Source: a virus | Taxonomy: Duplodnaviria > Caudoviricetes | Reading direction: 5' to 3' (one strand) | IMG/VR virus record: IMGVR_UViG_3300042402_000726 | Coordinates: 1 to 53,148 of that record | Length of the DNA: 53,148 bases | Made by a program: the position numbers and the translations under genes | In this document: positions 1-53,148 of the stretch, piece by piece | How the letters are laid out: each line of letters opens with the position of its first letter | Numbering within the stretch: position 1 is the first letter of the stretch | Notes under the pieces: generated by a model | The model's input: the letters and a program-made list of their open reading frames with translations, nothing else | The model's database searches: none | Told to the model about the DNA's origin: nothing

Positions 1-2
1 TG

Positions 3-383
3 CGAGATACACTGCGCGAATTAAAAGAAACTCATTATGATTTGTACTGGGATATACAAGCTGAACTAGACCTAGATGAGCAAGTGCCTGTGGCGTGGAT
101 GTCAACAAAAGGAGAAGGCGGTCTTACGGACGATAGGTATTATGCTAACCACAAAGACTATGTGCCACTCTACCTAGCACCACCAAAACGTGAATCTTTG
201 AGTGATGATGAAATTTTTAACATTGGATACAATGCAGGATTCACTCTTGACCATGTTAAAGATGATGATGGTTCTGTCTACGGCTTTTTAAACGAGTATG
301 GTTACATTGATAATAATTCATATTTTAAGTTTGTCAGGGCAATAGAAAAAGCACACGGTATTGGAGTAGAAAATGAAAATTGA
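3..383 (+). CDS. Hypothetical phage protein, 5'-truncated by the window edge
   Basis: The frame is open from position 3 (RDTLRELKETHYDLYWDIQ...). The stop overlaps the dUTPase start. Confidence 0.7.
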   Translation, partial: RDTLRELKETHYDLYWDIQAELDLDEQVPVAWMSTKGEGGLTDDRYYANHKDYVPLYLAPPKRESLSDDEIFNIGYNAGFTLDHVKDDDGSVYGFLNEYGYIDNNSYFKFVRAIEKAHGIGVENEN

Positions 384-816
384 AATTAAGAAGTTAACAA
401 AGAATGTAGTTATTCCTGCCTATGAAACTTTGGGCAGTGCGGCAGTAGACTTAAGAGCTAACATCACAAAACCGATCAAGCTGGACTTAGGCGAAACTGC
501 ATTAATCCCCACTGGTATCGCCATCAACATCAATGACGACAATGTTGCGGCTGTCATCCTGCCGCGCAGTGGTCTTGGACATAATCACGGGATCAAACTT
601 GGCAACTCTGTTGGCTTGATTGATAGTGACTACACGGGCGAACTGAAAGTGTCTGTAAAGAACACTGGCAGTGGTGTGTACAAGATTAATCCACAGGATC
701 GCATTGCTCAAATGAAGTTTATTCCGATTGTGCGAGCAGAGTTTATTGAAGTGGAGGAGTTCAGCACGGTAACTGAGCGTGGCGAGGGTGGCTTCGGGAG
801 TACAGGTAATGATTAG
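373..816 (+). CDS. dut: Trimeric dUTPase
   Basis: All five motifs are present: GSAAVDL, PRSGLG, GLIDSDYTGE, RIAQ, RGEGGFGSTG. Confidence 0.97.
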   Translation: MKIEIKKLTKNVVIPAYETLGSAAVDLRANITKPIKLDLGETALIPTGIAININDDNVAAVILPRSGLGHNHGIKLGNSVGLIDSDYTGELKVSVKNTGSGVYKINPQDRIAQMKFIPIVRAEFIEVEEFSTVTERGEGGFGSTGND

Positions 817-1021
817 TACAACAGCTTATATTTTAATTATCGCTGTAACTACTCACGGTGAGCTTACACAATCAACAATCGAATTTGCGGATAAGGCTTC
901 GTGTGAAAGCGCGGCAGTTAGACAGGATTTTGCATTTAAAAATTTGCAATTTACAGGTAGATGGAATCTAACCTGTCATCCTTATCAACTCAGCGAGGTG
1001 AAACATGAGCCAAGCAAATAA
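809..1021 (+). CDS. Small hypothetical protein with hydrophobic N-terminus and a Cys pair
   Basis: ATG at 809 overlaps the dut end. MISTTAYILIIAV...FADKASCESAA...LTCHP. Confidence 0.65.
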   Translation: MISTTAYILIIAVTTHGELTQSTIEFADKASCESAAVRQDFAFKNLQFTGRWNLTCHPYQLSEVKHEPSK

Positions 1022-1838
1022 AAAGTATGTGTGCATTTTAAAAGAGATCATAAACGCTGGTGATGTGGTTACAACACGAAACCATGAAGTGTACTCGCAT
1101 GTGAATCTGCCTAATGTAACTTTTACAACAACGCCATTAGTTACATTGCGCAAGACAGCATGGAAAAAAGCATTGCGCGAGATGGAGTGGTTTTTGTCTG
1201 GTAAAGCTACTTGTCCAGATGAGTTGCTAGATTGGTGGGATGGTCAACTGGATGTTGAAAACCTTTTGCTTAATGGTTATGGTCAGCAACTTAGACACAG
1301 CATCTTTTTTAACTCAGAATATTATGAACACGATAATTTTGACCAAGTAAAATTTATCCAAGACGCGCTAAAGAACAATCCAAACAGCCGTCGCCTTTTG
1401 ATGACAACATGGAATGCAGGTGAAATGGCAAATATTACTAAGGCAAACAACAATCCTAACACACCGACGTGTTGCCATAGCATAATCGTGCAATTCTTCG
1501 TGCGTAACGGACGTTTGAGTATGAAGTCATATCAACGTAGCGCAGATATGCTTTTGGGCGTACCGCACAACTGGATACAATCTTGGGCGATGCTCATGTG
1601 GTTTGCACATCATGCAGGTTTAAAAGTAGGATCCATGACATGGATGTGGGGAGATGCGCACGTTTATAATGAGCAGTCCCATATTGATACAGCAGAAACC
1701 ATGATAAGTTTTTACACTGGCATGGATGAAGTAAAAATGGTTTACACGCCAACAAGCGAAGACTTTAAAGCATCAGACTTTACCATTGTCGGTGACATAC
1801 CAGATCCGATTGTTAGCACTCGACCTAAATTGCTTTAA
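1005..1838 (+). CDS. thyA: Thymidylate synthase (ThyA family)
   Basis: REMEWFLSG, YGQQLR, NPNSRR, catalytic CH (TCCH), YQRSAD, dUMP-specifying Asn (GVPHN), GDAHVY. Confidence 0.88.
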   Translation: MSQANKKYVCILKEIINAGDVVTTRNHEVYSHVNLPNVTFTTTPLVTLRKTAWKKALREMEWFLSGKATCPDELLDWWDGQLDVENLLLNGYGQQLRHSIFFNSEYYEHDNFDQVKFIQDALKNNPNSRRLLMTTWNAGEMANITKANNNPNTPTCCHSIIVQFFVRNGRLSMKSYQRSADMLLGVPHNWIQSWAMLMWFAHHAGLKVGSMTWMWGDAHVYNEQSHIDTAETMISFYTGMDEVKMVYTPTSEDFKASDFTIVGDIPDPIVSTRPKLL

Positions 1839-2062
1839 TGGCTAACAGTAGACTTTGCGAGATCTGTCATTTAGAAAAACCGGTGTTACTTTTTGCACGC
1901 GGTAGCGGTATTTGCAAAGTCTGCAATATATCGATTGGCGTGCAAGAAACAAATATGCGTAAAAAACGTGTATCAACATCAAAGATAAACAACAAAATGT
2001 GCAAAAAGTTTTTACAACAACACACAATCATGCCGAAAGGTTGGGAGATGACACTATTATGA
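1838..2062 (+). CDS. Small Cys-rich (CxxC...CxxC) hypothetical protein
   Basis: TAATG coupling to thyA. CEIC and CKVC motifs. C-terminal motif shared with 51731..52303. Confidence 0.7.
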   Translation: MANSRLCEICHLEKPVLLFARGSGICKVCNISIGVQETNMRKKRVSTSKINNKMCKKFLQQHTIMPKGWEMTLL

Positions 2063-2319
2063 TGACACAAAAATTATATGAATACACAGGCGACTCAGTT
2101 CATACATCAACAGTAGAAACGGTGCATGGCCCAAAGCACTACCAAGGCGACGAATGCATTTTGGCAATGGAAAAAATGCTAGGACATGACGAGTTTCGCG
2201 GATTTTTACGCGGAAACATTTTTAAGTACATGTGGCGATACAAAGATAAAAATGGCATTGAGGATCTGCGCAAAGCCAATTGGTATCTAGATCGTTTGAT
2301 TAAGTTTGAGAATTTTTAA
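2059..2319 (+). CDS. DUF3310 (SaV-like / T7 gp1.7-like) protein
   Basis: VHGPKHYQG.ECI...GFLRGNIFKYMWRYKDKNGIEDLRKANWYLDRLI matches the family signature. ATGA overlap with the upstream gene. Confidence 0.88.
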   Translation: MMTQKLYEYTGDSVHTSTVETVHGPKHYQGDECILAMEKMLGHDEFRGFLRGNIFKYMWRYKDKNGIEDLRKANWYLDRLIKFENF

Positions 2320-2477
2320 TGAATGAATGGATAGCAAAAGATCATCCAGAAACCAGCATATTGACGCTTAACAAGGAGCAATGCGCTAGATACATGGATT
2401 TGTTAAAATGGCTTGATGACAATCCAATGGAGCCAATTAGCGTAAGCAATTTGGTATTAAGCAGGCGAGAGAGATGA
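2319..2477 (+). CDS. 52-aa hypothetical protein (not in the ORF track)
   Basis: MNEWIAKDHPETSIL...RRER. TAATG and ATGA overlaps with both neighbours. Confidence 0.6.
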   Translation: MNEWIAKDHPETSILTLNKEQCARYMDLLKWLDDNPMEPISVSNLVLSRRER

Positions 2478-2611
2478 AACCAAAAATTAAAAAGGTAGGC
2501 AATTATTGGTTTTGCTATACCGATTTTTCAAGAGTTGCTTCTGGCATTACACCAAAGGCAGCCTATAACAAATGGATGGAATTAAATGACAATCAAAGAA
2601 TGGTTTATTGA
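2474..2611 (+). CDS. 45-aa hypothetical protein (not in the ORF track)
   Basis: MKPKIKKVGNYWFCY...GITPKAAYNKW. ATGA overlap. Confidence 0.6.
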   Translation: MKPKIKKVGNYWFCYTDFSRVASGITPKAAYNKWMELNDNQRMVY

Positions 2612-2723
2612 TTTATGGGAAGGCATCAGAATTGTCTTGTGGTTTTTCTGTGTGCTAACTTTTATAGGATTTATGGTTAGATTATCTTATGAAATAGCCA
2701 AGTTTGGCTGGAACCTGTTTTGA
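2586..2723 (+). CDS. 45-aa putative membrane peptide (not in the ORF track)
   Basis: MTIKEWFIDLWEGIRIVLWFFCVLTFIGFMVRLSY... with one hydrophobic stretch. Last + strand gene before the convergence point. Confidence 0.5.
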   Translation: MTIKEWFIDLWEGIRIVLWFFCVLTFIGFMVRLSYEIAKFGWNLF

Positions 2724-2744
2724 TTCCAGCCATGATGGGAGTGA

Positions 2745-4769
2745 CTACTCATTTGCTCCCATTTTACTACCAGGAATGTTTTTATTTTTTCTAGCTTCTA
2801 ATGCATCATAAATTGATGGACGTGTCGGCTGTTCAGATTCAGTAGAGTTTCTTTTTTCTAACGCATCATAAATTGACGGACGTGCGCTACTTTCATAAGT
2901 AGGTGGTGAATATTGAGCAGCACCAATACCGCCCACACCTGCTAACTCTGCTCTATTTAACGCTTTTGCGCTAATCTTTGCTTTTGCATTATAATTTTCT
3001 AACGCTTTAACAGCGGCTGCCACTTCATGAGGATCTTTTGACATTAAAAGTTCTGATACTTTGTGAGCTACTTTATCTGGCATTTGCGCACTTCTTATAG
3101 CTCCTAAACCTAAATTCATAAGTGATTCACCAAATCCACTTCTAGCTGCATCTGCAATAACACCACCAACGTCCGGTCCTTGCTCGAAACGTTCACGAGC
3201 TTGCGTTCTACGTCCAGTTTGAGATCCTCCCATGATTCGGTTAGCTTGATCATAAAGTTGAGCTTCGCGCGTCATAGCAGACTTAAACAAATCAAATTGA
3301 GCAGGACTATCAAATAATACGCTTAAACTTTTTTGCGTTTCTGGTGATTGAATAATTTTTGCCGCAGCGTTCATATTATTACTTGGATCCATAATAACAC
3401 TATGGATGTTACGAACTACACCAGTTTTAAAGGCTTCTTTTTCTGCGCTACTCATTTTATTGACCATGTTTTCAACTTCTTCATGATCTAAATGTGGAAA
3501 ATCTTTGTAACCTGCCTCCATAGCATTAATAACTTCTTTGTCACCTGCATATTCACGTCTGGCTGTTTTATATGCAGGAACTGCGTCGTCAAGTTTATTT
3601 AAAAGAACTTCGCGCATGTCTTTTAAATTATAAGCATCTGTACTTTTACCTGCTTTAAACAACGAGTTTATTTGAGCGTCAATACCTTTTTTAATGTAAT
3701 CAAGCGTTCTAACATCTGGCAAAGTGCTGACTACAGCTTCACCAGTTACTGGATCCGTAGAGTAAATATTACGCAACTCATATTGAGATGGATCTTCACC
3801 ATTAGCTCTGGCAACCAATTGTTTATCTTTTGCTATCTGTTGACCTTTTCTGAAAAACGATTGAAATCTAGGTGATACTAATAATTCATTAATAAATGGA
3901 TCATCAACTTCACCATGAGCGTAAGCCGTATTATAAAGAGGTTGCGCTTTAGCACTTAAATCTTCCGCTAATTTTTTCGCATCTTCATAATAATTTCCAT
4001 CAGAAATCTCATTACGCGCACGTTGATACACACGTTCACGCGCACCGGCTTTTTGCTCACCTAATACTCTGTCAACTAATCGTCCGCTCGGTCCGCTACG
4101 CTGTGCAACAGTATCAGCAAGGTCAACTAACGCTGGAGATGCATTAGCAATAGTAGAAGGAATTCCACGAGCTTGATCATACATAACTGTACGATTTATA
4201 TTGCTCGGTGTTAATTCATCTTCCTTAATGGCGTTCGCCACTTTACCTAAGGCTTGGTTTTCAATAAATGATTCTGTAGGCGCAAGTCGCTCTCTAAGCC
4301 AGTTAATACCTGCACCCGTACCTCTCATCAATGCAGGAACAGCCGCTCCAAGCGTAGCACCAGAAGCCGCACCGTATTGCGCACCCATTGATCTCTCACC
4401 TTCTTTTGCATTACCAGCACCGGCTATTGCACCTTGAACTGCTCCCAATCCCATACCGCGTTTGTACGCACCTTCGGTTGCTGATCCTAATATTTTTGGC
4501 AACGACACTTCTGGAGCAAATACAGCAGGAAGCGCACCACCAGCAAACTCTAGTGCAGTTGATGTGTTTGGATTTTCCGCTGAATATTTACCGTATTCAC
4601 TTTGAATCTGTTTAAGTTCGGGTTCATATTCATCATTTTTGAGTTTTGATCTGAGCCATGCTTCGGCTTCATCACCCCAACCCATCATCAAACCTTGTCC
4701 GATAGCAGCACGAGCAGGACCTAATTTTTTATAATCGTTGTTATAAACTAAATCAGATAAAGTAGCCAT
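2745..4769 (-). CDS. Putative internal virion / DNA-ejection protein
   Basis: Large helical Ala/Gly-rich protein at the end of the late operon. N-terminal GLMMGWGDEAEA plus glycine-zipper segments typical of podophage ejection proteins. Confidence 0.7.
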   Translation of the reverse strand: MATLSDLVYNNDYKKLGPARAAIGQGLMMGWGDEAEAWLRSKLKNDEYEPELKQIQSEYGKYSAENPNTSTALEFAGGALPAVFAPEVSLPKILGSATEGAYKRGMGLGAVQGAIAGAGNAKEGERSMGAQYGAASGATLGAAVPALMRGTGAGINWLRERLAPTESFIENQALGKVANAIKEDELTPSNINRTVMYDQARGIPSTIANASPALVDLADTVAQRSGPSGRLVDRVLGEQKAGARERVYQRARNEISDGNYYEDAKKLAEDLSAKAQPLYNTAYAHGEVDDPFINELLVSPRFQSFFRKGQQIAKDKQLVARANGEDPSQYELRNIYSTDPVTGEAVVSTLPDVRTLDYIKKGIDAQINSLFKAGKSTDAYNLKDMREVLLNKLDDAVPAYKTARREYAGDKEVINAMEAGYKDFPHLDHEEVENMVNKMSSAEKEAFKTGVVRNIHSVIMDPSNNMNAAAKIIQSPETQKSLSVLFDSPAQFDLFKSAMTREAQLYDQANRIMGGSQTGRRTQARERFEQGPDVGGVIADAARSGFGESLMNLGLGAIRSAQMPDKVAHKVSELLMSKDPHEVAAAVKALENYNAKAKISAKALNRAELAGVGGIGAAQYSPPTYESSARPSIYDALEKRNSTESEQPTRPSIYDALEARKNKNIPGSKMGANE

Positions 4770-7579
4770 TATTGTGCATCCTCTTTACTTGGCAAATCAC
4801 GAGATTTTCCTTCGCTAAGTTGATTTAACCTTCTTTTTTCAAGTGCAATTCGTTTTTGAAGTTGTTCCATGTAGTTCAACATAATGTCTTTACGAACTTC
4901 TTTACTTTTTGCTAACGCGCCAGACAGTTGAGCTTGTGCTGCGCGTTCACCTTCTGTTGGATTGCTTCCGAACACATCTTTCATTCTCGATAAACTTTCT
5001 GTACTTAATAAATTTACCAATTTTCCAGTGTTAACAACAGTTGGATCTTCTGGCGAGAACGTTTCACCGTATTTCTGTTTAGCTATGTCAAACACATTAC
5101 CGGTGTACGCTACATCATTCAAATCATACGCTTGCTCAATCATTTTTTGAGCATTTTGTAAATTATTTAGCGTGTCTTCTTTTTCCCATAGAACTTTTCT
5201 GTCATTAGGTGTTAGCTTTTCACCTTCTTTTTGTTTATCTAAATATTTTTGATGTTCAAGATCATATCTTTCTCTAGCAACATCTAGTTGACCACCAGAA
5301 ATACCCGCTTGAATACTAGAGGTATTAGCATTTTGAGCAGCAATAGAAGGTGCCATGAGCAGTTGATTAACTTTAGCTTGCAACAACGGTATTCCATACT
5401 CACTAACAAACTTTTGAAACTCTGGTGTTCCTACTTTATAACCGCGATCAATTGCAACTTTACCGGCTTCTGACTGCGCCTTGGGTATCTCAGCTTTAAT
5501 CATTTCAGAAATAATAGCACGCTTATCTTTCATGCTTTCGCCAGCAAGACCACGAAGCGTGTTCAAATCCTCTTTCGCATTAGCCGCTTTTAATTGTTGC
5601 GCTTTCATTTGAAGTTCAAGATCAGAATTTCTGCGACCAGTTTTCTCTTTAGAGTAATCCGCCATTTCTCGGTTAATATTGCTAAGTGACTCAGTGAAAC
5701 CACCTGTTTTTGTAGGCGCACCAGCCGCAGCCGCAAGACGGAAAAACAACTCTGCTTGACTTAGATTGTCGTTTTCTGGCTGTCTTGCCTTTTTAAACAT
5801 CTCCATGAACGCTTCAGTTTCAGCGTTTGATTTTCTGCGTGCTTCTTCAAGCTCTTGTGCATAGTCATTTGTTGGCGTGCCGTAGGCTTGCAACATTTCT
5901 TGCATTTTTGCCATGTTGTCGCTTGGTGGTGCTTGCACTGCAATTGGTGCAACAGGTGCTTCTACTGGCTGTGGAATGCCTTGCTCTGGATTAGGCATTG
6001 CGCTGTTAGCAATATCAACATCTCCACCCACCGCATATTTTCTCGCCATGTCATGTACTGAGCCGCCTTTGGCATAATAATAAGTATTGTAATCATCTTC
6101 ACTGTCAAATCCTTGTGTAAGCCAAGCAGGTTTAGAGGCTTGTTGCGTTACACTTGGTTGTGAAACCAGTGACGTTGTAGTTTTATCTACTGGCGTAGTG
6201 TTAGATATTTGTTGTGTTCCTGTATTTGTTACACCATTCTTAACAGCTAAGTCTGTTAATGTGGGTGTAGTTTCCATGAAGAACTTTCGCTTATATGAAG
6301 GCACACCATTTGCATCAACTCCTTGAAATACGCCTGGTGTTGCTCCTGGAGCAACAATATGAGGTGGTTCTACGGCTGGAATTGTTAATCGATTATTTAA
6401 AGCATCTCTAGTTGCTTGATCTATATCCGATGATTGATACGATGTTGTTGAATCTACAGTAAAAGGCTTAGTAATTACATCATTTTTAACAGCTAAGTCT
6501 GTTAATGTAGGTGTTGTGTTTGTTACGACGGGTGCTACAGATTGGTTATTCGCATTTATAAAACTATTCATTGCGGCAGTATCTGTGTAATCACCTTGAT
6601 ACCCTGCATTAACTGCTTTATCTTCTAACTGCTGTTGACTGCTAGGTGCATATGTGTAAGTTACGCTTGTATCTTTAGTATCATTTCTATGATCATACTC
6701 ATACTGAGATGCATAACCAAGTTTTTGCCATTCTGGTCTTGTATCTTTAGTATCAACCGGAACTTTAGTATCAACCGGAACTTGAGTTAAACCATCATTA
6801 CTATTTTTAGCATCTAAATCTTCCAGTTCAGATCCATATCCTTGTTGTTGCCATGTTGGAAGCGTTGCTTCATAACTGGCTTGATCTTTGAATCCTTTTT
6901 GTTTATAGAGTGGCGTATAAGGCGTGTAAGCACCTGTATAGGTTGGATCACCAATAACATCGTTCCAATACGTTCCTGTCTTATTGTAGTTATCAATGCT
7001 ACCGTAAGGATTATACATTCCTTCATAAGGATTTGCATTAGACGCACGAGTGAATTGCTGTTGCAAATACATAGGTGTTTGCGCAATACGATCTTGGTAT
7101 GCGGTTTTGTATTGGTTATAAATATCACCTTTGTTTGCGTCAAAATCTGCTTTATTATTTAAATACGTTTTATAATCTCCTAACGCTGTTTGATACTTAT
7201 TTTGTTTATATGCATAAGAATCTTTATTTTTAATATCCCCACTTACATAGGTGTCATAAGTTTTTTTCGTTGCATCATAAGCATTTTTTTGAGCAGTATA
7301 ATCAGCCAACGATGTTTGATATTCTGCCCATGACTTTTGTGCCGCATCTAAATCAGATTGTGTTTGACCTTTTGCTAATTTTGTTGGTTTAGCTTTAGTG
7401 CCAGAAGTTAAACCATAATCAGTAACTATTGGTGCTTTTAATGTAAAATCATCCGGTGCAACAGGTTTATCTGGTGCTGTAGGCTCATTGACTACCGTAC
7501 CTTTAAATTGCGCAGGCAACGCCATCGACGCAGAAGTTACCCCGTATTGCTTCATCAATTTTGATAATTCGCTTGGCAT
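4769..7579 (-). CDS. Putative internal virion / ejection protein with low-complexity N-terminal half
   Basis: Position in the ejection cluster, helical C-terminal half, two YAxGGxV motifs, internal repeats. Confidence 0.65.
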   Translation of the reverse strand: MPSELSKLMKQYGVTSASMALPAQFKGTVVNEPTAPDKPVAPDDFTLKAPIVTDYGLTSGTKAKPTKLAKGQTQSDLDAAQKSWAEYQTSLADYTAQKNAYDATKKTYDTYVSGDIKNKDSYAYKQNKYQTALGDYKTYLNNKADFDANKGDIYNQYKTAYQDRIAQTPMYLQQQFTRASNANPYEGMYNPYGSIDNYNKTGTYWNDVIGDPTYTGAYTPYTPLYKQKGFKDQASYEATLPTWQQQGYGSELEDLDAKNSNDGLTQVPVDTKVPVDTKDTRPEWQKLGYASQYEYDHRNDTKDTSVTYTYAPSSQQQLEDKAVNAGYQGDYTDTAAMNSFINANNQSVAPVVTNTTPTLTDLAVKNDVITKPFTVDSTTSYQSSDIDQATRDALNNRLTIPAVEPPHIVAPGATPGVFQGVDANGVPSYKRKFFMETTPTLTDLAVKNGVTNTGTQQISNTTPVDKTTTSLVSQPSVTQQASKPAWLTQGFDSEDDYNTYYYAKGGSVHDMARKYAVGGDVDIANSAMPNPEQGIPQPVEAPVAPIAVQAPPSDNMAKMQEMLQAYGTPTNDYAQELEEARRKSNAETEAFMEMFKKARQPENDNLSQAELFFRLAAAAGAPTKTGGFTESLSNINREMADYSKEKTGRRNSDLELQMKAQQLKAANAKEDLNTLRGLAGESMKDKRAIISEMIKAEIPKAQSEAGKVAIDRGYKVGTPEFQKFVSEYGIPLLQAKVNQLLMAPSIAAQNANTSSIQAGISGGQLDVARERYDLEHQKYLDKQKEGEKLTPNDRKVLWEKEDTLNNLQNAQKMIEQAYDLNDVAYTGNVFDIAKQKYGETFSPEDPTVVNTGKLVNLLSTESLSRMKDVFGSNPTEGERAAQAQLSGALAKSKEVRKDIMLNYMEQLQKRIALEKRRLNQLSEGKSRDLPSKEDAQ

Positions 7580-7588
7580 ATCTGTTCC

Positions 7589-9007
7589 TTATATAGATTG
7601 AGCTACTTTGTATGCACCAGCACCAGTACCGGCAACAGTCGCTAATTGCATCAATGGTGACGCATTGTATGTTCCACCCACCGTCGTTTGACTTCCAGTT
7701 TGACTTGTAGGCGTAATCGGAGCTAAACCACGCACTTGCGTACTGAGCCAATCCATTTGCTGTTTTGGATAATTAAGTGCCGTATTGTATTGGGTTTGCG
7801 CAGCATTAAGCTGTGACTGCATTTGACCTTGTTGCGCTTGACCAGCCGCTTCAAGTGCCGCAGTGTCAGCAGTTTGCATTTGCTGTTGTTTACCTAGTAA
7901 TGTTGCATAATCATTTAAAGCACCTTGTTGACGACTCAAATCTTGCGCCTCTGCGGTTTGCATATTTTGCGCAGCACCCAATCCAAATTGCTGTTGTTGC
8001 TGACCAGCCGCTGCCTGTTGATTAGCAATCGTTGCTAAGTTTTGCTGTTGTGCTGCGGTTAGTTGGCCTTGTGCTTGACCAAGGTTGATGTAATTTTGTT
8101 GCTCTGCACTAGCTAATTGACCTTGCGTTTGACCGATATTTTGATAGGCTTGTGCTTGCGTTGCTGCTAATTGACCAGCAGTTTGTGCAAGTTGCCCTTG
8201 TCGCGTTAAATCTGCTTGATTTGCACCCAATGCTTGTGTGTAACCTTGATTTGCTAACTGCGCTTGTTGTTGTTGCAAAGTTTGATTAGCATCCCGAACA
8301 GCGCGGCTACCAAATTCGCCCATACGAGAACTGCCAAATTGACCGGCTTTTGTAAACGAGTCAGAAACTTGAGGTAAAATGTTTTCTCTCAAATTACGAC
8401 CAGATTGCTGCGCCATTACATCCATAACATTAGTTTGATATGGATTCATGTAATTTGAAACGTCAGTGTATGCGTTTTTGCTTGCTGATGTTAAATAAGG
8501 ATTAGCATTTGTTGTAATGTCAGCAGCAGACGTTCCCGAATTTGTCAATGAAGTCATAGCGTTTGCGGTAGGCGAATACGATTCCGCAGAACTAAAATTA
8601 GTCGCTGCGTTAGTTAACGGACTAAGTCCAGCCGCTGTTTCCCAATTTGTTTCTGCATTATCTAAGCCAGTTTTGACTCTTGCTGAATCTAAATAATCTT
8701 GTTGGTTTAATCCTAAATTTGTTGCAGTTTCTGATGTAGACAAACCCGACATTGTATTTTGAGTGTCTAACAGTGGCTGGCTATAGAAACCTTGATTATC
8801 TTGTACCTTTTGATATGCCTGTTGTTGCAAAGGCGAAAGCTCTGCAACCGTTGGCAATTCATACGCTTGATATGGCGTATTGGCAATATTTTGCGCCCAT
8901 TGCACTTGGTTATAGATAGCATCCTGCATCCATTGAGGTGTTAAGTTTGTGCTTAACGTAGTTCCTTGTTTTGAGGTTTGAGGTGTTCCCTCGAAAATAC
9001 TTCCCAT
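7589..9007 (-). CDS. Putative DNA-transfer (pilot/ejection) protein, Gln/Ala/Gly-rich
   Basis: VAELSPLQQQA, YMNPYQTNV, AGQFGSSR and C-terminal SPLMQLATVAG, a pattern typical of P22-like ejection proteins. Confidence 0.72.
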   Translation of the reverse strand: MGSIFEGTPQTSKQGTTLSTNLTPQWMQDAIYNQVQWAQNIANTPYQAYELPTVAELSPLQQQAYQKVQDNQGFYSQPLLDTQNTMSGLSTSETATNLGLNQQDYLDSARVKTGLDNAETNWETAAGLSPLTNAATNFSSAESYSPTANAMTSLTNSGTSAADITTNANPYLTSASKNAYTDVSNYMNPYQTNVMDVMAQQSGRNLRENILPQVSDSFTKAGQFGSSRMGEFGSRAVRDANQTLQQQQAQLANQGYTQALGANQADLTRQGQLAQTAGQLAATQAQAYQNIGQTQGQLASAEQQNYINLGQAQGQLTAAQQQNLATIANQQAAAGQQQQQFGLGAAQNMQTAEAQDLSRQQGALNDYATLLGKQQQMQTADTAALEAAGQAQQGQMQSQLNAAQTQYNTALNYPKQQMDWLSTQVRGLAPITPTSQTGSQTTVGGTYNASPLMQLATVAGTGAGAYKVAQSI

Positions 9008-11223
9008 TACATTGCTCCTCTTAAATAGGCTAATGGTGACTTAGCGTCCGGACTAATTTTTCCTCTTGCTAACGCTTTACCTTTTTGTGCGCGAATTTCA
9101 CGACGCATTTTGTCGAGCATTTGCGCTCCTGCTTTGTTTGATCCATCACCAAGCAACGCGACAGTTTCAGCGTCAATGACGTATTCACCGTCGGACAATT
9201 TTGCGTCAATTGTATCATCTCGACCAGATCCTGCTCCACGAGCAAATCTCGCTAATGGACCGCCCATCGCTTTTAAAACCACGTTGTATTGACCAGAAGC
9301 AATGGTTGGCCATGATTGCGCCATAAACTCTGGCAAGCTCATGTTTCTAGCAGTAGCGTTTTGTTGCATTTTATCCCAATCCCAAGCGACGTTTGGACGA
9401 TTGAAATACTCTTGCTGTTGCTTAGATAATTGCGCTACTGAGTCTTGAACAGGAGCAGGCGCATCTGAGAACATGGATTTACCAAGTGTACCCAGTGCCA
9501 ACGCACCACCGCCAATAAGTGCGGCTTTACCCCAATCAAAACCTTCTTTTTTAGCTTGATCAGTTGCTACTTGATCTGGACTTGTTCCTTGGTTATACAC
9601 GCCATTAGCATTGTTAGTGTAATTTGTAGGACCAGTAGGCGCATTAAGAACATTAATACCGTTTCCTTGATTGCCACTAATTTGAGCATAGCTTTCTGGA
9701 ATAAGTGTGTTAGACCCTAAAACATTTGACGGACTTAAATTATCAAATCCGTATTGTGTGAACGGTGCAGTTACAGCCGTGTTTGTCTGATTTCCTGCAA
9801 ACGTAGGCGTTCCAACCTGTCCTGGTGCTTGTGGAGCTTGATTATCAGTAAAGCTACCATAACCACCACTAGGCGCAGAAGAAGCATAAGTGTTTTGCGC
9901 TAAACCAAGTAAGCCAGAATTAGGTTGATTTGGCACCCAAGATTCTGCTCCGGTTGCAGGATCTGTCACATATTGACCACCACCTAATGAAGGAGAGTTG
10001 TTAGCTAATCCTAAACTTGCCGTATCATGCCATCTAATTTCGTTTGGTCCTTGCAAACTATTAATCGCCATGTCAGATGGTTTCATACCAATATCACTAA
10101 CATTAACTTGTTTACCCATATCAAGACTAAAGTTTTTATTTCCAGCATTAATATCGTTTAATTTTGCTTGATTTGCAGCGGATATTTCAGCAGGGGTTTG
10201 ATACTGCAAACCAGCCGCTAAACCAGCTAAACCACCAGAAATTGCAGCTTGTTTTGGTTTAAATCCAGCAGTCAATGCGTTACCAAAACCTTGACCAGCT
10301 CGATTTAATCCAAGTCCGATTGCAGAATCAGTCCCAATCCCACTTGCTGCATTAGCAATAGCACCACCAGCCGCACCAGTAGCACCACCAACTAATGCGC
10401 CTTTAAGAACATTTCCACCAGATATTCCAGCATTAGCCGCCCCAACACCCGCACCAATCAATCCACCGCCAAGCGCAGCTTGTCCAGCTTTACCAAGTCC
10501 AAGTCCAAGTGCGCTACTTGCTGAACCTCCTAATTGACCACCAAGACCACCACTTAACGCACCACCGACACCACCCATCAATGCGCCTTTCCAGCCACCG
10601 TTAATGGCACCAAGTCCAGCACCAAGCGTTGCCCCGCCTGCCATTGCAGCGGCAGGTCCAGTAAGACCAAAAAGCGTTGAGCCTACAGCCGTACCAATAC
10701 CAGGAATAAACATCAAGGCTGCTGGCAAAATGATTGATGTAAAAATTTTGAAAATACTTTTATATTCGTGCAAACCCGTGTTTGGGTTGATAGTTCCAGC
10801 ACCACCCATACGCTTTAACATTTCAGCTTCACGATGGTTAATATGCGCAAGCATATCGTCACCACCACGACCAGCGGCTTGCAATCGTCTTGCGGCAGTA
10901 ACTAAACCACCACCAGCGTAACCTTTCTTATTAAGATGATCTTGCAGTCCATACAATGCAATTAGAAGCGACACAATAAACACTACGTCATATTGTGGAG
11001 GCACCATATTTTCTTGAATCAATCCGTCTTTAATTGCTGACGCACGCACTTCTTCATATTTGTCTGGGTTTTGCAAAACAAACTCAAGCATTGCAATTGC
11101 ATCATCAAGATCTTCTGGCACAATTGGCATGCGCTCAACTTGCTTTTCCATTTGAGAAACGCCCTGTTGGAAACGCGGATCTTGCTGCGCCATTTGCATA
11201 ATTACATTTCTAATTTCGCTCAT
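9007..11223 (-). CDS. Putative ejection protein with glycine-zipper region and two AxGG-associated modules
   Basis: YAGGGLV...GRGGDDMLAHIN.RE...GTINPNTGLHEY, a long Gly/Ala/Leu hydrophobic region, and AMGG...GSGRDDTIDAKLSDGEYVIDAETVALLGDG. Confidence 0.7.
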   Translation of the reverse strand: MSEIRNVIMQMAQQDPRFQQGVSQMEKQVERMPIVPEDLDDAIAMLEFVLQNPDKYEEVRASAIKDGLIQENMVPPQYDVVFIVSLLIALYGLQDHLNKKGYAGGGLVTAARRLQAAGRGGDDMLAHINHREAEMLKRMGGAGTINPNTGLHEYKSIFKIFTSIILPAALMFIPGIGTAVGSTLFGLTGPAAAMAGGATLGAGLGAINGGWKGALMGGVGGALSGGLGGQLGGSASSALGLGLGKAGQAALGGGLIGAGVGAANAGISGGNVLKGALVGGATGAAGGAIANAASGIGTDSAIGLGLNRAGQGFGNALTAGFKPKQAAISGGLAGLAAGLQYQTPAEISAANQAKLNDINAGNKNFSLDMGKQVNVSDIGMKPSDMAINSLQGPNEIRWHDTASLGLANNSPSLGGGQYVTDPATGAESWVPNQPNSGLLGLAQNTYASSAPSGGYGSFTDNQAPQAPGQVGTPTFAGNQTNTAVTAPFTQYGFDNLSPSNVLGSNTLIPESYAQISGNQGNGINVLNAPTGPTNYTNNANGVYNQGTSPDQVATDQAKKEGFDWGKAALIGGGALALGTLGKSMFSDAPAPVQDSVAQLSKQQQEYFNRPNVAWDWDKMQQNATARNMSLPEFMAQSWPTIASGQYNVVLKAMGGPLARFARGAGSGRDDTIDAKLSDGEYVIDAETVALLGDGSNKAGAQMLDKMRREIRAQKGKALARGKISPDAKSPLAYLRGAM

Positions 11224-11666
11224 TTTGTTTGTCCTCTAAACCATTTATGGCTGTAGTAATCTTCTTTTAAAAATCCGTAAATATGTAAATCATCATCATC
11301 TTCAAATGATTTACGCATGATGCCTTCAAGTTGAAAGCCAAAGTGTTCATTTAGCCGTTTGGCTTGCGTGTTCTTTCCGCGCAGAAGTCCTGTAACGCGA
11401 GCAACATGCAGTTTGTTAAAAATAAATCCAAAGATCTCGTTAAACATCACAATTGTTTCTCTTGGTCTAACTTTTTTGTTATCAATTGCAATGGTTAAAT
11501 CAATGTTGCGTGACGTAAAATTAGTCATAATCACAACGCAAACAAACTCACCTTCATTATTGACTGCTGAGAATGCACGAAAAAATTCGGGTGGATTATC
11601 AAGACCTAACCGTTCACGCGCCCATTCTTCGGCTTCGTCTTCAAGATCAAATCCGATGTATTTCAT
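11220..11666 (-). CDS. GNAT-family acetyltransferase-like protein
   Basis: RVTGLLRGKNTQAKRLNEHFGFQLEG motif. Conventional position between nozzle and ejection genes. Confidence 0.78.
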   Translation of the reverse strand: MKYIGFDLEDEAEEWARERLGLDNPPEFFRAFSAVNNEGEFVCVVIMTNFTSRNIDLTIAIDNKKVRPRETIVMFNEIFGFIFNKLHVARVTGLLRGKNTQAKRLNEHFGFQLEGIMRKSFEDDDDLHIYGFLKEDYYSHKWFRGQTK

Positions 11667-11667
11667 A

Positions 11668-11901
11668 TTATTCTACCGTTTGACAAAAACGCTCTGCCCA
11701 CTCACGCCAGTCATCAAACTGATATGGGATCGGAAAGTTTTCTCTAAGCGTTAAATTGTTGACAAATTGCATGCCCCAGTTTTGCCAGTTGTTTTCGTCT
11801 TCAAGACGACCAAACGCACCGTATGGATCAAAATCCAATGCAATCTGATCTGCCCAATCGCGAAGCGTAAGATGTGTCGGGAGTGTGACTCTGATGCTCA
11901 T
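11668..11901 (-). CDS. Small Trp-rich hypothetical virion-module protein
   Basis: Coupled to both neighbours. LRDWAD, NWQNWG, DDWREWAERF. Confidence 0.75.
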   Translation of the reverse strand: MSIRVTLPTHLTLRDWADQIALDFDPYGAFGRLEDENNWQNWGMQFVNNLTLRENFPIPYQFDDWREWAERFCQTVE

Positions 11902-14060
11902 GAAATCACCGTGTTGTCGCCCATTGACACATGTCCAATAATTTGACCCATTTGATAATCACCGTACACCTCATTTGATTCAAATCTGACGCGAAGCTCA
12001 CGACGTTGCTCTTTAAGCATAACAATCTGCTCCCAAGGTTCTTGCGCAGTTTCTGGGAACGTAAAAGTTGTTCCAAACACTTCTGGCGCACGAGCGTTAG
12101 ATCTTCCTGTGACTTGAACGGTCATTGCGCCACTTTGTACAAAGTCTGGTTCAATGCGTGTAATACGCATGAATTCGTTGTTACCTTGTGCTACCGCAGA
12201 AAGATCCGCAGTTTCAAAATAAGATCTAATTGGATTGATAACTTGACCATCAATTTCATCAACACCTTGTTCTTGAACCCATACGCGATATGCAAAACTT
12301 CCACCAGATAAATTTGTGGTTGTTGTTGTTATTGTTGTTGAAGTCACTGAAATAACAAAACCATTAGCGTAAGGACCTTCTGTATTGGATTCAACAGTAA
12401 TAACAGGATTACCGCTAACAGTGGAAACCGTTGCAATGTAATCTGGTGTAGACGTATAAAGATTTATAGCATTAGCAACATTATTTGCTGTAATAAGCAA
12501 ACTGGTGTCATACGGAACAGCCGCAGAAATAATAGCAACACCGTTAATAGTGATTGTATTTACTGATCCAGAACTGCCGCCAGTTAATGTAATGGTTCCA
12601 GACGCGCCTACTGCATTTAATCCAGCAACTGCACCAGCTAAAATAGGCGCAGCAAATGAGTTGTTAAATGATCCAGCAGCGCGTCCGTTTTCAGGAAGCT
12701 CTGTGTCATACCATGTGTTTTCACGCACGTTGTAGATAACCGCATGTGTGCATTCTGTTGCGTCTTCTCGTGGATAACACCACCAGATTTCGCCATAACG
12801 AGGAACTTTAAATGCAAATACTTTTGAGCGATTCCTAGGTTGTAATCCATCAAAGAAATAATTTAAATTTAATGTGTTTGGCACTTCACGCACCACACCG
12901 TTGAACATCAAGAAACGATCAACACCTGCCCAAAAGAAAACACCATCGTAATCAACAATGCAATTTTCTGAAATAATAGATGTGTCTGTTGCTACCACGT
13001 CAAATTGAAATACTGTTGCGCCACCAGTAAACGTAGCACGAATGACCGCATCGTATGCCCAAAACAAACCAGCAGGAGCAGTTCCACTACCAGCTCTCAG
13101 TGGTAATCCTTTGATAATCTTTTGACCCCACACACGCGCAAGACCTGCACCACTACTAAAATCCGTTAAATTAGTTGGTTCACCAGCAACACTCCAGCCA
13201 ATGATTCCGTCTGTGCCGTAATAAAAAAGATAAGGATGAAGCGACACAATACCGCCTGTGGCGTTTGCGTCGGGTGGTAATCCAATATATTGAAGTTGAC
13301 CGGTGCCAAGCACTTCTCCAAAGAAAATATAACCACCAGTATCATTAGAAATGGAATTTAAATTTTGTGAAACGTGCGCAAGTAAATAATTTTGATTGGT
13401 TGATGAATCATATTGATAATCAAACATCCACATATTGAGTGCGTTTGGCAATTGTGACGCAAGAAACCCACCGTTCATATCACCAGAAACTGCAACAAGT
13501 GTTGTTGTGACGGTTACAATCGGCAAATTATTTACCGTAGGTCCAGCAGTTGTCGCTGTAATATTAATGATACCGCCAGCAGAAGCTGTTGCTGTGTATC
13601 CAGCCGCATGAGCGGTAATATTAGCCGCTACCGATGTTGCAGTTGCTGTTAGACTAGTTACATAAGAAACAGGCGCAGACATAGCGTTAACGCCATTTAT
13701 GGTGATGCTATCAACTGACCCGGATGATCCACTTGTTAATGTGACTCTGCCGGTTGCATATGAATTTGCTGGTGTTCTGTTTGCAACAACAGAGCTATTT
13801 CCTGTTGAATCAATCGTAAAACGTTCTAAATAATTTTGACTTCCGCTGTGACAGTAGATGTAATTCATCTGCGTAAAGTTACTAAAACCACGACTGATTT
13901 CTGTCAGATATTTTTGTGTAGATTTGTACCCACCAATTTTACGAGGTAATCCACGTTGCCAACGAACCCATTGACCGTCGGTATAATTATTCCCATCAAA
14001 CTTGGTGCCGTCGCGTTTAATTCCTGCATCTGACTTTAATACAATCGTTTTTTCTGGCAT
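11898..14060 (-). CDS. Tail nozzle / packaged-DNA stabilisation protein (P22 gp10 / T7 gp12-like)
   Basis: N-terminal GIKRDGT...DGQWVRWQRGLPRKIGG, beta-propeller-like segments (EIWWCYP, AVIYNVRENTW), C-terminal RIEPDF...RVRFES. Confidence 0.75.
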   Translation of the reverse strand: MPEKTIVLKSDAGIKRDGTKFDGNNYTDGQWVRWQRGLPRKIGGYKSTQKYLTEISRGFSNFTQMNYIYCHSGSQNYLERFTIDSTGNSSVVANRTPANSYATGRVTLTSGSSGSVDSITINGVNAMSAPVSYVTSLTATATSVAANITAHAAGYTATASAGGIINITATTAGPTVNNLPIVTVTTTLVAVSGDMNGGFLASQLPNALNMWMFDYQYDSSTNQNYLLAHVSQNLNSISNDTGGYIFFGEVLGTGQLQYIGLPPDANATGGIVSLHPYLFYYGTDGIIGWSVAGEPTNLTDFSSGAGLARVWGQKIIKGLPLRAGSGTAPAGLFWAYDAVIRATFTGGATVFQFDVVATDTSIISENCIVDYDGVFFWAGVDRFLMFNGVVREVPNTLNLNYFFDGLQPRNRSKVFAFKVPRYGEIWWCYPREDATECTHAVIYNVRENTWYDTELPENGRAAGSFNNSFAAPILAGAVAGLNAVGASGTITLTGGSSGSVNTITINGVAIISAAVPYDTSLLITANNVANAINLYTSTPDYIATVSTVSGNPVITVESNTEGPYANGFVISVTSTTITTTTTNLSGGSFAYRVWVQEQGVDEIDGQVINPIRSYFETADLSAVAQGNNEFMRITRIEPDFVQSGAMTVQVTGRSNARAPEVFGTTFTFPETAQEPWEQIVMLKEQRRELRVRFESNEVYGDYQMGQIIGHVSMGDNTVIS

Positions 14061-15259
14061 TAGTATGTCCCACCATTAATAGACCCAAGTGGAGCGATTC
14101 CTAAAACTGACCAAATTGCGGCTGCGTTTGCCGCTGTAAACACGCCAATACCAACCGAAGTGCCACCAAGATTAATTAATGCAGAACCTGCGGTTGTTGC
14201 TCCTGTACCTCCTTGCGACACTGAGATTGGGTATGAAACACCAAAAGTATCAGCACGAAGCACATCAGTACCGTCGCTATAAAGAATAGCACGCTCGCCA
14301 GTTGTTATGGCAACGCCTAAACCAGACGGTGTTTTTACCGTAAATGTGTACGACCCTGTCGTTTGATTATCTATCCAGTATTGCTGAACCGTTGCGGGCA
14401 CAATAATGACGCGATTACCGGTAAGAACACCGGTAAACCGGTATGAAATACGATTTAATTCTGTTCCGGTAAGCGTATAATTCCCTGTTCCAGCAACTGC
14501 AATAACTGTGTAATCAAATGCAAAAGTAGCTGATTGACCAAAGCCAATGGTGTAACAATTTACACCGTCACTGGCGATGATCGCAGATTCTCCTGGTTGA
14601 AAACTAATACCACTTGTTCCATCAAGTAAAGTTAAACCCACAGGATCAGCTAAAATTGCACCAGTTCCAGAATTACGCAAATAAATAAACCAATTATTAC
14701 CCACCACCGCTGGATCTGGCAGTGATAATGTTCCTGCCGCACCTGTCCAATTAAACATTTTTGCACGGTCAGTAGAAGCCGCAGTGTAATTTGAGTTAAA
14801 TTCTGTAATAGGAACCGATTGAGAAAGCAACGATCCAACAGCAATAATGCCTGTTCCGGCTAACGCAGATGCATTAGCCACTGATACGCTTGCACCATAC
14901 TGCAATGACACCCATGTGCCTGCTGTTGTCGTATTATTAGTTAGATAAACTTGCCAAAGCGTTCCAGCAGTAACAACGACAATTTGCGTACCGTTAGCGT
15001 TTTTTACTGTAATTGATTGCGCACCCACGTTATTAAACAGTATGGTTTCACCTGTTCCTGCTTTTGCTGCGTCTGGTAAAAATATACTTAACCCAGCGGT
15101 TGCTGATGAAATGTTGATAATTCGCGTGGCAAGATTATTACTAGCAGAGGTTTCAGTTGGCCAGCTTAACGTAACATCAACCGTAAGCGTTAACGCGCTG
15201 TAGCTTATTTCGCTTGGATAAATGTTTGCGCCACCGAAGACTTCGGTATATGTTGTCAT
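14060..15259 (-). CDS. Tail structural / fibre-like protein
   Basis: Thr/Gly/Ser-rich beta repeats, ISVSQGGTGATTA motif, C-terminal INGGTY. Confidence 0.7.
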   Translation of the reverse strand: MTTYTEVFGGANIYPSEISYSALTLTVDVTLSWPTETSASNNLATRIINISSATAGLSIFLPDAAKAGTGETILFNNVGAQSITVKNANGTQIVVVTAGTLWQVYLTNNTTTAGTWVSLQYGASVSVANASALAGTGIIAVGSLLSQSVPITEFNSNYTAASTDRAKMFNWTGAAGTLSLPDPAVVGNNWFIYLRNSGTGAILADPVGLTLLDGTSGISFQPGESAIIASDGVNCYTIGFGQSATFAFDYTVIAVAGTGNYTLTGTELNRISYRFTGVLTGNRVIIVPATVQQYWIDNQTTGSYTFTVKTPSGLGVAITTGERAILYSDGTDVLRADTFGVSYPISVSQGGTGATTAGSALINLGGTSVGIGVFTAANAAAIWSVLGIAPLGSINGGTY

Positions 15260-15891
15260 TATGCTTCACTCCGGTTCGCTGTGCGATCCATGATACGTTT
15301 AAGATCTTCACCATTCAATGCTTGTGCTGCACGATCATAAATGCCTTGCCAGACTTGCACTCGCTCATCATTTTTAAGGAATGGTGTTGCTTCAAGCAGT
15401 GTGGCATACAAAAGAACGTCTGGCGCATATTCGGTAAGCCAGTTTGTTTGAAAGTCATCACCTAGAAAACGCACTTGTTCATAGAATAAAATTTCTAATG
15501 TTTGCGAAGTTGCGGGCGTAGGTGCAATTATCCAGTGTTGATAATCGTAGTCGGCATAATACGATGGCGTTCCAGTTTCAGCAGGATCTGGCCAGTAATT
15601 TTTGATGTATTCATAAGCACGCGCAAAAATAGGCGTACCGTCAACAGTCATGCTAACAGTGTCACGCCATCTATCTGGCTTCATGTAGACATTAACACCA
15701 GACGCGAGCGGTGTTGTGACTGCGCGAATAAAACCTTCAATTTTAAGTTCACGCGCAATACGACGCTCACCCATTGTGATGAGTCTAGGAAGTTGATCGT
15801 AGACAATTTGATCGCTTTCTTGCGTAAAACCACGCTCTAGGTAACGTCTAACGTCTACGAGCAAAGAGTCGTAGGTCATGCTGTAGCTCAT
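15259..15891 (-). CDS. Head-tail adaptor / tail tubular protein A-like
   Basis: MTYDSL...I..GE.RI.REL, GTPSYYA, IIAPTP, TNWLTEYAPDVLLYATLLEA. Confidence 0.75.
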   Translation of the reverse strand: MSYSMTYDSLLVDVRRYLERGFTQESDQIVYDQLPRLITMGERRIARELKIEGFIRAVTTPLASGVNVYMKPDRWRDTVSMTVDGTPIFARAYEYIKNYWPDPAETGTPSYYADYDYQHWIIAPTPATSQTLEILFYEQVRFLGDDFQTNWLTEYAPDVLLYATLLEATPFLKNDERVQVWQGIYDRAAQALNGEDLKRIMDRTANRSEA

Positions 15892-15950
15892 AAATACTCC
15901 GTATGTTTTGTCGTATTAGCCGCTGATTCAGCATGCACCTGTATTATTGA

Positions 15951-15979
15951 ATTATACTTTTAAATGAATGTAAAAACAA
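15951..15979 (-). promoter_or_regulatory. Sigma70-like promoter for the adaptor/nozzle/ejection operon
   Basis: TTGTTT-17 bp-TATAAT on the minus strand in the intergenic gap. Confidence 0.5.
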
Positions 15980-15984
15980 AAATG

Positions 15985-16338
15985 TTATCCATTCCAGCGA
16001 GCAATCTTACCATCACGAACATCAATATGCGTAAAAGAATTGTAGCGTCCAAGACCTTTGCAATCGTCATCAAAATGCTTCATGAGATATTCTTGCACTT
16101 CTTTGGGCGGTACGTCTTTTACTTTAATGTCGGCTGCGTTACCTAAGACGTGCTGACTATGCTTTGCACCTCCCACTTTCGTGTTGTGTGCTTTGCATCT
16201 TCTACCGCTCATAATAGTAATAGGTTTGCCAAATGATTCTCTAATGCGGTTAAGTAGCTCTACGAGCTTAGGGTTTACTTCTTTTTCACCGCACCCGCAG
16301 TGGCACTCAAATTCTTCCGGTTTAAAATAGGTACTCAT
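15985..16338 (-). CDS. Endolysin, peptidase M15A-like Zn peptidase
   Basis: YFKPEEFECHCGCG, SGRRC..HN..VGGA..SQH..GNAADI, GLGRY..FTHIDVR. Likely start is MSTYF at 16338. Confidence 0.9.
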   Translation of the reverse strand: MSTYFKPEEFECHCGCGEKEVNPKLVELLNRIRESFGKPITIMSGRRCKAHNTKVGGAKHSQHVLGNAADIKVKDVPPKEVQEYLMKHFDDDCKGLGRYNSFTHIDVRDGKIARWNG

Positions 16339-16339
16339 A

Positions 16340-16528
16340 TTATTTACTTTCTGATGCAAACAGTCCAATCATACCAAACACTACACCTGCCGCAGTCAAA
16401 CCATCATGGATAGGACCTTCCTCAATGTTCATACCAGCCATCGTAGCTAATGCCGCAACACTTGCATAGGTAGAAGGCTCTTTTAATCTTGCTTGTAAAT
16501 AGTTCCACGCTTTAAGAATTTTGTTCAT
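16340..16528 (-). CDS. Putative holin
   Basis: 62 aa with an RLKEPSTY motif and two hydrophobic segments, directly upstream of the endolysin. Confidence 0.7.
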   Translation of the reverse strand: MNKILKAWNYLQARLKEPSTYASVAALATMAGMNIEEGPIHDGLTAAGVVFGMIGLFASESK

Positions 16529-16899
16529 TTGTCAATCCTCTTAATGTTTTCCCAATACCCTTCATTTCTAGCACTGGCTGATTCTGGGTCATGTTGCTCA
16601 CCGTAAATATCTTCAATTGGCTCACCGTCCATATTGCGTAGCGCGTAAACACAGTAATAAACCGTACCATCCTCAACTGCTGTGAGTTTGTGTTGATGTT
16701 CTTTGCGAATAACAATAAATGTTGGTGCAGTAAATTCTTTAGGCTCATGACCTTCAATTTCAACAGATACTTTACCAGACACAAGCAATGTCACATGGTC
16801 AAATTTATGCTCATGCCCACCATGCGTTTCACCAGCAAGTTCTAAGACGTTTTGCTTAACCCAGATATTACCAAAATAACCTAGTTCAGCAGTTTTCAT
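16525..16899 (-). CDS. Cupin-fold (RmlC-like) protein
   Basis: GHEHKFDHVTLLVSG...FTAPTFIVIRKEHQH metal-binding cupin motifs. Start at MKTAE (ATGA overlap). Confidence 0.8.
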   Translation of the reverse strand: MKTAELGYFGNIWVKQNVLELAGETHGGHEHKFDHVTLLVSGKVSVEIEGHEPKEFTAPTFIVIRKEHQHKLTAVEDGTVYYCVYALRNMDGEPIEDIYGEQHDPESASARNEGYWENIKRIDK

Positions 16900-17321
16900 G
16901 GTAACTGCACCACTGGTGTAAATTCTTTCCAAGACACGGTTGGCTCATCCCAGTAATACTGTTTATCATCTTGCGGATAAGGCACAGGCGATTGCCATGA
17001 CATAGTATCAATATCACCAACCCATGAAGGATATGGCTTTCTTGCTTGATGCTCTGCCTGTTTATCCGCATCAAATTCAACTTGTGTTAGCACTTTTAAA
17101 ACGCCAGTTAGAAACGTATCCGCGTCATCATCACACGTTCCGTAAAGCAGTGGTGCTGTGCTAAGTGAACCATCAGCATTTGACGCAATAGGAAAATCAG
17201 ATTCATTTTGAAAGATAAATTGAAAGCCTTTCACGTTAGGAATTGCTGGACCAGTTCGCATTGGTGATTCTGTGCAAAGAACACCTGTGTCTGCGTCGAT
17301 ATTTGTTAATTGTATGTACAT
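16896..17321 (-). CDS. Tail fibre assembly / chaperone-like protein
   Basis: C-terminal KPYPSW...WQSPVPYP.D...YYWDE...SW motif, located after the receptor-binding gene. Confidence 0.65.
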   Translation of the reverse strand: MYIQLTNIDADTGVLCTESPMRTGPAIPNVKGFQFIFQNESDFPIASNADGSLSTAPLLYGTCDDDADTFLTGVLKVLTQVEFDADKQAEHQARKPYPSWVGDIDTMSWQSPVPYPQDDKQYYWDEPTVSWKEFTPVVQLP

Positions 17322-17335
17322 AATTTATCCTGTTG

Positions 17336-18055
17336 TTATACCGGAATTCTCCGAACAGCTCTGACGTAGTAACTACTGAACTTAAAGCGGTTGAGCTGAT
17401 AGCCATCGTCGAAGCCCTGTGCCCGTGCCTGGGCAGCACTGGACTCAGTCGAAGACCAATAGATGGAAGAGGCAAACGCATCTGTTTCACCAGTTCTAAA
17501 ACCGATGCCCGCGCTTGTTTGAGCGGGTGAGCCACTCGTGTAGTTTGTGCTAATAGGCTCTGGTGATACTGCATTAGCATTTGAACCCGAACCAGTATCG
17601 TTAGCAGTTGTTGTAGGCTTTAAGAAATAATACAGCACTTCTAACTCATTTTGGGCAGGTAGATACCAATCGCTATAACCCCCTATCGTTAAGCCTTCAG
17701 CAAATACGGCAGCTTCATATGATGCGCCGAGCGCAGCTAATGACGCAGAGTTTGTTGGCCCATTAATGACAGACGTTATTCCCGTTGTCGTTCCATAACC
17801 GCCCCACGTTCTAGATGAGTTTTCGCCCGATGCTTTAGGGGCAACAATTAGATAATATTGCGTACCCGATACGTTAATATTGCCCGCATAAAATCCACCA
17901 CCGTAGGCTTGTCCGATAGTTGGAGGAGGAACAGGCCATACGCCTTGCTGTTTATATTGAGCTTGCTCACTCAAAGTCCACATACCTTTAGCAGAAGAAG
18001 TTGTAACAGTGGGAGGTGTTGCGGAAATAATCCCCCCTGCATATCGCATTGACAT
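17336..18055 (-). CDS. DUF1566 / Lcl C-type-lectin-fold putative receptor-binding protein
   Basis: IGQAYGGGFYAG, YYLIVAPK, GGYSDWYLPAQNEL, YWSSTE...YVRAVRR. Confidence 0.85.
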   Translation of the reverse strand: MSMRYAGGIISATPPTVTTSSAKGMWTLSEQAQYKQQGVWPVPPPTIGQAYGGGFYAGNINVSGTQYYLIVAPKASGENSSRTWGGYGTTTGITSVINGPTNSASLAALGASYEAAVFAEGLTIGGYSDWYLPAQNELEVLYYFLKPTTTANDTGSGSNANAVSPEPISTNYTSGSPAQTSAGIGFRTGETDAFASSIYWSSTESSAAQARAQGFDDGYQLNRFKFSSYYVRAVRRIPV

Positions 18056-18064
18056 AAAATACTC

Positions 18065-18439
18065 CTAAGAAGTAATGGCTTCGTAACTAGCTACCATTTC
18101 AATAGCGTTCGTTGTACCCGATGTCACGACAACAGACTGTGCTTCACCTACATAAAATGCAGTGGTTTTATCAGTGATAATGAGTGATGCGTTAGCAGGT
18201 ACGGTGATTTGATAAGCTAAACGATAAGCCGTACCACCACCAGAAACTGCGCTATTAACAGAAACCGTAATAACTGCCGCTGTACCTGTGACGTTTGCTG
18301 CCACGATGTTATCAATTTTATTCACTGTACCCGCAGAAGGCGTTAATGCTGTCCACGTTGTTGCAGTAGTAGTTGTTGGTATTAAATAAGAAGTATTGCC
18401 GTAAATCGATGTTACGTTAACTATATTTGGGTTTGCCAT
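18065..18439 (-). CDS. Small tail-fibre-associated beta protein
   Basis: MANPNIVNVTSIYG...AANVTG...VPANASL...SYE pattern within the fibre cluster. Confidence 0.7.
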   Translation of the reverse strand: MANPNIVNVTSIYGNTSYLIPTTTTATTWTALTPSAGTVNKIDNIVAANVTGTAAVITVSVNSAVSGGGTAYRLAYQITVPANASLIITDKTTAFYVGEAQSVVVTSGTTNAIEMVASYEAITS

Positions 18440-18451
18440 TTTATATATTCC

Positions 18452-18760
18452 TTAAAATCCGAAAATCATTGCCATTGCAATGGATTTGCCTGTTGATACT
18501 GTACCCGCCCACGATAAAACACCAGATCCGTTGGTAACGATAACTTGGTTAACTGTTCCATCCGTTGTTGGATATTTCAAGCCAGCAGGATTGTTCATTA
18601 ATCGTTTAACAACGCCAGATTGATTTTCAGCATAAAGAGCCATATCAGCATCATTAATGTTGATAGCAAGCTCACCCGCAGTTAAATTTGCGGCATCTGG
18701 AGCTGCACCAGAAGTTGTAGTACGGTAAAGTTGTATCGGTGTGTAACCTGTTTGTGACAT
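18452..18760 (-). CDS. Tail-fibre attachment-type protein
   Basis: IQLYRTTTSGAAP...LTAGELAIN N-terminal fibre domain, PTTDGT.NQV..TNGSGVLSW, ends STGKSIAMAMIFG. Confidence 0.7.
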   Translation of the reverse strand: MSQTGYTPIQLYRTTTSGAAPDAANLTAGELAININDADMALYAENQSGVVKRLMNNPAGLKYPTTDGTVNQVIVTNGSGVLSWAGTVSTGKSIAMAMIFGF

Positions 18761-18764
18761 TGTC

Positions 18765-19115
18765 TTACCTCAAATTTTCTAATTTATAAAGCGTTGTCAT
18801 GTGCAAACCAGTCAACTCATCAATAATATTTTCAAGTGCTGGGATATTTTTTGCAATCTTGCTTCTGTTTTCGTTAAGCCAAATTATATCATCATGAATT
18901 AACCGCGTAACGTCATCAACCTCACCGTCAACATCACCAACGATGCCGAACGTTCCTTGATACGCTTCAACGAGCTTGTCAGTCATTTCGATAACATCAT
19001 CATAATAAGATCCAAGCGCACGATGAACTTCGCCATTTTTGGTTTTCCAGTGTTCAATATGAGCAGCATTCCTGCTTTCAAACATTTTGTCTATTAAATC
19101 TTCAATTGTTGTCAT
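18765..19115 (-). CDS. Ferritin/Dps-like four-helix protein (DUF5856-like)
   Basis: AHIEHWKT....HRALGSYYD......DKLVEAYQG...LENIIDE.......TLYKL. Confidence 0.8.
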   Translation of the reverse strand: MTTIEDLIDKMFESRNAAHIEHWKTKNGEVHRALGSYYDDVIEMTDKLVEAYQGTFGIVGDVDGEVDDVTRLIHDDIIWLNENRSKIAKNIPALENIIDELTGLHMTTLYKLENLR

Positions 19116-20788
19116 TAAAATGTGCCTCCGTTGATACCATTAGCGTTACCTGTTCCACCGTTAGCCACTGCAACAATTCCTGTTACATTTGCCGCTGTGC
19201 CTGTCGTGTTTTGATTAAGCGTTGGAAAATCTGCGGCAACAGCAATAGTCAATGCACCAGTTGTTGTGGTGCTTTTTAAAATACCCGTAGCTAAAGCAGA
19301 AGTCCCCGCACTATAATCTGTGCCAGTAGTAGCCGCAACCAATGCACTAGAGCTTCCTTTTAGCATTCCAGAAATGCTTGTTGTAAGTGTTATAGCTGGT
19401 GTTGTTGTTGCATCTGCTACCGTACCAGCAAAACCATTAGCACTAACAACTGAAACCGTTGTCACAGATCCTCCACCAGATCCAGCACCAATAGCTGTTC
19501 TAAAATCAGCGGCATTTAAAGCTGAAACGGTATTGTCTGCATTAAATCTTGGAAACGTGATTGCACTTGGATTGGTCAGCGTAAACATGCTTTGACCAAC
19601 CGTTGTACCACCCAGCGATGTTCTGCCTGTAGCGGCAACTAAGTTTGTACTACCGCCATTCCATTGCTGTGTTTGTGTGTAAGCTGTTGTCCAATTGGTT
19701 TGATTCGCTGTTGTTGGAATTGAATAACCAGTTGCAAATGTTAACGCTAATGTGCCAGACGTTGTGATTGGATTTCCAGAAATAGCAAGACCAGTTGGCA
19801 CAGTCATATCTACACTAGTTACAGTTCCAGTTGCTGTAATGCTTGCCGTAGAAACGCTTGTGATAACACCTTTAGAGTTTACTGTAATAACCGGCACTAG
19901 ACTTGCTGATCCGTAAGTATTAGCAGTTACACTCGAAGTTGGCAAATCCGCATTAACTAATGCACGAAACGAAGTCGGTGCTGCTGCTCCACTTGTTGGA
20001 CCAGCATATACTAGATTAGCCGCTTGATCTGAAACAATAAGAGCTGATCCCCACGTTGGCGCAGAAGATCCATTAGACACCAACACTTGACCCGCTGATC
20101 CAGCCGCACTAACATAAAGACCATCAGCACCAGACCAAACAATTGCTCCTGCCATCGGTACAATACTTTTTGCCGTACCACCATGACTTAAGCCAAGAAT
20201 ATTTTCAACTTCATTAGCACTCGATAAATCAACTTGCGGATGCTTATGATCTGATCGTGACATAGATGTGGCAACACCAGCAGATCCTGTTGTTAATCCC
20301 GCAAGTGGTGTGCTATCAGAAAGATTAGCGGCAAGCGTTACATTGGCGTTTAACGCACCACCACCTGTTAAACCAGTGCCAGCAATCACTTGACGTGTGG
20401 TAGGAACGTAGCCAGAAATCGTTGCGGCAATCGTTGATGCGGCTGTTACGCGACCATTTGCATCAACCGTAAATACAGGAATATTTGTGGCATCACCATA
20501 AGATCCAGCAGTAACGCCTGTTGTATTAAGTTGATTTCCGGTAATACCACCATTTGCCACACTAAGCGTTACATTGCTAGAAAGTTGACCGCCACCCGTT
20601 AAACTGGTGCCAGCGATAACTTGCCGTGTTGTTGGCACGCCAGAAACACTCAACAAATCCCCGACTCGTATTTGATAATTATTGCCTTGGTAGACAATCA
20701 TCATTAAGCTGTCTTCGTCGGCTGTTCCGGGAGCAGTTGGCAGTTGTGTTATCCGCGTTGGGATTAAATTGCTTGGTACGTCAGACAT
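19115..20788 (-). CDS. Tail fibre protein
   Basis: Repeats VPTTRQVIAGT.LTGGG.L..NVTL (x2) and GSYG...IP..TV...GR.T (x2), GTVTSV, NQNTTGTAAN, ends INGGTF. Confidence 0.85.
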   Translation of the reverse strand: MSDVPSNLIPTRITQLPTAPGTADEDSLMMIVYQGNNYQIRVGDLLSVSGVPTTRQVIAGTSLTGGGQLSSNVTLSVANGGITGNQLNTTGVTAGSYGDATNIPVFTVDANGRVTAASTIAATISGYVPTTRQVIAGTGLTGGGALNANVTLAANLSDSTPLAGLTTGSAGVATSMSRSDHKHPQVDLSSANEVENILGLSHGGTAKSIVPMAGAIVWSGADGLYVSAAGSAGQVLVSNGSSAPTWGSALIVSDQAANLVYAGPTSGAAAPTSFRALVNADLPTSSVTANTYGSASLVPVITVNSKGVITSVSTASITATGTVTSVDMTVPTGLAISGNPITTSGTLALTFATGYSIPTTANQTNWTTAYTQTQQWNGGSTNLVAATGRTSLGGTTVGQSMFTLTNPSAITFPRFNADNTVSALNAADFRTAIGAGSGGGSVTTVSVVSANGFAGTVADATTTPAITLTTSISGMLKGSSSALVAATTGTDYSAGTSALATGILKSTTTTGALTIAVAADFPTLNQNTTGTAANVTGIVAVANGGTGNANGINGGTF

Positions 20789-20791
20789 TCT

Positions 20792-21094
20792 TTACATCTC
20801 CAAATAAGAATTACCGTCCTCGGTAATAAAAAATTCATCGCCAGCTTCTTGAATAACGCCAGCAGGATGTGTGTTAATTGGTGTGTCTGGACGATTAAAC
20901 GGCAACACAATCTGATCCGGTCTACGCGGGGCAAGACGATAAGGATCGTATTCATCACGATCTTCTTTACACACCATCAAACCAGGATAATTTGGATCTG
21001 GTGAAAGCTCAGACAACAACATTTTTCGCGAACAACGACCACAAATGGCAATGCCATACGTTGGCTGTCCACTTGGATCGAGAAATACACTCAT
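20792..21094 (-). CDS. Conserved small virion-module protein with CxxC
   Basis: AICGRC...L...P..PGLMVC..D.D.YDP...RPD, next to the head-tail connector. Confidence 0.7.
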   Translation of the reverse strand: MSVFLDPSGQPTYGIAICGRCSRKMLLSELSPDPNYPGLMVCKEDRDEYDPYRLAPRRPDQIVLPFNRPDTPINTHPAGVIQEAGDEFFITEDGNSYLEM

Positions 21095-22071
21095 CGTGTG
21101 TAAACTCCGATACCAGGATTAATTTGAATTGGTGATCCGTCATTATCGCCATCCCACGCGCGTTGCAAACTAATAGCCGCTTTTTGCGCAAGAATAGCCA
21201 TTAATTGCATATCAACTGCCGGTGTTTCACTAGCAACCGCAGCCGCTAATCCATCAACAATTGCATTAATCCAGCGTTGTGGGATCTCAACATCTTGCTG
21301 TAAATTTTGCGTATCCATTATTTGACGATGCCGCCATAGGATTAATTGCGCTTGCTCTGCCGCTGAGAACGGTGCTGGCCATAAATTAACTACAGGTTGC
21401 GGCAGATCACGTTGAAAATAATAATTGCTCGGACGACCAGGAAAAACTTTGTTGCTTTGATTAACATAGCTATCACGATTCAACTGACCGAGTGGGATCT
21501 CTTGCGGCAAATTACCCATCGTGATTGCAGTATAAGAAATTGGCAAAGTTGATGTGATTCTAAAATATTGATAAGCCAGCGCACCAGAGATGTCTGTCCA
21601 TGTTATTTGACCTGCTGTAGCTGTGTCAGACGACGTTCCGACTGTAACCCATACAATGCCATTAGTGCTAACTTGGAATGTCAAAGGAACAGCGTTTGCG
21701 CTCCATTCAATACCAATAGTATCAACAGTGGTTTGTGTGGTGAAATTAACCGTGTAAGCCAGTGAAGTTGACACCACTGAGCCAGTGACTGGTTGCAAGG
21801 TTCTGTAATTTAGATTGAGAACCTCAACTGTGCCATTTGGCAATGTCACAATCGGCTGATTCTCATACATTGGTAGGATAACTTTTTCAATACACCAGCT
21901 TGGTGTTTTAATGTTTGCTAAATCAGAAAGTAGCAGATATAGCGATTCCAGTGCGTAAGTCTGCATTTCTGCTGTAATTGCTTGCGCAGGAAGTCGGCAA
22001 CGTCTAAAGGCATGATCCACGACTTTTATTGCGTTGAAAACCGTTGTACTTACTTCACCAGAATATGCCAT
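21091..22071 (-). CDS. Head-tail connector / tail tubular-like protein
   Basis: AFRRC...A.ESL.LLL.DLAN, Y....NK...GRP..YYFQR, LWPAP, IPQRW..AI..GLA. Confidence 0.7.
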   Translation of the reverse strand: MAYSGEVSTTVFNAIKVVDHAFRRCRLPAQAITAEMQTYALESLYLLLSDLANIKTPSWCIEKVILPMYENQPIVTLPNGTVEVLNLNYRTLQPVTGSVVSTSLAYTVNFTTQTTVDTIGIEWSANAVPLTFQVSTNGIVWVTVGTSSDTATAGQITWTDISGALAYQYFRITSTLPISYTAITMGNLPQEIPLGQLNRDSYVNQSNKVFPGRPSNYYFQRDLPQPVVNLWPAPFSAAEQAQLILWRHRQIMDTQNLQQDVEIPQRWINAIVDGLAAAVASETPAVDMQLMAILAQKAAISLQRAWDGDNDGSPIQINPGIGVYTR

Positions 22072-22096
22072 TTAATTAACCTCAGTTTTTTGCTAA

Positions 22097-22105
22097 ATTA
22101 TAGCA
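22097..22105 (-). promoter_or_regulatory. Extended -10 promoter (TGcTATAAT) for tail genes
   Basis: TGCTATAAT on the minus strand about 25 nt upstream of the ATG at 22071, followed by a GAGG RBS. Confidence 0.5.
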
Positions 22106-22702
22106 CTAACCTTTTTTGCTTGATGCTTTTTTAGCTTCAGACAACGCGATTGCCATTGCTTGTTTTTTGTTTGTCACTTCTGGGCCTTTTTTACTGCCAG
22201 AATGCAAATCACCCGCTTTGAATTCACCCATTACTTTGCCAATTTTTGCTGATGCTTTAGCAGATCCGCCTTTTTTCATCATAGCTTGACCAGGCACATT
22301 AGCTTGTGCAATTGCATTTAAAGGTGATGCTTGTTGTTGTCTTTTTGCCAATAATGTTTCACCACGTTCTTTAGGTGCAATCATAGGCTCACCACGTCTG
22401 CGATTTTGTGGTGCTTTGACCACTTGACGTTTAACTACTTCTTCACGTTGCATTCTTGGTGTTTCAAGCGATTCATGACGAACCATTGCTTCACGGCTTG
22501 GGTATTTTTCACCCGTAGCACGTTCAACGATAGGACCGCCTTTTGCTTTCATCATTTTGCCGCCACACGATCCGCCTTTGTCGTATCCACTGCATGAACC
22601 ACCTTTAGCATAGGCTTTTGCAGGTTCTTTTGCGCATGATCCTGTGTAGCCTTTGTCAGAGGGAAACTCAAACTCTGTTACATATTTTAATGATTTGCCC
22701 AT
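22106..22702 (-). CDS. Basic protein with repeated xxKGG motifs and a C-terminal DUF6496-like domain
   Basis: YAKGG, YDKGG, KAKGG, MKKGG. KIGKVMGEFKAGDLHSGS..G..VT..KQA.AIALSEA. Confidence 0.78.
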   Translation of the reverse strand: MGKSLKYVTEFEFPSDKGYTGSCAKEPAKAYAKGGSCSGYDKGGSCGGKMMKAKGGPIVERATGEKYPSREAMVRHESLETPRMQREEVVKRQVVKAPQNRRRGEPMIAPKERGETLLAKRQQQASPLNAIAQANVPGQAMMKKGGSAKASAKIGKVMGEFKAGDLHSGSKKGPEVTNKKQAMAIALSEAKKASSKKG

Positions 22703-22706
22703 TGTA

Positions 22707-22952
22707 TTAACCCCTTTCTATAATTCTGTCGAGCTTTGCATCTAAGATTTCCAGCCGACTCATTAAACGATCTATTTCTGTGTGAACTTCAACTTTTGTG
22801 ACGTATTCTCGTGCAACTTCTTCACGAGTTTTATTAAGCAAAATGCTAATCCGCGTCAGTTCATCGCATTTATATTTCAAAATGGCACCAATAATTGTAA
22901 TTATTAGTGACAACCCAATATTCCACAGCATGATTTGCATTTCGTTACTCAT
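22707..22952 (-). CDS. Small membrane-anchored coiled-coil protein
   Basis: N-terminal TM segment (LWNIGLSLIITIIGAIL), then LLNKTREEVAREYVTK...LDAKLDR. Start chosen after the upstream stop. Confidence 0.7.
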   Translation of the reverse strand: MSNEMQIMLWNIGLSLIITIIGAILKYKCDELTRISILLNKTREEVAREYVTKVEVHTEIDRLMSRLEILDAKLDRIIERG

Positions 22953-22956
22953 AACT

Positions 22957-23367
22957 TTAAGCCGCTGCGTAAGTTTTTTCACACTCAATCACAATTGAGT
23001 ACATGTCACCAGCGGAAGCGTCTAATGTTGTAAAAAGCAAATTACCGTTTGATCCAGTTCCTGCATTGTTAGGCAAACCGCCAAACATAGAAAAATCCAT
23101 CAAATAATTGGTATTTTGAGGAACTAACCATGTAAATAAATCAGTGGTTGCATCCCATAAAATACGCACTTCCATGCCATGCGTGGTTGCCCAGATTTTA
23201 TTGATCTTAACGCCATTACATGCGCGACCCCATCCATTAACGGCAAGTGTTGATACATTGATTTTGACAACAGCAGTTTCACCTGTGCCATCAGAGATAT
23301 TTGTAAACTTGGCGATGTACAATCGTTCGCCATCTAATATTGTTTGTGTAGCTACTAAATCAGCCAT
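22957..23367 (-). CDS. Putative structural protein
   Basis: MAD.V..QTI.DG....I.KFTN.SDGTGE..V.K pattern. GGAG RBS. Head-tail cluster. Confidence 0.7.
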   Translation of the reverse strand: MADLVATQTILDGERLYIAKFTNISDGTGETAVVKINVSTLAVNGWGRACNGVKINKIWATTHGMEVRILWDATTDLFTWLVPQNTNYLMDFSMFGGLPNNAGTGSNGNLLFTTLDASAGDMYSIVIECEKTYAAA

Positions 23368-23384
23368 GACGCTCTCCTATTGAT

Positions 23385-23409
23385 AAAATGAGGCGAATTA
23401 ACGCCTCAT
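23385..23409 (-). terminator. Rho-independent terminator-like hairpin after the capsid operon
   Basis: ATGAGGCG-6 nt-CGCCTCAT followed by a short T run on the minus strand. Confidence 0.55.
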
Positions 23410-23413
23410 CAAA

Positions 23414-23854
23414 TTAGCTTGCTTGTGTAAATGTCACACCAGCCGCAACAGCGCAGAACGCTTTTGCATACCAATATGTACCGTCACTGATTACTGTAAC
23501 TTGATCACCAGCAACAGCTTGACCATCAACAAAAGAAATGGTGTCATCAGCAGTGCCAGTATCACCAGCAACGCCAGCCGCGTTAACCGCTTGACCTTTG
23601 ATAATGTTAGCACTTGATGCAGTAACGACAGTGTAGCTTGCGCCAGAAGGAGCAGCAGTAACAATAAATGTGTAATTTAAACCAGCCGCAGGTGCAGGAA
23701 GTGTAGTTACAAATTCTGTTGCAGAGTTTAAAAAGAAAGTTGTACCACTTTGTGCGGCAGTTAAAGTAGATGCCGCTGTTGATGTTGTAACAACTTGTGG
23801 ACCGATAAAGCCATTTAAAGAAGTGACTGGTCCTGTAAAGGTGGTTGAAGCCAT
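23414..23854 (-). CDS. Putative capsid decoration / minor head protein
   Basis: MASTTFTGPVTSLNGF N-terminus, TLPAPAAGL.YTF. First structural gene after MCP and the endonuclease. Confidence 0.7.
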   Translation of the reverse strand: MASTTFTGPVTSLNGFIGPQVVTTSTAASTLTAAQSGTTFFLNSATEFVTTLPAPAAGLNYTFIVTAAPSGASYTVVTASSANIIKGQAVNAAGVAGDTGTADDTISFVDGQAVAGDQVTVISDGTYWYAKAFCAVAAGVTFTQAS

Positions 23855-23866
23855 GATGTATTCCTC

Positions 23867-23924
23867 ACATGAAAGGTTTTACTATGCAGTCTTCATGTCG
23901 TCTGTCTGGTCAGTCGTGCATAGC
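23867..23924 (-). promoter_or_regulatory. Putative cis-acting pseudoknotted RNA element abutting the RBS of 23854
   Basis: Stem GCTATGCA/TGCATAGT. Loop ACATGAAG pairs with downstream TTTCATGT, which sits next to GAGGA. Confidence 0.5.
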
Positions 23925-24595
23925 GTTTGAATTTTCCAGAAAATTACTATCTTCTAAGTATTTGATAGCTTGCTGTATTATATACTTATCATGTTTAAAT
24001 GCACCAATTGCATTATTGCATGATCTGCATAATAATCCGCGCACTTTTCCTGTGTCATGACAATGATCTACTGCTAATGATATTTTTTTGCCATGAATAA
24101 TAGAAGTTTCTGGCTCTTTGCAAATTGCACAAAGATGATTTTGTTTTTCAGATTGAGCGTTATACCAATCTAAATCTACACCATACATTTTTTTTAAATA
24201 TGTATTTTTTCCATATAAAGGATTTGCTTCACGAAATTTGCGTTGTTTTTCTTTTGCATCTATTGAGGCAGTTTCAACTTCACGCCAATAAAAATTATCT
24301 TTTGACCAAGGTTTAGTTTCAGTAATTCTACTTGCACGACTATTTGATGTTTTTTCTGGCACATCTTTTACAAATTTCCAAAAATCATTTGACCATTCAT
24401 CGCAAATATTTTTACGATGATACCTAATGATTCCACACCATATTCTATAAAGTGAATGTTTTTCGCGTTGACCCCAATCAGAAGGTCTAGTTTGATCTGT
24501 AGATTTGTGACGTTGATAGCGTTTGTAGTGTGTAGAACATAACTCCCGTGCTACCACAGGAGCTATGCAATTTACTATTGAACATTTTTAGCCAT
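23910..24595 (-). CDS. Free-standing endonuclease VII-type (His-Me finger) homing endonuclease, frameshifted near the start
   Basis: CAIC...LAVDHCHDTGKVRGLLCRSCN..IG. N-terminal C-x4-C...C-x2-H finger. The ATG at 24595 is out of frame at an A5 run. Confidence 0.82.
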
Positions 24596-24676
24596 TTTGC
24601 TTTCTCTGTTTTTATGAATAAAAAACTCATATTAACATCAAAAGCAGGCATTTGTCCAATTATGCTGGACTAGTCC

Positions 24677-25591
24677 TCAGACTCCGGCCGTCCCATAGAC
24701 TCCCCTTGGATCAGTCCAGCCGAGAGTGTATCTCTCTGTCGCCTTATATCTCATTGAGTCAGTTTCAAAATCACCTTCCATAGATTTTTCAAGACCACGA
24801 CGCATAAGAAGTTTTAAACCTTCTGGTGCATCAGTTTGAATCCACCATGCAGTAGATGAAGTGATACGAGATAAGTTAGCTTGACCGTCAGCAAGTAAAC
24901 CCATTGATTTAACTGGGTTGATGTCGTTGTCGGCTGTGCCTGCGCGTAGTGCTGATTTCAACAATACTTCAGCTTGGAAGATATTTGAAGGACCGGACAC
25001 GATTTGTTTTGGTGTTAAGCGAATACGTTTACCGTTGTTGTCAACAGCGTTACGAATCTGAATTAACATTTGTTCCAACGATGTTTGTGACAAGTTAGCA
25101 GCAGTTGATAACTGGTTGCTGAATGTGCCAGAAACGATTGGATGCGCTGTGGAAATCAAAGATACACCGTCACCACCTGTATATGAACCGTTGAATGCGC
25201 GGTTTAATACGTTAGCTGCTAATGTTTCTTTTGTTTCAATCAAAGATTGCGCTAAATGTTTCGCGTAAGTTTGACCAATACGGATGTGATCGCCATCTTC
25301 TACTAATACTTTGGTTAAGCTGAATGCCAAACCATATACTTTGTAAAGGTAACGTTGTAAGAACAACACACCACCAGATTGGTAAGATACTGCCATACCG
25401 TCTGGTAATTCTGGTGCCGCACCAAATCCATAAAGAACAGGTTCTTCGTGGTAGTTACGGGGAATACCTTTTTGTTCTTTGAAAACCTGTTTCCATTCGT
25501 CAGCACGTTGATCGTAAACACCGTCAAATACTTCGTTAAGGATTGGTTCGACTACCGATCTAAAATCGGTACTTCTCATTGGAGTTGCCAT
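24677..25591 (-). CDS. Major capsid protein
   Basis: 304 aa. EEPVLYGFGAAP...DG..V.Y, YGLAFSLT....ED, AANVLNRAF, GGDGVSL...AHP, DFETD..RYKA.ERY..GWTDPRG.YG. Optimised codons and GGAGG RBS. Confidence 0.9.
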   Translation of the reverse strand: MATPMRSTDFRSVVEPILNEVFDGVYDQRADEWKQVFKEQKGIPRNYHEEPVLYGFGAAPELPDGMAVSYQSGGVLFLQRYLYKVYGLAFSLTKVLVEDGDHIRIGQTYAKHLAQSLIETKETLAANVLNRAFNGSYTGGDGVSLISTAHPIVSGTFSNQLSTAANLSQTSLEQMLIQIRNAVDNNGKRIRLTPKQIVSGPSNIFQAEVLLKSALRAGTADNDINPVKSMGLLADGQANLSRITSSTAWWIQTDAPEGLKLLMRRGLEKSMEGDFETDSMRYKATERYTLGWTDPRGVYGTAGV

Positions 25592-25607
25592 GATTCAATA
25601 TCCTCCT

Positions 25608-26207
25608 TTAAACGGCATTAACTGGAGCTTTGTATTGTGATTCGTTCAAGCGAACGGTCATGTTTACATAAGCATCAGTAGCTGAATCAGTGATAAGGTA
25701 TGCATAACCGGTAATCTGGAATTGACCAGATGTCGCGACTTCTGCTGTTAAGTATGTTGAGCTGATACCAGTTGATGTTGATCCACCTGGTGAAGCCACT
25801 CGCCAGTCGCATTCGCCACCAACAGCAGTTTGAACTGAATCAGTTCCTGGTGTTCCTGGGTTTGCAAATTGAACGTCATAAATTGTTTCTGGATCGTCAT
25901 AAACCCAAGCAACGATTTGCGTACCAGTAGTACCACCAGTCCAGAATGGAGCGATAGTAGGTTTGCCAGTTGAGTCCAAGTATTCTACACCGGCAAAAAT
26001 ACCGAGTAATGAAATACCTGCAGCAGTACCAGAACGAGTACCGTCTGAAGTGCCGAGTTCAATTGTACCGGCAGTGACTAATTTAACTGGATCACCAGAA
26101 TAAATAGACGCAGCGTATGCGCTTGCGATTGTATAGGCTTTAGGACGCATCTGACCACTGTTGTGGAAAGATGGTCTGAAGCCATAAGGTGCGCTAGTTG
26201 AAGACAT
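25608..26207 (-). CDS. Capsid cement/decoration-like protein
   Basis: APYGFRP, IYSGDPV, LGIFAGVEY.DSTGKP, VYDDPETIY.VQ. Directly upstream of MCP. Confidence 0.75.
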   Translation of the reverse strand: MSSTSAPYGFRPSFHNSGQMRPKAYTIASAYAASIYSGDPVKLVTAGTIELGTSDGTRSGTAAGISLLGIFAGVEYLDSTGKPTIAPFWTGGTTGTQIVAWVYDDPETIYDVQFANPGTPGTDSVQTAVGGECDWRVASPGGSTSTGISSTYLTAEVATSGQFQITGYAYLITDSATDAYVNMTVRLNESQYKAPVNAV

Positions 26208-26244
26208 TATTAGCTCCTAAATGGAATAAGTTTTAAATGGTTCG

Positions 26245-26775
26245 TTAAGAGATGTCGAATTGCGCATCTCTATGTTCGCCAATTTCCAGATTGCCATCTC
26301 CCACAGTCAATCTTGACTTTGATGACTTAGCTTGCTGCTCAAGAAAATCTGCTGTATCAGTCAGTTTTTCTTCTTCACGCATTGGTGCATCGTGGTGCGC
26401 TTCGGTCATGTACTTTTCATAAAGTGATAACGGAAGTTTAAAAGCCAACATCTCGTTTACCCCAATGAAACCTTGCCAGTCGCCTGTTTTAAGCGTTGCG
26501 TATTCCCAGCCAGGAACGTCTTCTGGCTTCACGGGTTCATACCCTAATCGGATACGCATTTGGATGGAATCTCTGGGATTCGTTGTTGTTAGCCAGCAGC
26601 AATGCCAGCCTGGAAGTTTTGGCAAGTCCGGTAAACTGGACTGGAAAAAACTTTGTCGAAACATCTCAACCCGCTCGTCTTCGGTCACTTCCCGATTTTG
26701 TGTAACTGCGCGATCTGTCATCGCACGATTATTTCTATTGGTTCCAGCGGATTTGTTTAATCTTTCGTCTGTCAT
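26245..26775 (-). CDS. Conserved head-module protein
   Basis: LP.LP..PGWH.CWL.TT...D.I..R.RLGYEPV, IGVNEMLAFK.P. Between scaffold and capsid genes. Confidence 0.75.
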   Translation of the reverse strand: MTDERLNKSAGTNRNNRAMTDRAVTQNREVTEDERVEMFRQSFFQSSLPDLPKLPGWHCCWLTTTNPRDSIQMRIRLGYEPVKPEDVPGWEYATLKTGDWQGFIGVNEMLAFKLPLSLYEKYMTEAHHDAPMREEEKLTDTADFLEQQAKSSKSRLTVGDGNLEIGEHRDAQFDIS

Positions 26776-26805
26776 GATATTCGCTCCTTTCAGCGATTGG
26801 AAATA

Positions 26806-26833
26806 ATTATAAATTGATATTCAATAAACGCAA
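26806..26833 (-). promoter_or_regulatory. Sigma70-like promoter for the capsid operon
   Basis: TTGCGT-16 bp-TATAAT. The spacer contains the short dyad ATTGA-ATA-TCAAT. Confidence 0.5.
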
Positions 26834-26835
26834 TA

Positions 26836-27741
26836 CTATTTGTTGTTACGATCATACTCTGCGTAACGCTTTAAATACTTGTTACGAAGTACAGGATCAT
26901 CCCAGACACCAGCTTCAACTAAAGCTGATTTACGTTCTGGACTCACATACATTTCTTTGCGGGTTGATGTTGGTGCATGTTCGCGACCAGATCCAACAGA
27001 CGGACCACCACGCGCAGTGCGTTCACTTTGTTTCTTTCCAAACTTTTCTGGTAGTCTGCGTGCCGCACGTTTTCTAAGCTCGTCCCAGTATTCACTTGTT
27101 TGTGGATTGAAACCGTCTTTTGCTAACGTCTGATCAATAGCAATAACAATTGAAGAATCTTCATCGCGACCTTGTGCATCATACCAAGGATTATCAGCAA
27201 TAAATTCTTTGGCGTAGTGCATTGTCAAATCATCCATTTGATTTGGTTGCGCTACTGGACGTTGTTGTGCTGCCTGCTGTTTCTGGAATTGCAATTGCTG
27301 AACTTTAGCAATCGCTTGGTCACGGTAACGCATTGCTTGCGCTACATCTTCGCCATTTCCACGCTCAACCGCTTTGGCAATAACACGCTCTGCCATGTTT
27401 GCTTCTTGCGCTGCTTGATTGATATACGCATCATACGCGCCTAAATCAGTTTGGTGTGCGCGTACTTCTTGAACAGAAACTCTGCGCTCCAAATCATCAT
27501 TGCGTTTACGAAGGAATTCCAACTCAAGTTTATCACGACTAATCGCCTGTGTTTTTCTTTCTTTACGTTCTAACTTTTCTTTTCTACGACGCTCACGAAT
27601 TGCTTCACGCTCACTGTCAACGTCATCGTCGTCATCGCGTGCAATTTGCTCGTCATAAGCCTCATCGCTTAATTCATTTATATCTTCGACAATTTCAATT
27701 TCATCATCATTGTCGTCATCTTCTCTAATTACGTCTGCCAT
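26836..27741 (-). CDS. Capsid scaffolding protein
   Basis: Acidic N-terminus, long coiled coil, NPWY...YWDEL, basic C-terminal helix. Upstream of the capsid genes. Confidence 0.78.
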   Translation of the reverse strand: MADVIREDDDNDDEIEIVEDINELSDEAYDEQIARDDDDDVDSEREAIRERRRKEKLERKERKTQAISRDKLELEFLRKRNDDLERRVSVQEVRAHQTDLGAYDAYINQAAQEANMAERVIAKAVERGNGEDVAQAMRYRDQAIAKVQQLQFQKQQAAQQRPVAQPNQMDDLTMHYAKEFIADNPWYDAQGRDEDSSIVIAIDQTLAKDGFNPQTSEYWDELRKRAARRLPEKFGKKQSERTARGGPSVGSGREHAPTSTRKEMYVSPERKSALVEAGVWDDPVLRNKYLKRYAEYDRNNK

Positions 27742-27754
27742 AAATCACCTCCTA

Positions 27755-28165
27755 CTAGATGAATGCTTTGATCTTTAATGGATCACCAGTGACTTGACCA
27801 ATAATATCCAAGTCGTTAAAAATTACAAACATTGCCGATTCGTCACTATCGGGAACTTTAACTTCCCAACGATCACCACCATACTTGGCGACACGAACAA
27901 ACTCGCCAGCTTGACACCACGCACCTTCCGGCCACGCTGTCATGTCATTACGGTTTTTAAACGCAAGTGGTCCTAGCGAAATCACTTTGCCGATCTGTGT
28001 GTTCCACTTCTCGGTGTCTTGCGTTCCGATATCGAGAATAATCCCGCCACTTGTTTTCTTTTTTGGAGTGCGAATCTGAATCAGAACGCGGCTTCCAAAA
28101 GGCTGAATTCCTGCATCTACTGCTGGAAAAGCCTCTGCCATTGCATTCTCAAAGGTCATTGTCAC
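27755..28165 (-). CDS. Co-chaperonin GroES (Cpn10)-like protein
   Basis: IQPFGSRVLI, KTSGGIIL, GKVISLGP, GEFV...KYGG, IFNDLDII. Confidence 0.88.
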   Translation of the reverse strand: MTMTFENAMAEAFPAVDAGIQPFGSRVLIQIRTPKKKTSGGIILDIGTQDTEKWNTQIGKVISLGPLAFKNRNDMTAWPEGAWCQAGEFVRVAKYGGDRWEVKVPDSDESAMFVIFNDLDIIGQVTGDPLKIKAFI

Positions 28166-28349
28166 GATGTTTATCCTCGTCTATAAGATTTAAGAGTACG
28201 TTGATTGCCGCCTCATAACCGGCAACCATTCCCACACGATACCCGTACTCAAAGGCATCGCGTGTTTGTGGTTTCTTCAAAGCCTCAACAGCAAATGTCT
28301 GCTGTTCTACTTTGAGCGTGTTAAGCAGTTTGGTTTCTAAATTCACCAA
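28149..28349 (-). CDS. Small helical hypothetical protein
   Basis: Coupled between neighbours. FEYGYRVGMVAGYEAA. Usual slot between portal and GroES. Confidence 0.7.
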   Translation of the reverse strand: MVNLETKLLNTLKVEQQTFAVEALKKPQTRDAFEYGYRVGMVAGYEAAINVLLNLIDEDKHRDNDL

Positions 28350-28480
28350 GCTGACTTCTTGTTGCCTTTTGGTTCAGATGGTAATTTTTGACCATCCACT
28401 TTTTCACCAGCCGCCATACGTTTGTGTTGCTTAACGTCTGCGCCTGTCATGGGTACTTCTTTACCTTTTGTGTCTTTCAT
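28343..28480 (-). CDS. 45-aa basic hypothetical protein (not in the ORF track)
   Basis: AGGAGA RBS. MKDTKGKEVPMTGADVKQHKRMAAGE...SAW. GTGA-type overlap with the next gene. Confidence 0.65.
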   Translation of the reverse strand: MKDTKGKEVPMTGADVKQHKRMAAGEKVDGQKLPSEPKGNKKSAW

Positions 28481-28489
28481 GTCATCTCC

Positions 28490-31003
28490 TTACGGATTAA
28501 AGTTAATGCCGGTGCCTGTCGTTAATGACGTTCTGCTATCATTTGCAAGCTCTGCGGCAGTGATAAGTTTAGCAGTATTGTTGTCGGCTGTGTTAATTGC
28601 TTCACGCGCTTGAATCTCAGCCATTGCACGTTGATTCTCAGCATAGATTCTAGCCTGCTCTGATTGCATCTTGTCTGCACGTTCTTGCTGTTGTGCAGCA
28701 AGTTTTGCTTGTTCGGATTGCATCTGCGTTTGCAATTTAACTTGATCCAGTTGCAATTTTGCTTGATCAGTTTGCGCTCTTTGATCCAACGCTTTTTGTT
28801 GAATGCCAGCACTAATTTGCGCAATTTCAAGTGCATGATCTGGTGGAAGCTGTGGCTGTGGTTTAAATTGCTCTGCTTGCTTATCCATTTCTTGCAATTG
28901 TTCACTAAAGCCATTCATTTGCTGTTCGATAAATTGTTGCACTTGTAATATCAGTTGAACTTGATTTTGTGCTTCTTCTGGAATCAATTGCTGCTTTTGT
29001 GCTTTATCTACAGCATCATGAGTTTCAGTTAAATAATAATTAAGCAAATGATCGCGTAAATGCACCACCATTGGAAATAAAAACGTTTTCGCAATCACAG
29101 GATTTGACCCAAACAATGGCGATTTAACAAATGCCATGTGCGTAATGATGTGCGCCATGTGATCTTGCTGTGGAAGTACATAAATTCCCGAACCCATTGC
29201 AGCCGCAACGTTTTCTGACGCAGGATCCATGTCATCTTGTGCTGGTTTTGGTTTTAAAACCTCATTATCTGGCACTTTTAACGTGCGAAGGAACATTTCC
29301 TCGACTTTTCTTGCATCATATAGCTGCGGAAATATCTGAGAACGTTGCATAATCGCTTGAATTTGCGCAAAACGCTGTGTTTCACTGAAAATCGCAGGAT
29401 CACTGACCGGAATGATGTCCATTGGCCCATCAAAATCAGACGGTTCGATGTCAATTCCCGATTCTTGCGCTTTAATGTCTTCAATTGTCAGATAAGCACT
29501 GTTAATTCGGTGCAAAATCTTCAAACTACGCGCCATTGAGCTGTGTAAACGCGAATGAATCGAGTTAAATACCACCATACCCTGTTCAATCAACGCCATT
29601 GTGGTGCCGACTGGTTGATTTGGGTTCTGATCTGACAGTTTTTCAAACGTGGTTTGCACAACACCTTTGCCGGTATCAACAAGGAAGCCAAGCAACTGCA
29701 TCAAAACAGGTGATGGTCCGTTAAATGGCAATGGCATGGCAAGTTTGCGCACGTCATCAATCAACGCGCCACCTTCCATCTCGACCACTTCAGTGGGTTG
29801 CACGTTCAGCGTTTGACCGCCTGGTCCGCCTTTGAGCTTTAGTAGTGTTGGCACGTTTTGAATATGCGCTGAATCAAGCAATGCACGCAATGCGCCTGTT
29901 GCTGCGCCAGACAATCCGCCAATCATGTGAGTCAAGCCGATTGGATACGCACCACGCCAAGGAACAAAGGCAAATTCAACGATCCACTCCAACTCTTTGC
30001 GTTGTTCGTCTTCTGGCTCCCAGTTACGATACAGAGACAAACCTTTCTCGGTGGATTTGTCTACGCTTAAAATGTAAGGTTCCGGCCCATCACCAAAATC
30101 TAAGTATGTGTAGATCTCAAAAATAGTACGCAAACCGTCTTCGTTGTAGCTTAAATCTTTACGGCCTTCAATCTTGTCATTAGCTTGCGATGCTTTGCTA
30201 AACTCTGGATCTGTTGGTACACCCAAGTCAACATCGATGTACATACCGCTCTTGACGCGACGATTGTACTCAAACTTGGTAATGTACTGCACATGCGTTT
30301 TGCGTTCTGCTGTGTAGAAGTTTGTGGCTGCAAACGGCAAATAAATGTCATCGATAGGAACAAACTCTGCCATCGGACGTTTATAGAGTGGATTCCACAT
30401 GAATTTCATGTACTGACCACCACCAAGTGGAAGTTGCGTGCTTAACTGTTCAAGCTCACCACGAAACTCAACCATTTGCTCGGTTAATTGCCAGTTCATG
30501 AAGTCAGTCTTGCGATCTGCTTTCTCTACTTTGTCTTGATCCTTCTCACCAACAATTTTGCTTTTAACAGGACCGTTAGCGGGGAAAATCTCTTTCATCA
30601 CACGCGCAGAAAAATCCACGCACGCTTCAACCAGCATTGGATGCACAACTTTGTTTGCACCGGTAAACTGTGCGCCACCCGGTGCATCATCACCAAGACC
30701 AGTGCGTCGAATACCTTCTTCGTATTGTTTGTCGCGTTTCTCGCGTGCTTCTTTGTCGTTGGTGATCTTGTCAATAAGCTCATTGATAGCCATTGCAAGT
30801 TCACCTTGATCAACTTCTTCAATGATGTTGGCAAAATGCTCTGCGTTTTGTTGTGACTCTGCTTCATCTTGCAGGCGAACGATAGCACCACCATCCTCAG
30901 TGTCTTCAACGTCAGTTTCGTCGGTATCCTCAAAATCTACGTTTTCACCTTCTTGTGCATCCGGTTGTTCTTGATCTTCGTCGTCTTCAAATTGTTGTGC
31001 CAT
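28490..31003 (-). CDS. Portal protein (P22-like, with C-terminal helical barrel)
   Basis: 837 aa. HPMLVEACVDF.AR...E.FPA.GPVK, FMNWQLT, GALRALLDSA, PVGTTMALIEQG...IHSRLH, IIPVSDP, Gln-rich C-terminal coil. Confidence 0.9.
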   Translation of the reverse strand: MAQQFEDDEDQEQPDAQEGENVDFEDTDETDVEDTEDGGAIVRLQDEAESQQNAEHFANIIEEVDQGELAMAINELIDKITNDKEAREKRDKQYEEGIRRTGLGDDAPGGAQFTGANKVVHPMLVEACVDFSARVMKEIFPANGPVKSKIVGEKDQDKVEKADRKTDFMNWQLTEQMVEFRGELEQLSTQLPLGGGQYMKFMWNPLYKRPMAEFVPIDDIYLPFAATNFYTAERKTHVQYITKFEYNRRVKSGMYIDVDLGVPTDPEFSKASQANDKIEGRKDLSYNEDGLRTIFEIYTYLDFGDGPEPYILSVDKSTEKGLSLYRNWEPEDEQRKELEWIVEFAFVPWRGAYPIGLTHMIGGLSGAATGALRALLDSAHIQNVPTLLKLKGGPGGQTLNVQPTEVVEMEGGALIDDVRKLAMPLPFNGPSPVLMQLLGFLVDTGKGVVQTTFEKLSDQNPNQPVGTTMALIEQGMVVFNSIHSRLHSSMARSLKILHRINSAYLTIEDIKAQESGIDIEPSDFDGPMDIIPVSDPAIFSETQRFAQIQAIMQRSQIFPQLYDARKVEEMFLRTLKVPDNEVLKPKPAQDDMDPASENVAAAMGSGIYVLPQQDHMAHIITHMAFVKSPLFGSNPVIAKTFLFPMVVHLRDHLLNYYLTETHDAVDKAQKQQLIPEEAQNQVQLILQVQQFIEQQMNGFSEQLQEMDKQAEQFKPQPQLPPDHALEIAQISAGIQQKALDQRAQTDQAKLQLDQVKLQTQMQSEQAKLAAQQQERADKMQSEQARIYAENQRAMAEIQAREAINTADNNTAKLITAAELANDSRTSLTTGTGINFNP

Positions 31004-31041
31004 CGTTTACCTCTGTGTGTGTTTCGTTTGCGTGAAGTATA

Positions 31042-34000
31042 TCACATGTACTTGTTTGCTAATTCTTGTAAACCTACACTGCCGCCTTTTGCATAGCCAA
31101 GATTTCTAAGTACCTTATCGGTAATAATTCCGCCATAAGGTTTCATTTGTAATGCGCGAATATCTCTTGTTCTTGGATTTTTTAAATCCATCAAACCACG
31201 ATACTCTGCAACATCTGGCATTAGTTCATATGCACTTATATCTCTATCAAGCATACCTAATCCTTGACCGGGAACACCTTTAGGATATGCACGATGTCCA
31301 GACTCTTGAATAATAGGATTGCCAACAAATATTTGACCAACATTTTGTAAACCGGTATCGGGTGCTAAAAGTTGGCTAGGATCAGCAACAGCAAGTCTAG
31401 CTTCGCCAATGCTAATCCCACCAGCGTTTCTGTATTTTGTATCAAGATGATTTTTTAATTCTTTTCTAACTTTATCGGGTGTATTTCTAAATTGATCTAT
31501 ACCTTCTTCAGATTCAATCCCTTTAAAGTCTGGAATAAAATCTTTAATGCTTTTATTAACGGCACGTTTCTCTTTCTTGTTCATATTAGCGTTCATGTAC
31601 TTAAGCATTGTTTCGCCTGTCATGTTCGCATAATCTCCGCCCGTTGGAGCCATTCGCCAAGGCATATAAAGTGGATCAAGACCGCCCGTTCTTGCGCTTA
31701 ATTCTTTGCCATATTTCATAATGGCGTTAACTGGATCTTTCCCTGATGCCCATACTTGGCCTGGATTATTAAACATATAATCTTGACCGCCTTGTAAATC
31801 AACATCAACTGGACGATCATTAATGTAATGTAGCTTTCCAACATTAGTACGATCTGACATAGAAGTTACAAACGGATAGCCTTCATAATTTGCAAGACTA
31901 ATAATACGCTTTTCATTTTCTGGACGTGTCAACTGTAACATCATGTTTTGCAACTTTTCTTGCTCTAATTTTCTATCATCAAATCGCAAGTCATAACCTA
32001 AATCACCAATTCGTAATTTATGAATTGTACCAAGCACACCACTCGCAGACTCTGGAGCAAACGGCATCGCACCTGTCTGCGCAAGACCAGCAAGATCTAA
32101 ACCTGCCTGTGCCTGCTCATCCATTGACGGTTTAATCCCAACAGGATACCAGCTTGACTCATCCAGTATTTTTTGTGGTCTACCACCAGCAATGTCAACG
32201 TTGCGCATAAATGCATTGCCAGCACGCTTTGCCGCTTCAACTGGATGCAAGATTGTCGATGCAATCATTGAGTCGTTATCACCAAAGTTTTGTTTGGCAC
32301 TCATGTCATCAAAGTGCGCCATCGCTCTGCGATACAAACGCTCGTGCGCTGGATCTTCAAATTCTGATACTGAGCCACCGTCAGCATATTTATTAGCCAT
32401 TAAATCATCAAAATGCGCCATTGCTCTGTTATATAATCTTTCTGCTAAAGTATCGCTATTTACTGACCCACCATTGGCATATAAATCTTTTTCAGTAGCA
32501 AACACTGGCTTACCTTCTTTAATGCGCTTGTGTGCGTGTTCTATGGCTTTACTCACAATGTTATGTGGTATGTGTTCACCATCTTTAATTTTTAAGATGT
32601 GTTGCACTTCTTCTGTTGTCAATGTAGGTACAAGCGTTGGAATATCCATTTCTTTGTCATTGATAGGTACACCAATTGAATATTCGGTCATCACGCCAGT
32701 ACCGTCTGGACGCTCAAGCTCTCCAAAGTAGCCAAGACCTTTCTTGGTTTTGTCTGGTCTATCGCCATAGCCATAGTCACTTTCTTCGTACTTGTCGTGT
32801 AGTGCTTGCACGCTTCCGCCTTCAGCGTAACCTTTTTTTAAATACTTGTTGTAACGTGCATCAAGTGATTTTAATGATTTAGCATCAGTAAACTGTTCGT
32901 ATTGCTTTAACAGATCATCAAGCTCTCTATCTTTAGCACTTTTTAACATGTGAAAGTATTCATTCTTACCAGCGGTGCTGTTAATTACTCGTGCTAATTC
33001 TTCTGGATTGTCAGCATTACGACTTAAATATTCATGAAATCTTGGCAAATCTTCAACACCAAGACCAGATGCTTCATTGATGGCCTTTACTTCCTCATCA
33101 GATAAATTTTTTCCGAGCTTCATGCTGCCACCAATCAACCATTGACCCGTCATATTTGGACTGGTTTTGTATCGATAAAATCCACCTTCTGGCAATTGAT
33201 CTGTGATATGCGCAAACTTTGGAATCATAATGCCTTTTTTATTCATTCCTCGTTCGTTTGCCAATGTTTGCCAATCAACATCATTAGGAAACTCTACTTC
33301 TGCCCATGTATGTTCGCTTGGTCTATACACAGGAGGTTTACCACCTTTTCCAATATGCGTTGCAACAGGAACATCACCTGCATGCCAGCCTGGTCTATAC
33401 GCTAAAGGACCGAGTAATGATTTAACTTTATCTGCATTTTGAGTAGCAGGTGCGCCTGCTTCAGCTGCAACCCATTCATCAGATGGCACTGGCTTATCCG
33501 CATTTACAAACAATGGGTAAAGTGTATCTGGATCATTTTCTTTTGTTCTAAACAATTTATATGCTTTGACAGTTTTTTCTGGTGCGCCCATAGATAATGC
33601 CATTGGATTTAAATGTTCAATCAAATAATCTGGATCGCGCATTTGTTCAATTGTTGGCACGGTGTCTTCTAATGCAGTTTTTGTTGCATCAAAAAACTTA
33701 GTTGCATTTGGATAAGCACGCTTTAGTTGCTCTAAGTCTGCTGCATAATCGCCACCGCCAGCCAACTCATCCAGTTTAGACATAATGCTATCATCTGATA
33801 AATCCACTTCCCCGCCTTCTGCCCACTTAACCTTGTCCGCCCAGTACGCGGCACTGCTTTTTCCTTTGGCAATGTTCTTTGCATGACGTGCCTTGAACGA
33901 TTCACGCTTTGCTGTCATGCGATCTGACTCACCTTCTTTTGGCTTGCCTGCTGTTTCAGCACCTTGCTCACCAAAGCGAATTATCTTCTCTTTGCCATCG

Positions 34001-36240
34001 ACCATTGTTTTCACAATGTGTGACTTGGTTGGATGGTTTGGCGTGCGTTGTGGTTTGTCTAACTGCAAACTGTCTTTGTCTACTCTGCCGCCTTGTGCGT
34101 AGCCTTGATCATCATTAGGTAATTTTTGACGCAATGCTTCACGTTTATCATACGCCCAATCATACCAATCACTTCCAGTTTTGAAGTCTACGCCTTTAGG
34201 CATGCGTCTTGTTTTTCTGTACGCTTTCATTTGCTTTTCTAAATCATTGAAACGATCAATATCAGTGATTGGTTTAACTTTGTTTAAATTGCGCGTAACA
34301 ACACGCGGCACTTCATCACTGTAGGTAACGAAGTTGCGCACGCCTTCTGGATTAGCAACCTTTGCTTTTTCGCCCATGTAAGTCGTGCCTGGAATACCTA
34401 ACTCATAAAGTTTTTGTGCGCCTTCTTTACCAGAACCAAATCGTTGCAAAATTGAGCTACCTTTTTCAACAGGATCATAATCTGCACCTTCTGGATGATA
34501 CAAGTCTGGATCATGACTTTGCAGAATATTTCTAACGTATTCGCTTTGCTCAGAAAGTGGCTTGTCGTAATCAAGAAAATGCTCGATTGACATAGGATCA
34601 ACTGCTTCGCGCTCTTTTGGAAACTCCATTGACACTTCATACAAGTGTGAGCCTTTTTGCTTTTTGTATAAGTTTTCGCCAATCTTTTGCGCTGGCAATC
34701 GTTTTGGCAAATCTTCTGGATAATCAGCGTATGACTCGTTGAGATAGTCTTTTACTTCATCTGGACGCTCGTGCATCATGTAGCGTTCATACACTTCCAT
34801 CGATGGATAATCTTGACGACGCTCTGCTTGATTGTACAAATTCATCAATTGCTCATCCATCCAGTCATCCTGTGGTGAATAAGTAGTAGCAACATAAGGA
34901 TCCTCGGTAATGTAGTTACCCCACCCGTAAGCCTGCCCACCTTCACCAGATCCCATGTGTGCTGTGTCAAACTCTTTAAACTTGTGTGGTGATCCGTGAT
35001 AGCCTTTGATGGCCATGCCAACAGGTAAATCCTCGGTTGCCTTAACACCTGGTGCTAATGTTGTCAGTGCATCAGCAAGTGACTGCGCACGACCACGTTT
35101 AAACTGTGGTACGTTGCTCATCTCTGGTATCTGCATTGGTGCATTGCCATAAGACCAGTTCTCAATCTCCTCTGGTGTTTTGCCCATGAGTAAATCACCA
35201 GCACCTAAGCCACCGGCTAGTGGCACCCAACTTGGAACTGTGTATTGATTGCCAACGTCACGCGCACTGCCAAGCATCTCGGCAAGTTTGCCAAGGTTCT
35301 CGTTTTGGTCTTGTGCTTTTACAATCCCACCTTCTGCGTACTTCTCTTTCAGCTCATCCAAACTACCAGCACGCTTTGTAATTTCTGGATACTCATCACC
35401 GAACATGACGTAATTTCTTGTGCCTTTGTCAGTGCTACGCGATGTTGCGTCTAAGTATTTAAGACCAGGTATGTCAAGGTTTTTTAAATATTGTTCAGCG
35501 TCTTTAATGGCAGATGCAAATTCATCATCATATCCGCTACGCATATATTTTAAAAAACTCTCTCCAGTTTTTTGTGACGGATCTAAATACCATTGTTTCT
35601 GATCTTTGTAAGCCTTGTTAGCGTTTTTGTAAAAATCAGATTTTTTTAATTTGTTTCTTACATAATCACTTTGCTCGCTCAATGGTTGATCCCAGTCTAG
35701 CAAATGATGCTCACCAAGTGGATCTGTTGCTTCACGCTCTGCGTTAGGCCAACGGATTGAGGTTTCGTAGATGTTTCCGCCTTTTTGCGCTTTCATATCT
35801 TCTATTTCTTGCAACAAAGCAGCTTCTTTTTCTTTATCACCTCTTAATTTTGCGGTATCAGCATGGTATTTTTTTAAAAATATTTTATTTTGATACTCAT
35901 CAACTGGAACACCTGCTGTCATATAAGTTTTTGCAACCAAAGGATTTTCTGCAAAATAAAGTCCATGTCCATATGCTTGCGCACCTTCGCCTGTTCCAAT
36001 CTTTGACATGTCAAACCGATCAAACAAATGTGGCGTACCATGATAGGCTTTGATCGCACCACCAAGTCCAGCGGTATCAATAATGAAATTAGGATCACGC
36101 ATCTGCTCAGTCGTTGGAACTGAACGCACCGCTGCGTCTTTTAATCCAGTGATGAATTTTGTCGCATTAGGATAACCACCAAGCAATTGCTCGTAGTCTT
36201 CTAAGCCATATCTGCTTGCTAAATCTTTTAAGTCTGCCAT
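31042..36240 (-). CDS. Large polyvalent (multi-effector) protein with two ADP-ribosyltransferase-like domains and at least four other modules, separated by [YW]AxGGxV motifs
   Basis: ATG at 36240 with GGAG RBS. YHGTPH.F..FD...IGTGEGAQAYG.GLYFAE and YHGSPH.F..FD...MGSGEGGQAYG.G.YITE. Seven AxGG motifs and duplicated leader segments. Confidence 0.8.
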   Translation of the reverse strand: MADLKDLASRYGLEDYEQLLGGYPNATKFITGLKDAAVRSVPTTEQMRDPNFIIDTAGLGGAIKAYHGTPHLFDRFDMSKIGTGEGAQAYGHGLYFAENPLVAKTYMTAGVPVDEYQNKIFLKKYHADTAKLRGDKEKEAALLQEIEDMKAQKGGNIYETSIRWPNAEREATDPLGEHHLLDWDQPLSEQSDYVRNKLKKSDFYKNANKAYKDQKQWYLDPSQKTGESFLKYMRSGYDDEFASAIKDAEQYLKNLDIPGLKYLDATSRSTDKGTRNYVMFGDEYPEITKRAGSLDELKEKYAEGGIVKAQDQNENLGKLAEMLGSARDVGNQYTVPSWVPLAGGLGAGDLLMGKTPEEIENWSYGNAPMQIPEMSNVPQFKRGRAQSLADALTTLAPGVKATEDLPVGMAIKGYHGSPHKFKEFDTAHMGSGEGGQAYGWGNYITEDPYVATTYSPQDDWMDEQLMNLYNQAERRQDYPSMEVYERYMMHERPDEVKDYLNESYADYPEDLPKRLPAQKIGENLYKKQKGSHLYEVSMEFPKEREAVDPMSIEHFLDYDKPLSEQSEYVRNILQSHDPDLYHPEGADYDPVEKGSSILQRFGSGKEGAQKLYELGIPGTTYMGEKAKVANPEGVRNFVTYSDEVPRVVTRNLNKVKPITDIDRFNDLEKQMKAYRKTRRMPKGVDFKTGSDWYDWAYDKREALRQKLPNDDQGYAQGGRVDKDSLQLDKPQRTPNHPTKSHIVKTMVDGKEKIIRFGEQGAETAGKPKEGESDRMTAKRESFKARHAKNIAKGKSSAAYWADKVKWAEGGEVDLSDDSIMSKLDELAGGGDYAADLEQLKRAYPNATKFFDATKTALEDTVPTIEQMRDPDYLIEHLNPMALSMGAPEKTVKAYKLFRTKENDPDTLYPLFVNADKPVPSDEWVAAEAGAPATQNADKVKSLLGPLAYRPGWHAGDVPVATHIGKGGKPPVYRPSEHTWAEVEFPNDVDWQTLANERGMNKKGIMIPKFAHITDQLPEGGFYRYKTSPNMTGQWLIGGSMKLGKNLSDEEVKAINEASGLGVEDLPRFHEYLSRNADNPEELARVINSTAGKNEYFHMLKSAKDRELDDLLKQYEQFTDAKSLKSLDARYNKYLKKGYAEGGSVQALHDKYEESDYGYGDRPDKTKKGLGYFGELERPDGTGVMTEYSIGVPINDKEMDIPTLVPTLTTEEVQHILKIKDGEHIPHNIVSKAIEHAHKRIKEGKPVFATEKDLYANGGSVNSDTLAERLYNRAMAHFDDLMANKYADGGSVSEFEDPAHERLYRRAMAHFDDMSAKQNFGDNDSMIASTILHPVEAAKRAGNAFMRNVDIAGGRPQKILDESSWYPVGIKPSMDEQAQAGLDLAGLAQTGAMPFAPESASGVLGTIHKLRIGDLGYDLRFDDRKLEQEKLQNMMLQLTRPENEKRIISLANYEGYPFVTSMSDRTNVGKLHYINDRPVDVDLQGGQDYMFNNPGQVWASGKDPVNAIMKYGKELSARTGGLDPLYMPWRMAPTGGDYANMTGETMLKYMNANMNKKEKRAVNKSIKDFIPDFKGIESEEGIDQFRNTPDKVRKELKNHLDTKYRNAGGISIGEARLAVADPSQLLAPDTGLQNVGQIFVGNPIIQESGHRAYPKGVPGQGLGMLDRDISAYELMPDVAEYRGLMDLKNPRTRDIRALQMKPYGGIITDKVLRNLGYAKGGSVGLQELANKYM

Positions 36241-36249
36241 GGTCAACTC

Positions 36250-38325
36250 CTAGTAATTATGTGGCGCATCAATTGATGCAACGATGTCGTCTACTTTCAT
36301 AGGATCGTACATTGTTGGTGGTGTGCCGACAAGTCCACCGTTGGCAAAATTGACATTTTTTTGAAGAAAGTCATCCATCAATGATTCAATCTCATTATCA
36401 GTTGCATATCTTCCAAACTTTTCTTTTGCTATGTTTTGCAATTCTGGATGAAGATGAGAGTTTTCTCGATTTAAATCAATCAACCCAGTGTTTTCAAAAT
36501 CCCCAACACTCGACCAATCTTTTGATCTCACAAAGTCTTGCACAGCAGGAAGATATTTTGCATTAGGCGCAGCGTTTTGTTTGCCTTTGATTTGAACGAT
36601 TTTTGGCGGAGCATCACCATATATCATGCGCATATATTCATTTGCGGCATCTAAATCTTTTAAATGCGGGTTTTGTTGATTGTACTCAGCTATATTTGCT
36701 TGAAGAATCTTACGTTCATCATTGGGTAAGTTCATATAAATATTTTCATAATGATGCGCAGGATTCATATTTGTTGTTTCAATCGTCACATGCGGTTCAC
36801 CACGTCTATCACGCAATGAGTAAATATTGGTATCACCCCTTCCTACCTCATCACAATACTGACCGACACAATGCCCCATCGTGTCACCTTCAAAATTCAG
36901 TGCGGCTTGTAGTGCATCACGTCTTTCAATTTCTTTATAATCAAGCAAAGCATCTTCTGGTGTAGTGCCGCTAGACCATACCACACCATTTTGATCAAAT
37001 ATTGCTGGATTACCACGACTGTTTTCAGCTATATAATGACCTTCCTGCAATGTAGGCTCTGGCATTTTCATTTGCATCCAAGCTAATCCTTGATCTGGAT
37101 ATTCTTTGTGCATTACGGTTGCAGCGTTGCGACCTTCTTTGAGCTTCTCAGCGTCACGCCATGCGTTGATCTTGGCAACATGCTCAACAGCCTGCGGCAT
37201 GGAAACGCGACTGAGCTTTGCTGGATCTATGCGCAAAAAGTCTGGAAGATCTGTGTCTGGGCGTGTAGCTTTGCGAAGTTCGTCAGCAAGTTTGTCAAAT
37301 CCAGTTCCCATCATACTATCTGGTAGATAAACCCTATCTTCATCGCTAAGGTTTGATAGCCAAGGATTTCTGTTTTTATCCTCGCTATTAACGTATTTAA
37401 CTGTTATAGGCGTAATGTTTCTATCAGCGTAATGTTCCCACAGTTTACCTATGCCGGTTTTTGCAATCCCTTCTACTGGGTATCCTGCACTGTGACGTTT
37501 ATCCATCACATCATCAATGTCAAATTCACGAGGATCTCTTGGCGTGTAATGCAGAGGATTGTAACCTTCAAGCTCTGAGATCTTGTCTTGAATTGTAAGA
37601 GCATCTCTATTGGCATTAGCCATGCGATTAGCAATTACCTCTGGTGGTAATCCCATGTCTTCATACTTAGCGGCAAGCTCTTGCAAGTTTGGGATCTTTG
37701 ATTGTTGCTGACTGATAAGCACATCACGTTTGGCAGGCCATTCCTCCGCAATGCGTCGAATAGGATCTTCTGGCGTACCCATTTCGTTTTTGATGTACTT
37801 GCCGAGCTTTTGCTGTAGCCAATCGTTAACTGCCATGACCGGTACAGTTTCATTATATTCGTGTGGCATTAGGTGCATACCGGCACGCGCATAACCAGCA
37901 AGCTCTGGATCTACTGATCGAGTAAATTGATTAGCGGCTTTTTCTGGCGTTCTGCCAAAAGTATCAAGCCAATTACCACCCTTTGGCTTGATGATCATCC
38001 CAACATTGCCAGCCATTGCATTGCGTGCGGTGCTTTCGGCAGGACCGGCAAGCAACATGGCTGTGTCAGCTAACGATTGTGCGCGTCCTTTTTTGAATTG
38101 CGGTACGTTACTCATCTCCGGAACACGCATAGGCGCATCACCATATGACCAGTTTTCTATTTCTTCGGGTGCGTTTCCAAGTAACATGTCACCAGCACCA
38201 GATCCACCAAGTAGCGGAACCCAGTCTGGAACAGAATATTGATTGCCAGATGATTTGGCGGTTTGAAGAAGCTCTGCAAGTTTTGCAAGGCTAGGCTGTT
38301 GTGGTATTGCTCTGTTATACGGCAT
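36250..38325 (-). CDS. Polyvalent-type protein with a PcfJ-like C-terminal domain
   Basis: EGDTMGHCVGQY...IYSLRD..GEPHVTIE...IVQIKGKQN. N-terminal leader shared with 31042..36240. C-terminal FANGGLV. Confidence 0.75.
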   Translation of the reverse strand: MPYNRAIPQQPSLAKLAELLQTAKSSGNQYSVPDWVPLLGGSGAGDMLLGNAPEEIENWSYGDAPMRVPEMSNVPQFKKGRAQSLADTAMLLAGPAESTARNAMAGNVGMIIKPKGGNWLDTFGRTPEKAANQFTRSVDPELAGYARAGMHLMPHEYNETVPVMAVNDWLQQKLGKYIKNEMGTPEDPIRRIAEEWPAKRDVLISQQQSKIPNLQELAAKYEDMGLPPEVIANRMANANRDALTIQDKISELEGYNPLHYTPRDPREFDIDDVMDKRHSAGYPVEGIAKTGIGKLWEHYADRNITPITVKYVNSEDKNRNPWLSNLSDEDRVYLPDSMMGTGFDKLADELRKATRPDTDLPDFLRIDPAKLSRVSMPQAVEHVAKINAWRDAEKLKEGRNAATVMHKEYPDQGLAWMQMKMPEPTLQEGHYIAENSRGNPAIFDQNGVVWSSGTTPEDALLDYKEIERRDALQAALNFEGDTMGHCVGQYCDEVGRGDTNIYSLRDRRGEPHVTIETTNMNPAHHYENIYMNLPNDERKILQANIAEYNQQNPHLKDLDAANEYMRMIYGDAPPKIVQIKGKQNAAPNAKYLPAVQDFVRSKDWSSVGDFENTGLIDLNRENSHLHPELQNIAKEKFGRYATDNEIESLMDDFLQKNVNFANGGLVGTPPTMYDPMKVDDIVASIDAPHNY

Positions 38326-39865
38326 AAGGATTCACTCGCTCACGTTTTGGCTCACGTCGCTCGTCGATGTCCTTTGCTACCGGTAACTCAAACCATCCAT
38401 CGTCTTTGAGATAGATGACCGCCTGCGTGAACGTATCGACATAGTCGTCGTGTTCTGCCACTGGAAATTTTGCCAGTTGTTTTAAAAATGCAGCCGCCCA
38501 ACTAACAGGTTGACCACGATTCTTTTTAGACTCTGGGATCCACAACAAACCCAACTCTAATGTCGGTGCAGCTTGGTGTGCGCGTGAAATCTTGTCTGCT
38601 TTACCGGGATTATAACCCACTGCTGGAACTTTCGCCAATCTCAGATCCTGCAATAATGACTGCCCACTTGCCTTGGCTTCCACCAGGATACGATCCGGTC
38701 TGCGTGCGCGTGAATGTGGTGACTCTTTTGACATCCCACCATACTCGGTTGTCCAATCCTTGATTGCCTTGGCACGCAGATCTGGGTAGCTGAGATGTTC
38801 ATCCCACGCATCAATGAGCATTGCGTTGCGCTCGCCCTTGTGCGTAAACATTGCCCACACGGTGCAAGCCGTTGGATCGCCTGTGGTCTTCTCGGTGAAC
38901 GCGCAGTCGTATGACTGCAAGATGTATTCAAACGGAGGCAAGCCATCATCTGCTGACCATAAGCCAAAGTATTTGGTCTTGAGGATACCACCAGATACCG
39001 GTGCTGGATCTTGCTGCAACTGTCCAGCAGTACCATATTCACCCAGCAGTTGCTTGAGCATCGTGATTTCTTTATCGCCAAACCGATCTGGGCAGATCAG
39101 CTCGCCTTTTACTTTACGAGGATCATACGCACCAAGGATAGTTTTACGATGCTTACCATCCCACTCTGCGGGAATACAGATATGCTCCCAGCCTTTGATG
39201 TCGTTTAAGATATGACCGCTGATGTCACGCTCGTGCAAACGTTGCATGACCGTCACCATCGCATCGGTTTTTGGGTTATTAAGACGTGTTGACCACACCA
39301 TGTCAAACCACTCGAGGTCTGACTCACGCATCGCTTCAGACTGAGCCGCCTGTGCGCCATGTGGATCATCCAGTATCAATCGTGATCCACCCTCACCCGT
39401 TGCCGTACCGCCAACAGACGTTGCAAGTCGATAGCCAGTCTTGTCGTTTTCAAAACGTTGCTTGGCGTTCTGATCGCCAGCAAACTTGAACATGTGACCC
39501 CAACGCTCTTGATACCAAGGTGACTGTAGCAATCTTCGTGTCTTCAAATTGTCGCGTGTTGACAGCGTGCCAGAATAAGACGCGCAAAGGAACTTCTGAG
39601 CAGGATCTGTGATCCACTCCCATGCCGGCCACATCACTGACACAATCGTTGATTTAGAATGACGCGGAGGAATGTTGATGAGCAGTCGATGTATCTCGCC
39701 AGCACTGACTGCTTCGAGATGCTCGCAAATCTCCTCGATGTGCCATGACTCCATGAATTGAATACCGGGTTCAACGACATGCCATGACTGTTTAACAAAT
39801 TCATAGAGTGAAGCAGACGCTGCGCGTCGTGCCTTCTCAGCCTTGACCTTTTCAAGCAGTGTCAC
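38315..39865 (-). CDS. terL: Terminase large subunit
   Basis: LLINIPPRHSKS (Walker A), LILDDPH (Walker B), VMQRLHERD, LQQDP, QSYDCA, VEAKASG, HDDYVD. Confidence 0.95.
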   Translation of the reverse strand: MTLLEKVKAEKARRAASASLYEFVKQSWHVVEPGIQFMESWHIEEICEHLEAVSAGEIHRLLINIPPRHSKSTIVSVMWPAWEWITDPAQKFLCASYSGTLSTRDNLKTRRLLQSPWYQERWGHMFKFAGDQNAKQRFENDKTGYRLATSVGGTATGEGGSRLILDDPHGAQAAQSEAMRESDLEWFDMVWSTRLNNPKTDAMVTVMQRLHERDISGHILNDIKGWEHICIPAEWDGKHRKTILGAYDPRKVKGELICPDRFGDKEITMLKQLLGEYGTAGQLQQDPAPVSGGILKTKYFGLWSADDGLPPFEYILQSYDCAFTEKTTGDPTACTVWAMFTHKGERNAMLIDAWDEHLSYPDLRAKAIKDWTTEYGGMSKESPHSRARRPDRILVEAKASGQSLLQDLRLAKVPAVGYNPGKADKISRAHQAAPTLELGLLWIPESKKNRGQPVSWAAAFLKQLAKFPVAEHDDYVDTFTQAVIYLKDDGWFELPVAKDIDERREPKRERVNPYAV

Positions 39866-40398
39866 GCACTCGCCTTTTGAAGTAGCGCATGCATCGTATC
39901 CAGTTCATCATCGCTCAACCCTTTAAAATCACCAGCCGTTTGTTGCGTGTTGTTGATCTGAATGGCGGTATCAATGTCTTTGCCTAGGATTGTTTCTTTT
40001 CCTTTTTGCAGTGCATTCTGCGCTTGCGTGTGTTCTTGGATGGTAATTGTTTCATCCACTTTGCGCATCATAGTGGACAAATTCTTCATGGTAGATTTCT
40101 TAAAGAACTCTAAATGACTGAGTCTTTCGTTAACCAAATCATTATGCACAATGATGTCTGTTTCTTTTAATGTATCCTTCTGTTTCTTTATTTCGCTAAG
40201 TGATTGTTTTGCGGCTGTTTCTTTTATTACAAGCTGTTTCTTTTCTTCAGACTTAATCCAATTGTATTTTGTAGCACGTTTACTTATCTGTGATCGTGAT
40301 TTAATGCTTACATTTTCACGCTCGACTATCTCAGCCAGTGATAATCCAGCCTCATAATAACTTTGCACCAATTGCCAATCTTTTTCACTGTAAGCCAT
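39862..40398 (-). CDS. terS: Putative terminase small subunit
   Basis: N-terminal HTH (W..V...YEAG.SL.EI...ISKRA....W), helical middle, LSDDEL C-terminus. Overlaps the terL start. Confidence 0.7.
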   Translation of the reverse strand: MAYSEKDWQLVQSYYEAGLSLAEIVERENVSIKSRSQISKRATKYNWIKSEEKKQLVIKETAAKQSLSEIKKQKDTLKETDIIVHNDLVNERLSHLEFFKKSTMKNLSTMMRKVDETITIQEHTQAQNALQKGKETILGKDIDTAIQINNTQQTAGDFKGLSDDELDTMHALLQKASA

Positions 40399-40879
40399 TG
40401 ATCACCTCATCTACATTTGATAGTGCATCATCAATGTATTGCAAATCTTTTTCATCAAGCCTAAACCATTCACCACGCACATGTTTTTTATTAAAAAAGA
40501 TGTGTAGCATTTTTTCTATAGTTGCCGGTGCTTTGGTTTCGTAGGCTTTGAATGCAAATAAATTATAAGGACATCCAGTTTGCATTGAGCTTAACCTTGA
40601 ATTTATATCATTGGTGATGCCAATCTTGTAAATACCATCAAATTCTTTAGCAGTGATAATGTAAAGAATATTAGATGCTTTGATCCATTTTATTTTGTTT
40701 TGTTCTTCTTCTGATAATACGCTTTTAAACACGTCTTTTTGCCAACCACGTTGTTTGGCTTGTTTTGAAATGTTTGATCCATCAATACCTGTCAAAGCTG
40801 TAATTTGTCTTAAAGATTTTCCATCTTCATAAAAACCTTTTGCTTTTGCCCAGGCTTCTTGCGTCGCCCTCTTTGCCAT
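40385..40879 (-). CDS. GIY-YIG-superfamily (T5orf172/MUG113-like) endonuclease fused to a TerS-like HTH
   Basis: LYII...YKIGITNDINSRL..MQTGCPY.L...IEKMLH..F...HVRGEWFRL. N-terminus resembles the TerS HTH. Confidence 0.82.
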   Translation of the reverse strand: MAKRATQEAWAKAKGFYEDGKSLRQITALTGIDGSNISKQAKQRGWQKDVFKSVLSEEEQNKIKWIKASNILYIITAKEFDGIYKIGITNDINSRLSSMQTGCPYNLFAFKAYETKAPATIEKMLHIFFNKKHVRGEWFRLDEKDLQYIDDALSNVDEVINGLQ

Positions 40880-40913
40880 CTGCTACCTCTCGATTGCACA
40901 ATAAAATAAATAA

Positions 40914-41099
40914 ACTATGACTAAAAGCACTGTTTACTGCCCCATGACAATCAGTTCTAATCTTCCCTATGTCATTAGTAGACTACCGTTACCAGTAGCC
41001 GTAACCCGTGTGGATCGCGTAGCTAGTGCGACTTATCCACTTTAAAGGCTGCAAGGTTGCGAATTGCGGTACGCTACGAGCAATGCTTTTAGTGATAGT
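40914..41099 (-). ncRNA. Unassigned structured RNA (about 186 nt)
   Basis: 19-bp closing stem with one mismatch, three internal hairpins including a GTAA (GNRA) tetraloop, and a possible pseudoknot. Confidence 0.6.
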
Positions 41100-41136
41100 A
41101 AAAAACCACCACGCCATAAACTGCAATGAGTGGTGG
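41100..41136 (-). terminator. Terminator-like hairpin downstream of the C4-like RNA
   Basis: CCACCAC...GTGGTGG stem followed by TTTTTT on the minus strand. The loop is long. Confidence 0.5.
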
Positions 41137-41148
41137 CCGTGTTTTAGT

Positions 41149-41273
41149 TGATAGTTGCCGGTACTGATCTCCGACATGGTGTTATTTGTTGACATACTTT
41201 CAGTCAATCCCAAGTTTCCTATTCGCACCGACGTGCCATTACCGCTGTGCATCAGCCTTCGCATTAACTATCA
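41149..41273 (-). ncRNA. C4 antisense RNA-like motif (P1/P7 c4 family)
   Basis: Minus strand TGATAGTT-AATGCGAAGGCTGATGC...GTCGGAGATCAGTACCGGC-AACTATCA matches the C4 hallmarks AATGC..AGGCTGATG and CGGAGATCAG.ACCGG as I recall them. Closed by an 8-bp stem. Confidence 0.8.
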
Positions 41274-41277
41274 CAAC

Positions 41278-41359
41278 TGGCGACTGTTGGGAGTTGAACC
41301 CAAATCAAGCAACTTTTAACGTTAGACCTCGCTGGTAGCTAACCAGCCTTCAATCGCCA
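41278..41359 (-). ncRNA. tRNA-like structure (non-canonical)
   Basis: T-arm TTGGG-TTCAACT-CCCAA, 8-9 bp acceptor-like stem GGCGATTG/CAGTCGCC, 6-bp D-like stem. The anticodon arm is weak and misplaced. Confidence 0.55.
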
Positions 41360-41470
41360 TGTGTAATAGTGCTTGTCTTTCCAAGCTGTCAACATAACTA
41401 AACCCAAACTACAAACCAGCCATTGATAAATCGCCAAAAATAAAAATGCTGATTTGTGTTTGGCATAAAC

Positions 41471-41641
41471 TTATTCGTCGTCTTCTAAATGCTCTGACGA
41501 TGCTCTTTGAATCATCATACTATCTGCTAGGTAATACGCAAGACTTGGAATGGTTTCAAACGCTACATTTAATCTTCCAGCCAAAATTCCCTGCATTGCA
41601 TGTGCCGCAAAATAATCTCGCAGATCTTCGTATTCAGTCAT
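41471..41641 (-). CDS. 56-aa conserved phage protein (LRDYFAAxAMQG family; not in the ORF track)
   Basis: MTEYEDLRDYFAAHAMQGIL...AYYLADSMM..R. GGAG RBS and TAATG coupling. Confidence 0.8.
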   Translation of the reverse strand: MTEYEDLRDYFAAHAMQGILAGRLNVAFETIPSLAYYLADSMMIQRASSEHLEDDE

Positions 41642-41967
41642 TACTTTTCTCCGTTAAAACAATCTTTATTGTTTTCAATAAATAAAATTAAATCATTGTA
41701 TAAATCAACGTACTTTTCTTTTAAGTAAAACGAATCTTTAGTCTTAGCAAATCTTTTTTCTTCAAGATTATAAGCTAACCAAAAATTAATTTTTGAATTT
41801 AAATACCCATCACCAACAAGTTTAAAATTAATCCAACTGCCAGCGTCACCGATGTTAAATATTCGATTGTAAAATATCCATTCAACATTTTTAAAATTAC
41901 TAACCTTTCCAATGGCTAAATAATCTTCTGTCTTTGGATGTGTTCCGCCAAATAATACATTGCTCAT
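41641..41967 (-). CDS. Hypothetical protein, very AT-rich
   Basis: 108-aa ORF coupled to the downstream gene. No recognisable motif. Confidence 0.6.
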   Translation of the reverse strand: MSNVLFGGTHPKTEDYLAIGKVSNFKNVEWIFYNRIFNIGDAGSWINFKLVGDGYLNSKINFWLAYNLEEKRFAKTKDSFYLKEKYVDLYNDLILFIENNKDCFNGEK

Positions 41968-41980
41968 AAATTTTACCCAT

Positions 41981-42089
41981 AAAAAAAACCGTCTTCTTTG
42001 TTAGGTGATAATTGCCGTGAAAAGTTGCGGCTCTAACTTGAATTCGGTTTTGTTTAACTTTTCACTAAATTAGGTTTATCACAACCTAG
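41981..42089 (-). promoter_or_regulatory. Structured leader / attenuator-like element
   Basis: Overlapping complementary blocks GTGAAAAGTT/AACTTTTCAC, AAAACCG/CGGTTTT and GTGATAA/TTATCAC, a TAGGTT/AACCTA hairpin, and a T8 run at the 3' end. Confidence 0.45.
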
Positions 42090-42094
42090 AAATA

Positions 42095-42122
42095 ATTATA
42101 CAGTATTTTTAAAAATTATACA
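42095..42122 (-). promoter_or_regulatory. Tandem TATAAT boxes, probable leftward promoter(s)
   Basis: TGTATAAT occurs twice, 20 bp apart, on the minus strand upstream of the leader, RNA cluster and packaging genes. Confidence 0.5.
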
Positions 42123-42152
42123 TGAATTTATTACGCTTAAAAGTTCGCACAA

Positions 42153-42272
42153 CATAAACGCCCTACCCGCCCTACTTCTAAAGAAAGTAGGGCGTGGGCG
42201 GGCGTTATTTATGCTGTTTTTGTCAAAACGCCCGCCCTAATTAAAATACCGCCCTAGGGCGTTTTGGGCGTT
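42153..42272. repeat. CGCCC/GGGCG iteron-like cluster with inverted repeats, candidate replication origin
   Basis: Ten CGCCC/GGGCG pentamers in about 112 bp, with stem CGCCCTACTT/AAGTAGGGCG. Directly downstream of the primase-helicase and next to an AT-rich tract. Confidence 0.7.
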
Positions 42273-42275
42273 CCA

Positions 42276-44288
42276 TTATTTCTCATTTTTCATCATAATG
42301 AGTGCTGATGCATTAACTTGATCAATCATAATCCAGCCATGCTCAAATGGTTTTATCACGTCACCACCTTCCATCAGATTTACAAAGCCATTTGTTGTAG
42401 ATGGTTTTAAAGCATTCTCTGCTGTGCGCTTTGCCCAACCGTCTGCATCAAGTTTTGCCAAGAATGCTGATCGACTAATATACGGCATCTCCTCTCTGAT
42501 TTCTGTGCCAGTTGCAAACCACACCTTCTCAAATAGCTTTCTGTGCGTATCTAACTTTGAATCTTTTTTAACCGCAACTGGTACATCAGCAGGTGACAAC
42601 ACGGCACTGTAAACTTGGTCGCCATCCTCATCAATCCATCCAGTAATAGCAATCTTTTCAAGCGTTGCATAAACATCCAATGTTAACTCAGCATCCTTTG
42701 ATTTCTTTTGTGATATTTGCATTGGCTTGTTTTCATCACCAGGCGAAACACTGATTTCAATATCGAGTGCGCCACGCCATGCTGACGATCCACGCGCTCT
42801 GTGTTGCGTTTCAGCAGACACCCCTGTGTGATGCACTAAGATAACGGTACATCCAAACTCAATCATCAAACCAGCGCACGCATCTAGCATGCTTTTTGTG
42901 TCTTGTGCTGAGTTTTCATCACCAAGCAAAAAACGATGCAAGGTATCAAAAACAATTAGGCTTGGTCTTTCATCAAGACTTAATAACGCTTCACGCACAC
43001 GCTGATAACCTGCCGGTGTATTAAGATCGCACCCCGACTTTGATACCCACATATTAAGTTTGCCAATATTATTCTTTTGCTTCCACGCAGCTATTCGACC
43101 ACGCAAACCATGATGACCTTCACCGGCAAAGTAGCCAACTGATCCAGGCTTAACTTTATGTCCCATCCATTCACCACCGCCAGATGCAATGCGAAGGCAC
43201 TGATCAAGAACCATAAATGTTTTACCACCACCAGACGGGCCATGAATCATGATTAATGCTTCTTCTTGTAGCCATCCTTTTATCAGCCACTTGATTGGCG
43301 AAGGTTGCGTGCTTAAATCATCAGCAGGAATTAACCAGTTGTCTTTTGGTGGCATAAGTAAACTCAGTAAATCACCACCATTAGCAACGTAATCGTTAGC
43401 ATCACCAAGTTCTGGTGGCGAAACTATTCTTGCGCCATGTTTTGCTGATGCTTGCTCTGCGTAACGCATACCGACACCAGATGAGTCATTATCGGCAACA
43501 ATAACAATGTCCTGTGTTGCGCCATAGGCTTCTCTCATGATGCCTGTCACTGGAACAATGTTTGATGCGGAGTAAGCAACGATACAAATACTGCCTGTTG
43601 CTTCATGAATGGTAGCGGCTGTGGCAAAGCCTTCTGCAATAAAAATGGTTTTAGGATTTTCAGCGTTTCCAATTGACCAAAACTTCCCGCCAGTTGCACC
43701 ACCTTTATGATAGAGCTTACCACCGTCTGTTGAAATATATTGAAGCGTTGATAAGGTGCCATCTTTGTTTAACAATGGAACAACAAGTCGTCCATCACCA
43801 GTGACTCTTGCACCATGAACGCAGATGCCTTTCTTTTTTAAGTAAGGATGTTCTTTGTTTGCGGGCGTGCAATCTGACCATATCTTTGATACTACATCCT
43901 CAGTAACTTCATGTTGTTTTGCAAGTTCAGCGTCACGAGCAACTTTAGCTTCAGACATTCTGCGCGAATGCGCCATTTCTTCTGCGGCAGTAAACTTTCG
44001 CCCAATGTCTGCACGAAATGACATTTCAATTCCAGCTCGCCAATCACCAAACCTACCTGCCGGTGTACCATCGCCATAACAAATGTACCATCCTGTTTTA
44101 TCTCCAGCACCCGATGATCCTTTTGATCCTGTTCTAAATCGATGAATCTTTCCATCCATGTAAATAGTAGATGGTGGATCAATGCCAACATCACGCATCG
44201 CATTAACTAATTGCGACTCTGGCGACTCTGGCACCGATTCCACTGGCGGATAAAAACTCCCATTAAAAATATTAGTTAGATCTGCCAT
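42276..44288 (-). CDS. Primase-helicase (Toprim plus RepA/AAA_25-like helicase)
   Basis: HPYL..KG, IFIAEGFATA, IVADND, GDANDY. GPSGGGKTF, YFAGEG, IVFDTL, LVHHTG...RGSSA. Confidence 0.92.
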   Translation of the reverse strand: MADLTNIFNGSFYPPVESVPESPESQLVNAMRDVGIDPPSTIYMDGKIHRFRTGSKGSSGAGDKTGWYICYGDGTPAGRFGDWRAGIEMSFRADIGRKFTAAEEMAHSRRMSEAKVARDAELAKQHEVTEDVVSKIWSDCTPANKEHPYLKKKGICVHGARVTGDGRLVVPLLNKDGTLSTLQYISTDGGKLYHKGGATGGKFWSIGNAENPKTIFIAEGFATAATIHEATGSICIVAYSASNIVPVTGIMREAYGATQDIVIVADNDSSGVGMRYAEQASAKHGARIVSPPELGDANDYVANGGDLLSLLMPPKDNWLIPADDLSTQPSPIKWLIKGWLQEEALIMIHGPSGGGKTFMVLDQCLRIASGGGEWMGHKVKPGSVGYFAGEGHHGLRGRIAAWKQKNNIGKLNMWVSKSGCDLNTPAGYQRVREALLSLDERPSLIVFDTLHRFLLGDENSAQDTKSMLDACAGLMIEFGCTVILVHHTGVSAETQHRARGSSAWRGALDIEISVSPGDENKPMQISQKKSKDAELTLDVYATLEKIAITGWIDEDGDQVYSAVLSPADVPVAVKKDSKLDTHRKLFEKVWFATGTEIREEMPYISRSAFLAKLDADGWAKRTAENALKPSTTNGFVNLMEGGDVIKPFEHGWIMIDQVNASALIMMKNEK

Positions 44289-44457
44289 TGTTGCTTTCCA
44301 AGTAATCAGTTAATTTTGTCATGACTTTATAAGTCGGATTAGCATTTTCATTATCTCTAATCTCTCTAATGGTATTGAAATGAATGCCTGTTGCTTCTGC
44401 AATCATAGATACTCTGCGATCTTTTAATAATTCTCTTATTTCATCTAACTTCATCAT
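44272..44457 (-). CDS. Cro-like helix-turn-helix protein
   Basis: VSMIAEATGIHFNTIREIRD..NANPTYKVMTKL..YL. First gene of the divergent leftward unit. Confidence 0.85.
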   Translation of the reverse strand: MMKLDEIRELLKDRRVSMIAEATGIHFNTIREIRDNENANPTYKVMTKLTDYLESNNGRSN

Positions 44458-44518
44458 TTTTTTTATTCCTGTTGGTGGTTAATTTTTGAAATAGAATATC
44501 ATAAATAATATTTTATTG

Positions 44519-44547
44519 TTGACATTTAATATTAAAATGTTTAAGAT
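44519..44547 (+). promoter_or_regulatory. Sigma70 promoter for the rightward recombination operon, overlapping a dyad
   Basis: TTGACA-17 bp-TAAGAT. The spacer overlaps an ACATTT-N7-AAATGT inverted repeat. Confidence 0.75.
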
Positions 44548-44603
44548 CTTTTCTCAAGAGCTAACCGGAATTCCTCCAACCAGCTCAGAACAGGAGAAAA
44601 ACA

Positions 44604-45278
44604 ATGGCTATTAATTTAAAAAACACGTCTGATGTACACACCAATGGCGTTAAAGTTTTAGTGTACGGACATGCTGGCGTTGGCAAAACTACGTTGTCAA
44701 CGACAATGCCAAATCCCGTGATTATAAGTGCGGAAGGTGGTTTATTGTCAATTAAAGACAGCAACATACCTTACGTTGAAGTATCAAACATGGCGGATAT
44801 AACTGAGATATATTCTTGGTTGTTAACACCAGAAGGCAGTCAGTTTGATTCCGTTATCTTAGATAGTTTATCTGAGATTGGTGAAGTTGTTTTAAACCAT
44901 GAAAAGTCTGTAAATAAAGATGGTCGCGCTGCTTATGGCGAGATGGCTACGCAGATGACAGCGTTAATTCGCGCATTTCGTGATCTTCCAGGTAAAAATG
45001 TTTTAATGACCGCCAAAGTTGAAAAGTCGCAAGACGAAACTGGTCGAATGATGTACGCGCCATCAATGCCAGGTGCGAAGTTAGGACAAACGCTTCCATA
45101 CTTTTTTGATTTAGTCTTGGCACTTCGCGTTGAGAAAGATGCTGACGGTGTTGCTCAACGCGCATTGATGTGTGATAGCGATGGACTATGGATGGCAAAA
45201 GATAGATCCGGAAAACTACAAGCATGGGAGCAACCAGACTTAGGCGCAATCATCAAAGAAATTGGCGGTGCAAAATGA
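44604..45278 (+). CDS. AAA_24 / Sak4-like ATPase (ssDNA annealing)
   Basis: VLVYGHAGVGKTT, SAEGGLLS, VILDSLSE, AKDRSG. AGGAG RBS. Confidence 0.88.
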   Translation: MAINLKNTSDVHTNGVKVLVYGHAGVGKTTLSTTMPNPVIISAEGGLLSIKDSNIPYVEVSNMADITEIYSWLLTPEGSQFDSVILDSLSEIGEVVLNHEKSVNKDGRAAYGEMATQMTALIRAFRDLPGKNVLMTAKVEKSQDETGRMMYAPSMPGAKLGQTLPYFFDLVLALRVEKDADGVAQRALMCDSDGLWMAKDRSGKLQAWEQPDLGAIIKEIGGAK

Positions 45279-45658
45279 ACATCACCGAATTATCTAACCG
45301 CTGGTTAGAATTAAAAGTTCAAGAAGATTACGTTATTTCAGAACGTCGATACATTGAAGATCAAATATCTTCTTTGATGAAGATACAGGAAACGCTCGAA
45401 GGCGTTGAAACAAAAAAAATTGGTAGTTTTGTAATCAAAGTTACTGGACGAATTGACAGAAAAGTTAATTCAGAAATGCTACAAGAAATTGCGGCAGAAA
45501 ATGGATTATCTGAGCATCTATCGGCTTTATTTAGATGGACACCTGCTATTAACATGACAGCGTGGAAAAGATGCTCACCCGAAATAACGAATGTTTTACT
45601 TGGTGCTGTTACATCAAAACCTGGTAGACCATCATATAAAATCACAATTGAGGAATAA
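45275..45658 (+). CDS. Conserved hypothetical protein of the recombination module
   Basis: ATGA overlap. W...K..E......RR.IED...RKV...LFRW.P.I....W...KPGRPS. Confidence 0.75.
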   Translation: MNITELSNRWLELKVQEDYVISERRYIEDQISSLMKIQETLEGVETKKIGSFVIKVTGRIDRKVNSEMLQEIAAENGLSEHLSALFRWTPAINMTAWKRCSPEITNVLLGAVTSKPGRPSYKITIEE

Positions 45659-45661
45659 GTC

Positions 45662-46144
45662 ATGGCATTTTTAGAACAAACATTTAGCGTAGAAGATTTA
45701 CCAGTATCAACTAATAGTTATGAATTAGTACCAGAAGGTTGGTACACAGCAACTATTTCTGGTGCTGAAATTAAAACAACAAAAGCAGGTAATGGTCAGT
45801 ATATTAATGTTAAATACACTATTGTTGGTCCAACACATCAAGGACGCATTGTGTTTGGCATGATTAACATTAAAAACCCAAATCCTCAAGCAGAAGAAAT
45901 TGGTCGCCAACAACTTGGTGAAGTCATGCGTGCGATTGGTTTAGCTAGAGTATCAGATACCGACCAATTAATTGGTGGCACATTGTCTATCAAAATTAAA
46001 ATCACGCCAGCTAATGGCAATTATGAAGCATCAAACAGCGTAAATGGGTTTAAAACATCTGGCAATGGCATTGCACTTGCGCCAAAGGCAACATCAATAC
46101 CACCAGCAGATGGCAAAGCACCACCACCTTGGGCAACTAAGTAA
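45662..46144 (+). CDS. DUF669-like putative single-stranded DNA-binding protein
   Basis: YELVPEGWY.A.I...E.K.TK.G.G.Y...Y.I.GP...GR, ends PPPW. Follows the Sak4-like gene. Confidence 0.8.
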   Translation: MAFLEQTFSVEDLPVSTNSYELVPEGWYTATISGAEIKTTKAGNGQYINVKYTIVGPTHQGRIVFGMINIKNPNPQAEEIGRQQLGEVMRAIGLARVSDTDQLIGGTLSIKIKITPANGNYEASNSVNGFKTSGNGIALAPKATSIPPADGKAPPPWATK

Positions 46145-46154
46145 GTAACAAAAT

Positions 46155-46180
46155 AAGGGCGTTTAACACACGCCCTTTTT
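46155..46180 (+). terminator. Rho-independent terminator
   Basis: AAGGGCGT-TTAACAC-ACGCCCTT followed by T residues. Confidence 0.75.
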
Positions 46181-46193
46181 CTTCGGAGTATTT

Positions 46194-47213
46194 ATGTTAA
46201 TTCCAGAATCAAATCACTCTATATCCGTGCTAGTAGATAAAGCGCATCAAGACAGAAAAGAAAAGCCAAGACCACACATGGGTGGATCTATGCTTGGTCA
46301 TTCATGTGACCGATGGCTGTGGCTGTCATTTAGATGGGCAGTGCAAGAAGAATTTGAAGGTAGACTGTTAAGATTGTTTAGACGCGGACACTTGGAGGAA
46401 GTCACCATTGTGTCAGATTTAAGATCTATTGGCATTCATATTGGCAATACATCTGAGCATCAATCGCGTGTTGATTTTGGATGTCATGTATCTGGATCGC
46501 TTGATGGCATTATATTTTCTGGCGTACCAGAAGCACCAAGCAAAAAACACATTTTAGAGGCCAAGACACACTCTTTAAAATCGTTTGATGATCTAGTCAA
46601 ACATGGCGTAGAAAAGTCTAAGCCGATGCACTACATTCAAATGCAAGTGTATATGCAAGGATCTGGTATTGACCGTGCGCTTTATTATGCTGTCTGTAAA
46701 AACGATGATCGTATTTACACAGAGCGAGTCAAATTTGTGCCAGAAATAGCTGAAAAATATATCAGTCGTGGTCACAGGATTGTTAAGTCAGAGCGCATGC
46801 CAGAACCACTTAGTCCAGATCCGAGCTGGTACGAATGCAAATTTTGTGCAGCGCATGAGTTTTGCCACAAAACAAAAATAACCAAACACGTTAACTGCCG
46901 AACCTGTGCGCATTCAACTGCGATGGATGACAGCACTTGGCGATGTGAACGCCATGACGCGGATGCTATACCAGTAGAATTTCAACAAGTTGGCTGTGAC
47001 GCGCATGTGTTACATCCAGACCTTGTACCTTATCAACGCAAAGATTCACCAGACGGCAATCATGCGGTTTATGTAATTGATGGTGTAGACGTGATCAATG
47101 GTGAAAATGGTTATAAGTCATCAGAGATAGTGGCAAACCCACAAGCGTGCATTAGTAACGATACTTTTATTGCTGATCTTAGAAATATATTTGACGGGAA
47201 GATAGTAGGATGA
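46194..47213 (+). CDS. Cas4-like PD-(D/E)XK exonuclease
   Basis: RPHMGGS.LG..C.R.LW, GSLDG, ILEAKT, HYIQMQVYM, CKFC....C plus CRTC. Confidence 0.85.
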   Translation: MLIPESNHSISVLVDKAHQDRKEKPRPHMGGSMLGHSCDRWLWLSFRWAVQEEFEGRLLRLFRRGHLEEVTIVSDLRSIGIHIGNTSEHQSRVDFGCHVSGSLDGIIFSGVPEAPSKKHILEAKTHSLKSFDDLVKHGVEKSKPMHYIQMQVYMQGSGIDRALYYAVCKNDDRIYTERVKFVPEIAEKYISRGHRIVKSERMPEPLSPDPSWYECKFCAAHEFCHKTKITKHVNCRTCAHSTAMDDSTWRCERHDADAIPVEFQQVGCDAHVLHPDLVPYQRKDSPDGNHAVYVIDGVDVINGENGYKSSEIVANPQACISNDTFIADLRNIFDGKIVG

Positions 47214-48820
47214 AACTCAGAGATTACCAACAACGATCTATAGATGAACTGTACAACTGGTTTAATGCTGGTCATAAAGGAAATCCTTGCATGGTGCTAC
47301 CAACAGGATCCGGAAAAAGTCATATTGTTGCCGCACTTTGCAAAGATGCGCTTCAGCAATGGCCAGAAACTAAAGTGTTAATGCTCACGCACGTTAAAGA
47401 ATTGATTGCACAAAATGCTGAAAAAATGCGAGAGCATTGGCAAAATGCACCACTGGGTATTTATTCATCAAGCCTAAAGAAAAAACAACTTGGCGAACCG
47501 ATTACATTTGCTGGCATTCAATCTGTTCGAGATAAAGCGCACCAACTTGGACATATTGATTTAGTCATCATTGATGAGTGTCATTTGGTGTCGCATAAAA
47601 ATGAAGGTGGTTATCGTAATTTATTATCAGATTTGAGTGTAATCAATCCACAATTGCGCGTGATTGGATTGACTGCAACGCCATATCGTTTGAATCACGG
47701 TTTGATTACAGACAAGCCAGCGTTGTTTGATGACATGTTGATGCCAGTCACTATTGAGTATTTAATCAGCAAAGGTTTTTTATGCACTTTAAGATCTAAA
47801 GTGACAAAAACAAAACTTGATACCAGTGAAGTGCATAAACGTGGCGGTGAATTTATTGAGTCAGAATTGCAAGCTGCTGTTGATACTGATGATAAAAATA
47901 AAGACGTTGTGAGTGAAGTGATTAGGCTTGCTGGCGATAGAAAAGCCTGGTTGTTTTTTTGTTCTGGTATTGATCATGCCGAGCATGTAAAAGATATGCT
48001 AATTAGTAAAGGCATCACAGCAGAATGCGTGACAGGTAAAACGCCACAAGCGCAACGCGATAGAATTATTGCTGATTATAAAGCTGGTAAAATTAAAGCG
48101 TTAACCAACGCCAATGTATTGACAACCGGGTTTGATTATCCAGATATTGACTTGATTGCAATGCTTCGACCAACGATGTCTGCTAGTCTTTATGTTCAGA
48201 TGGCTGGACGTGGTATGCGTCCAAAGTCACACACAGATCATTGTTTAGTGCTAGATTTTGCTGGCGTAGTTGAAACGCATGGACCTATTACAAATGTAAA
48301 ACCGCCCAATAAAAAAGAAGAAGGCAAAGGAGAAGCACCCGTTAAAGCATGCGATGAATGTGCTGAATTAGTTGCTATATCAACTAAAGTTTGTCCAGCG
48401 TGCGGCTATAAATTTCCAGAGCCAGAAGAAGCATCATTGCCATTAAAACTTAGAAACGATGACATTATGGGTATTGAAGGCTCAGAAATGGAAGTGACAA
48501 GCTGGAATTGGCGAAAGCATACATCTAAAGCATCTGGAAAAGAGATGCTTGCTGTGACCTATTACGGTGCTTTATCTGATGCGCCAGTGACAGAATATTT
48601 ATGTGTTGAACATGAAGGGTATGCAGGAGAAAAAGCCGCAAAGTTATTTGTTGAAATTGCATATAAAAGTAAATCAAATATACCTGCTGATTGGGATTGG
48701 GATTGGCCATTAGATTATATAGCATCGCACATTCAAGAACATGGAACACCACCATCATTAATCGAGTACACCAAAGATGGTAAATTTTATCGCGTAATAA
48801 ATCGGAGTTGGGATGTATAA
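47210..48820 (+). CDS. Superfamily 2 helicase (RadD/YejH-like) with Zn ribbon
   Basis: LRDYQ, LPTGSGKS, DECH, GLTATP, LTTGFD.P.ID, QMAGRGMR, CDEC...CPAC. Confidence 0.92.
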   Translation: MKLRDYQQRSIDELYNWFNAGHKGNPCMVLPTGSGKSHIVAALCKDALQQWPETKVLMLTHVKELIAQNAEKMREHWQNAPLGIYSSSLKKKQLGEPITFAGIQSVRDKAHQLGHIDLVIIDECHLVSHKNEGGYRNLLSDLSVINPQLRVIGLTATPYRLNHGLITDKPALFDDMLMPVTIEYLISKGFLCTLRSKVTKTKLDTSEVHKRGGEFIESELQAAVDTDDKNKDVVSEVIRLAGDRKAWLFFCSGIDHAEHVKDMLISKGITAECVTGKTPQAQRDRIIADYKAGKIKALTNANVLTTGFDYPDIDLIAMLRPTMSASLYVQMAGRGMRPKSHTDHCLVLDFAGVVETHGPITNVKPPNKKEEGKGEAPVKACDECAELVAISTKVCPACGYKFPEPEEASLPLKLRNDDIMGIEGSEMEVTSWNWRKHTSKASGKEMLAVTYYGALSDAPVTEYLCVEHEGYAGEKAAKLFVEIAYKSKSNIPADWDWDWPLDYIASHIQEHGTPPSLIEYTKDGKFYRVINRSWDV

Positions 48821-49004
48821 AGAACCAGATTTTCTAATTGAATATAAAAAATTGAAGGCATTGCCACCACCAAAGTGCTGTCATACCTGTGACTTTTACA
48901 CTAAAAAAACGATGTTTTGCTCAAAATATAATATGAATCCGCCAGAGGATTTTGTGAATACGCAAGACAATTGCCCTAACTACATTGAGGAGTTACCATT
49001 CTAA
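48813..49004 (+). CDS. Small Cys-rich protein
   Basis: PPKCCHTCDFY....C......PP..F......C...EELPF. Overlaps the helicase end. Confidence 0.75.
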   Translation: MYKEPDFLIEYKKLKALPPPKCCHTCDFYTKKTMFCSKYNMNPPEDFVNTQDNCPNYIEELPF

Positions 49005-49357
49005 TGGCTACCATTAAAGAAAAAATACCGTCTGAGCATTACGAACAAGCATTGCTTGTACAGTGGGTTAGACGCACATACCCTGGCGTTCTTATTCATT
49101 CAATTCCAAATGGCGGCCATCGTAGCAAATCAGCGGCTGCTGCATTGAAAGTAGAAGGAACAGTGGCAGGAATACCAGATCTTTTCATTCCTGCGTGGAA
49201 ACTTTGGGTGGAAATGAAGCGCACCAAGGGCGGTGTTGTCAGTCCAGATCAAAAAAAAATTATTGAGTATCTTAAAAGCATAGGCTACCAAGTCATTGTT
49301 GGTAAAGGGTTTTTACATGCTAAAGAACAAATAGAACAATTTATTGTAAAAAATTAA
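49004..49357 (+). CDS. VRR-NUC domain nuclease
   Basis: SEHYEQ, SIPNGG.R, EG..AGIPDL, WVEMKR.KGG.VS..Q. Confidence 0.9.
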   Translation: MATIKEKIPSEHYEQALLVQWVRRTYPGVLIHSIPNGGHRSKSAAAALKVEGTVAGIPDLFIPAWKLWVEMKRTKGGVVSPDQKKIIEYLKSIGYQVIVGKGFLHAKEQIEQFIVKN

Positions 49358-49395
49358 CATTTTAATGTTTACTTCATGAACAGGTATGCTATTAT
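49356..49395 (+). promoter_or_regulatory. Early promoter with upstream dyad
   Basis: AACATT-TT-AATGTT palindrome overlapping TTTACT-16 bp-TATTAT, with a TG extension. Confidence 0.55.
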
Positions 49396-49452
49396 TTAAC
49401 CACGCTTTCAAGAAGGCGAAACAATAATAAAATTAATTTTGGAGTAAACGAT

Positions 49453-49590
49453 ATGAAAAAATTCAAATTAGACGGCATCATTGGAACCATTGATCAATTT
49501 GGTTTTATTCAATGGGGTGGCATTGGTTGTCACCTAGCAGGTTTGACAGACGACTGCGCGTTGAAGATTGCAGCTTTAAAAGCAAAATAA
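49453..49590 (+). CDS. 45-aa early protein (not in the ORF track)
   Basis: GGAGTAAACGAT-ATG. MKKFKLDGIIGTIDQFGFIQWGGIGCH... Confidence 0.7.
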   Translation: MKKFKLDGIIGTIDQFGFIQWGGIGCHLAGLTDDCALKIAALKAK

Positions 49591-49606
49591 ATAAGGAGTA
49601 AACGAC

Positions 49607-49834
49607 ATGGCAACAAATAAAGACTACACAGCATTAATAGCCAGCATTGACGCTGTTGGCGAAAAATTAAATTTAGCATTAACTGATGTCAACATTGATA
49701 TGCAAAACTGCATATTAAAAGAAGATGATGCAAATTATTGGGAAGCAATGATAGCGTGCGCTCTTAATGCAGCAGATTCAAGATTAGAAGATTACGAATC
49801 TGATTATGGCATCAGAACATTGTTAACCGCATAA
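49607..49834 (+). CDS. Hypothetical early protein
   Basis: AAGGAGTAAACGAC-ATG RBS. 75 aa, acidic. Confidence 0.75.
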   Translation: MATNKDYTALIASIDAVGEKLNLALTDVNIDMQNCILKEDDANYWEAMIACALNAADSRLEDYESDYGIRTLLTA

Positions 49835-49837
49835 ATA

Positions 49838-49870
49838 TAAAAAAAGCTGGGCGTAAATATGCGCCCAGTT
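49838..49870. terminator. Intergenic hairpin (possible terminator)
   Basis: CTGGGCG-8 nt-CGCCCAG preceded by an A run. Confidence 0.45.
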
Positions 49871-49891
49871 CGCCCAACTTAGGAGAACAAG

Positions 49892-50218
49892 ATGGAAATA
49901 GAAATTTACTTTGACATCGTATCAAACGATGGTGTGACAATTGGTGCAGTTGCTACTGCAACATTATCTGGTTCATATATCCCAGCGGATTTTCATCACG
50001 ACATTGAAGATGAACGTGAGTGCATTGTTAATGACATCTCATTCACCGATGAAGATGGCGAAGAAATGGCAGGATCAGAAAAATTAAAAGAAATCGTTTA
50101 CGAACACGTTGACGATAATTTTGTTCAAATATTTAATGATGCAGAAGCAGACAAAGAAGAATTTGATATTTACATATCTGATTTTAAATCGGATTTAAAC
50201 TTTTCAGAATTAATTTAA
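49892..50218 (+). CDS. Highly acidic early protein (DNA-mimic candidate)
   Basis: AGGAG RBS. About 30 Asp/Glu versus 5 Lys/Arg in 108 aa (hand count). Confidence 0.75.
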   Translation: MEIEIYFDIVSNDGVTIGAVATATLSGSYIPADFHHDIEDERECIVNDISFTDEDGEEMAGSEKLKEIVYEHVDDNFVQIFNDAEADKEEFDIYISDFKSDLNFSELI

Positions 50219-50234
50219 CAAATACTCCTACCTA

Positions 50235-50259
50235 GCCACTAAGCCAAGTGGCATTTTTT
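50235..50259 (+). terminator. Rho-independent terminator-like hairpin
   Basis: GCCACT-AAGCCA-AGTGGC-ATTTTTT. Confidence 0.6.
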
Positions 50260-50271
50260 GAGGTTAACAAA

Positions 50272-50418
50272 ATGATTGAATTTATCAAGTGGCTAGACGA
50301 CTCGGATGTCGCCTATTTGGTTATGCTTGCGCTTTTTTTAGCGATGGCAAAACTGCATTCCAAAGCAATGGAAGAAAACACAAGACTTCGTAAAATACTT
50401 AAAAAGGCAATGCGATGA
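50272..50418 (+). CDS. 48-aa membrane-anchored peptide (not in the ORF track)
   Basis: GAGG RBS. VAYLVMLALFLAMA hydrophobic stretch. ATGA overlap with the next gene. Confidence 0.65.
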   Translation: MIEFIKWLDDSDVAYLVMLALFLAMAKLHSKAMEENTRLRKILKKAMR

Positions 50419-50633
50419 TTAATCCAGTTCAACAAATGATTGCTGAGGCAATCAACTCAAAAGATCCAGCACACAATGTGGCTGTTGTTTGCACAGAGAT
50501 CGTGCGTGGTTTGAGCTTTATCGCACATGCCATTCCAGATAAGGATGAGCAGGATGCATTTATTGAAACAGTCAGCAAACAGATCCGTGCTGAGTTGGAA
50601 ATCCTACAACAAACAACACAATTCGAGGCATAG
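50415..50633 (+). CDS. Hypothetical protein
   Basis: 72-aa helical ORF in a coupled chain. Confidence 0.7.
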   Translation: MINPVQQMIAEAINSKDPAHNVAVVCTEIVRGLSFIAHAIPDKDEQDAFIETVSKQIRAELEILQQTTQFEA

Positions 50634-50635
50634 TC

Positions 50636-50884
50636 ATGAGCGCAACATTGGTTTTAACTTTGAGCTTTCTTACAGTCGATACCACAATCGACAAGAAAGG
50701 CCATACAACGCAAGTTGAACGCATTGCCTATACTACAACGGCAATACCTTATGACACGCGCCAGGCATGTGCTAATGCGCAACAAGAATGGCAGTTTGCT
50801 GTTGGTGCATATCAAATGAGCAAAAGACCGACAAGAATCATTACTGCTATCTGCAATGACAGCGCAACGGGAGTGGTAGAATGA
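50636..50884 (+). CDS. Hypothetical protein with hydrophobic N-terminus and a Cys pair
   Basis: GAGG RBS. YDTRQACANA...AIC, a layout similar to 809..1021. Confidence 0.7.
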   Translation: MSATLVLTLSFLTVDTTIDKKGHTTQVERIAYTTTAIPYDTRQACANAQQEWQFAVGAYQMSKRPTRIITAICNDSATGVVE

Positions 50885-51084
50885 AAGACAACGCAATAAT
50901 TTGGTGCTTGATTGCATCATTTGTAGCCGGTGGTTTGGTTGGATTCGTAGCAGTAGCGACTATGCACCGTCATTACCATGAAGTGATTAAAACCAGTATT
51001 GGTGAATTTATCATTCATGACAACAAGATTTACTCCGTGTATGAAATGGAACGTAATGTTCGTGGGGAGATGGTGACGAGATGA
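50881..51084 (+). CDS. Small membrane protein
   Basis: N-terminal TM segment AIIWCLIASFVAGGLVGFVAVA. ATGA overlaps. Confidence 0.7.
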   Translation: MKDNAIIWCLIASFVAGGLVGFVAVATMHRHYHEVIKTSIGEFIIHDNKIYSVYEMERNVRGEMVTR

Positions 51085-51230
51085 CAAAAGATGAAGTTTA
51101 TAGTCGCCTACAAATGGCTCAAAAAAACAAGAAGGAACTCAAAAAGGTTAAATTAGACCTTTTAAAAGAGATCCAGCAATTGAAATTGATGCTTCGTGCA
51201 TTAGAGGAGGAAGAACAATGGGCGAATTGA
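51081..51230 (+). CDS. 49-aa coiled-coil peptide (not in the ORF track)
   Basis: MTKDEVYSRLQMAQKNKKELKKVKLDLLKEIQQLKLMLRALEEEE. ATGA overlap. Confidence 0.65.
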   Translation: MTKDEVYSRLQMAQKNKKELKKVKLDLLKEIQQLKLMLRALEEEEQWAN

Positions 51231-51346
51231 TTTTTTGGACAGGCATTGTAGTTATGATTGTCTGTTTTCTGGTGGAGTACGCTGATGGAGATTGATGATA
51301 TGGCGGCTTTGTTTTTTTATGTTGGATGTTTATTTTTGGTGGGTTT

Positions 51347-51505
51347 ATGGATGTGCCATTAGTAAAACCGGTTGAAGCGTTAACGCCAATCCAAAGTGAA
51401 TGCAAGCACGATCACTGGCGTATTTATCAAAGTCGCGGTTATAGAGAATGCGACAAGTGCAAAGAACAACGCCCTATTTTTAACGTAGTGAAGCACCAAC
51501 GATGA
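51347..51505 (+). CDS. About 52-aa putative Zn-finger peptide (not in the ORF track)
   Basis: ECKHDHW......RECDKC. ATGA overlap with 51502. Confidence 0.55.
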   Translation: MDVPLVKPVEALTPIQSECKHDHWRIYQSRGYRECDKCKEQRPIFNVVKHQR

Positions 51506-51795
51506 ACATTAGTCAGATATTTATCAACCTGTCGCCATTTTTACGCGACAGGTTTACGAGTGAAGTATTCACATTAGGTTTGGTGCATGAGTTGAATCAA
51601 AAGCAATTTGAGGTGCGTTGCAAGCGACTTATTCGTCAGCACAATGGTGAAACCAGAAAATTGTACAAGGCTCTTTCTAGGCTAAATGCAGCAGAAAGAT
51701 TAAGATTTTTTGATGTAGTAAGTGGAGTAGATGATGGATCACAAAGAACTGTGCAAGATCAAAGAGATTGTGAGATACAGTGCAAAAACCGGTAA
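51502..51795 (+). CDS. Hypothetical protein
   Basis: 97-aa ORF in a coupled chain. Confidence 0.6.
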   Translation: MNISQIFINLSPFLRDRFTSEVFTLGLVHELNQKQFEVRCKRLIRQHNGETRKLYKALSRLNAAERLRFFDVVSGVDDGSQRTVQDQRDCEIQCKNR

Positions 51796-52303
51796 TTTTT
51801 ATCGTGGTGAATCTGATTCGCCAGCCAAGTTTTCAAATAAAAACAAGCACGCAACGATCTCATTTCGTCGAGGTGAAATTAATTGCACTTATCCAGCATG
51901 GAAAATTGCAATTTACATGTCGCATGGTTACTGGCCAGACGATGGCGATACTTGCGAGTATGTCGATGGCAATATAAAAAATTTAAGTTTGAGCAATCTG
52001 CGCGTTATCCATTTTGGTGATGACGAAACCACTGTCATGGATTACTGCATTGATAACCAGCTTGAGTATCGATATGTGTCACTAAAAATGCGCAAAGAAA
52101 AAAGGATCAGAAGAAATGTCGGTGGGATGTCGTACTGGTTTTATAAAAAAGAAGACTTTGCACGCCAGTGCAGAAATTTAAAAAAGATTGATGTTGAACA
52201 GGTAAAAAAACCTAGCATGGGTAGACGTAAAAATAATCACTTTAGAGAATTTTTAAGCCGGCACATGATTGTACCGAAACGATGGGAGATGACTTTATGT
52301 TAA
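51731..52303 (+). CDS. Degenerate HNH-endonuclease-like protein
   Basis: YSAKTGNFYR...AWKIAIYMSHGYWP...EYVDGN..NLSLSNLR has the HNH_3 layout with the His positions substituted. Confidence 0.65.
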   Translation: MMDHKELCKIKEIVRYSAKTGNFYRGESDSPAKFSNKNKHATISFRRGEINCTYPAWKIAIYMSHGYWPDDGDTCEYVDGNIKNLSLSNLRVIHFGDDETTVMDYCIDNQLEYRYVSLKMRKEKRIRRNVGGMSYWFYKKEDFARQCRNLKKIDVEQVKKPSMGRRKNNHFREFLSRHMIVPKRWEMTLC

Positions 52304-52896
52304 AAATAGATAAAAAAATTGTTGGTTACAAGGTAGTTGATAAAGAAGACGTGCCAGCAGTAACACAAATAATGCACGAAAATTTAATACGACCAAACTG
52401 CTTAACCGGCACAACTTACAAGATTAAAACGCCACAGAGCGATCATGCGTTGTACATAACCATCAATGATATGGTGCTTGATGGCGTTCATCATCCCTAT
52501 GAGATGTTCATCAATTCTAAAAACATGGATCATTTTCAATGGGTTTTAGCAATGACCAGATTGGTGTCTGCTGTATGGCGCAAAGGTGGTGACTCTACTT
52601 TCCTTGTAGAAGAACTCAAGAATGTCTTTGATCCGAAAGGTGGTTACTACAAAAAAGGTGGTGTGTATATGCCATCGCTAGTAGCAGAAATAGGAACAGT
52701 TATCGAGCAACATTTAATAGCAACGGGCGTGATTAAAGTTAAAGTAGACGCGCATCAACAAGCATATCTTGAAGCTAAAAAAGAAGAAGCCAAAGGTGTT
52801 GAGATGCAACTTTGCACCAAATGTAATGTCAAAGCACTGATACTAATGGATGGGTGCATGACGTGTACCAACTGCGGAGATAGCAAGTGTGGGTGA
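52297..52896 (+). CDS. nrdJb: NrdJb-like (TSCPD domain) class II ribonucleotide reductase C-terminal subunit
   Basis: RP..L.GTTYKIKTP..DHALYITIND, PYEMFINSKNMDHFQW..A.TRL.SAV.RKGGD, VFDP.GGY, CxxC...DGCMTC.NCGDSKCG. Confidence 0.88.
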   Translation: MLKIDKKIVGYKVVDKEDVPAVTQIMHENLIRPNCLTGTTYKIKTPQSDHALYITINDMVLDGVHHPYEMFINSKNMDHFQWVLAMTRLVSAVWRKGGDSTFLVEELKNVFDPKGGYYKKGGVYMPSLVAEIGTVIEQHLIATGVIKVKVDAHQQAYLEAKKEEAKGVEMQLCTKCNVKALILMDGCMTCTNCGDSKCG

Positions 52897-52899
52897 TTT

Positions 52900-53055
52900 A
52901 TGAGTCTTGAATCATATTTATATGACAAATATATCGACGAGTTGGTAGCTACATTTGAAGAAGTCTTGGATTCGTGGCAAGCAGGTGAGTCAATAGAGGA
53001 AGCTAAACAAATTTATGATAAAGCACGGCAACTTCTACCTAAAGACAGAGGGTGA
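52900..53055 (+). CDS. 51-aa hypothetical protein (not in the ORF track)
   Basis: MSLESYLYDKYIDELVATFEEVLDSW... Flanked by identical GGGTGATTTATGA junctions. Confidence 0.65.
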   Translation: MSLESYLYDKYIDELVATFEEVLDSWQAGESIEEAKQIYDKARQLLPKDRG

Positions 53056-53058
53056 TTT

Positions 53059-53148
53059 ATGAATATAAAAGAGTTTGTAGTATTTATGGCTGTGAGTTTA
53101 TTAGGAGTCTTTTTAGTTGCGGCTGTTGCTATACATGACATAAATAAA
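53059..53148 (+). CDS. Hypothetical membrane protein, 3'-truncated by the window edge
   Basis: MNIKEFVVFMAVSLLGVFLVAAVAIHDINK runs off the end. Confidence 0.55.
   Translation, partial: MNIKEFVVFMAVSLLGVFLVAAVAIHDINK

Follow-up and report, generated by a model that had tools for sequence, protein, structure and literature searches.

An A-x-G-G-x-V peptide as a candidate inter-module joint, and possible processing site, in podophage cargo and ejection-type proteins

Gly-Gly sites mark the junctions of several viral polyproteins, among them substrates of the adenovirus protease, of coronavirus PLpro (L-x-G-G) and of ASFV pS273R, and occur in ubiquitin-like tails as well; each viral site has its cognate papain-like or CE-clan protease, which cleaves behind the Gly-Gly. 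In phages and conjugative elements, polyvalent proteins have been proposed to be processed into pieces (Iyer, Burroughs, Anand, de Souza and Aravind 2017, PMC5512222), and the same paper assigns the task to peptidase domains within the chain, whether zincin-like, assemblin-like or of another type. Because such a peptidase hub is described in ~36% of polyvalent proteins (PMC5512222), it is not obligatory. A term search of the main text of that paper returned no junction motif. Virion proteomics has picked up phi24B gp47, a protein of a related type (bioRxiv 10.64898/2026.04.10.717836). Tape-measure cleavage was already recognised for lambda in the 1970s, and myophages have lately come under the same suspicion (PMC11972413). 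T5 pb2 is cut after R1127 to give pb2* and a 92-residue pb2C (PMC10038345), and lambda gpH loses a ~14-kDa C-terminal piece at a Gly-rich region, the products being gpH* and gpHC (PMC12617516).

We analysed positions 1-53,148 of IMG/VR record IMGVR_UViG_3300042402_000726, a virus (Duplodnaviria; Caudoviricetes) of the podophage type; this whole stretch of 53,148 nucleotides is referred to below as the window. The strict motif is [YFW]-A-x-G-G-x-V and its wider core A-x-G-G-x-V. Scanning 48 ORFs (15,651 residues) recovered 11 strict copies in four of them, all at the coordinates given in a preliminary description of this DNA (Table 1), against an expectation of 0.055 and a maximum of 2 in 2000 within-protein shuffles. 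That description had noted that the copies use different codons and so reflect selection on the peptide, and had seen no copy in capsid, portal, terminase or replication proteins. The motif is non-random by the shuffles, the codons do differ between copies, which supports peptide-level selection, and the capsid, portal, terminase and replication ORFs among the 48 lack the strict motif. The looser A-x-G-G-x-[VIL] yields one string each in a 720-aa tail protein, the primase-helicase and an AAA_24 protein. All strict-motif carriers in this phage are putative internal or ejected late proteins.

Table 1. Positions in the window of the motif-bearing proteins, motif copies and associated C-terminal peptides.
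Feature	Position	Strand	Remark
936-aa internal or ejection-type protein	4769..7579	-	motif pair splits variable N-terminal from conserved C-terminal half
YAKGGSV (6056-6076) and YAVGGDV (6017-6037), 936-aa protein	6017..6076	-	13 residues apart
738-aa protein	9007..11223	-	Gly-rich hydrophobic stretch and tape-measure-like C-terminal element
C-terminal 99 aa of 738-aa protein	9010..9306	-	KAMGGPL (9253-9273), then GE[FY]V-type element
YAGGGLV, aa 102, 738-aa protein	10900..10920	-	strict motif
198-aa basic protein (DUF6496)	22106..22702	-	variants YAKGGSC (22592-22612) and KAKGGPI (22529-22549)
1734-aa polyvalent protein	31042..36246	-	TTG start; 1732 aa counted from first ATG
C-terminal tail GLQELANKYM, 10 aa	31045..31074	-	after last motif of 1734-aa protein
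YAKGGSV, aa 1718	31075..31095	-	last copy in 1734-aa protein
YADGGSV, aa 1287	32368..32388	-	second of pair; HSPs to seven relatives start exactly there
YANGGSV, aa 1256	32461..32481	-	first of pair bracketing 24-aa helix
YAEGGSV, aa 1140	32809..32829	-	helix ends at Tyr; remainder low-confidence coil
WAEGGEV, aa 808	33805..33825	-	coil, pLDDT <50; closes phrog_7595 module
YAQGGRV, aa 716	34081..34101	-	coil, pLDDT <50; phrog_7595 module begins directly after
YAEGGIV, aa 303	35320..35340	-	next unit's leader homologous to 691-aa protein N-terminus
691-aa stand-alone unit, PcfJ-like domain	36250..38325	-	N-terminal leader recurs within 1734-aa protein
FANGGLV (36328-36348) and conserved C-terminal tail GTPPTMYDPMKVDDIVASIDAPHNY	36253..36348	-	end of 691-aa protein

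The largest carrier, the 1734-aa protein, is encoded between the large terminase and portal genes and is built of units placed head to tail (two ART-PolyVal domains, a phrog_7595 module, a phrog_30118 module and others), which are separated by seven motif copies. It resembles the polyvalent proteins described in PMC5512222 in that several unrelated effector-type domains, ART-PolyVal domains among them, are strung along one polypeptide whose gene has a phage packaging and virion context, by terminase and portal. It departs from those carrying the built-in peptidase hub of that paper, as Pfam (E up to 1) found no peptidase family in either the 1734-aa or the 691-aa protein. An AlphaFold2 model of residues 700-1330 of the 1734-aa protein (mean pLDDT 71.8) places all five motifs that it covers in coil, with pLDDT <50 within that coil or right beside it, between confidently predicted elements. 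BLASTP HSPs of the protein to ~25 relatives end at residue 814, by WAEGGEV. The placement of the motif between modules, also asserted in the preliminary description, is thus upheld both by the model and by the clustering of HSP ends. Foldseek returned no PDB match at E <=0.001 for the 700-1330 model; its weak rows included ADP-ribosyltransferase-fold proteins.

The motif recurs in related phages. Across 78 portal-linked loci the coding strand holds 225 copies and the opposite strand 0. Each of the 69 related loci that extend upstream of the portal has a motif-bearing ORF on that side, and the nine portal-linked loci that lack the motif have no sequence there. Motif copies coincide with the sites of module swapping, fusion and splitting among relatives: 59 of 106 internal BLASTP HSP ends (15 of 40 distinct positions) lie at most 12 residues from a motif, where 9.4% would be expected (binomial p 1.6e-6), the HSP ends coming from related sequences and being non-independent. 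The modules of the 1734-aa protein are separate or differently ordered in relatives; its unit 804-1146, for example, is a separate 426-aa gene in L006. Relatives at 86-87% portal identity have an 848-aa cargo protein in place of the 691-aa and 1734-aa proteins, and in a relative (L132/G001) the last Tyr of the tail of the 691-aa protein is the point of fusion to GYAEGGSV and the module that follows.

Homologues of a single module give a closer view of how the motif is placed. We took the best 120 of 362 database homologues of the phrog_30118-type domain; 72 of them contain A.GG.V, with 124 copies versus 2.4 expected. In these 120, only two of the 124 copies fall inside the domain core; upstream of the core 48 of 67 copies, and downstream of it 39 of 55, lie within 20 residues of its edge, and the motif brackets the domain. 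We also read 11 short homologues from the same 120, picked for their shortness and most of them on long contigs, and six of the 11 are without any Gly-Gly site, their ends lying just outside the domain. In IMG/VR, 72 of the 80 DNA-pattern matches among those listed are in frame, in ORFs of at least 140 aa; a tape-measure PHROG is matched by 20 of the 69 motif-bearing ORFs among the matches listed, and the A-x-G-G-x-V core recurs in tape-measure and ejection proteins there. Valine fills the last position in 151 of 152 distinct contexts, although the search pattern also permitted I and L; in the same logo, where A, G and G are set by the pattern, the flanks carry little information. The literature matches listed for motif strings were primers, acronyms and unrelated peptides.

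Three further proteins carry the motif or variants of it. At least one copy of the motif pair in the 936-aa protein is retained in four of five complete relatives. The strict YAGGGLV of the 738-aa protein is not conserved among five complete relatives. All five relatives keep an A-x-G-G-x-L site near the other end of that protein; it lies 90 aa from the C-terminus in them and 87 aa in this phage. The order of elements is that of a tape measure: a Gly-rich hydrophobic stretch at ~155-340, KAMGGPL at 651-657, ...LSDGEYV... and the C-terminus. Its C-terminal 99 aa match phrog_6090 (E 5.9e-6), phrog_3547, phrog_5448 and phrog_25241, the tape-measure PHROG matches of the protein being weak to moderate. 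TIGR01541, which scores lambda gpH 701-853 at 144 bits, matched neither the 738-aa protein nor its C-terminal 99 aa, and BLASTP of the lambda gpH C-terminus against the 738-aa protein was not significant. Caulobacter phage RW has a homologue of the 738-aa protein with the GE.V element and without the A.GG site; the motif is therefore dispensable in this family. Both the 738-aa and the 198-aa proteins contain low-complexity Gly-rich stretches.

Tape measures of model phages show what may happen at such a site. The T5 pb2 sequence at the mapped cut reads ...FVPR↓AEGGMM..., so that A-E-G-G directly follows the cut, and from AEGG onward pb2 aligns with an environmental tape measure reading GY-AEGGSV (E 2e-4). 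The 738-aa protein is similar in having its A-x-G-G after a hydrophobic stretch and before a GE-type element, and the distance from site to C-terminus is 92 aa in T5 pb2, 87 aa in the 738-aa protein and 90 aa in its relatives. T5 pb2 differs from the [YFW]..V form in having Arg before Ala and Met at the V position; its single site, moreover, is in a tail protein, and this phage has many sites, in putative head-associated cargo proteins. The T5-like core is common to the polyvalent copies, and the T5-like position is found only in the 738-aa family. As the preliminary description had pointed out, lambda gpH carries such motifs: FATGGFT (at 733) and YATGGYV (at 778) lie either side of a GEFV element, within the region that gives up the ~14-kDa piece; a cut before A734 is predicted to release a computed 12.5 kDa piece. 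JBD30 gp46 has the same motif/GEFV layout. The tape measures of Mu, P2 and HK97 and the T7 core proteins lack the motif.

We tentatively favour the view that the motif is a conserved inter-module joint, and probably a processing site, in proteins thought to exit the virion. A joint or cutting signal is more likely than a packaging address, because the motif sits in inter-module linkers and at the T5 pb2 cut, and the position of that cut directly before A-E-G-G lends the cleavage-site reading indirect support by analogy. Under this proposal the aromatic-prefixed motif would be the local form of a widespread joint peptide, core A-x-G-G-x-V, that fills disordered linkers of tape-measure, podophage ejection and polyvalent effector proteins. 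The joint would string effector units into the 1734-aa chain and end the 691-aa unit, divide the 936-aa protein into variable and constant halves, and precede the tape-measure-like C-terminal element of the 738-aa protein. Proteolysis at or beside it (in T5, immediately before Ala) could then turn one translated chain into several separate proteins, either during assembly or post-ejection. We infer both the packaging and ejection of the motif-bearing proteins of this phage and the cutting of any of them. T5 is the sole mapped site backing the link between motif and cleavage, by analogy, and there Arg rather than an aromatic residue precedes Ala.

What would do the cutting was sought within the window. 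Pfam on 45 window ORFs gave Peptidase_M15_3 (15985-16368), of endolysin type, as the sole peptidase; PHROGs on 21 late ORFs and NCBIfam on six window proteins found no protease, a 176-aa head-module protein matched just viral clusters without names in the ESM Atlas, and no gene tracks the motif by presence or absence across eight relatives. With no candidate protease in the window, a host enzyme or self-cleavage would be required. SEA-type self-cleavage (G↓SVVV) was set aside, most motif copies being without a nucleophile there. A likeness to the GroES mobile loop was likewise rejected: the phage GroES-like TSGGIIL has different spacing, and RW has a GroES gene and no motif. The motif is like the viral Gly-Gly polyprotein sites in presenting a small residue, x and Gly-Gly in exposed linkers, and unlike them in two respects: the window has no cognate cysteine protease (Pfam, 45 ORFs; PHROGs, 21 late ORFs), and the sole mapped phage site, that of T5, is cut four residues earlier. 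A broader and less probable extension would make A-x-G-G-x-V a cleavage code common to tailed phages for proteins leaving via the tail, one activity both maturing tape measures and cutting polyvalent cargo into separate effectors. If so, that activity might be a host protease or assembly-triggered self-cleavage, the 1734-aa protein would be a polyprotein giving ~seven products of 3-48 kDa, and the cuts would fall before A734 in lambda gpH and as mapped in T5 pb2.

The arrangement of the copies bears on what else the joint could be. Terminal copies stop just 10-25 residues short of natural C-termini, and 6-13 residues separate some neighbouring copies, which is odd for a pure cleavage code; a hinge or a ligand fits as well. 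An uncleaved flexible hinge, spacing the modules and letting a long chain thread, unfolded or extended, via the portal and tail channel, strikes us as possible but the less probable account. In it, the T5 cut beside a Gly-Gly joint would be incidental, and module-swapping recombination would be tolerated at the joint because the joint is structurally neutral. The modelled disordered coil, the concentration of module exchange at the motif, the tandem copies a few residues apart, the failure of Pfam scans and of the presence/absence comparison to find a protease, and phage RW managing without the motif all agree with such a hinge. A generic linker, however, has no need of fixed A, G, G and V residues, nor of a favoured residue ahead of them, maintained across unrelated phage lineages, and the near-exclusive V of the logo and the invariance of A, G, G and V in the tail alignment are difficult to accommodate. 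The 87-92 residues kept to the C-terminus between T5 pb2 and the 738-aa family likewise point to specific recognition. Chance or low complexity, to which the Gly-rich stretches of the 738-aa and 198-aa proteins might be thought to lend weight, has a negligible claim and is refuted by the shuffles, the strand count and the 72 in-frame matches among the 80 IMG/VR matches listed.

The preliminary description had proposed either a cleavage site or, as its main reading, a common address tag by which unrelated effectors would be loaded. In its docking form, the motif, with or without the peptide that follows it, would bind the portal, the scaffold, the capsid interior or the tail lumen and so load cargo. 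Short peptides can indeed load HK97-fold shells with cargo: encapsulin cargo-loading peptides do so, and so does the T4 capsid-targeting sequence. The carriers in this phage are without exception putative internal proteins, several copies together could raise avidity, and the last copy always precedes a short conserved C-terminal peptide, reading YDPxx[VI]DxI..NQ[FY]M in this clade and THAHHLEIEERPL in another lineage. We nonetheless regard this role as improbable for the motif itself, and the claim is unsupported, because single-domain stand-alone homologues (six of the 11 read) lack the motif, and because tape measures, which belong to the tail and not the head, carry it just as typically. 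The model shows no fold at the motif. Moreover, lambda gpH ~690-817 is not resolved in the cryo-EM map described in PMC12617516, nor T5 pb2C in that described in PMC10038345, nor the motif-bearing part of JBD30 gp46 in the map described for it, which argues that these stretches are not stably docked. Any address is more likely to be the lineage-specific short peptide after the last motif. A resemblance between the scaffold C-terminus NKYLKRYAEYD, an ending conserved among scaffolds, and NKYLKKGYAEGG of the polyvalent protein was rejected; it is without Gly-Gly and too short to weigh.

If the motif is a joint and probable processing site, as we tentatively favour, its sharing with tape measures predicts a lambda gpH cut adjoining A734 and supplies a consensus for mutation. 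The main text of PMC5512222, by term search, gives no cleavage signal for the proposed processing of polyvalent proteins, and the conserved joint would provide exact candidate sites for it. Should no cutting occur, the motif would still be useful for delimiting the modules of giant phage proteins. Module exchange at a common joint would explain how close relatives come to carry very different cargo sets.

Of the 48 window ORFs examined, 4 contain the strict motif, [YFW]-A-x-G-G-x-V, with 11 copies in total. When each protein was shuffled 2000 times, the mean was 0.055 strict copies and the maximum was 2, indicating that the observed count is far above the shuffled-proteome background. The preliminary description had placed every strict copy exactly, and its statements that codons differ between copies and that the strict motif is missing from capsid, portal, terminase and replication proteins were confirmed across the 48 ORFs. 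The variants it named are likewise present, and three other proteins each contain a single looser A-x-G-G-x-[VIL] string. The window is an entire IMG/VR virus record (53,148 bases), estimated to be 98% complete, and its late genes lie on the minus strand.

Late genes of the window, in order from the large terminase to the terminal block
Feature	Position	Strand	Remark
Large terminase	38315-39865	-	first of the late genes as ordered
691-aa PcfJ-like protein		-	between large terminase and polyvalent gene
1734-aa protein	31042-36246	-	two ART-PolyVal matches
Portal	28490-31003	-	
GroES-like co-chaperonin (Cpn10)	27755-28165	-	mobile loop TSGGIIL; between portal and scaffold
Charged 301-aa scaffold-like protein	26836-27741	-	
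Major capsid protein	24677-25591	-	
198-aa DUF6496 protein		-	after major capsid protein
SU10-type adaptor and tail genes		-	after 198-aa gene
Terminal block: 738-, 472-, 936- and 674-aa proteins		-	end of late order

Among named phages, Caulobacter phage RW and related phages (portals 51% identical), MW202545, which is an uncultured record, and the Roseobacter phages CRP-901/902 are the nearest. Cpn10 has a counterpart in 7 of 8 relatives compared, including RW and MW202545; in CRP-902, BLAST gave none at the threshold applied. An endonuclease VII-type gene directly after the capsid gene (23910-24557) and a T5orf172/MUG113-domain gene near the small-terminase region (40385-40879) look like inserted mobile nuclease genes because none of the 8 relatives compared has a counterpart of either.

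A portal-based IMG/VR search, in which 325 of 328 candidate stretches were confirmed and 78 loci kept, showed that the motif recurs in related phages. In ORFs of at least 100 aa from these loci, the motif was counted 225 times over 303,204 residues on the portal strand and 0 times over 142,101 on the opposite strand; all 69 loci with sequence upstream of the portal carry the motif there, and the 9 motif-less loci begin at the portal. The logo over 152 distinct contexts reads G-[YFW]-A-[EKD]-G-G-[S]-V, with V at the last position in 151 (I and L being permitted) and almost no information in the flanks. Five complete relatives have 3-7 strict copies per genome, carried by homologues of the polyvalent/691-aa, 936-aa and 198-aa proteins, once by a 557-aa-type protein and once by an unlabelled ORF. 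MW202545 has six copies spread over three late ORFs, CRP-902 gave a partial match only, and the RW genome has none in real genes.

Several lines of evidence establish the motif as a conserved inter-module joint. The 1734-aa protein, polyvalent as Iyer et al. 2017 (PMC5512222) use the term, consists of units strung head-to-tail: the leader of the 691-aa protein (N-terminal aa 13-95) is repeated directly after the motif at 303 (aa 320-400), a second leader (aa 17-60) is repeated after the motif at 808 (aa 833-880), and phrog_7595 (96 positions) spans the interval from the motif at 716 to the one at 808. The leader modules, ~45-85 aa at unit starts, are of two kinds, YPNATKF...EQMRDP and NQY[ST]VP.WVP...ENWSYG. 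In BLASTP against relatives' ORFs, polyvalent modules are present, absent or rearranged, with breaks at 303, 716, 808, 1140 and 1287; 59 of 106 internal HSP ends (15 of 40 distinct positions) fall no more than 12 residues from the centre of a motif, where 9.4% would be expected (binomial p 1.6e-6), these ends stemming from related sequences and not being independent events. Unit 804-1146 is a stand-alone 426-aa gene in the related locus L006, and similarity of the 936-aa protein to relatives begins at 497-545, at or just past its motif pair. In an AlphaFold2 model spanning polyvalent residues 700-1330 (mean pLDDT 71.8, alignment of 93 rows), each of the 5 motifs sits in coil including or adjoining a segment with pLDDT below 50, with a helix ending on the motif aromatic residue at 1140 and 1287; together with the BLASTP breaks, this supports the proposal that motifs lie in linkers between domains. 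The phrog_30118-type domain (aa 889-1139, window 32830-33579) has pLDDT above 90 and no significant PDB match by Foldseek, the weak rows being proteins with the ADP-ribosyltransferase fold; its relatives in the database number at least 362, with fusion partners ART-PolyVal, ASCH, GNAT and PF19846.

The same arrangement extends beyond the clade. A domain-level search with polyvalent residues 800-1150 returned 362 proteins at E ≤1e-5; the best 120 hold 124 copies of A-x-G-G-x-V in 72 proteins (shuffles 2.4, maximum 8), only 2 of them inside the conserved core, and 48 of 67 upstream and 39 of 55 downstream copies lie within 20 residues of its edge. The residue preceding Ala is mostly K, F, Y, L or M, and the invariant core is therefore A-x-G-G-x-V. 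An IMG/VR DNA-pattern scan for one variant, G-Y-A-E-G-G-x-V, matched at least 119 stretches, of which 80 loci were fetched; 72 of the 80 matches listed are in frame in ORFs of at least 140 aa. Among the 69 distinct ORFs in the matches listed, 20 match tape-measure PHROGs, 6 major-tail, 2 tail-fibre/baseplate and 7 other families, 2 phrog_5880, to which the window's 674-aa protein belongs, and 1 a DNA-ejection protein; 31 have no match. These figures describe a sample of that single variant rather than a census. Small proteins of ~145 aa in six loci (L085, L104, L109, L110, L125, L133) match a major-tail-protein PHROG and carry T-G-Y-A-E-G-G-S-V-D mid-chain, where the motif may not occupy a linker.

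Tape measures offer a possible mechanism. PMC10038345 places the T5 pb2 cut after R1127 by mass spectrometry; the T5 record reads ...NSFVPR|AEGGMMYPG..., and pb2C from AEGG on aligns with an environmental tape measure reading GY-AEGGSV (E 2e-4). In lambda gpH (L083), FATGGFT (733) and YATGGYV (778) flank a GEFV element, in agreement with the preliminary description; by analogy with T5, a cut in aa 733-785 would fall before A734, giving a computed fragment of 120 aa and 12.5 kDa, and PMC12617516 puts the C-terminal piece lost from a Gly-rich region at ~14 kDa. JBD30 gp46 has FASGGHI, a SDSIPILASNDEFM element and HATGGQI, its proposed cut at 1066 being a prediction only in PMC11445458. The window's 738-aa protein shows this order too, running from a Gly-rich hydrophobic stretch through KAMGGPL to an element of the GE[FY]V type. 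The final 99 residues match tape-measure PHROGs (best E 5.9e-6), and TIGR01541 matches neither these nor the whole protein; [KYLM]-A-x-G-G-x-L is kept in 5 of 5 complete relatives, and the A-x-G-G site lies 87 residues from the C-terminal end in the window, 90 in relatives and 92 in T5.

Weighing the homologue, tail, T5/lambda and protease evidence together, we tentatively favor a processing site, which, by analogy with the single mapped T5 site and the lambda region, would be the likeliest mechanism for the joint, if by no means an assured one. Counting against it, profile scans and comparison with relatives found no protease in the window genome other than an M15 endolysin-type peptidase, the RW homologue lacks the motif, and copies lie 6-25 residues from one another or from natural C-termini. 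A hinge that stays uncleaved is a less likely alternative. The earlier proposal of a shared address tag on unrelated effectors was not supported and is improbable: it would require the motif on every cargo, yet Gly-Gly sites are missing altogether from 6 of the 11 short homologues examined. Motif-less short homologues of the phrog_30118-type domain begin and end just outside it, and homologues that carry additional modules or tails show the motif at every junction.

Eukaryotic viral polyproteins also have Gly-Gly sites, but as the window yielded no cognate protease, the likeness is one of functional analogy and not of membership. Iyer et al. 2017 (PMC5512222) propose that built-in peptidases process polyvalent proteins; no junction motif turned up when the main text of that paper was searched by term. 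Provisionally, no earlier description of this joint motif was among the noisy motif-string literature matches listed.

A short lineage-specific peptide regularly follows a protein's last motif. Its form in this clade is x(1-5)-Y-D-P-x-x-[VI]-D-x-I-..-N-Q-[FY]-M (window 36253-36327 and 31045-31074; related loci L012-L082, alignment A2), often duplicated as motif-helix-motif-helix; in 37 aligned tails the A, both Gs and the V never vary, and Y, D and D hardly do. In an unrelated lineage the tail after the motif reads THAHHLEIEERPL. If any address exists, this peptide is a better candidate than the motif. The scaffold-like protein ends ...LRNKYLKRYAEYDRNNK, a tail conserved in 62 relatives without Gly-Gly; its likeness to ...RYNKYLKKGYAEGGSV in the polyvalent protein (32815-32850) may be coincidence.

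The joint also marks where close relatives differ. In L132/G001, a related genome, the 691-type tail ...DAPQ-GYAEGGSV-DKDSLQL... is followed without a break by the phrog_7595 module; in the window, by contrast, the 691-aa protein terminates at ...DAPHNY. G001 (L224-L226), whose portal is 86-87% identical to that of the window, encodes at 39615-42158 one 848-aa cargo protein, made up of a 691-type unit and a phrog_7595 module, in place of the window's 691-aa and 1734-aa proteins (31042-38325). Cargo content changes fast between close relatives.

Follow-up and report, generated by a model that had tools for sequence, protein, structure and literature searches.

The analysed stretch of DNA (the window, 53,148 nucleotides) is the genome of a podovirus-like phage with an accessory two-gene 'cargo' locus between terminase and portal. 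The two proteins of this locus, gp691 and gp1734, are chains of modules: a leader is present on 5/5 large payloads and absent from three small modules (85, 109 and 24 aa), and modules are separated by a joint of the form [YFW]-A-x-G-G-x-V (Table 1). Judged by its sequence, gp1734 can be classed among the polyvalent proteins of Iyer 2017 and has two predicted ART-PolyVal domains; the leader layer and the joint are new here and make a well-organised version of the polyvalent phage proteins already known. On balance, the two proteins probably serve as modular cargo chains that are packaged in the capsid and leave it together with the DNA, with the leaders as adaptors and the joint as a processing site or hinge.

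Table 1. Features of the cargo locus, its neighbours and further joints in the window
Feature	Position	Strand	Details
Terminase large subunit	38315..39865	-	upstream neighbour; phrog_38, E 5.7e-90
gp691	36250..38325	-	ORF; order: leader A, PcfJ-type payload, joint, 25-aa tail
Leader A copy 1	37987..38313	-	gp691 aa 5-113
PcfJ-type payload	36349..37986	-	gp691 aa 114-659; Pfam PF14284 PcfJ
Joint FANGGLV	36328..36348	-	gp691 aa 660-666
25-aa tail mini-module	36253..36327	-	gp691; Tyr at end
gp1734 polyvalent protein	31042..36246	-	seven modules; 1,732 aa from likely true start ATG at 36240
Leader B copy 1	36076..36198	-	gp1734 aa 17-57
ART-like payload 1	35371..36066	-	gp1734 aa 61-292; phrog_31411 and phrog_25279; homologous to payload 2
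Joint YAEGGIV	35320..35340	-	gp1734 aa 303-309
Leader A copy 2	35005..35319	-	gp1734 aa 310-414, internal
ART-PolyVal payload 2	34291..35004	-	gp1734 aa 415-652; PF18760
Joint YAQGGRV	34081..34101	-	gp1734 aa 716-722
85-aa module without leader	33826..34080	-	phrog_7595, E 8.9e-34
Joint WAEGGEV	33805..33825	-	gp1734 aa 808-814
Leader B copy 2	33616..33738	-	gp1734 aa 837-877, internal
phrog_30118 payload	32830..33576	-	gp1734 aa 891-1139; E 3.3e-53
Joint YAEGGSV	32809..32829	-	gp1734 aa 1140-1146
109-aa module without leader	32482..32808	-	gp1734
Joint YANGGSV, 24-aa mini-module, joint YADGGSV	32368..32481	-	gp1734 aa 1256-1293
Leader C	32017..32334	-	gp1734 aa ~1305-1410
C-terminal payload	31096..32016	-	gp1734 aa 1411-1717
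Joint YAKGGSV	31075..31095	-	gp1734 aa 1718-1724; then 10-aa tail
Portal protein	28490..31003	-	downstream neighbour; phrog_1216
Joint YAGGGLV	10900..10920	-	in 738-aa Gly-rich, membrane-like protein (ORF 9007-11223)
Two joints around 6-aa spacer	6017..6076	-	in 936-aa protein (ORF 4769-7579)

The junction between the two genes was read directly: the TAG stop codon is followed by an AGGAG ribosome-binding site and then by the next ATG in the same frame; gp1734 begins 9 nt after gp691 and the portal gene comes next. The portal shares 51% identity with the protein that Caulobacter phages have at the portal position; as one of these phages, KcrB, has just one tRNA between TerL and portal, the locus is accessory. 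In phage DSL-LC04, TerL is followed by a gene in which three joint-like copies are combined with another leader and a PcfJ module, and portal comes next. Among related loci, TerL is found upstream in L003, L004, L010, L018, L027 and L032, and portal downstream in L003, L004, L018 and L027. In a T7-like lineage (L019, L023, L024, L033) tail-tube and internal-virion genes surround the leader-A gene, which adjoins phrog_6651 or phrog_418; head genes were not found near the leader-A locus of L035.

According to the original prediction, two leaders, A and B, are reused in front of different domains, and this was borne out: the copies of leader A share 60.6% identity over 109 aa (E 1e-39) and those of leader B, which is ~40 aa long, 56% over 41 aa (E 4e-12). 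Similarity ends at the junctions that had been named: leader A closes with VGM(I/A)IK, behind which a PcfJ-type module follows in one copy and an ART domain in the other, and leader B precedes an ART domain in copy 1 and a phrog_30118 domain in copy 2. The payloads had been called unrelated, which is correct for the two payloads of one leader but not for the set of four, as those behind leader B copy 1 and leader A copy 2 are both ART-PolyVal. The suspected third leader (leader C, ~100 aa) is real: it is also N-terminal (aa 21-130) in four other proteins (P0167, P0168, P0171, P0191), and elsewhere has ART, phrog_30118 and further payloads behind it. Leaders A, B and C, of 40-105 aa, have no sequence relation to one another. 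In tblastn searches of all six frames of the window they found the known copies only, plus one chance-level row for leader B (E 0.028); the leader count is five, and 3/5 are internal segments of the 1,732-aa ORF rather than N-termini of separate genes.

The leaders are not confined to this genome: the leader A profile matched 379 clusters at E<=1e-3 (214 at E<=1e-10) among 1.84 billion representatives, and 41 related proteins with leader B were found. Leader A is a widespread domain without a name. The domain behind it varies, as had been anticipated: at least 100 aa are present downstream of leader A in 133 of the best 150 matches, and these form 46 BLAST clusters (35 singletons), which gives at least 46 payload clusters. 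Pfam domains in the best 150 leader-A proteins were PcfJ (30), ART-PolyVal (12), LPD23 (8) and TAT_signal (2), with PBECR5, DUF7178, DUF6973, DUF6782 and GNAT found once each; 94/150 had no Pfam family, and 'effector' is therefore an assumption for most payloads. The predicted structure of leader A (~105 aa) is a small folded unit with a floppy tether: the AF2 model of copy 1 has a small helix/hairpin domain and then a disordered tether (mean pLDDT 64.8), the models being only moderately confident (pLDDT 59.6 and 64.8), and a fold-match search with them gave none.

The large payloads of the window are two ADP-ribosyltransferase-like domains, one PcfJ-type domain, one phrog_30118 domain and one C-terminal domain (aa 1411-1717) with no match in Pfam, PDB or Atlas, which is 95-98% identical in nucleotide sequence in relatives. 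PF14284 (PcfJ) is found in gp691 with 29.8 bits (cut-off 25) at aa 476-519, with only profile positions 77-122 of 147 matched; in 24 aligned relatives of this module H485, C486 and R505 are invariant and C491 and H512 near-invariant. PF18760 (ART-PolyVal) matches gp1734 with 41 bits (cut-off 31.2) in two stretches, the best at aa 410-509. The two ART-like payloads (aa 61-292 and aa 409-652) are homologous, with 34-45% identity, and both are predicted to be ART-PolyVal; a YHG[ST]PH...GxGxYGxGxY block is conserved in the alignment of the module, and its profile gave only weak tankyrase rows in the PDB (E 0.85).

Leader-payload pairing was counted in 214 non-redundant proteins. Leader A precedes ART (19), PcfJ (15), phrog_30118 (1) and the C-terminal payload (1); leader B precedes ART (21), PcfJ (18) and phrog_30118 (5); leader C precedes the C-terminal payload (12), ART (3), phrog_30118 (3) and PcfJ (1). 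The leader by payload matrix is thus near-complete in relatives. ART2 stands behind leader B at 93-95% identity in P0185 and P0187-P0190, and ART1 behind leader C at 95% identity in P0191. Because one payload can be found behind any of leaders A, B and C, leaders are cassettes as well: the idea of exchangeable effectors holds in that each leader has many payloads, but exchange is two-way.

Modules have recently been exchanged between diverged phages, with breakpoints at joints and leader ends: modules are 95-98% identical at the nucleotide level between relatives, compared with ~87% for TerL and 75-79% for the portal. Within 30 nt of a joint, leader end or gene junction lie 64/97 ends of HSPs of >=85% identity (random expectation 11.2 +/- 3.1, maximum 25 in 2,000 trials); HSP ends from related loci are non-independent, and after collapsing to distinct positions 16/34 are near a boundary. 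L007 and L016 have an insertion of ~290 aa exactly between leader A and ART2. That the leaders provide homology for shuffling does not apply within the genome, where their copies have 61-62% nucleotide identity, match without a break for at most 12 and 6 nt and are close to saturated at silent sites; it applies only between related phages, with leaders 90-100% identical. The clustering of breakpoints at these segments, together with the predicted disorder around the joints, would also fit leaders and joints as passive spacers, kept since working chimeras need breakpoints in tolerant inter-domain segments. This is highly improbable given that the seven-residue motif is kept far above expectation (213 observed, 0.7 expected) and that a leader family of ~90 aa keeps invariant residues across 379 clusters despite saturated silent sites.

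The joint, which is the main module border, had been missed by the original prediction. There are eight copies in gp691 and gp1734, and those in two other large proteins of the window also sit at domain borders; all six-frame matches in the window (11/11) are within ORFs of >=693 codons. In related proteins, 84/188 have strict joints, 213 in total (shuffles: 0.70, maximum 5). The motif is conserved at protein level only, as synonymous positions vary among the eight copies. Every module closes with an aromatic residue, behind which AxGGxV follows. The aromatic residue ends stand-alone homologues and both window genes, and the following AxGG is missing there; the stand-alone ORF of SIO1, for example, stops at the Trp that precedes the joint in gp1734. 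Leader and joint do not depend on each other, since the joint is absent from leader-A proteins of the T7-like lineage.

Single-payload proteins retain a joint close to their C-terminus: 55/213 are within 35 aa of the protein end, with a peak at 25 aa, and tandem mini-modules of 22-25 aa, each with a terminal joint, are found at protein ends. Together with the 25-aa tail of gp691, which is 88-100% identical in relatives while their payload is just 59-82% identical, and with the lack of a protease in the window (see below), this could be read as a repeated docking peptide, formed by the joint and the short helix upstream, that ties the uncut chain at many points to inner capsid, portal or core. 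Encapsulin cargo-loading peptides are a parallel. We regard a docking peptide as unlikely: the joint is lacking in just those cases in which a module is stand-alone or a gene of its own, as would be expected of a fusion-specific linker or cut site, and it is absent from the T7-like leader-A proteins.

In the cargo-chain model, the polyvalent proteins would be packaged in the capsid and leave it together with the DNA, a route that has been proposed for polyvalent proteins and demonstrated for T4 Alt and the T4 internal proteins. As interchangeable adaptor domains, the leaders would anchor each payload at a site within the virion or steer it on its way out, and the joint would serve for processing or, at the minimum, as a flexible hinge that must be present, the modules then acting separately. 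From these data we infer that the capsid would deliver the proteins, that the leaders would be adaptors and that the chain would be cut at the joint; the 'trafficking' role originally ascribed to the leaders is likewise a putative one, suggested by gene context. PHROGs and Pfam gave no prohead protease among the window ORFs scanned, and the M15 endolysin was the sole match to a protease family in the window; a cutting enzyme would therefore have to be unrecognised or host-derived. Since leaders are internal to a polyprotein, a role as N-terminal signal would need cutting of the chain, otherwise they would function as internal domains.

Alternatively, the leaders could act in the host cell as targeting or regulatory prodomains that aim an enzyme (for example at polymerase, ribosome or membrane) or hold it inactive, and a leader swap would then re-aim an enzyme. 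Only large enzyme-like payloads bear leaders, one each, even in a single chain; one genome has three leader types, which are therefore not simply adaptations to different capsids, and the modelled small folded unit of leader A on its floppy tether would be adaptor-like. Still, leader A is mostly at the extreme N-terminus (start within the first 30 aa in 119/150 best matches), the genes are found with terminase and portal or with internal-virion genes in several lineages, which a virion role fits at least equally well, and profile and structure searches gave no likeness of the leaders to any known host-binding domain. A host-cell function is thus conceivable but rather improbable.

Like the polyvalent proteins described in the passages of Iyer et al. 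2017 (PMC5512222) consulted, which are proposed there to be packaged and possibly processed, gp1734 is a giant multi-domain protein with several enzymatic effector domains and extensive domain mosaicism, encoded beside portal-terminase packaging genes. It has at least two distinct domains (two ART-like, phrog_30118, phrog_7595 and other modules), and the signature domain ART-PolyVal is found here, LPD23 and PBECR5 in leader-A relatives. Zincin-like, assemblin-like, other peptidase and MuF domains were in contrast not detected here, and the leader layer and the joint are additional to the architecture described in those passages, in which 'linker', 'glycine' and 'PcfJ' have 0 occurrences; the supplementary files may list such motifs.

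The likeness to polymorphic toxins that had been proposed stands in part. As in polymorphic and MuF toxins (Jamet et al. 2017, PMC5576092, in the parts consulted), a conserved N-terminal part meets a hypervariable, enzymatic C-terminal part at a sharp junction, with exchange via recombination, and conserved, reused leaders are exchangeable among payloads. Unlike there, one chain holds several leader-payload units, and a payload can stay the same while its leader is exchanged. There is no small coding-strand ORF between gp691, gp1734 and portal that could be a cognate immunity gene, and MuF, PT-TG, PT-VENN and PT-HINT had no Pfam match at E<=0.1 in gp691 or gp1734; a PT-TG cluster was seen only at a chance-level Atlas score (0.77).

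The capsid-targeting sequence of phage T4 has about 10 residues, which the gp21 protease cleaves off at Leu/Ile-x-Glu sites. According to the parts of PMC3012670 consulted, it is all that the T4 internal proteins have in common; the system, with Alt, resembles ours in that diverse injected proteins, including an ADP-ribosyltransferase, are loaded into the prohead by a common N-terminal segment. Here, in contrast, the leaders are much longer and mutually unrelated, the repeated motif is Gly-Gly based, and no gp21-type protease gene was found among the window ORFs scanned. Viral polyproteins processed at Gly-Gly-X are known from ASFV (pp220/pp62) and adenovirus. In these structural or core polyproteins, as in the chains here, a Gly-Gly motif recurs at the borders between modules (cf. 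the abstract of PMC10308890), but no Ulp1/adenain-like protease was detected in the window and the likeness is in the motif only.

More tentatively, podovirus-like phages may have in leaders and joint a general plug-and-play cargo system, with the leaders as address labels for distinct sites in the capsid or ejection apparatus and the joint as the recognition site of an unrecognised Gly-Gly-specific processing enzyme. This enzyme could be the PcfJ-type module with its invariant His-Cys pair and other conserved Cys and His residues, and would free the modules before or after injection; the joints in the two other large, virion-type proteins would then be a genome-wide maturation signal.

Two of the small modules without leader have relatives outside such chains. 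The 85-aa module exists stand-alone in SIO1-like, cyanophage and CRP phages, and the 109-aa module, which in Acinetobacter phages stands alone next to the endolysin or terminase genes, is the C-terminal part of a 685-aa protein in a Pseudomonas phage.

The locus between TerL and portal encodes modular polyvalent proteins, built from three interchangeable leader families and a joint motif conserved at the protein level; the feature is real and well organised, and the locus is a putative cargo locus. Self-comparison of the products of its two genes, gp691 and gp1734, returned both leader repeats where they had been described: leader A (gp691 amino acids 5-113 versus gp1734 amino acids 310-414; 60.6% identity over 109 amino acids, E 1e-39) and leader B (gp1734 amino acids 17-57 versus 837-877; 56% over 41 amino acids, E 4e-12). 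The third leader of the original prediction corresponds to leader C (gp1734 amino acids ~1305-1410), which is N-terminal in four other proteins. Three of these five leaders are internal segments of a single ORF (gp1734), no additional copies are found in any frame of the window and neither Pfam nor PHROG has a model covering leader A itself.

As described, similarity within each leader pair ends at a small-residue junction and differing domains follow: a PcfJ-type module (PF14284, 29.8 bits) and an ART-PolyVal domain (PF18760, 41 bits; ART2) behind the two copies of A, an ART-like domain (ART1) and a phrog_30118 domain (E 3e-53) behind those of B. The description of these domains as unrelated is correct within each pair but not across pairs, as ART1 and ART2 are homologues (34-45% identity). 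The proposed likeness to polymorphic toxins holds for the evolutionary logic but not for membership: an immunity gene and MuF or pre-toxin domains are missing from the locus, and one protein strings several units together.

Features of the phage genome (53,148 bases) discussed in the text
Feature	Position	Strand	Remarks
T5orf172/MUG113 (GIY-YIG-like) gene	40385-40879	-	upstream of small-terminase-like gene
Small-terminase-like gene	39862-40398	-	start of morphogenesis block
TerL	38315-39865	-	phrog_38, E 6e-90
gp691	36250-38325	-	
PcfJ-type module	~36778-36891	-	conserved-residue stretch of the module, gp691 amino acids 479-516
gp691-gp1734 junction	36240-36255	-	single TAG and one codon separate the genes; AGGAG inside
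gp1734	31042-36246	-	
Portal	28490-31003	-	after gp691 and gp1734
GroES/Cpn10-like gene	27755-28165	-	head module, directly after portal; PF00166, E 4e-8
Major head protein	24677-25591	-	morphogenesis block
Endonuclease VII gene	23910-24557	-	between head and tail genes
738-aa protein	9007-11223	-	
936-aa protein	4769-7579	-	

The joint, [YFW]-A-x-G-G-x-V, is present at every module border of gp1734 and before the 25-amino-acid tail of gp691 (8 copies). It is conserved as protein and not as DNA: the codons for Ala, Gly and Val vary among the 8 copies, and a function as DNA recombination signal was rejected because of these variable silent positions. Among 188 related proteins (121,319 amino acids), 84 have together 213 strict joints, while composition-preserving shuffles gave 0.70 (maximum 5 in 200). 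The aromatic residue is part of the preceding module: a stand-alone SIO1 homologue of the 85-amino-acid module stops at exactly the Trp that precedes AEGG in gp1734, the C-terminus of gp691 is a Tyr, and an Acinetobacter phage homologue of the 109-amino-acid module diverges straight after the equivalent Tyr. Thus, the AxGGxV part is confined to fused modules.

A six-frame scan of the window gave 11 joint matches, all within ORFs of at least 693 codons: 8 are the joints of gp691 and gp1734, and the other three mark what look like domain borders in a Gly-rich, membrane-like protein of 738 aa and in a 936-aa protein, the latter encoded in the tail-distal late block. The 738-aa protein, which has no Pfam or PHROG match, consists of an N-terminal domain of ~100 amino acids, one joint, a conserved-looking stretch ('DDMLAHINHREAEML...NPNTGLHEY'), a long Gly-rich hydrophobic region and a 'DDTIDAKLSDGEYVIDAETV' stretch at the C-terminus; its appearance is that of a virion protein for ejection or membrane insertion. 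The 936-aa protein, also with no family match, has two joints 6 residues apart at mid-protein (amino acids ~502-521) and is thus split into halves, as polyvalent modules are.

To quantify leader swapping, reference domains derived from the window were mapped onto 214 non-redundant proteins and each leader directly followed by a payload was counted; we relied on this mapping because single-linkage clustering had merged too many multi-domain segments (F01, F03). Another 16 proteins with leader A were truncated.

Payloads directly following each leader family (counts over the 214 proteins)
Leader	ART	PcfJ module	phrog_30118	C-terminal payload	Other/unknown
A	19	15	1	1	136
B	21	18	5	0	7
C	3	1	3	12	11

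The leaders themselves are cassettes, as the payloads are: ART2, which is behind A in the window, follows a variant of B at 93-95% identity in five related proteins (P0185, P0187-P0190), ART1 is behind C at 95% identity in another (P0191), and 13 stand-alone proteins have the PcfJ module with its tail behind B. In phage DSL-LC04, the PcfJ module is headed by yet another leader with three joint-like copies ahead of it, and the gene for this protein is positioned between TerL and portal. Sulfitobacter phage phiGT1 (L051, 4713-5876) encodes a stand-alone ART-like protein of 387 amino acids two genes past portal and before the scaffold gene; its N-terminal region of ~125 amino acids is different, reaches the ART core through a small-residue junction of similar kind, and may be a further leader type.

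A profile of leader A (13 sequences), searched against 1.84 billion representatives, supports the prediction that leaders precede diverse payloads elsewhere: 379 clusters passed E<=1e-3, of which 214 also passed E<=1e-10 and 30 passed E<=1e-30. Among the best 150 of these 379 clusters, 119 have the start of the leader in their first 30 residues, 21 at residues 31-110 and 10 further in, and in 133 it is followed by 100 residues or more. The payloads of these 133 proteins form 46 BLAST clusters, including 35 singletons; the largest have 39, 16 and 15 members. Pfam domains in the same best 150 were PcfJ (30), ART-PolyVal (12), LPD23 (8), TAT_signal (2) and PBECR5, DUF7178, DUF6973, DUF6782 and GNAT (one each), with no family in 94. 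Leader B is narrower: its 41 proteins are all close to the window's lineage.

Pattern scans of viral contigs identified 35 loci with leader A (37 of 426 pattern matches confirmed) and 13 with leader B (14 of 111). Together, their 48 host reading frames encode 38 distinct proteins of 111-1,980 amino acids, and 32 of these were scanned with Pfam (of the other six, three were near-duplicates of proteins from the related loci L020 or L028, one was a near-duplicate of an L033 protein and two were short fragments): PcfJ was found in 11, ART-PolyVal in 8, DUF7178 in 5, PBECR5 and GNAT in one each and nothing in 10. Literature searches on ART-PolyVal returned matches on a eukaryotic family, and the matches listed for PcfJ and phage included nothing relevant.

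Cassettes have been exchanged between phages recently, with breakpoints at joints and leader ends. In blastn comparisons with related loci, the TerL-to-portal region is a mosaic: in locus L008, TerL and portal are 87.9% and 78.8% identical to the window and amino acids 1-408 and 1320-1722 of gp1734 are 97.0% and 95.6% identical. We compared 42 loci, 20 of which gave ends of HSPs of at least 85% identity: 64 of 97 ends were within 30 nt of a boundary (a joint for 46, a leader end for 16, the gene junction for 2), against 11.2 +/- 3.1 for randomly placed ends (maximum 25 in 2,000 trials). These ends are not independent, because related loci have common ancestry; with each position counted once, a boundary is close by for 16 of 34. 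Two loci (L007, L016) have an insertion of ~290 amino acids exactly between leader A and ART2.

The leader copies had also been proposed to provide homology for shuffling. Inside this genome they do not: the DNA copies are 61% (A) and 62% (B) identical with longest exact runs of 12 and 6 nt, and recombination between them was rejected on these runs. Third positions at identical residues are ~48% identical. The copies are old paralogues under protein-level selection, not recombination substrates.

The two genes share a frame. gp691 ends with TAC-TAG and AGGAG is positioned 6 nt before an ATG at 36240, which is most likely the start of gp1734. Read-through of the TAG would yield a gp691-gp1734 fusion of ~2,430 amino acids, but with AGGAG 6 nt ahead of the ATG such a fusion is not needed, though it may occur.

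Past portal, the gene order is GroES-like gene, a charged helical 301-aa protein, major head protein, then adaptor, tail and lysis genes; the right end of the genome carries the replication genes, on the plus strand. A putative scaffold is encoded at 26836-27741. By portal comparison, the nearest cultured relatives are Caulobacter phages RW/KcrB (51% identity), Roseobacter phages CRP-901/902, Pelagibacter phages HTVC023P/027P and phage DSL-LC04. KcrB and DSL-LC04, too, have a gene with the annotation co-chaperonin GroES downstream of portal. Loci of the window's lineage (L003, L004, L018 and L027) likewise have these genes between TerL and portal, and TerL is also upstream in L010 and L032. 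KcrB has a tRNA-Val alone at this position, and the locus is therefore accessory. In a second, T7-like lineage (L019, L020, L023, L024, L033), tail-tube genes (phrog_394, phrog_376) precede the leader-A gene, its neighbours belong to the 'internal virion protein' families phrog_418 and phrog_6651, and a tail fibre gene comes after it; in L035, no head genes are near the leader-A gene.

AlphaFold2 modelled leader A alone (49 sequences, mean pLDDT 64.8) as a long helix followed by a pair of short ones, a small hairpin, one more helix and a disordered tail. For leader A and ART2 with both joints (14 sequences), mean pLDDT was 59.6: values of 73-83 in the first half of the leader dropped below 50 over its last ~40 residues and in the regions of both joints. 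Foldseek gave no PDB match to the leader A model at E<=0.001 (best TM 0.28), the best ESM Atlas scores for the C-terminal payload and leader A (0.81) were at chance level, and PDB phmmer and profile searches with gp1734, gp691, the A+ART and the PcfJ alignments returned nothing significant. Complex prediction of leader A with portal (alignments A3, A5) scored 0.00 against a mark of 0.32 and argues neither for nor against an interaction. Across 24 aligned relatives, the PcfJ-type module has invariant His485, Cys486 and Arg505 and nearly invariant Cys491, Asp506, His512 and Glu516, a pattern suggestive of a metal or catalytic centre.

Polyvalent proteins are regarded as the first that a phage delivers into the cell. 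From gene context and precedent, the gp691 and gp1734 proteins would be capsid cargo: the precedents are the polyvalent proteins described in Iyer 2017 (PMC5512222), and T4 Alt and the T4 internal proteins (PMC3012670). The leaders would be adaptors for incorporation into the virion or for exit. Of these three readings, a processing role for the joint is the weakest: no protease family was found in the window (Pfam and PHROG searches of 63 ORFs detected an M15 endolysin alone), and that joints are kept near protein ends agrees equally with a docking peptide. A literature search for virion polyproteins cut at Gly-Gly gave none on phages. A cleavage site would point to an undiscovered protease activity.

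The locus offers a concrete, testable grammar of leader, payload, aromatic residue and Gly-Gly joint, and metagenomes already contain the natural swap experiments. If the leaders are loading or delivery signals, this would explain the cassette-wise exchange of injected weapons among phages, establish a large unnamed domain family (the 379 clusters) as a flag for unknown injected effectors, and give handles for loading proteins of choice into phage capsids in laboratory strains.

Some minor observations concern the neighbouring genes. The T5orf172/MUG113 and endonuclease VII genes may be mobile nuclease insertions. In two related contigs, L044 (3288-5981) and L045 (1881-4574), TerL has 897 amino acids and its terminase match is in two parts (amino acids 4-165 and 546-870), leaving an insertion of ~380 amino acids: is this an intein or a homing element? 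In KcrB (L052, 2445-5248), a gene for a SAM-dependent methyltransferase splits the annotated terminase large subunit into two pieces.
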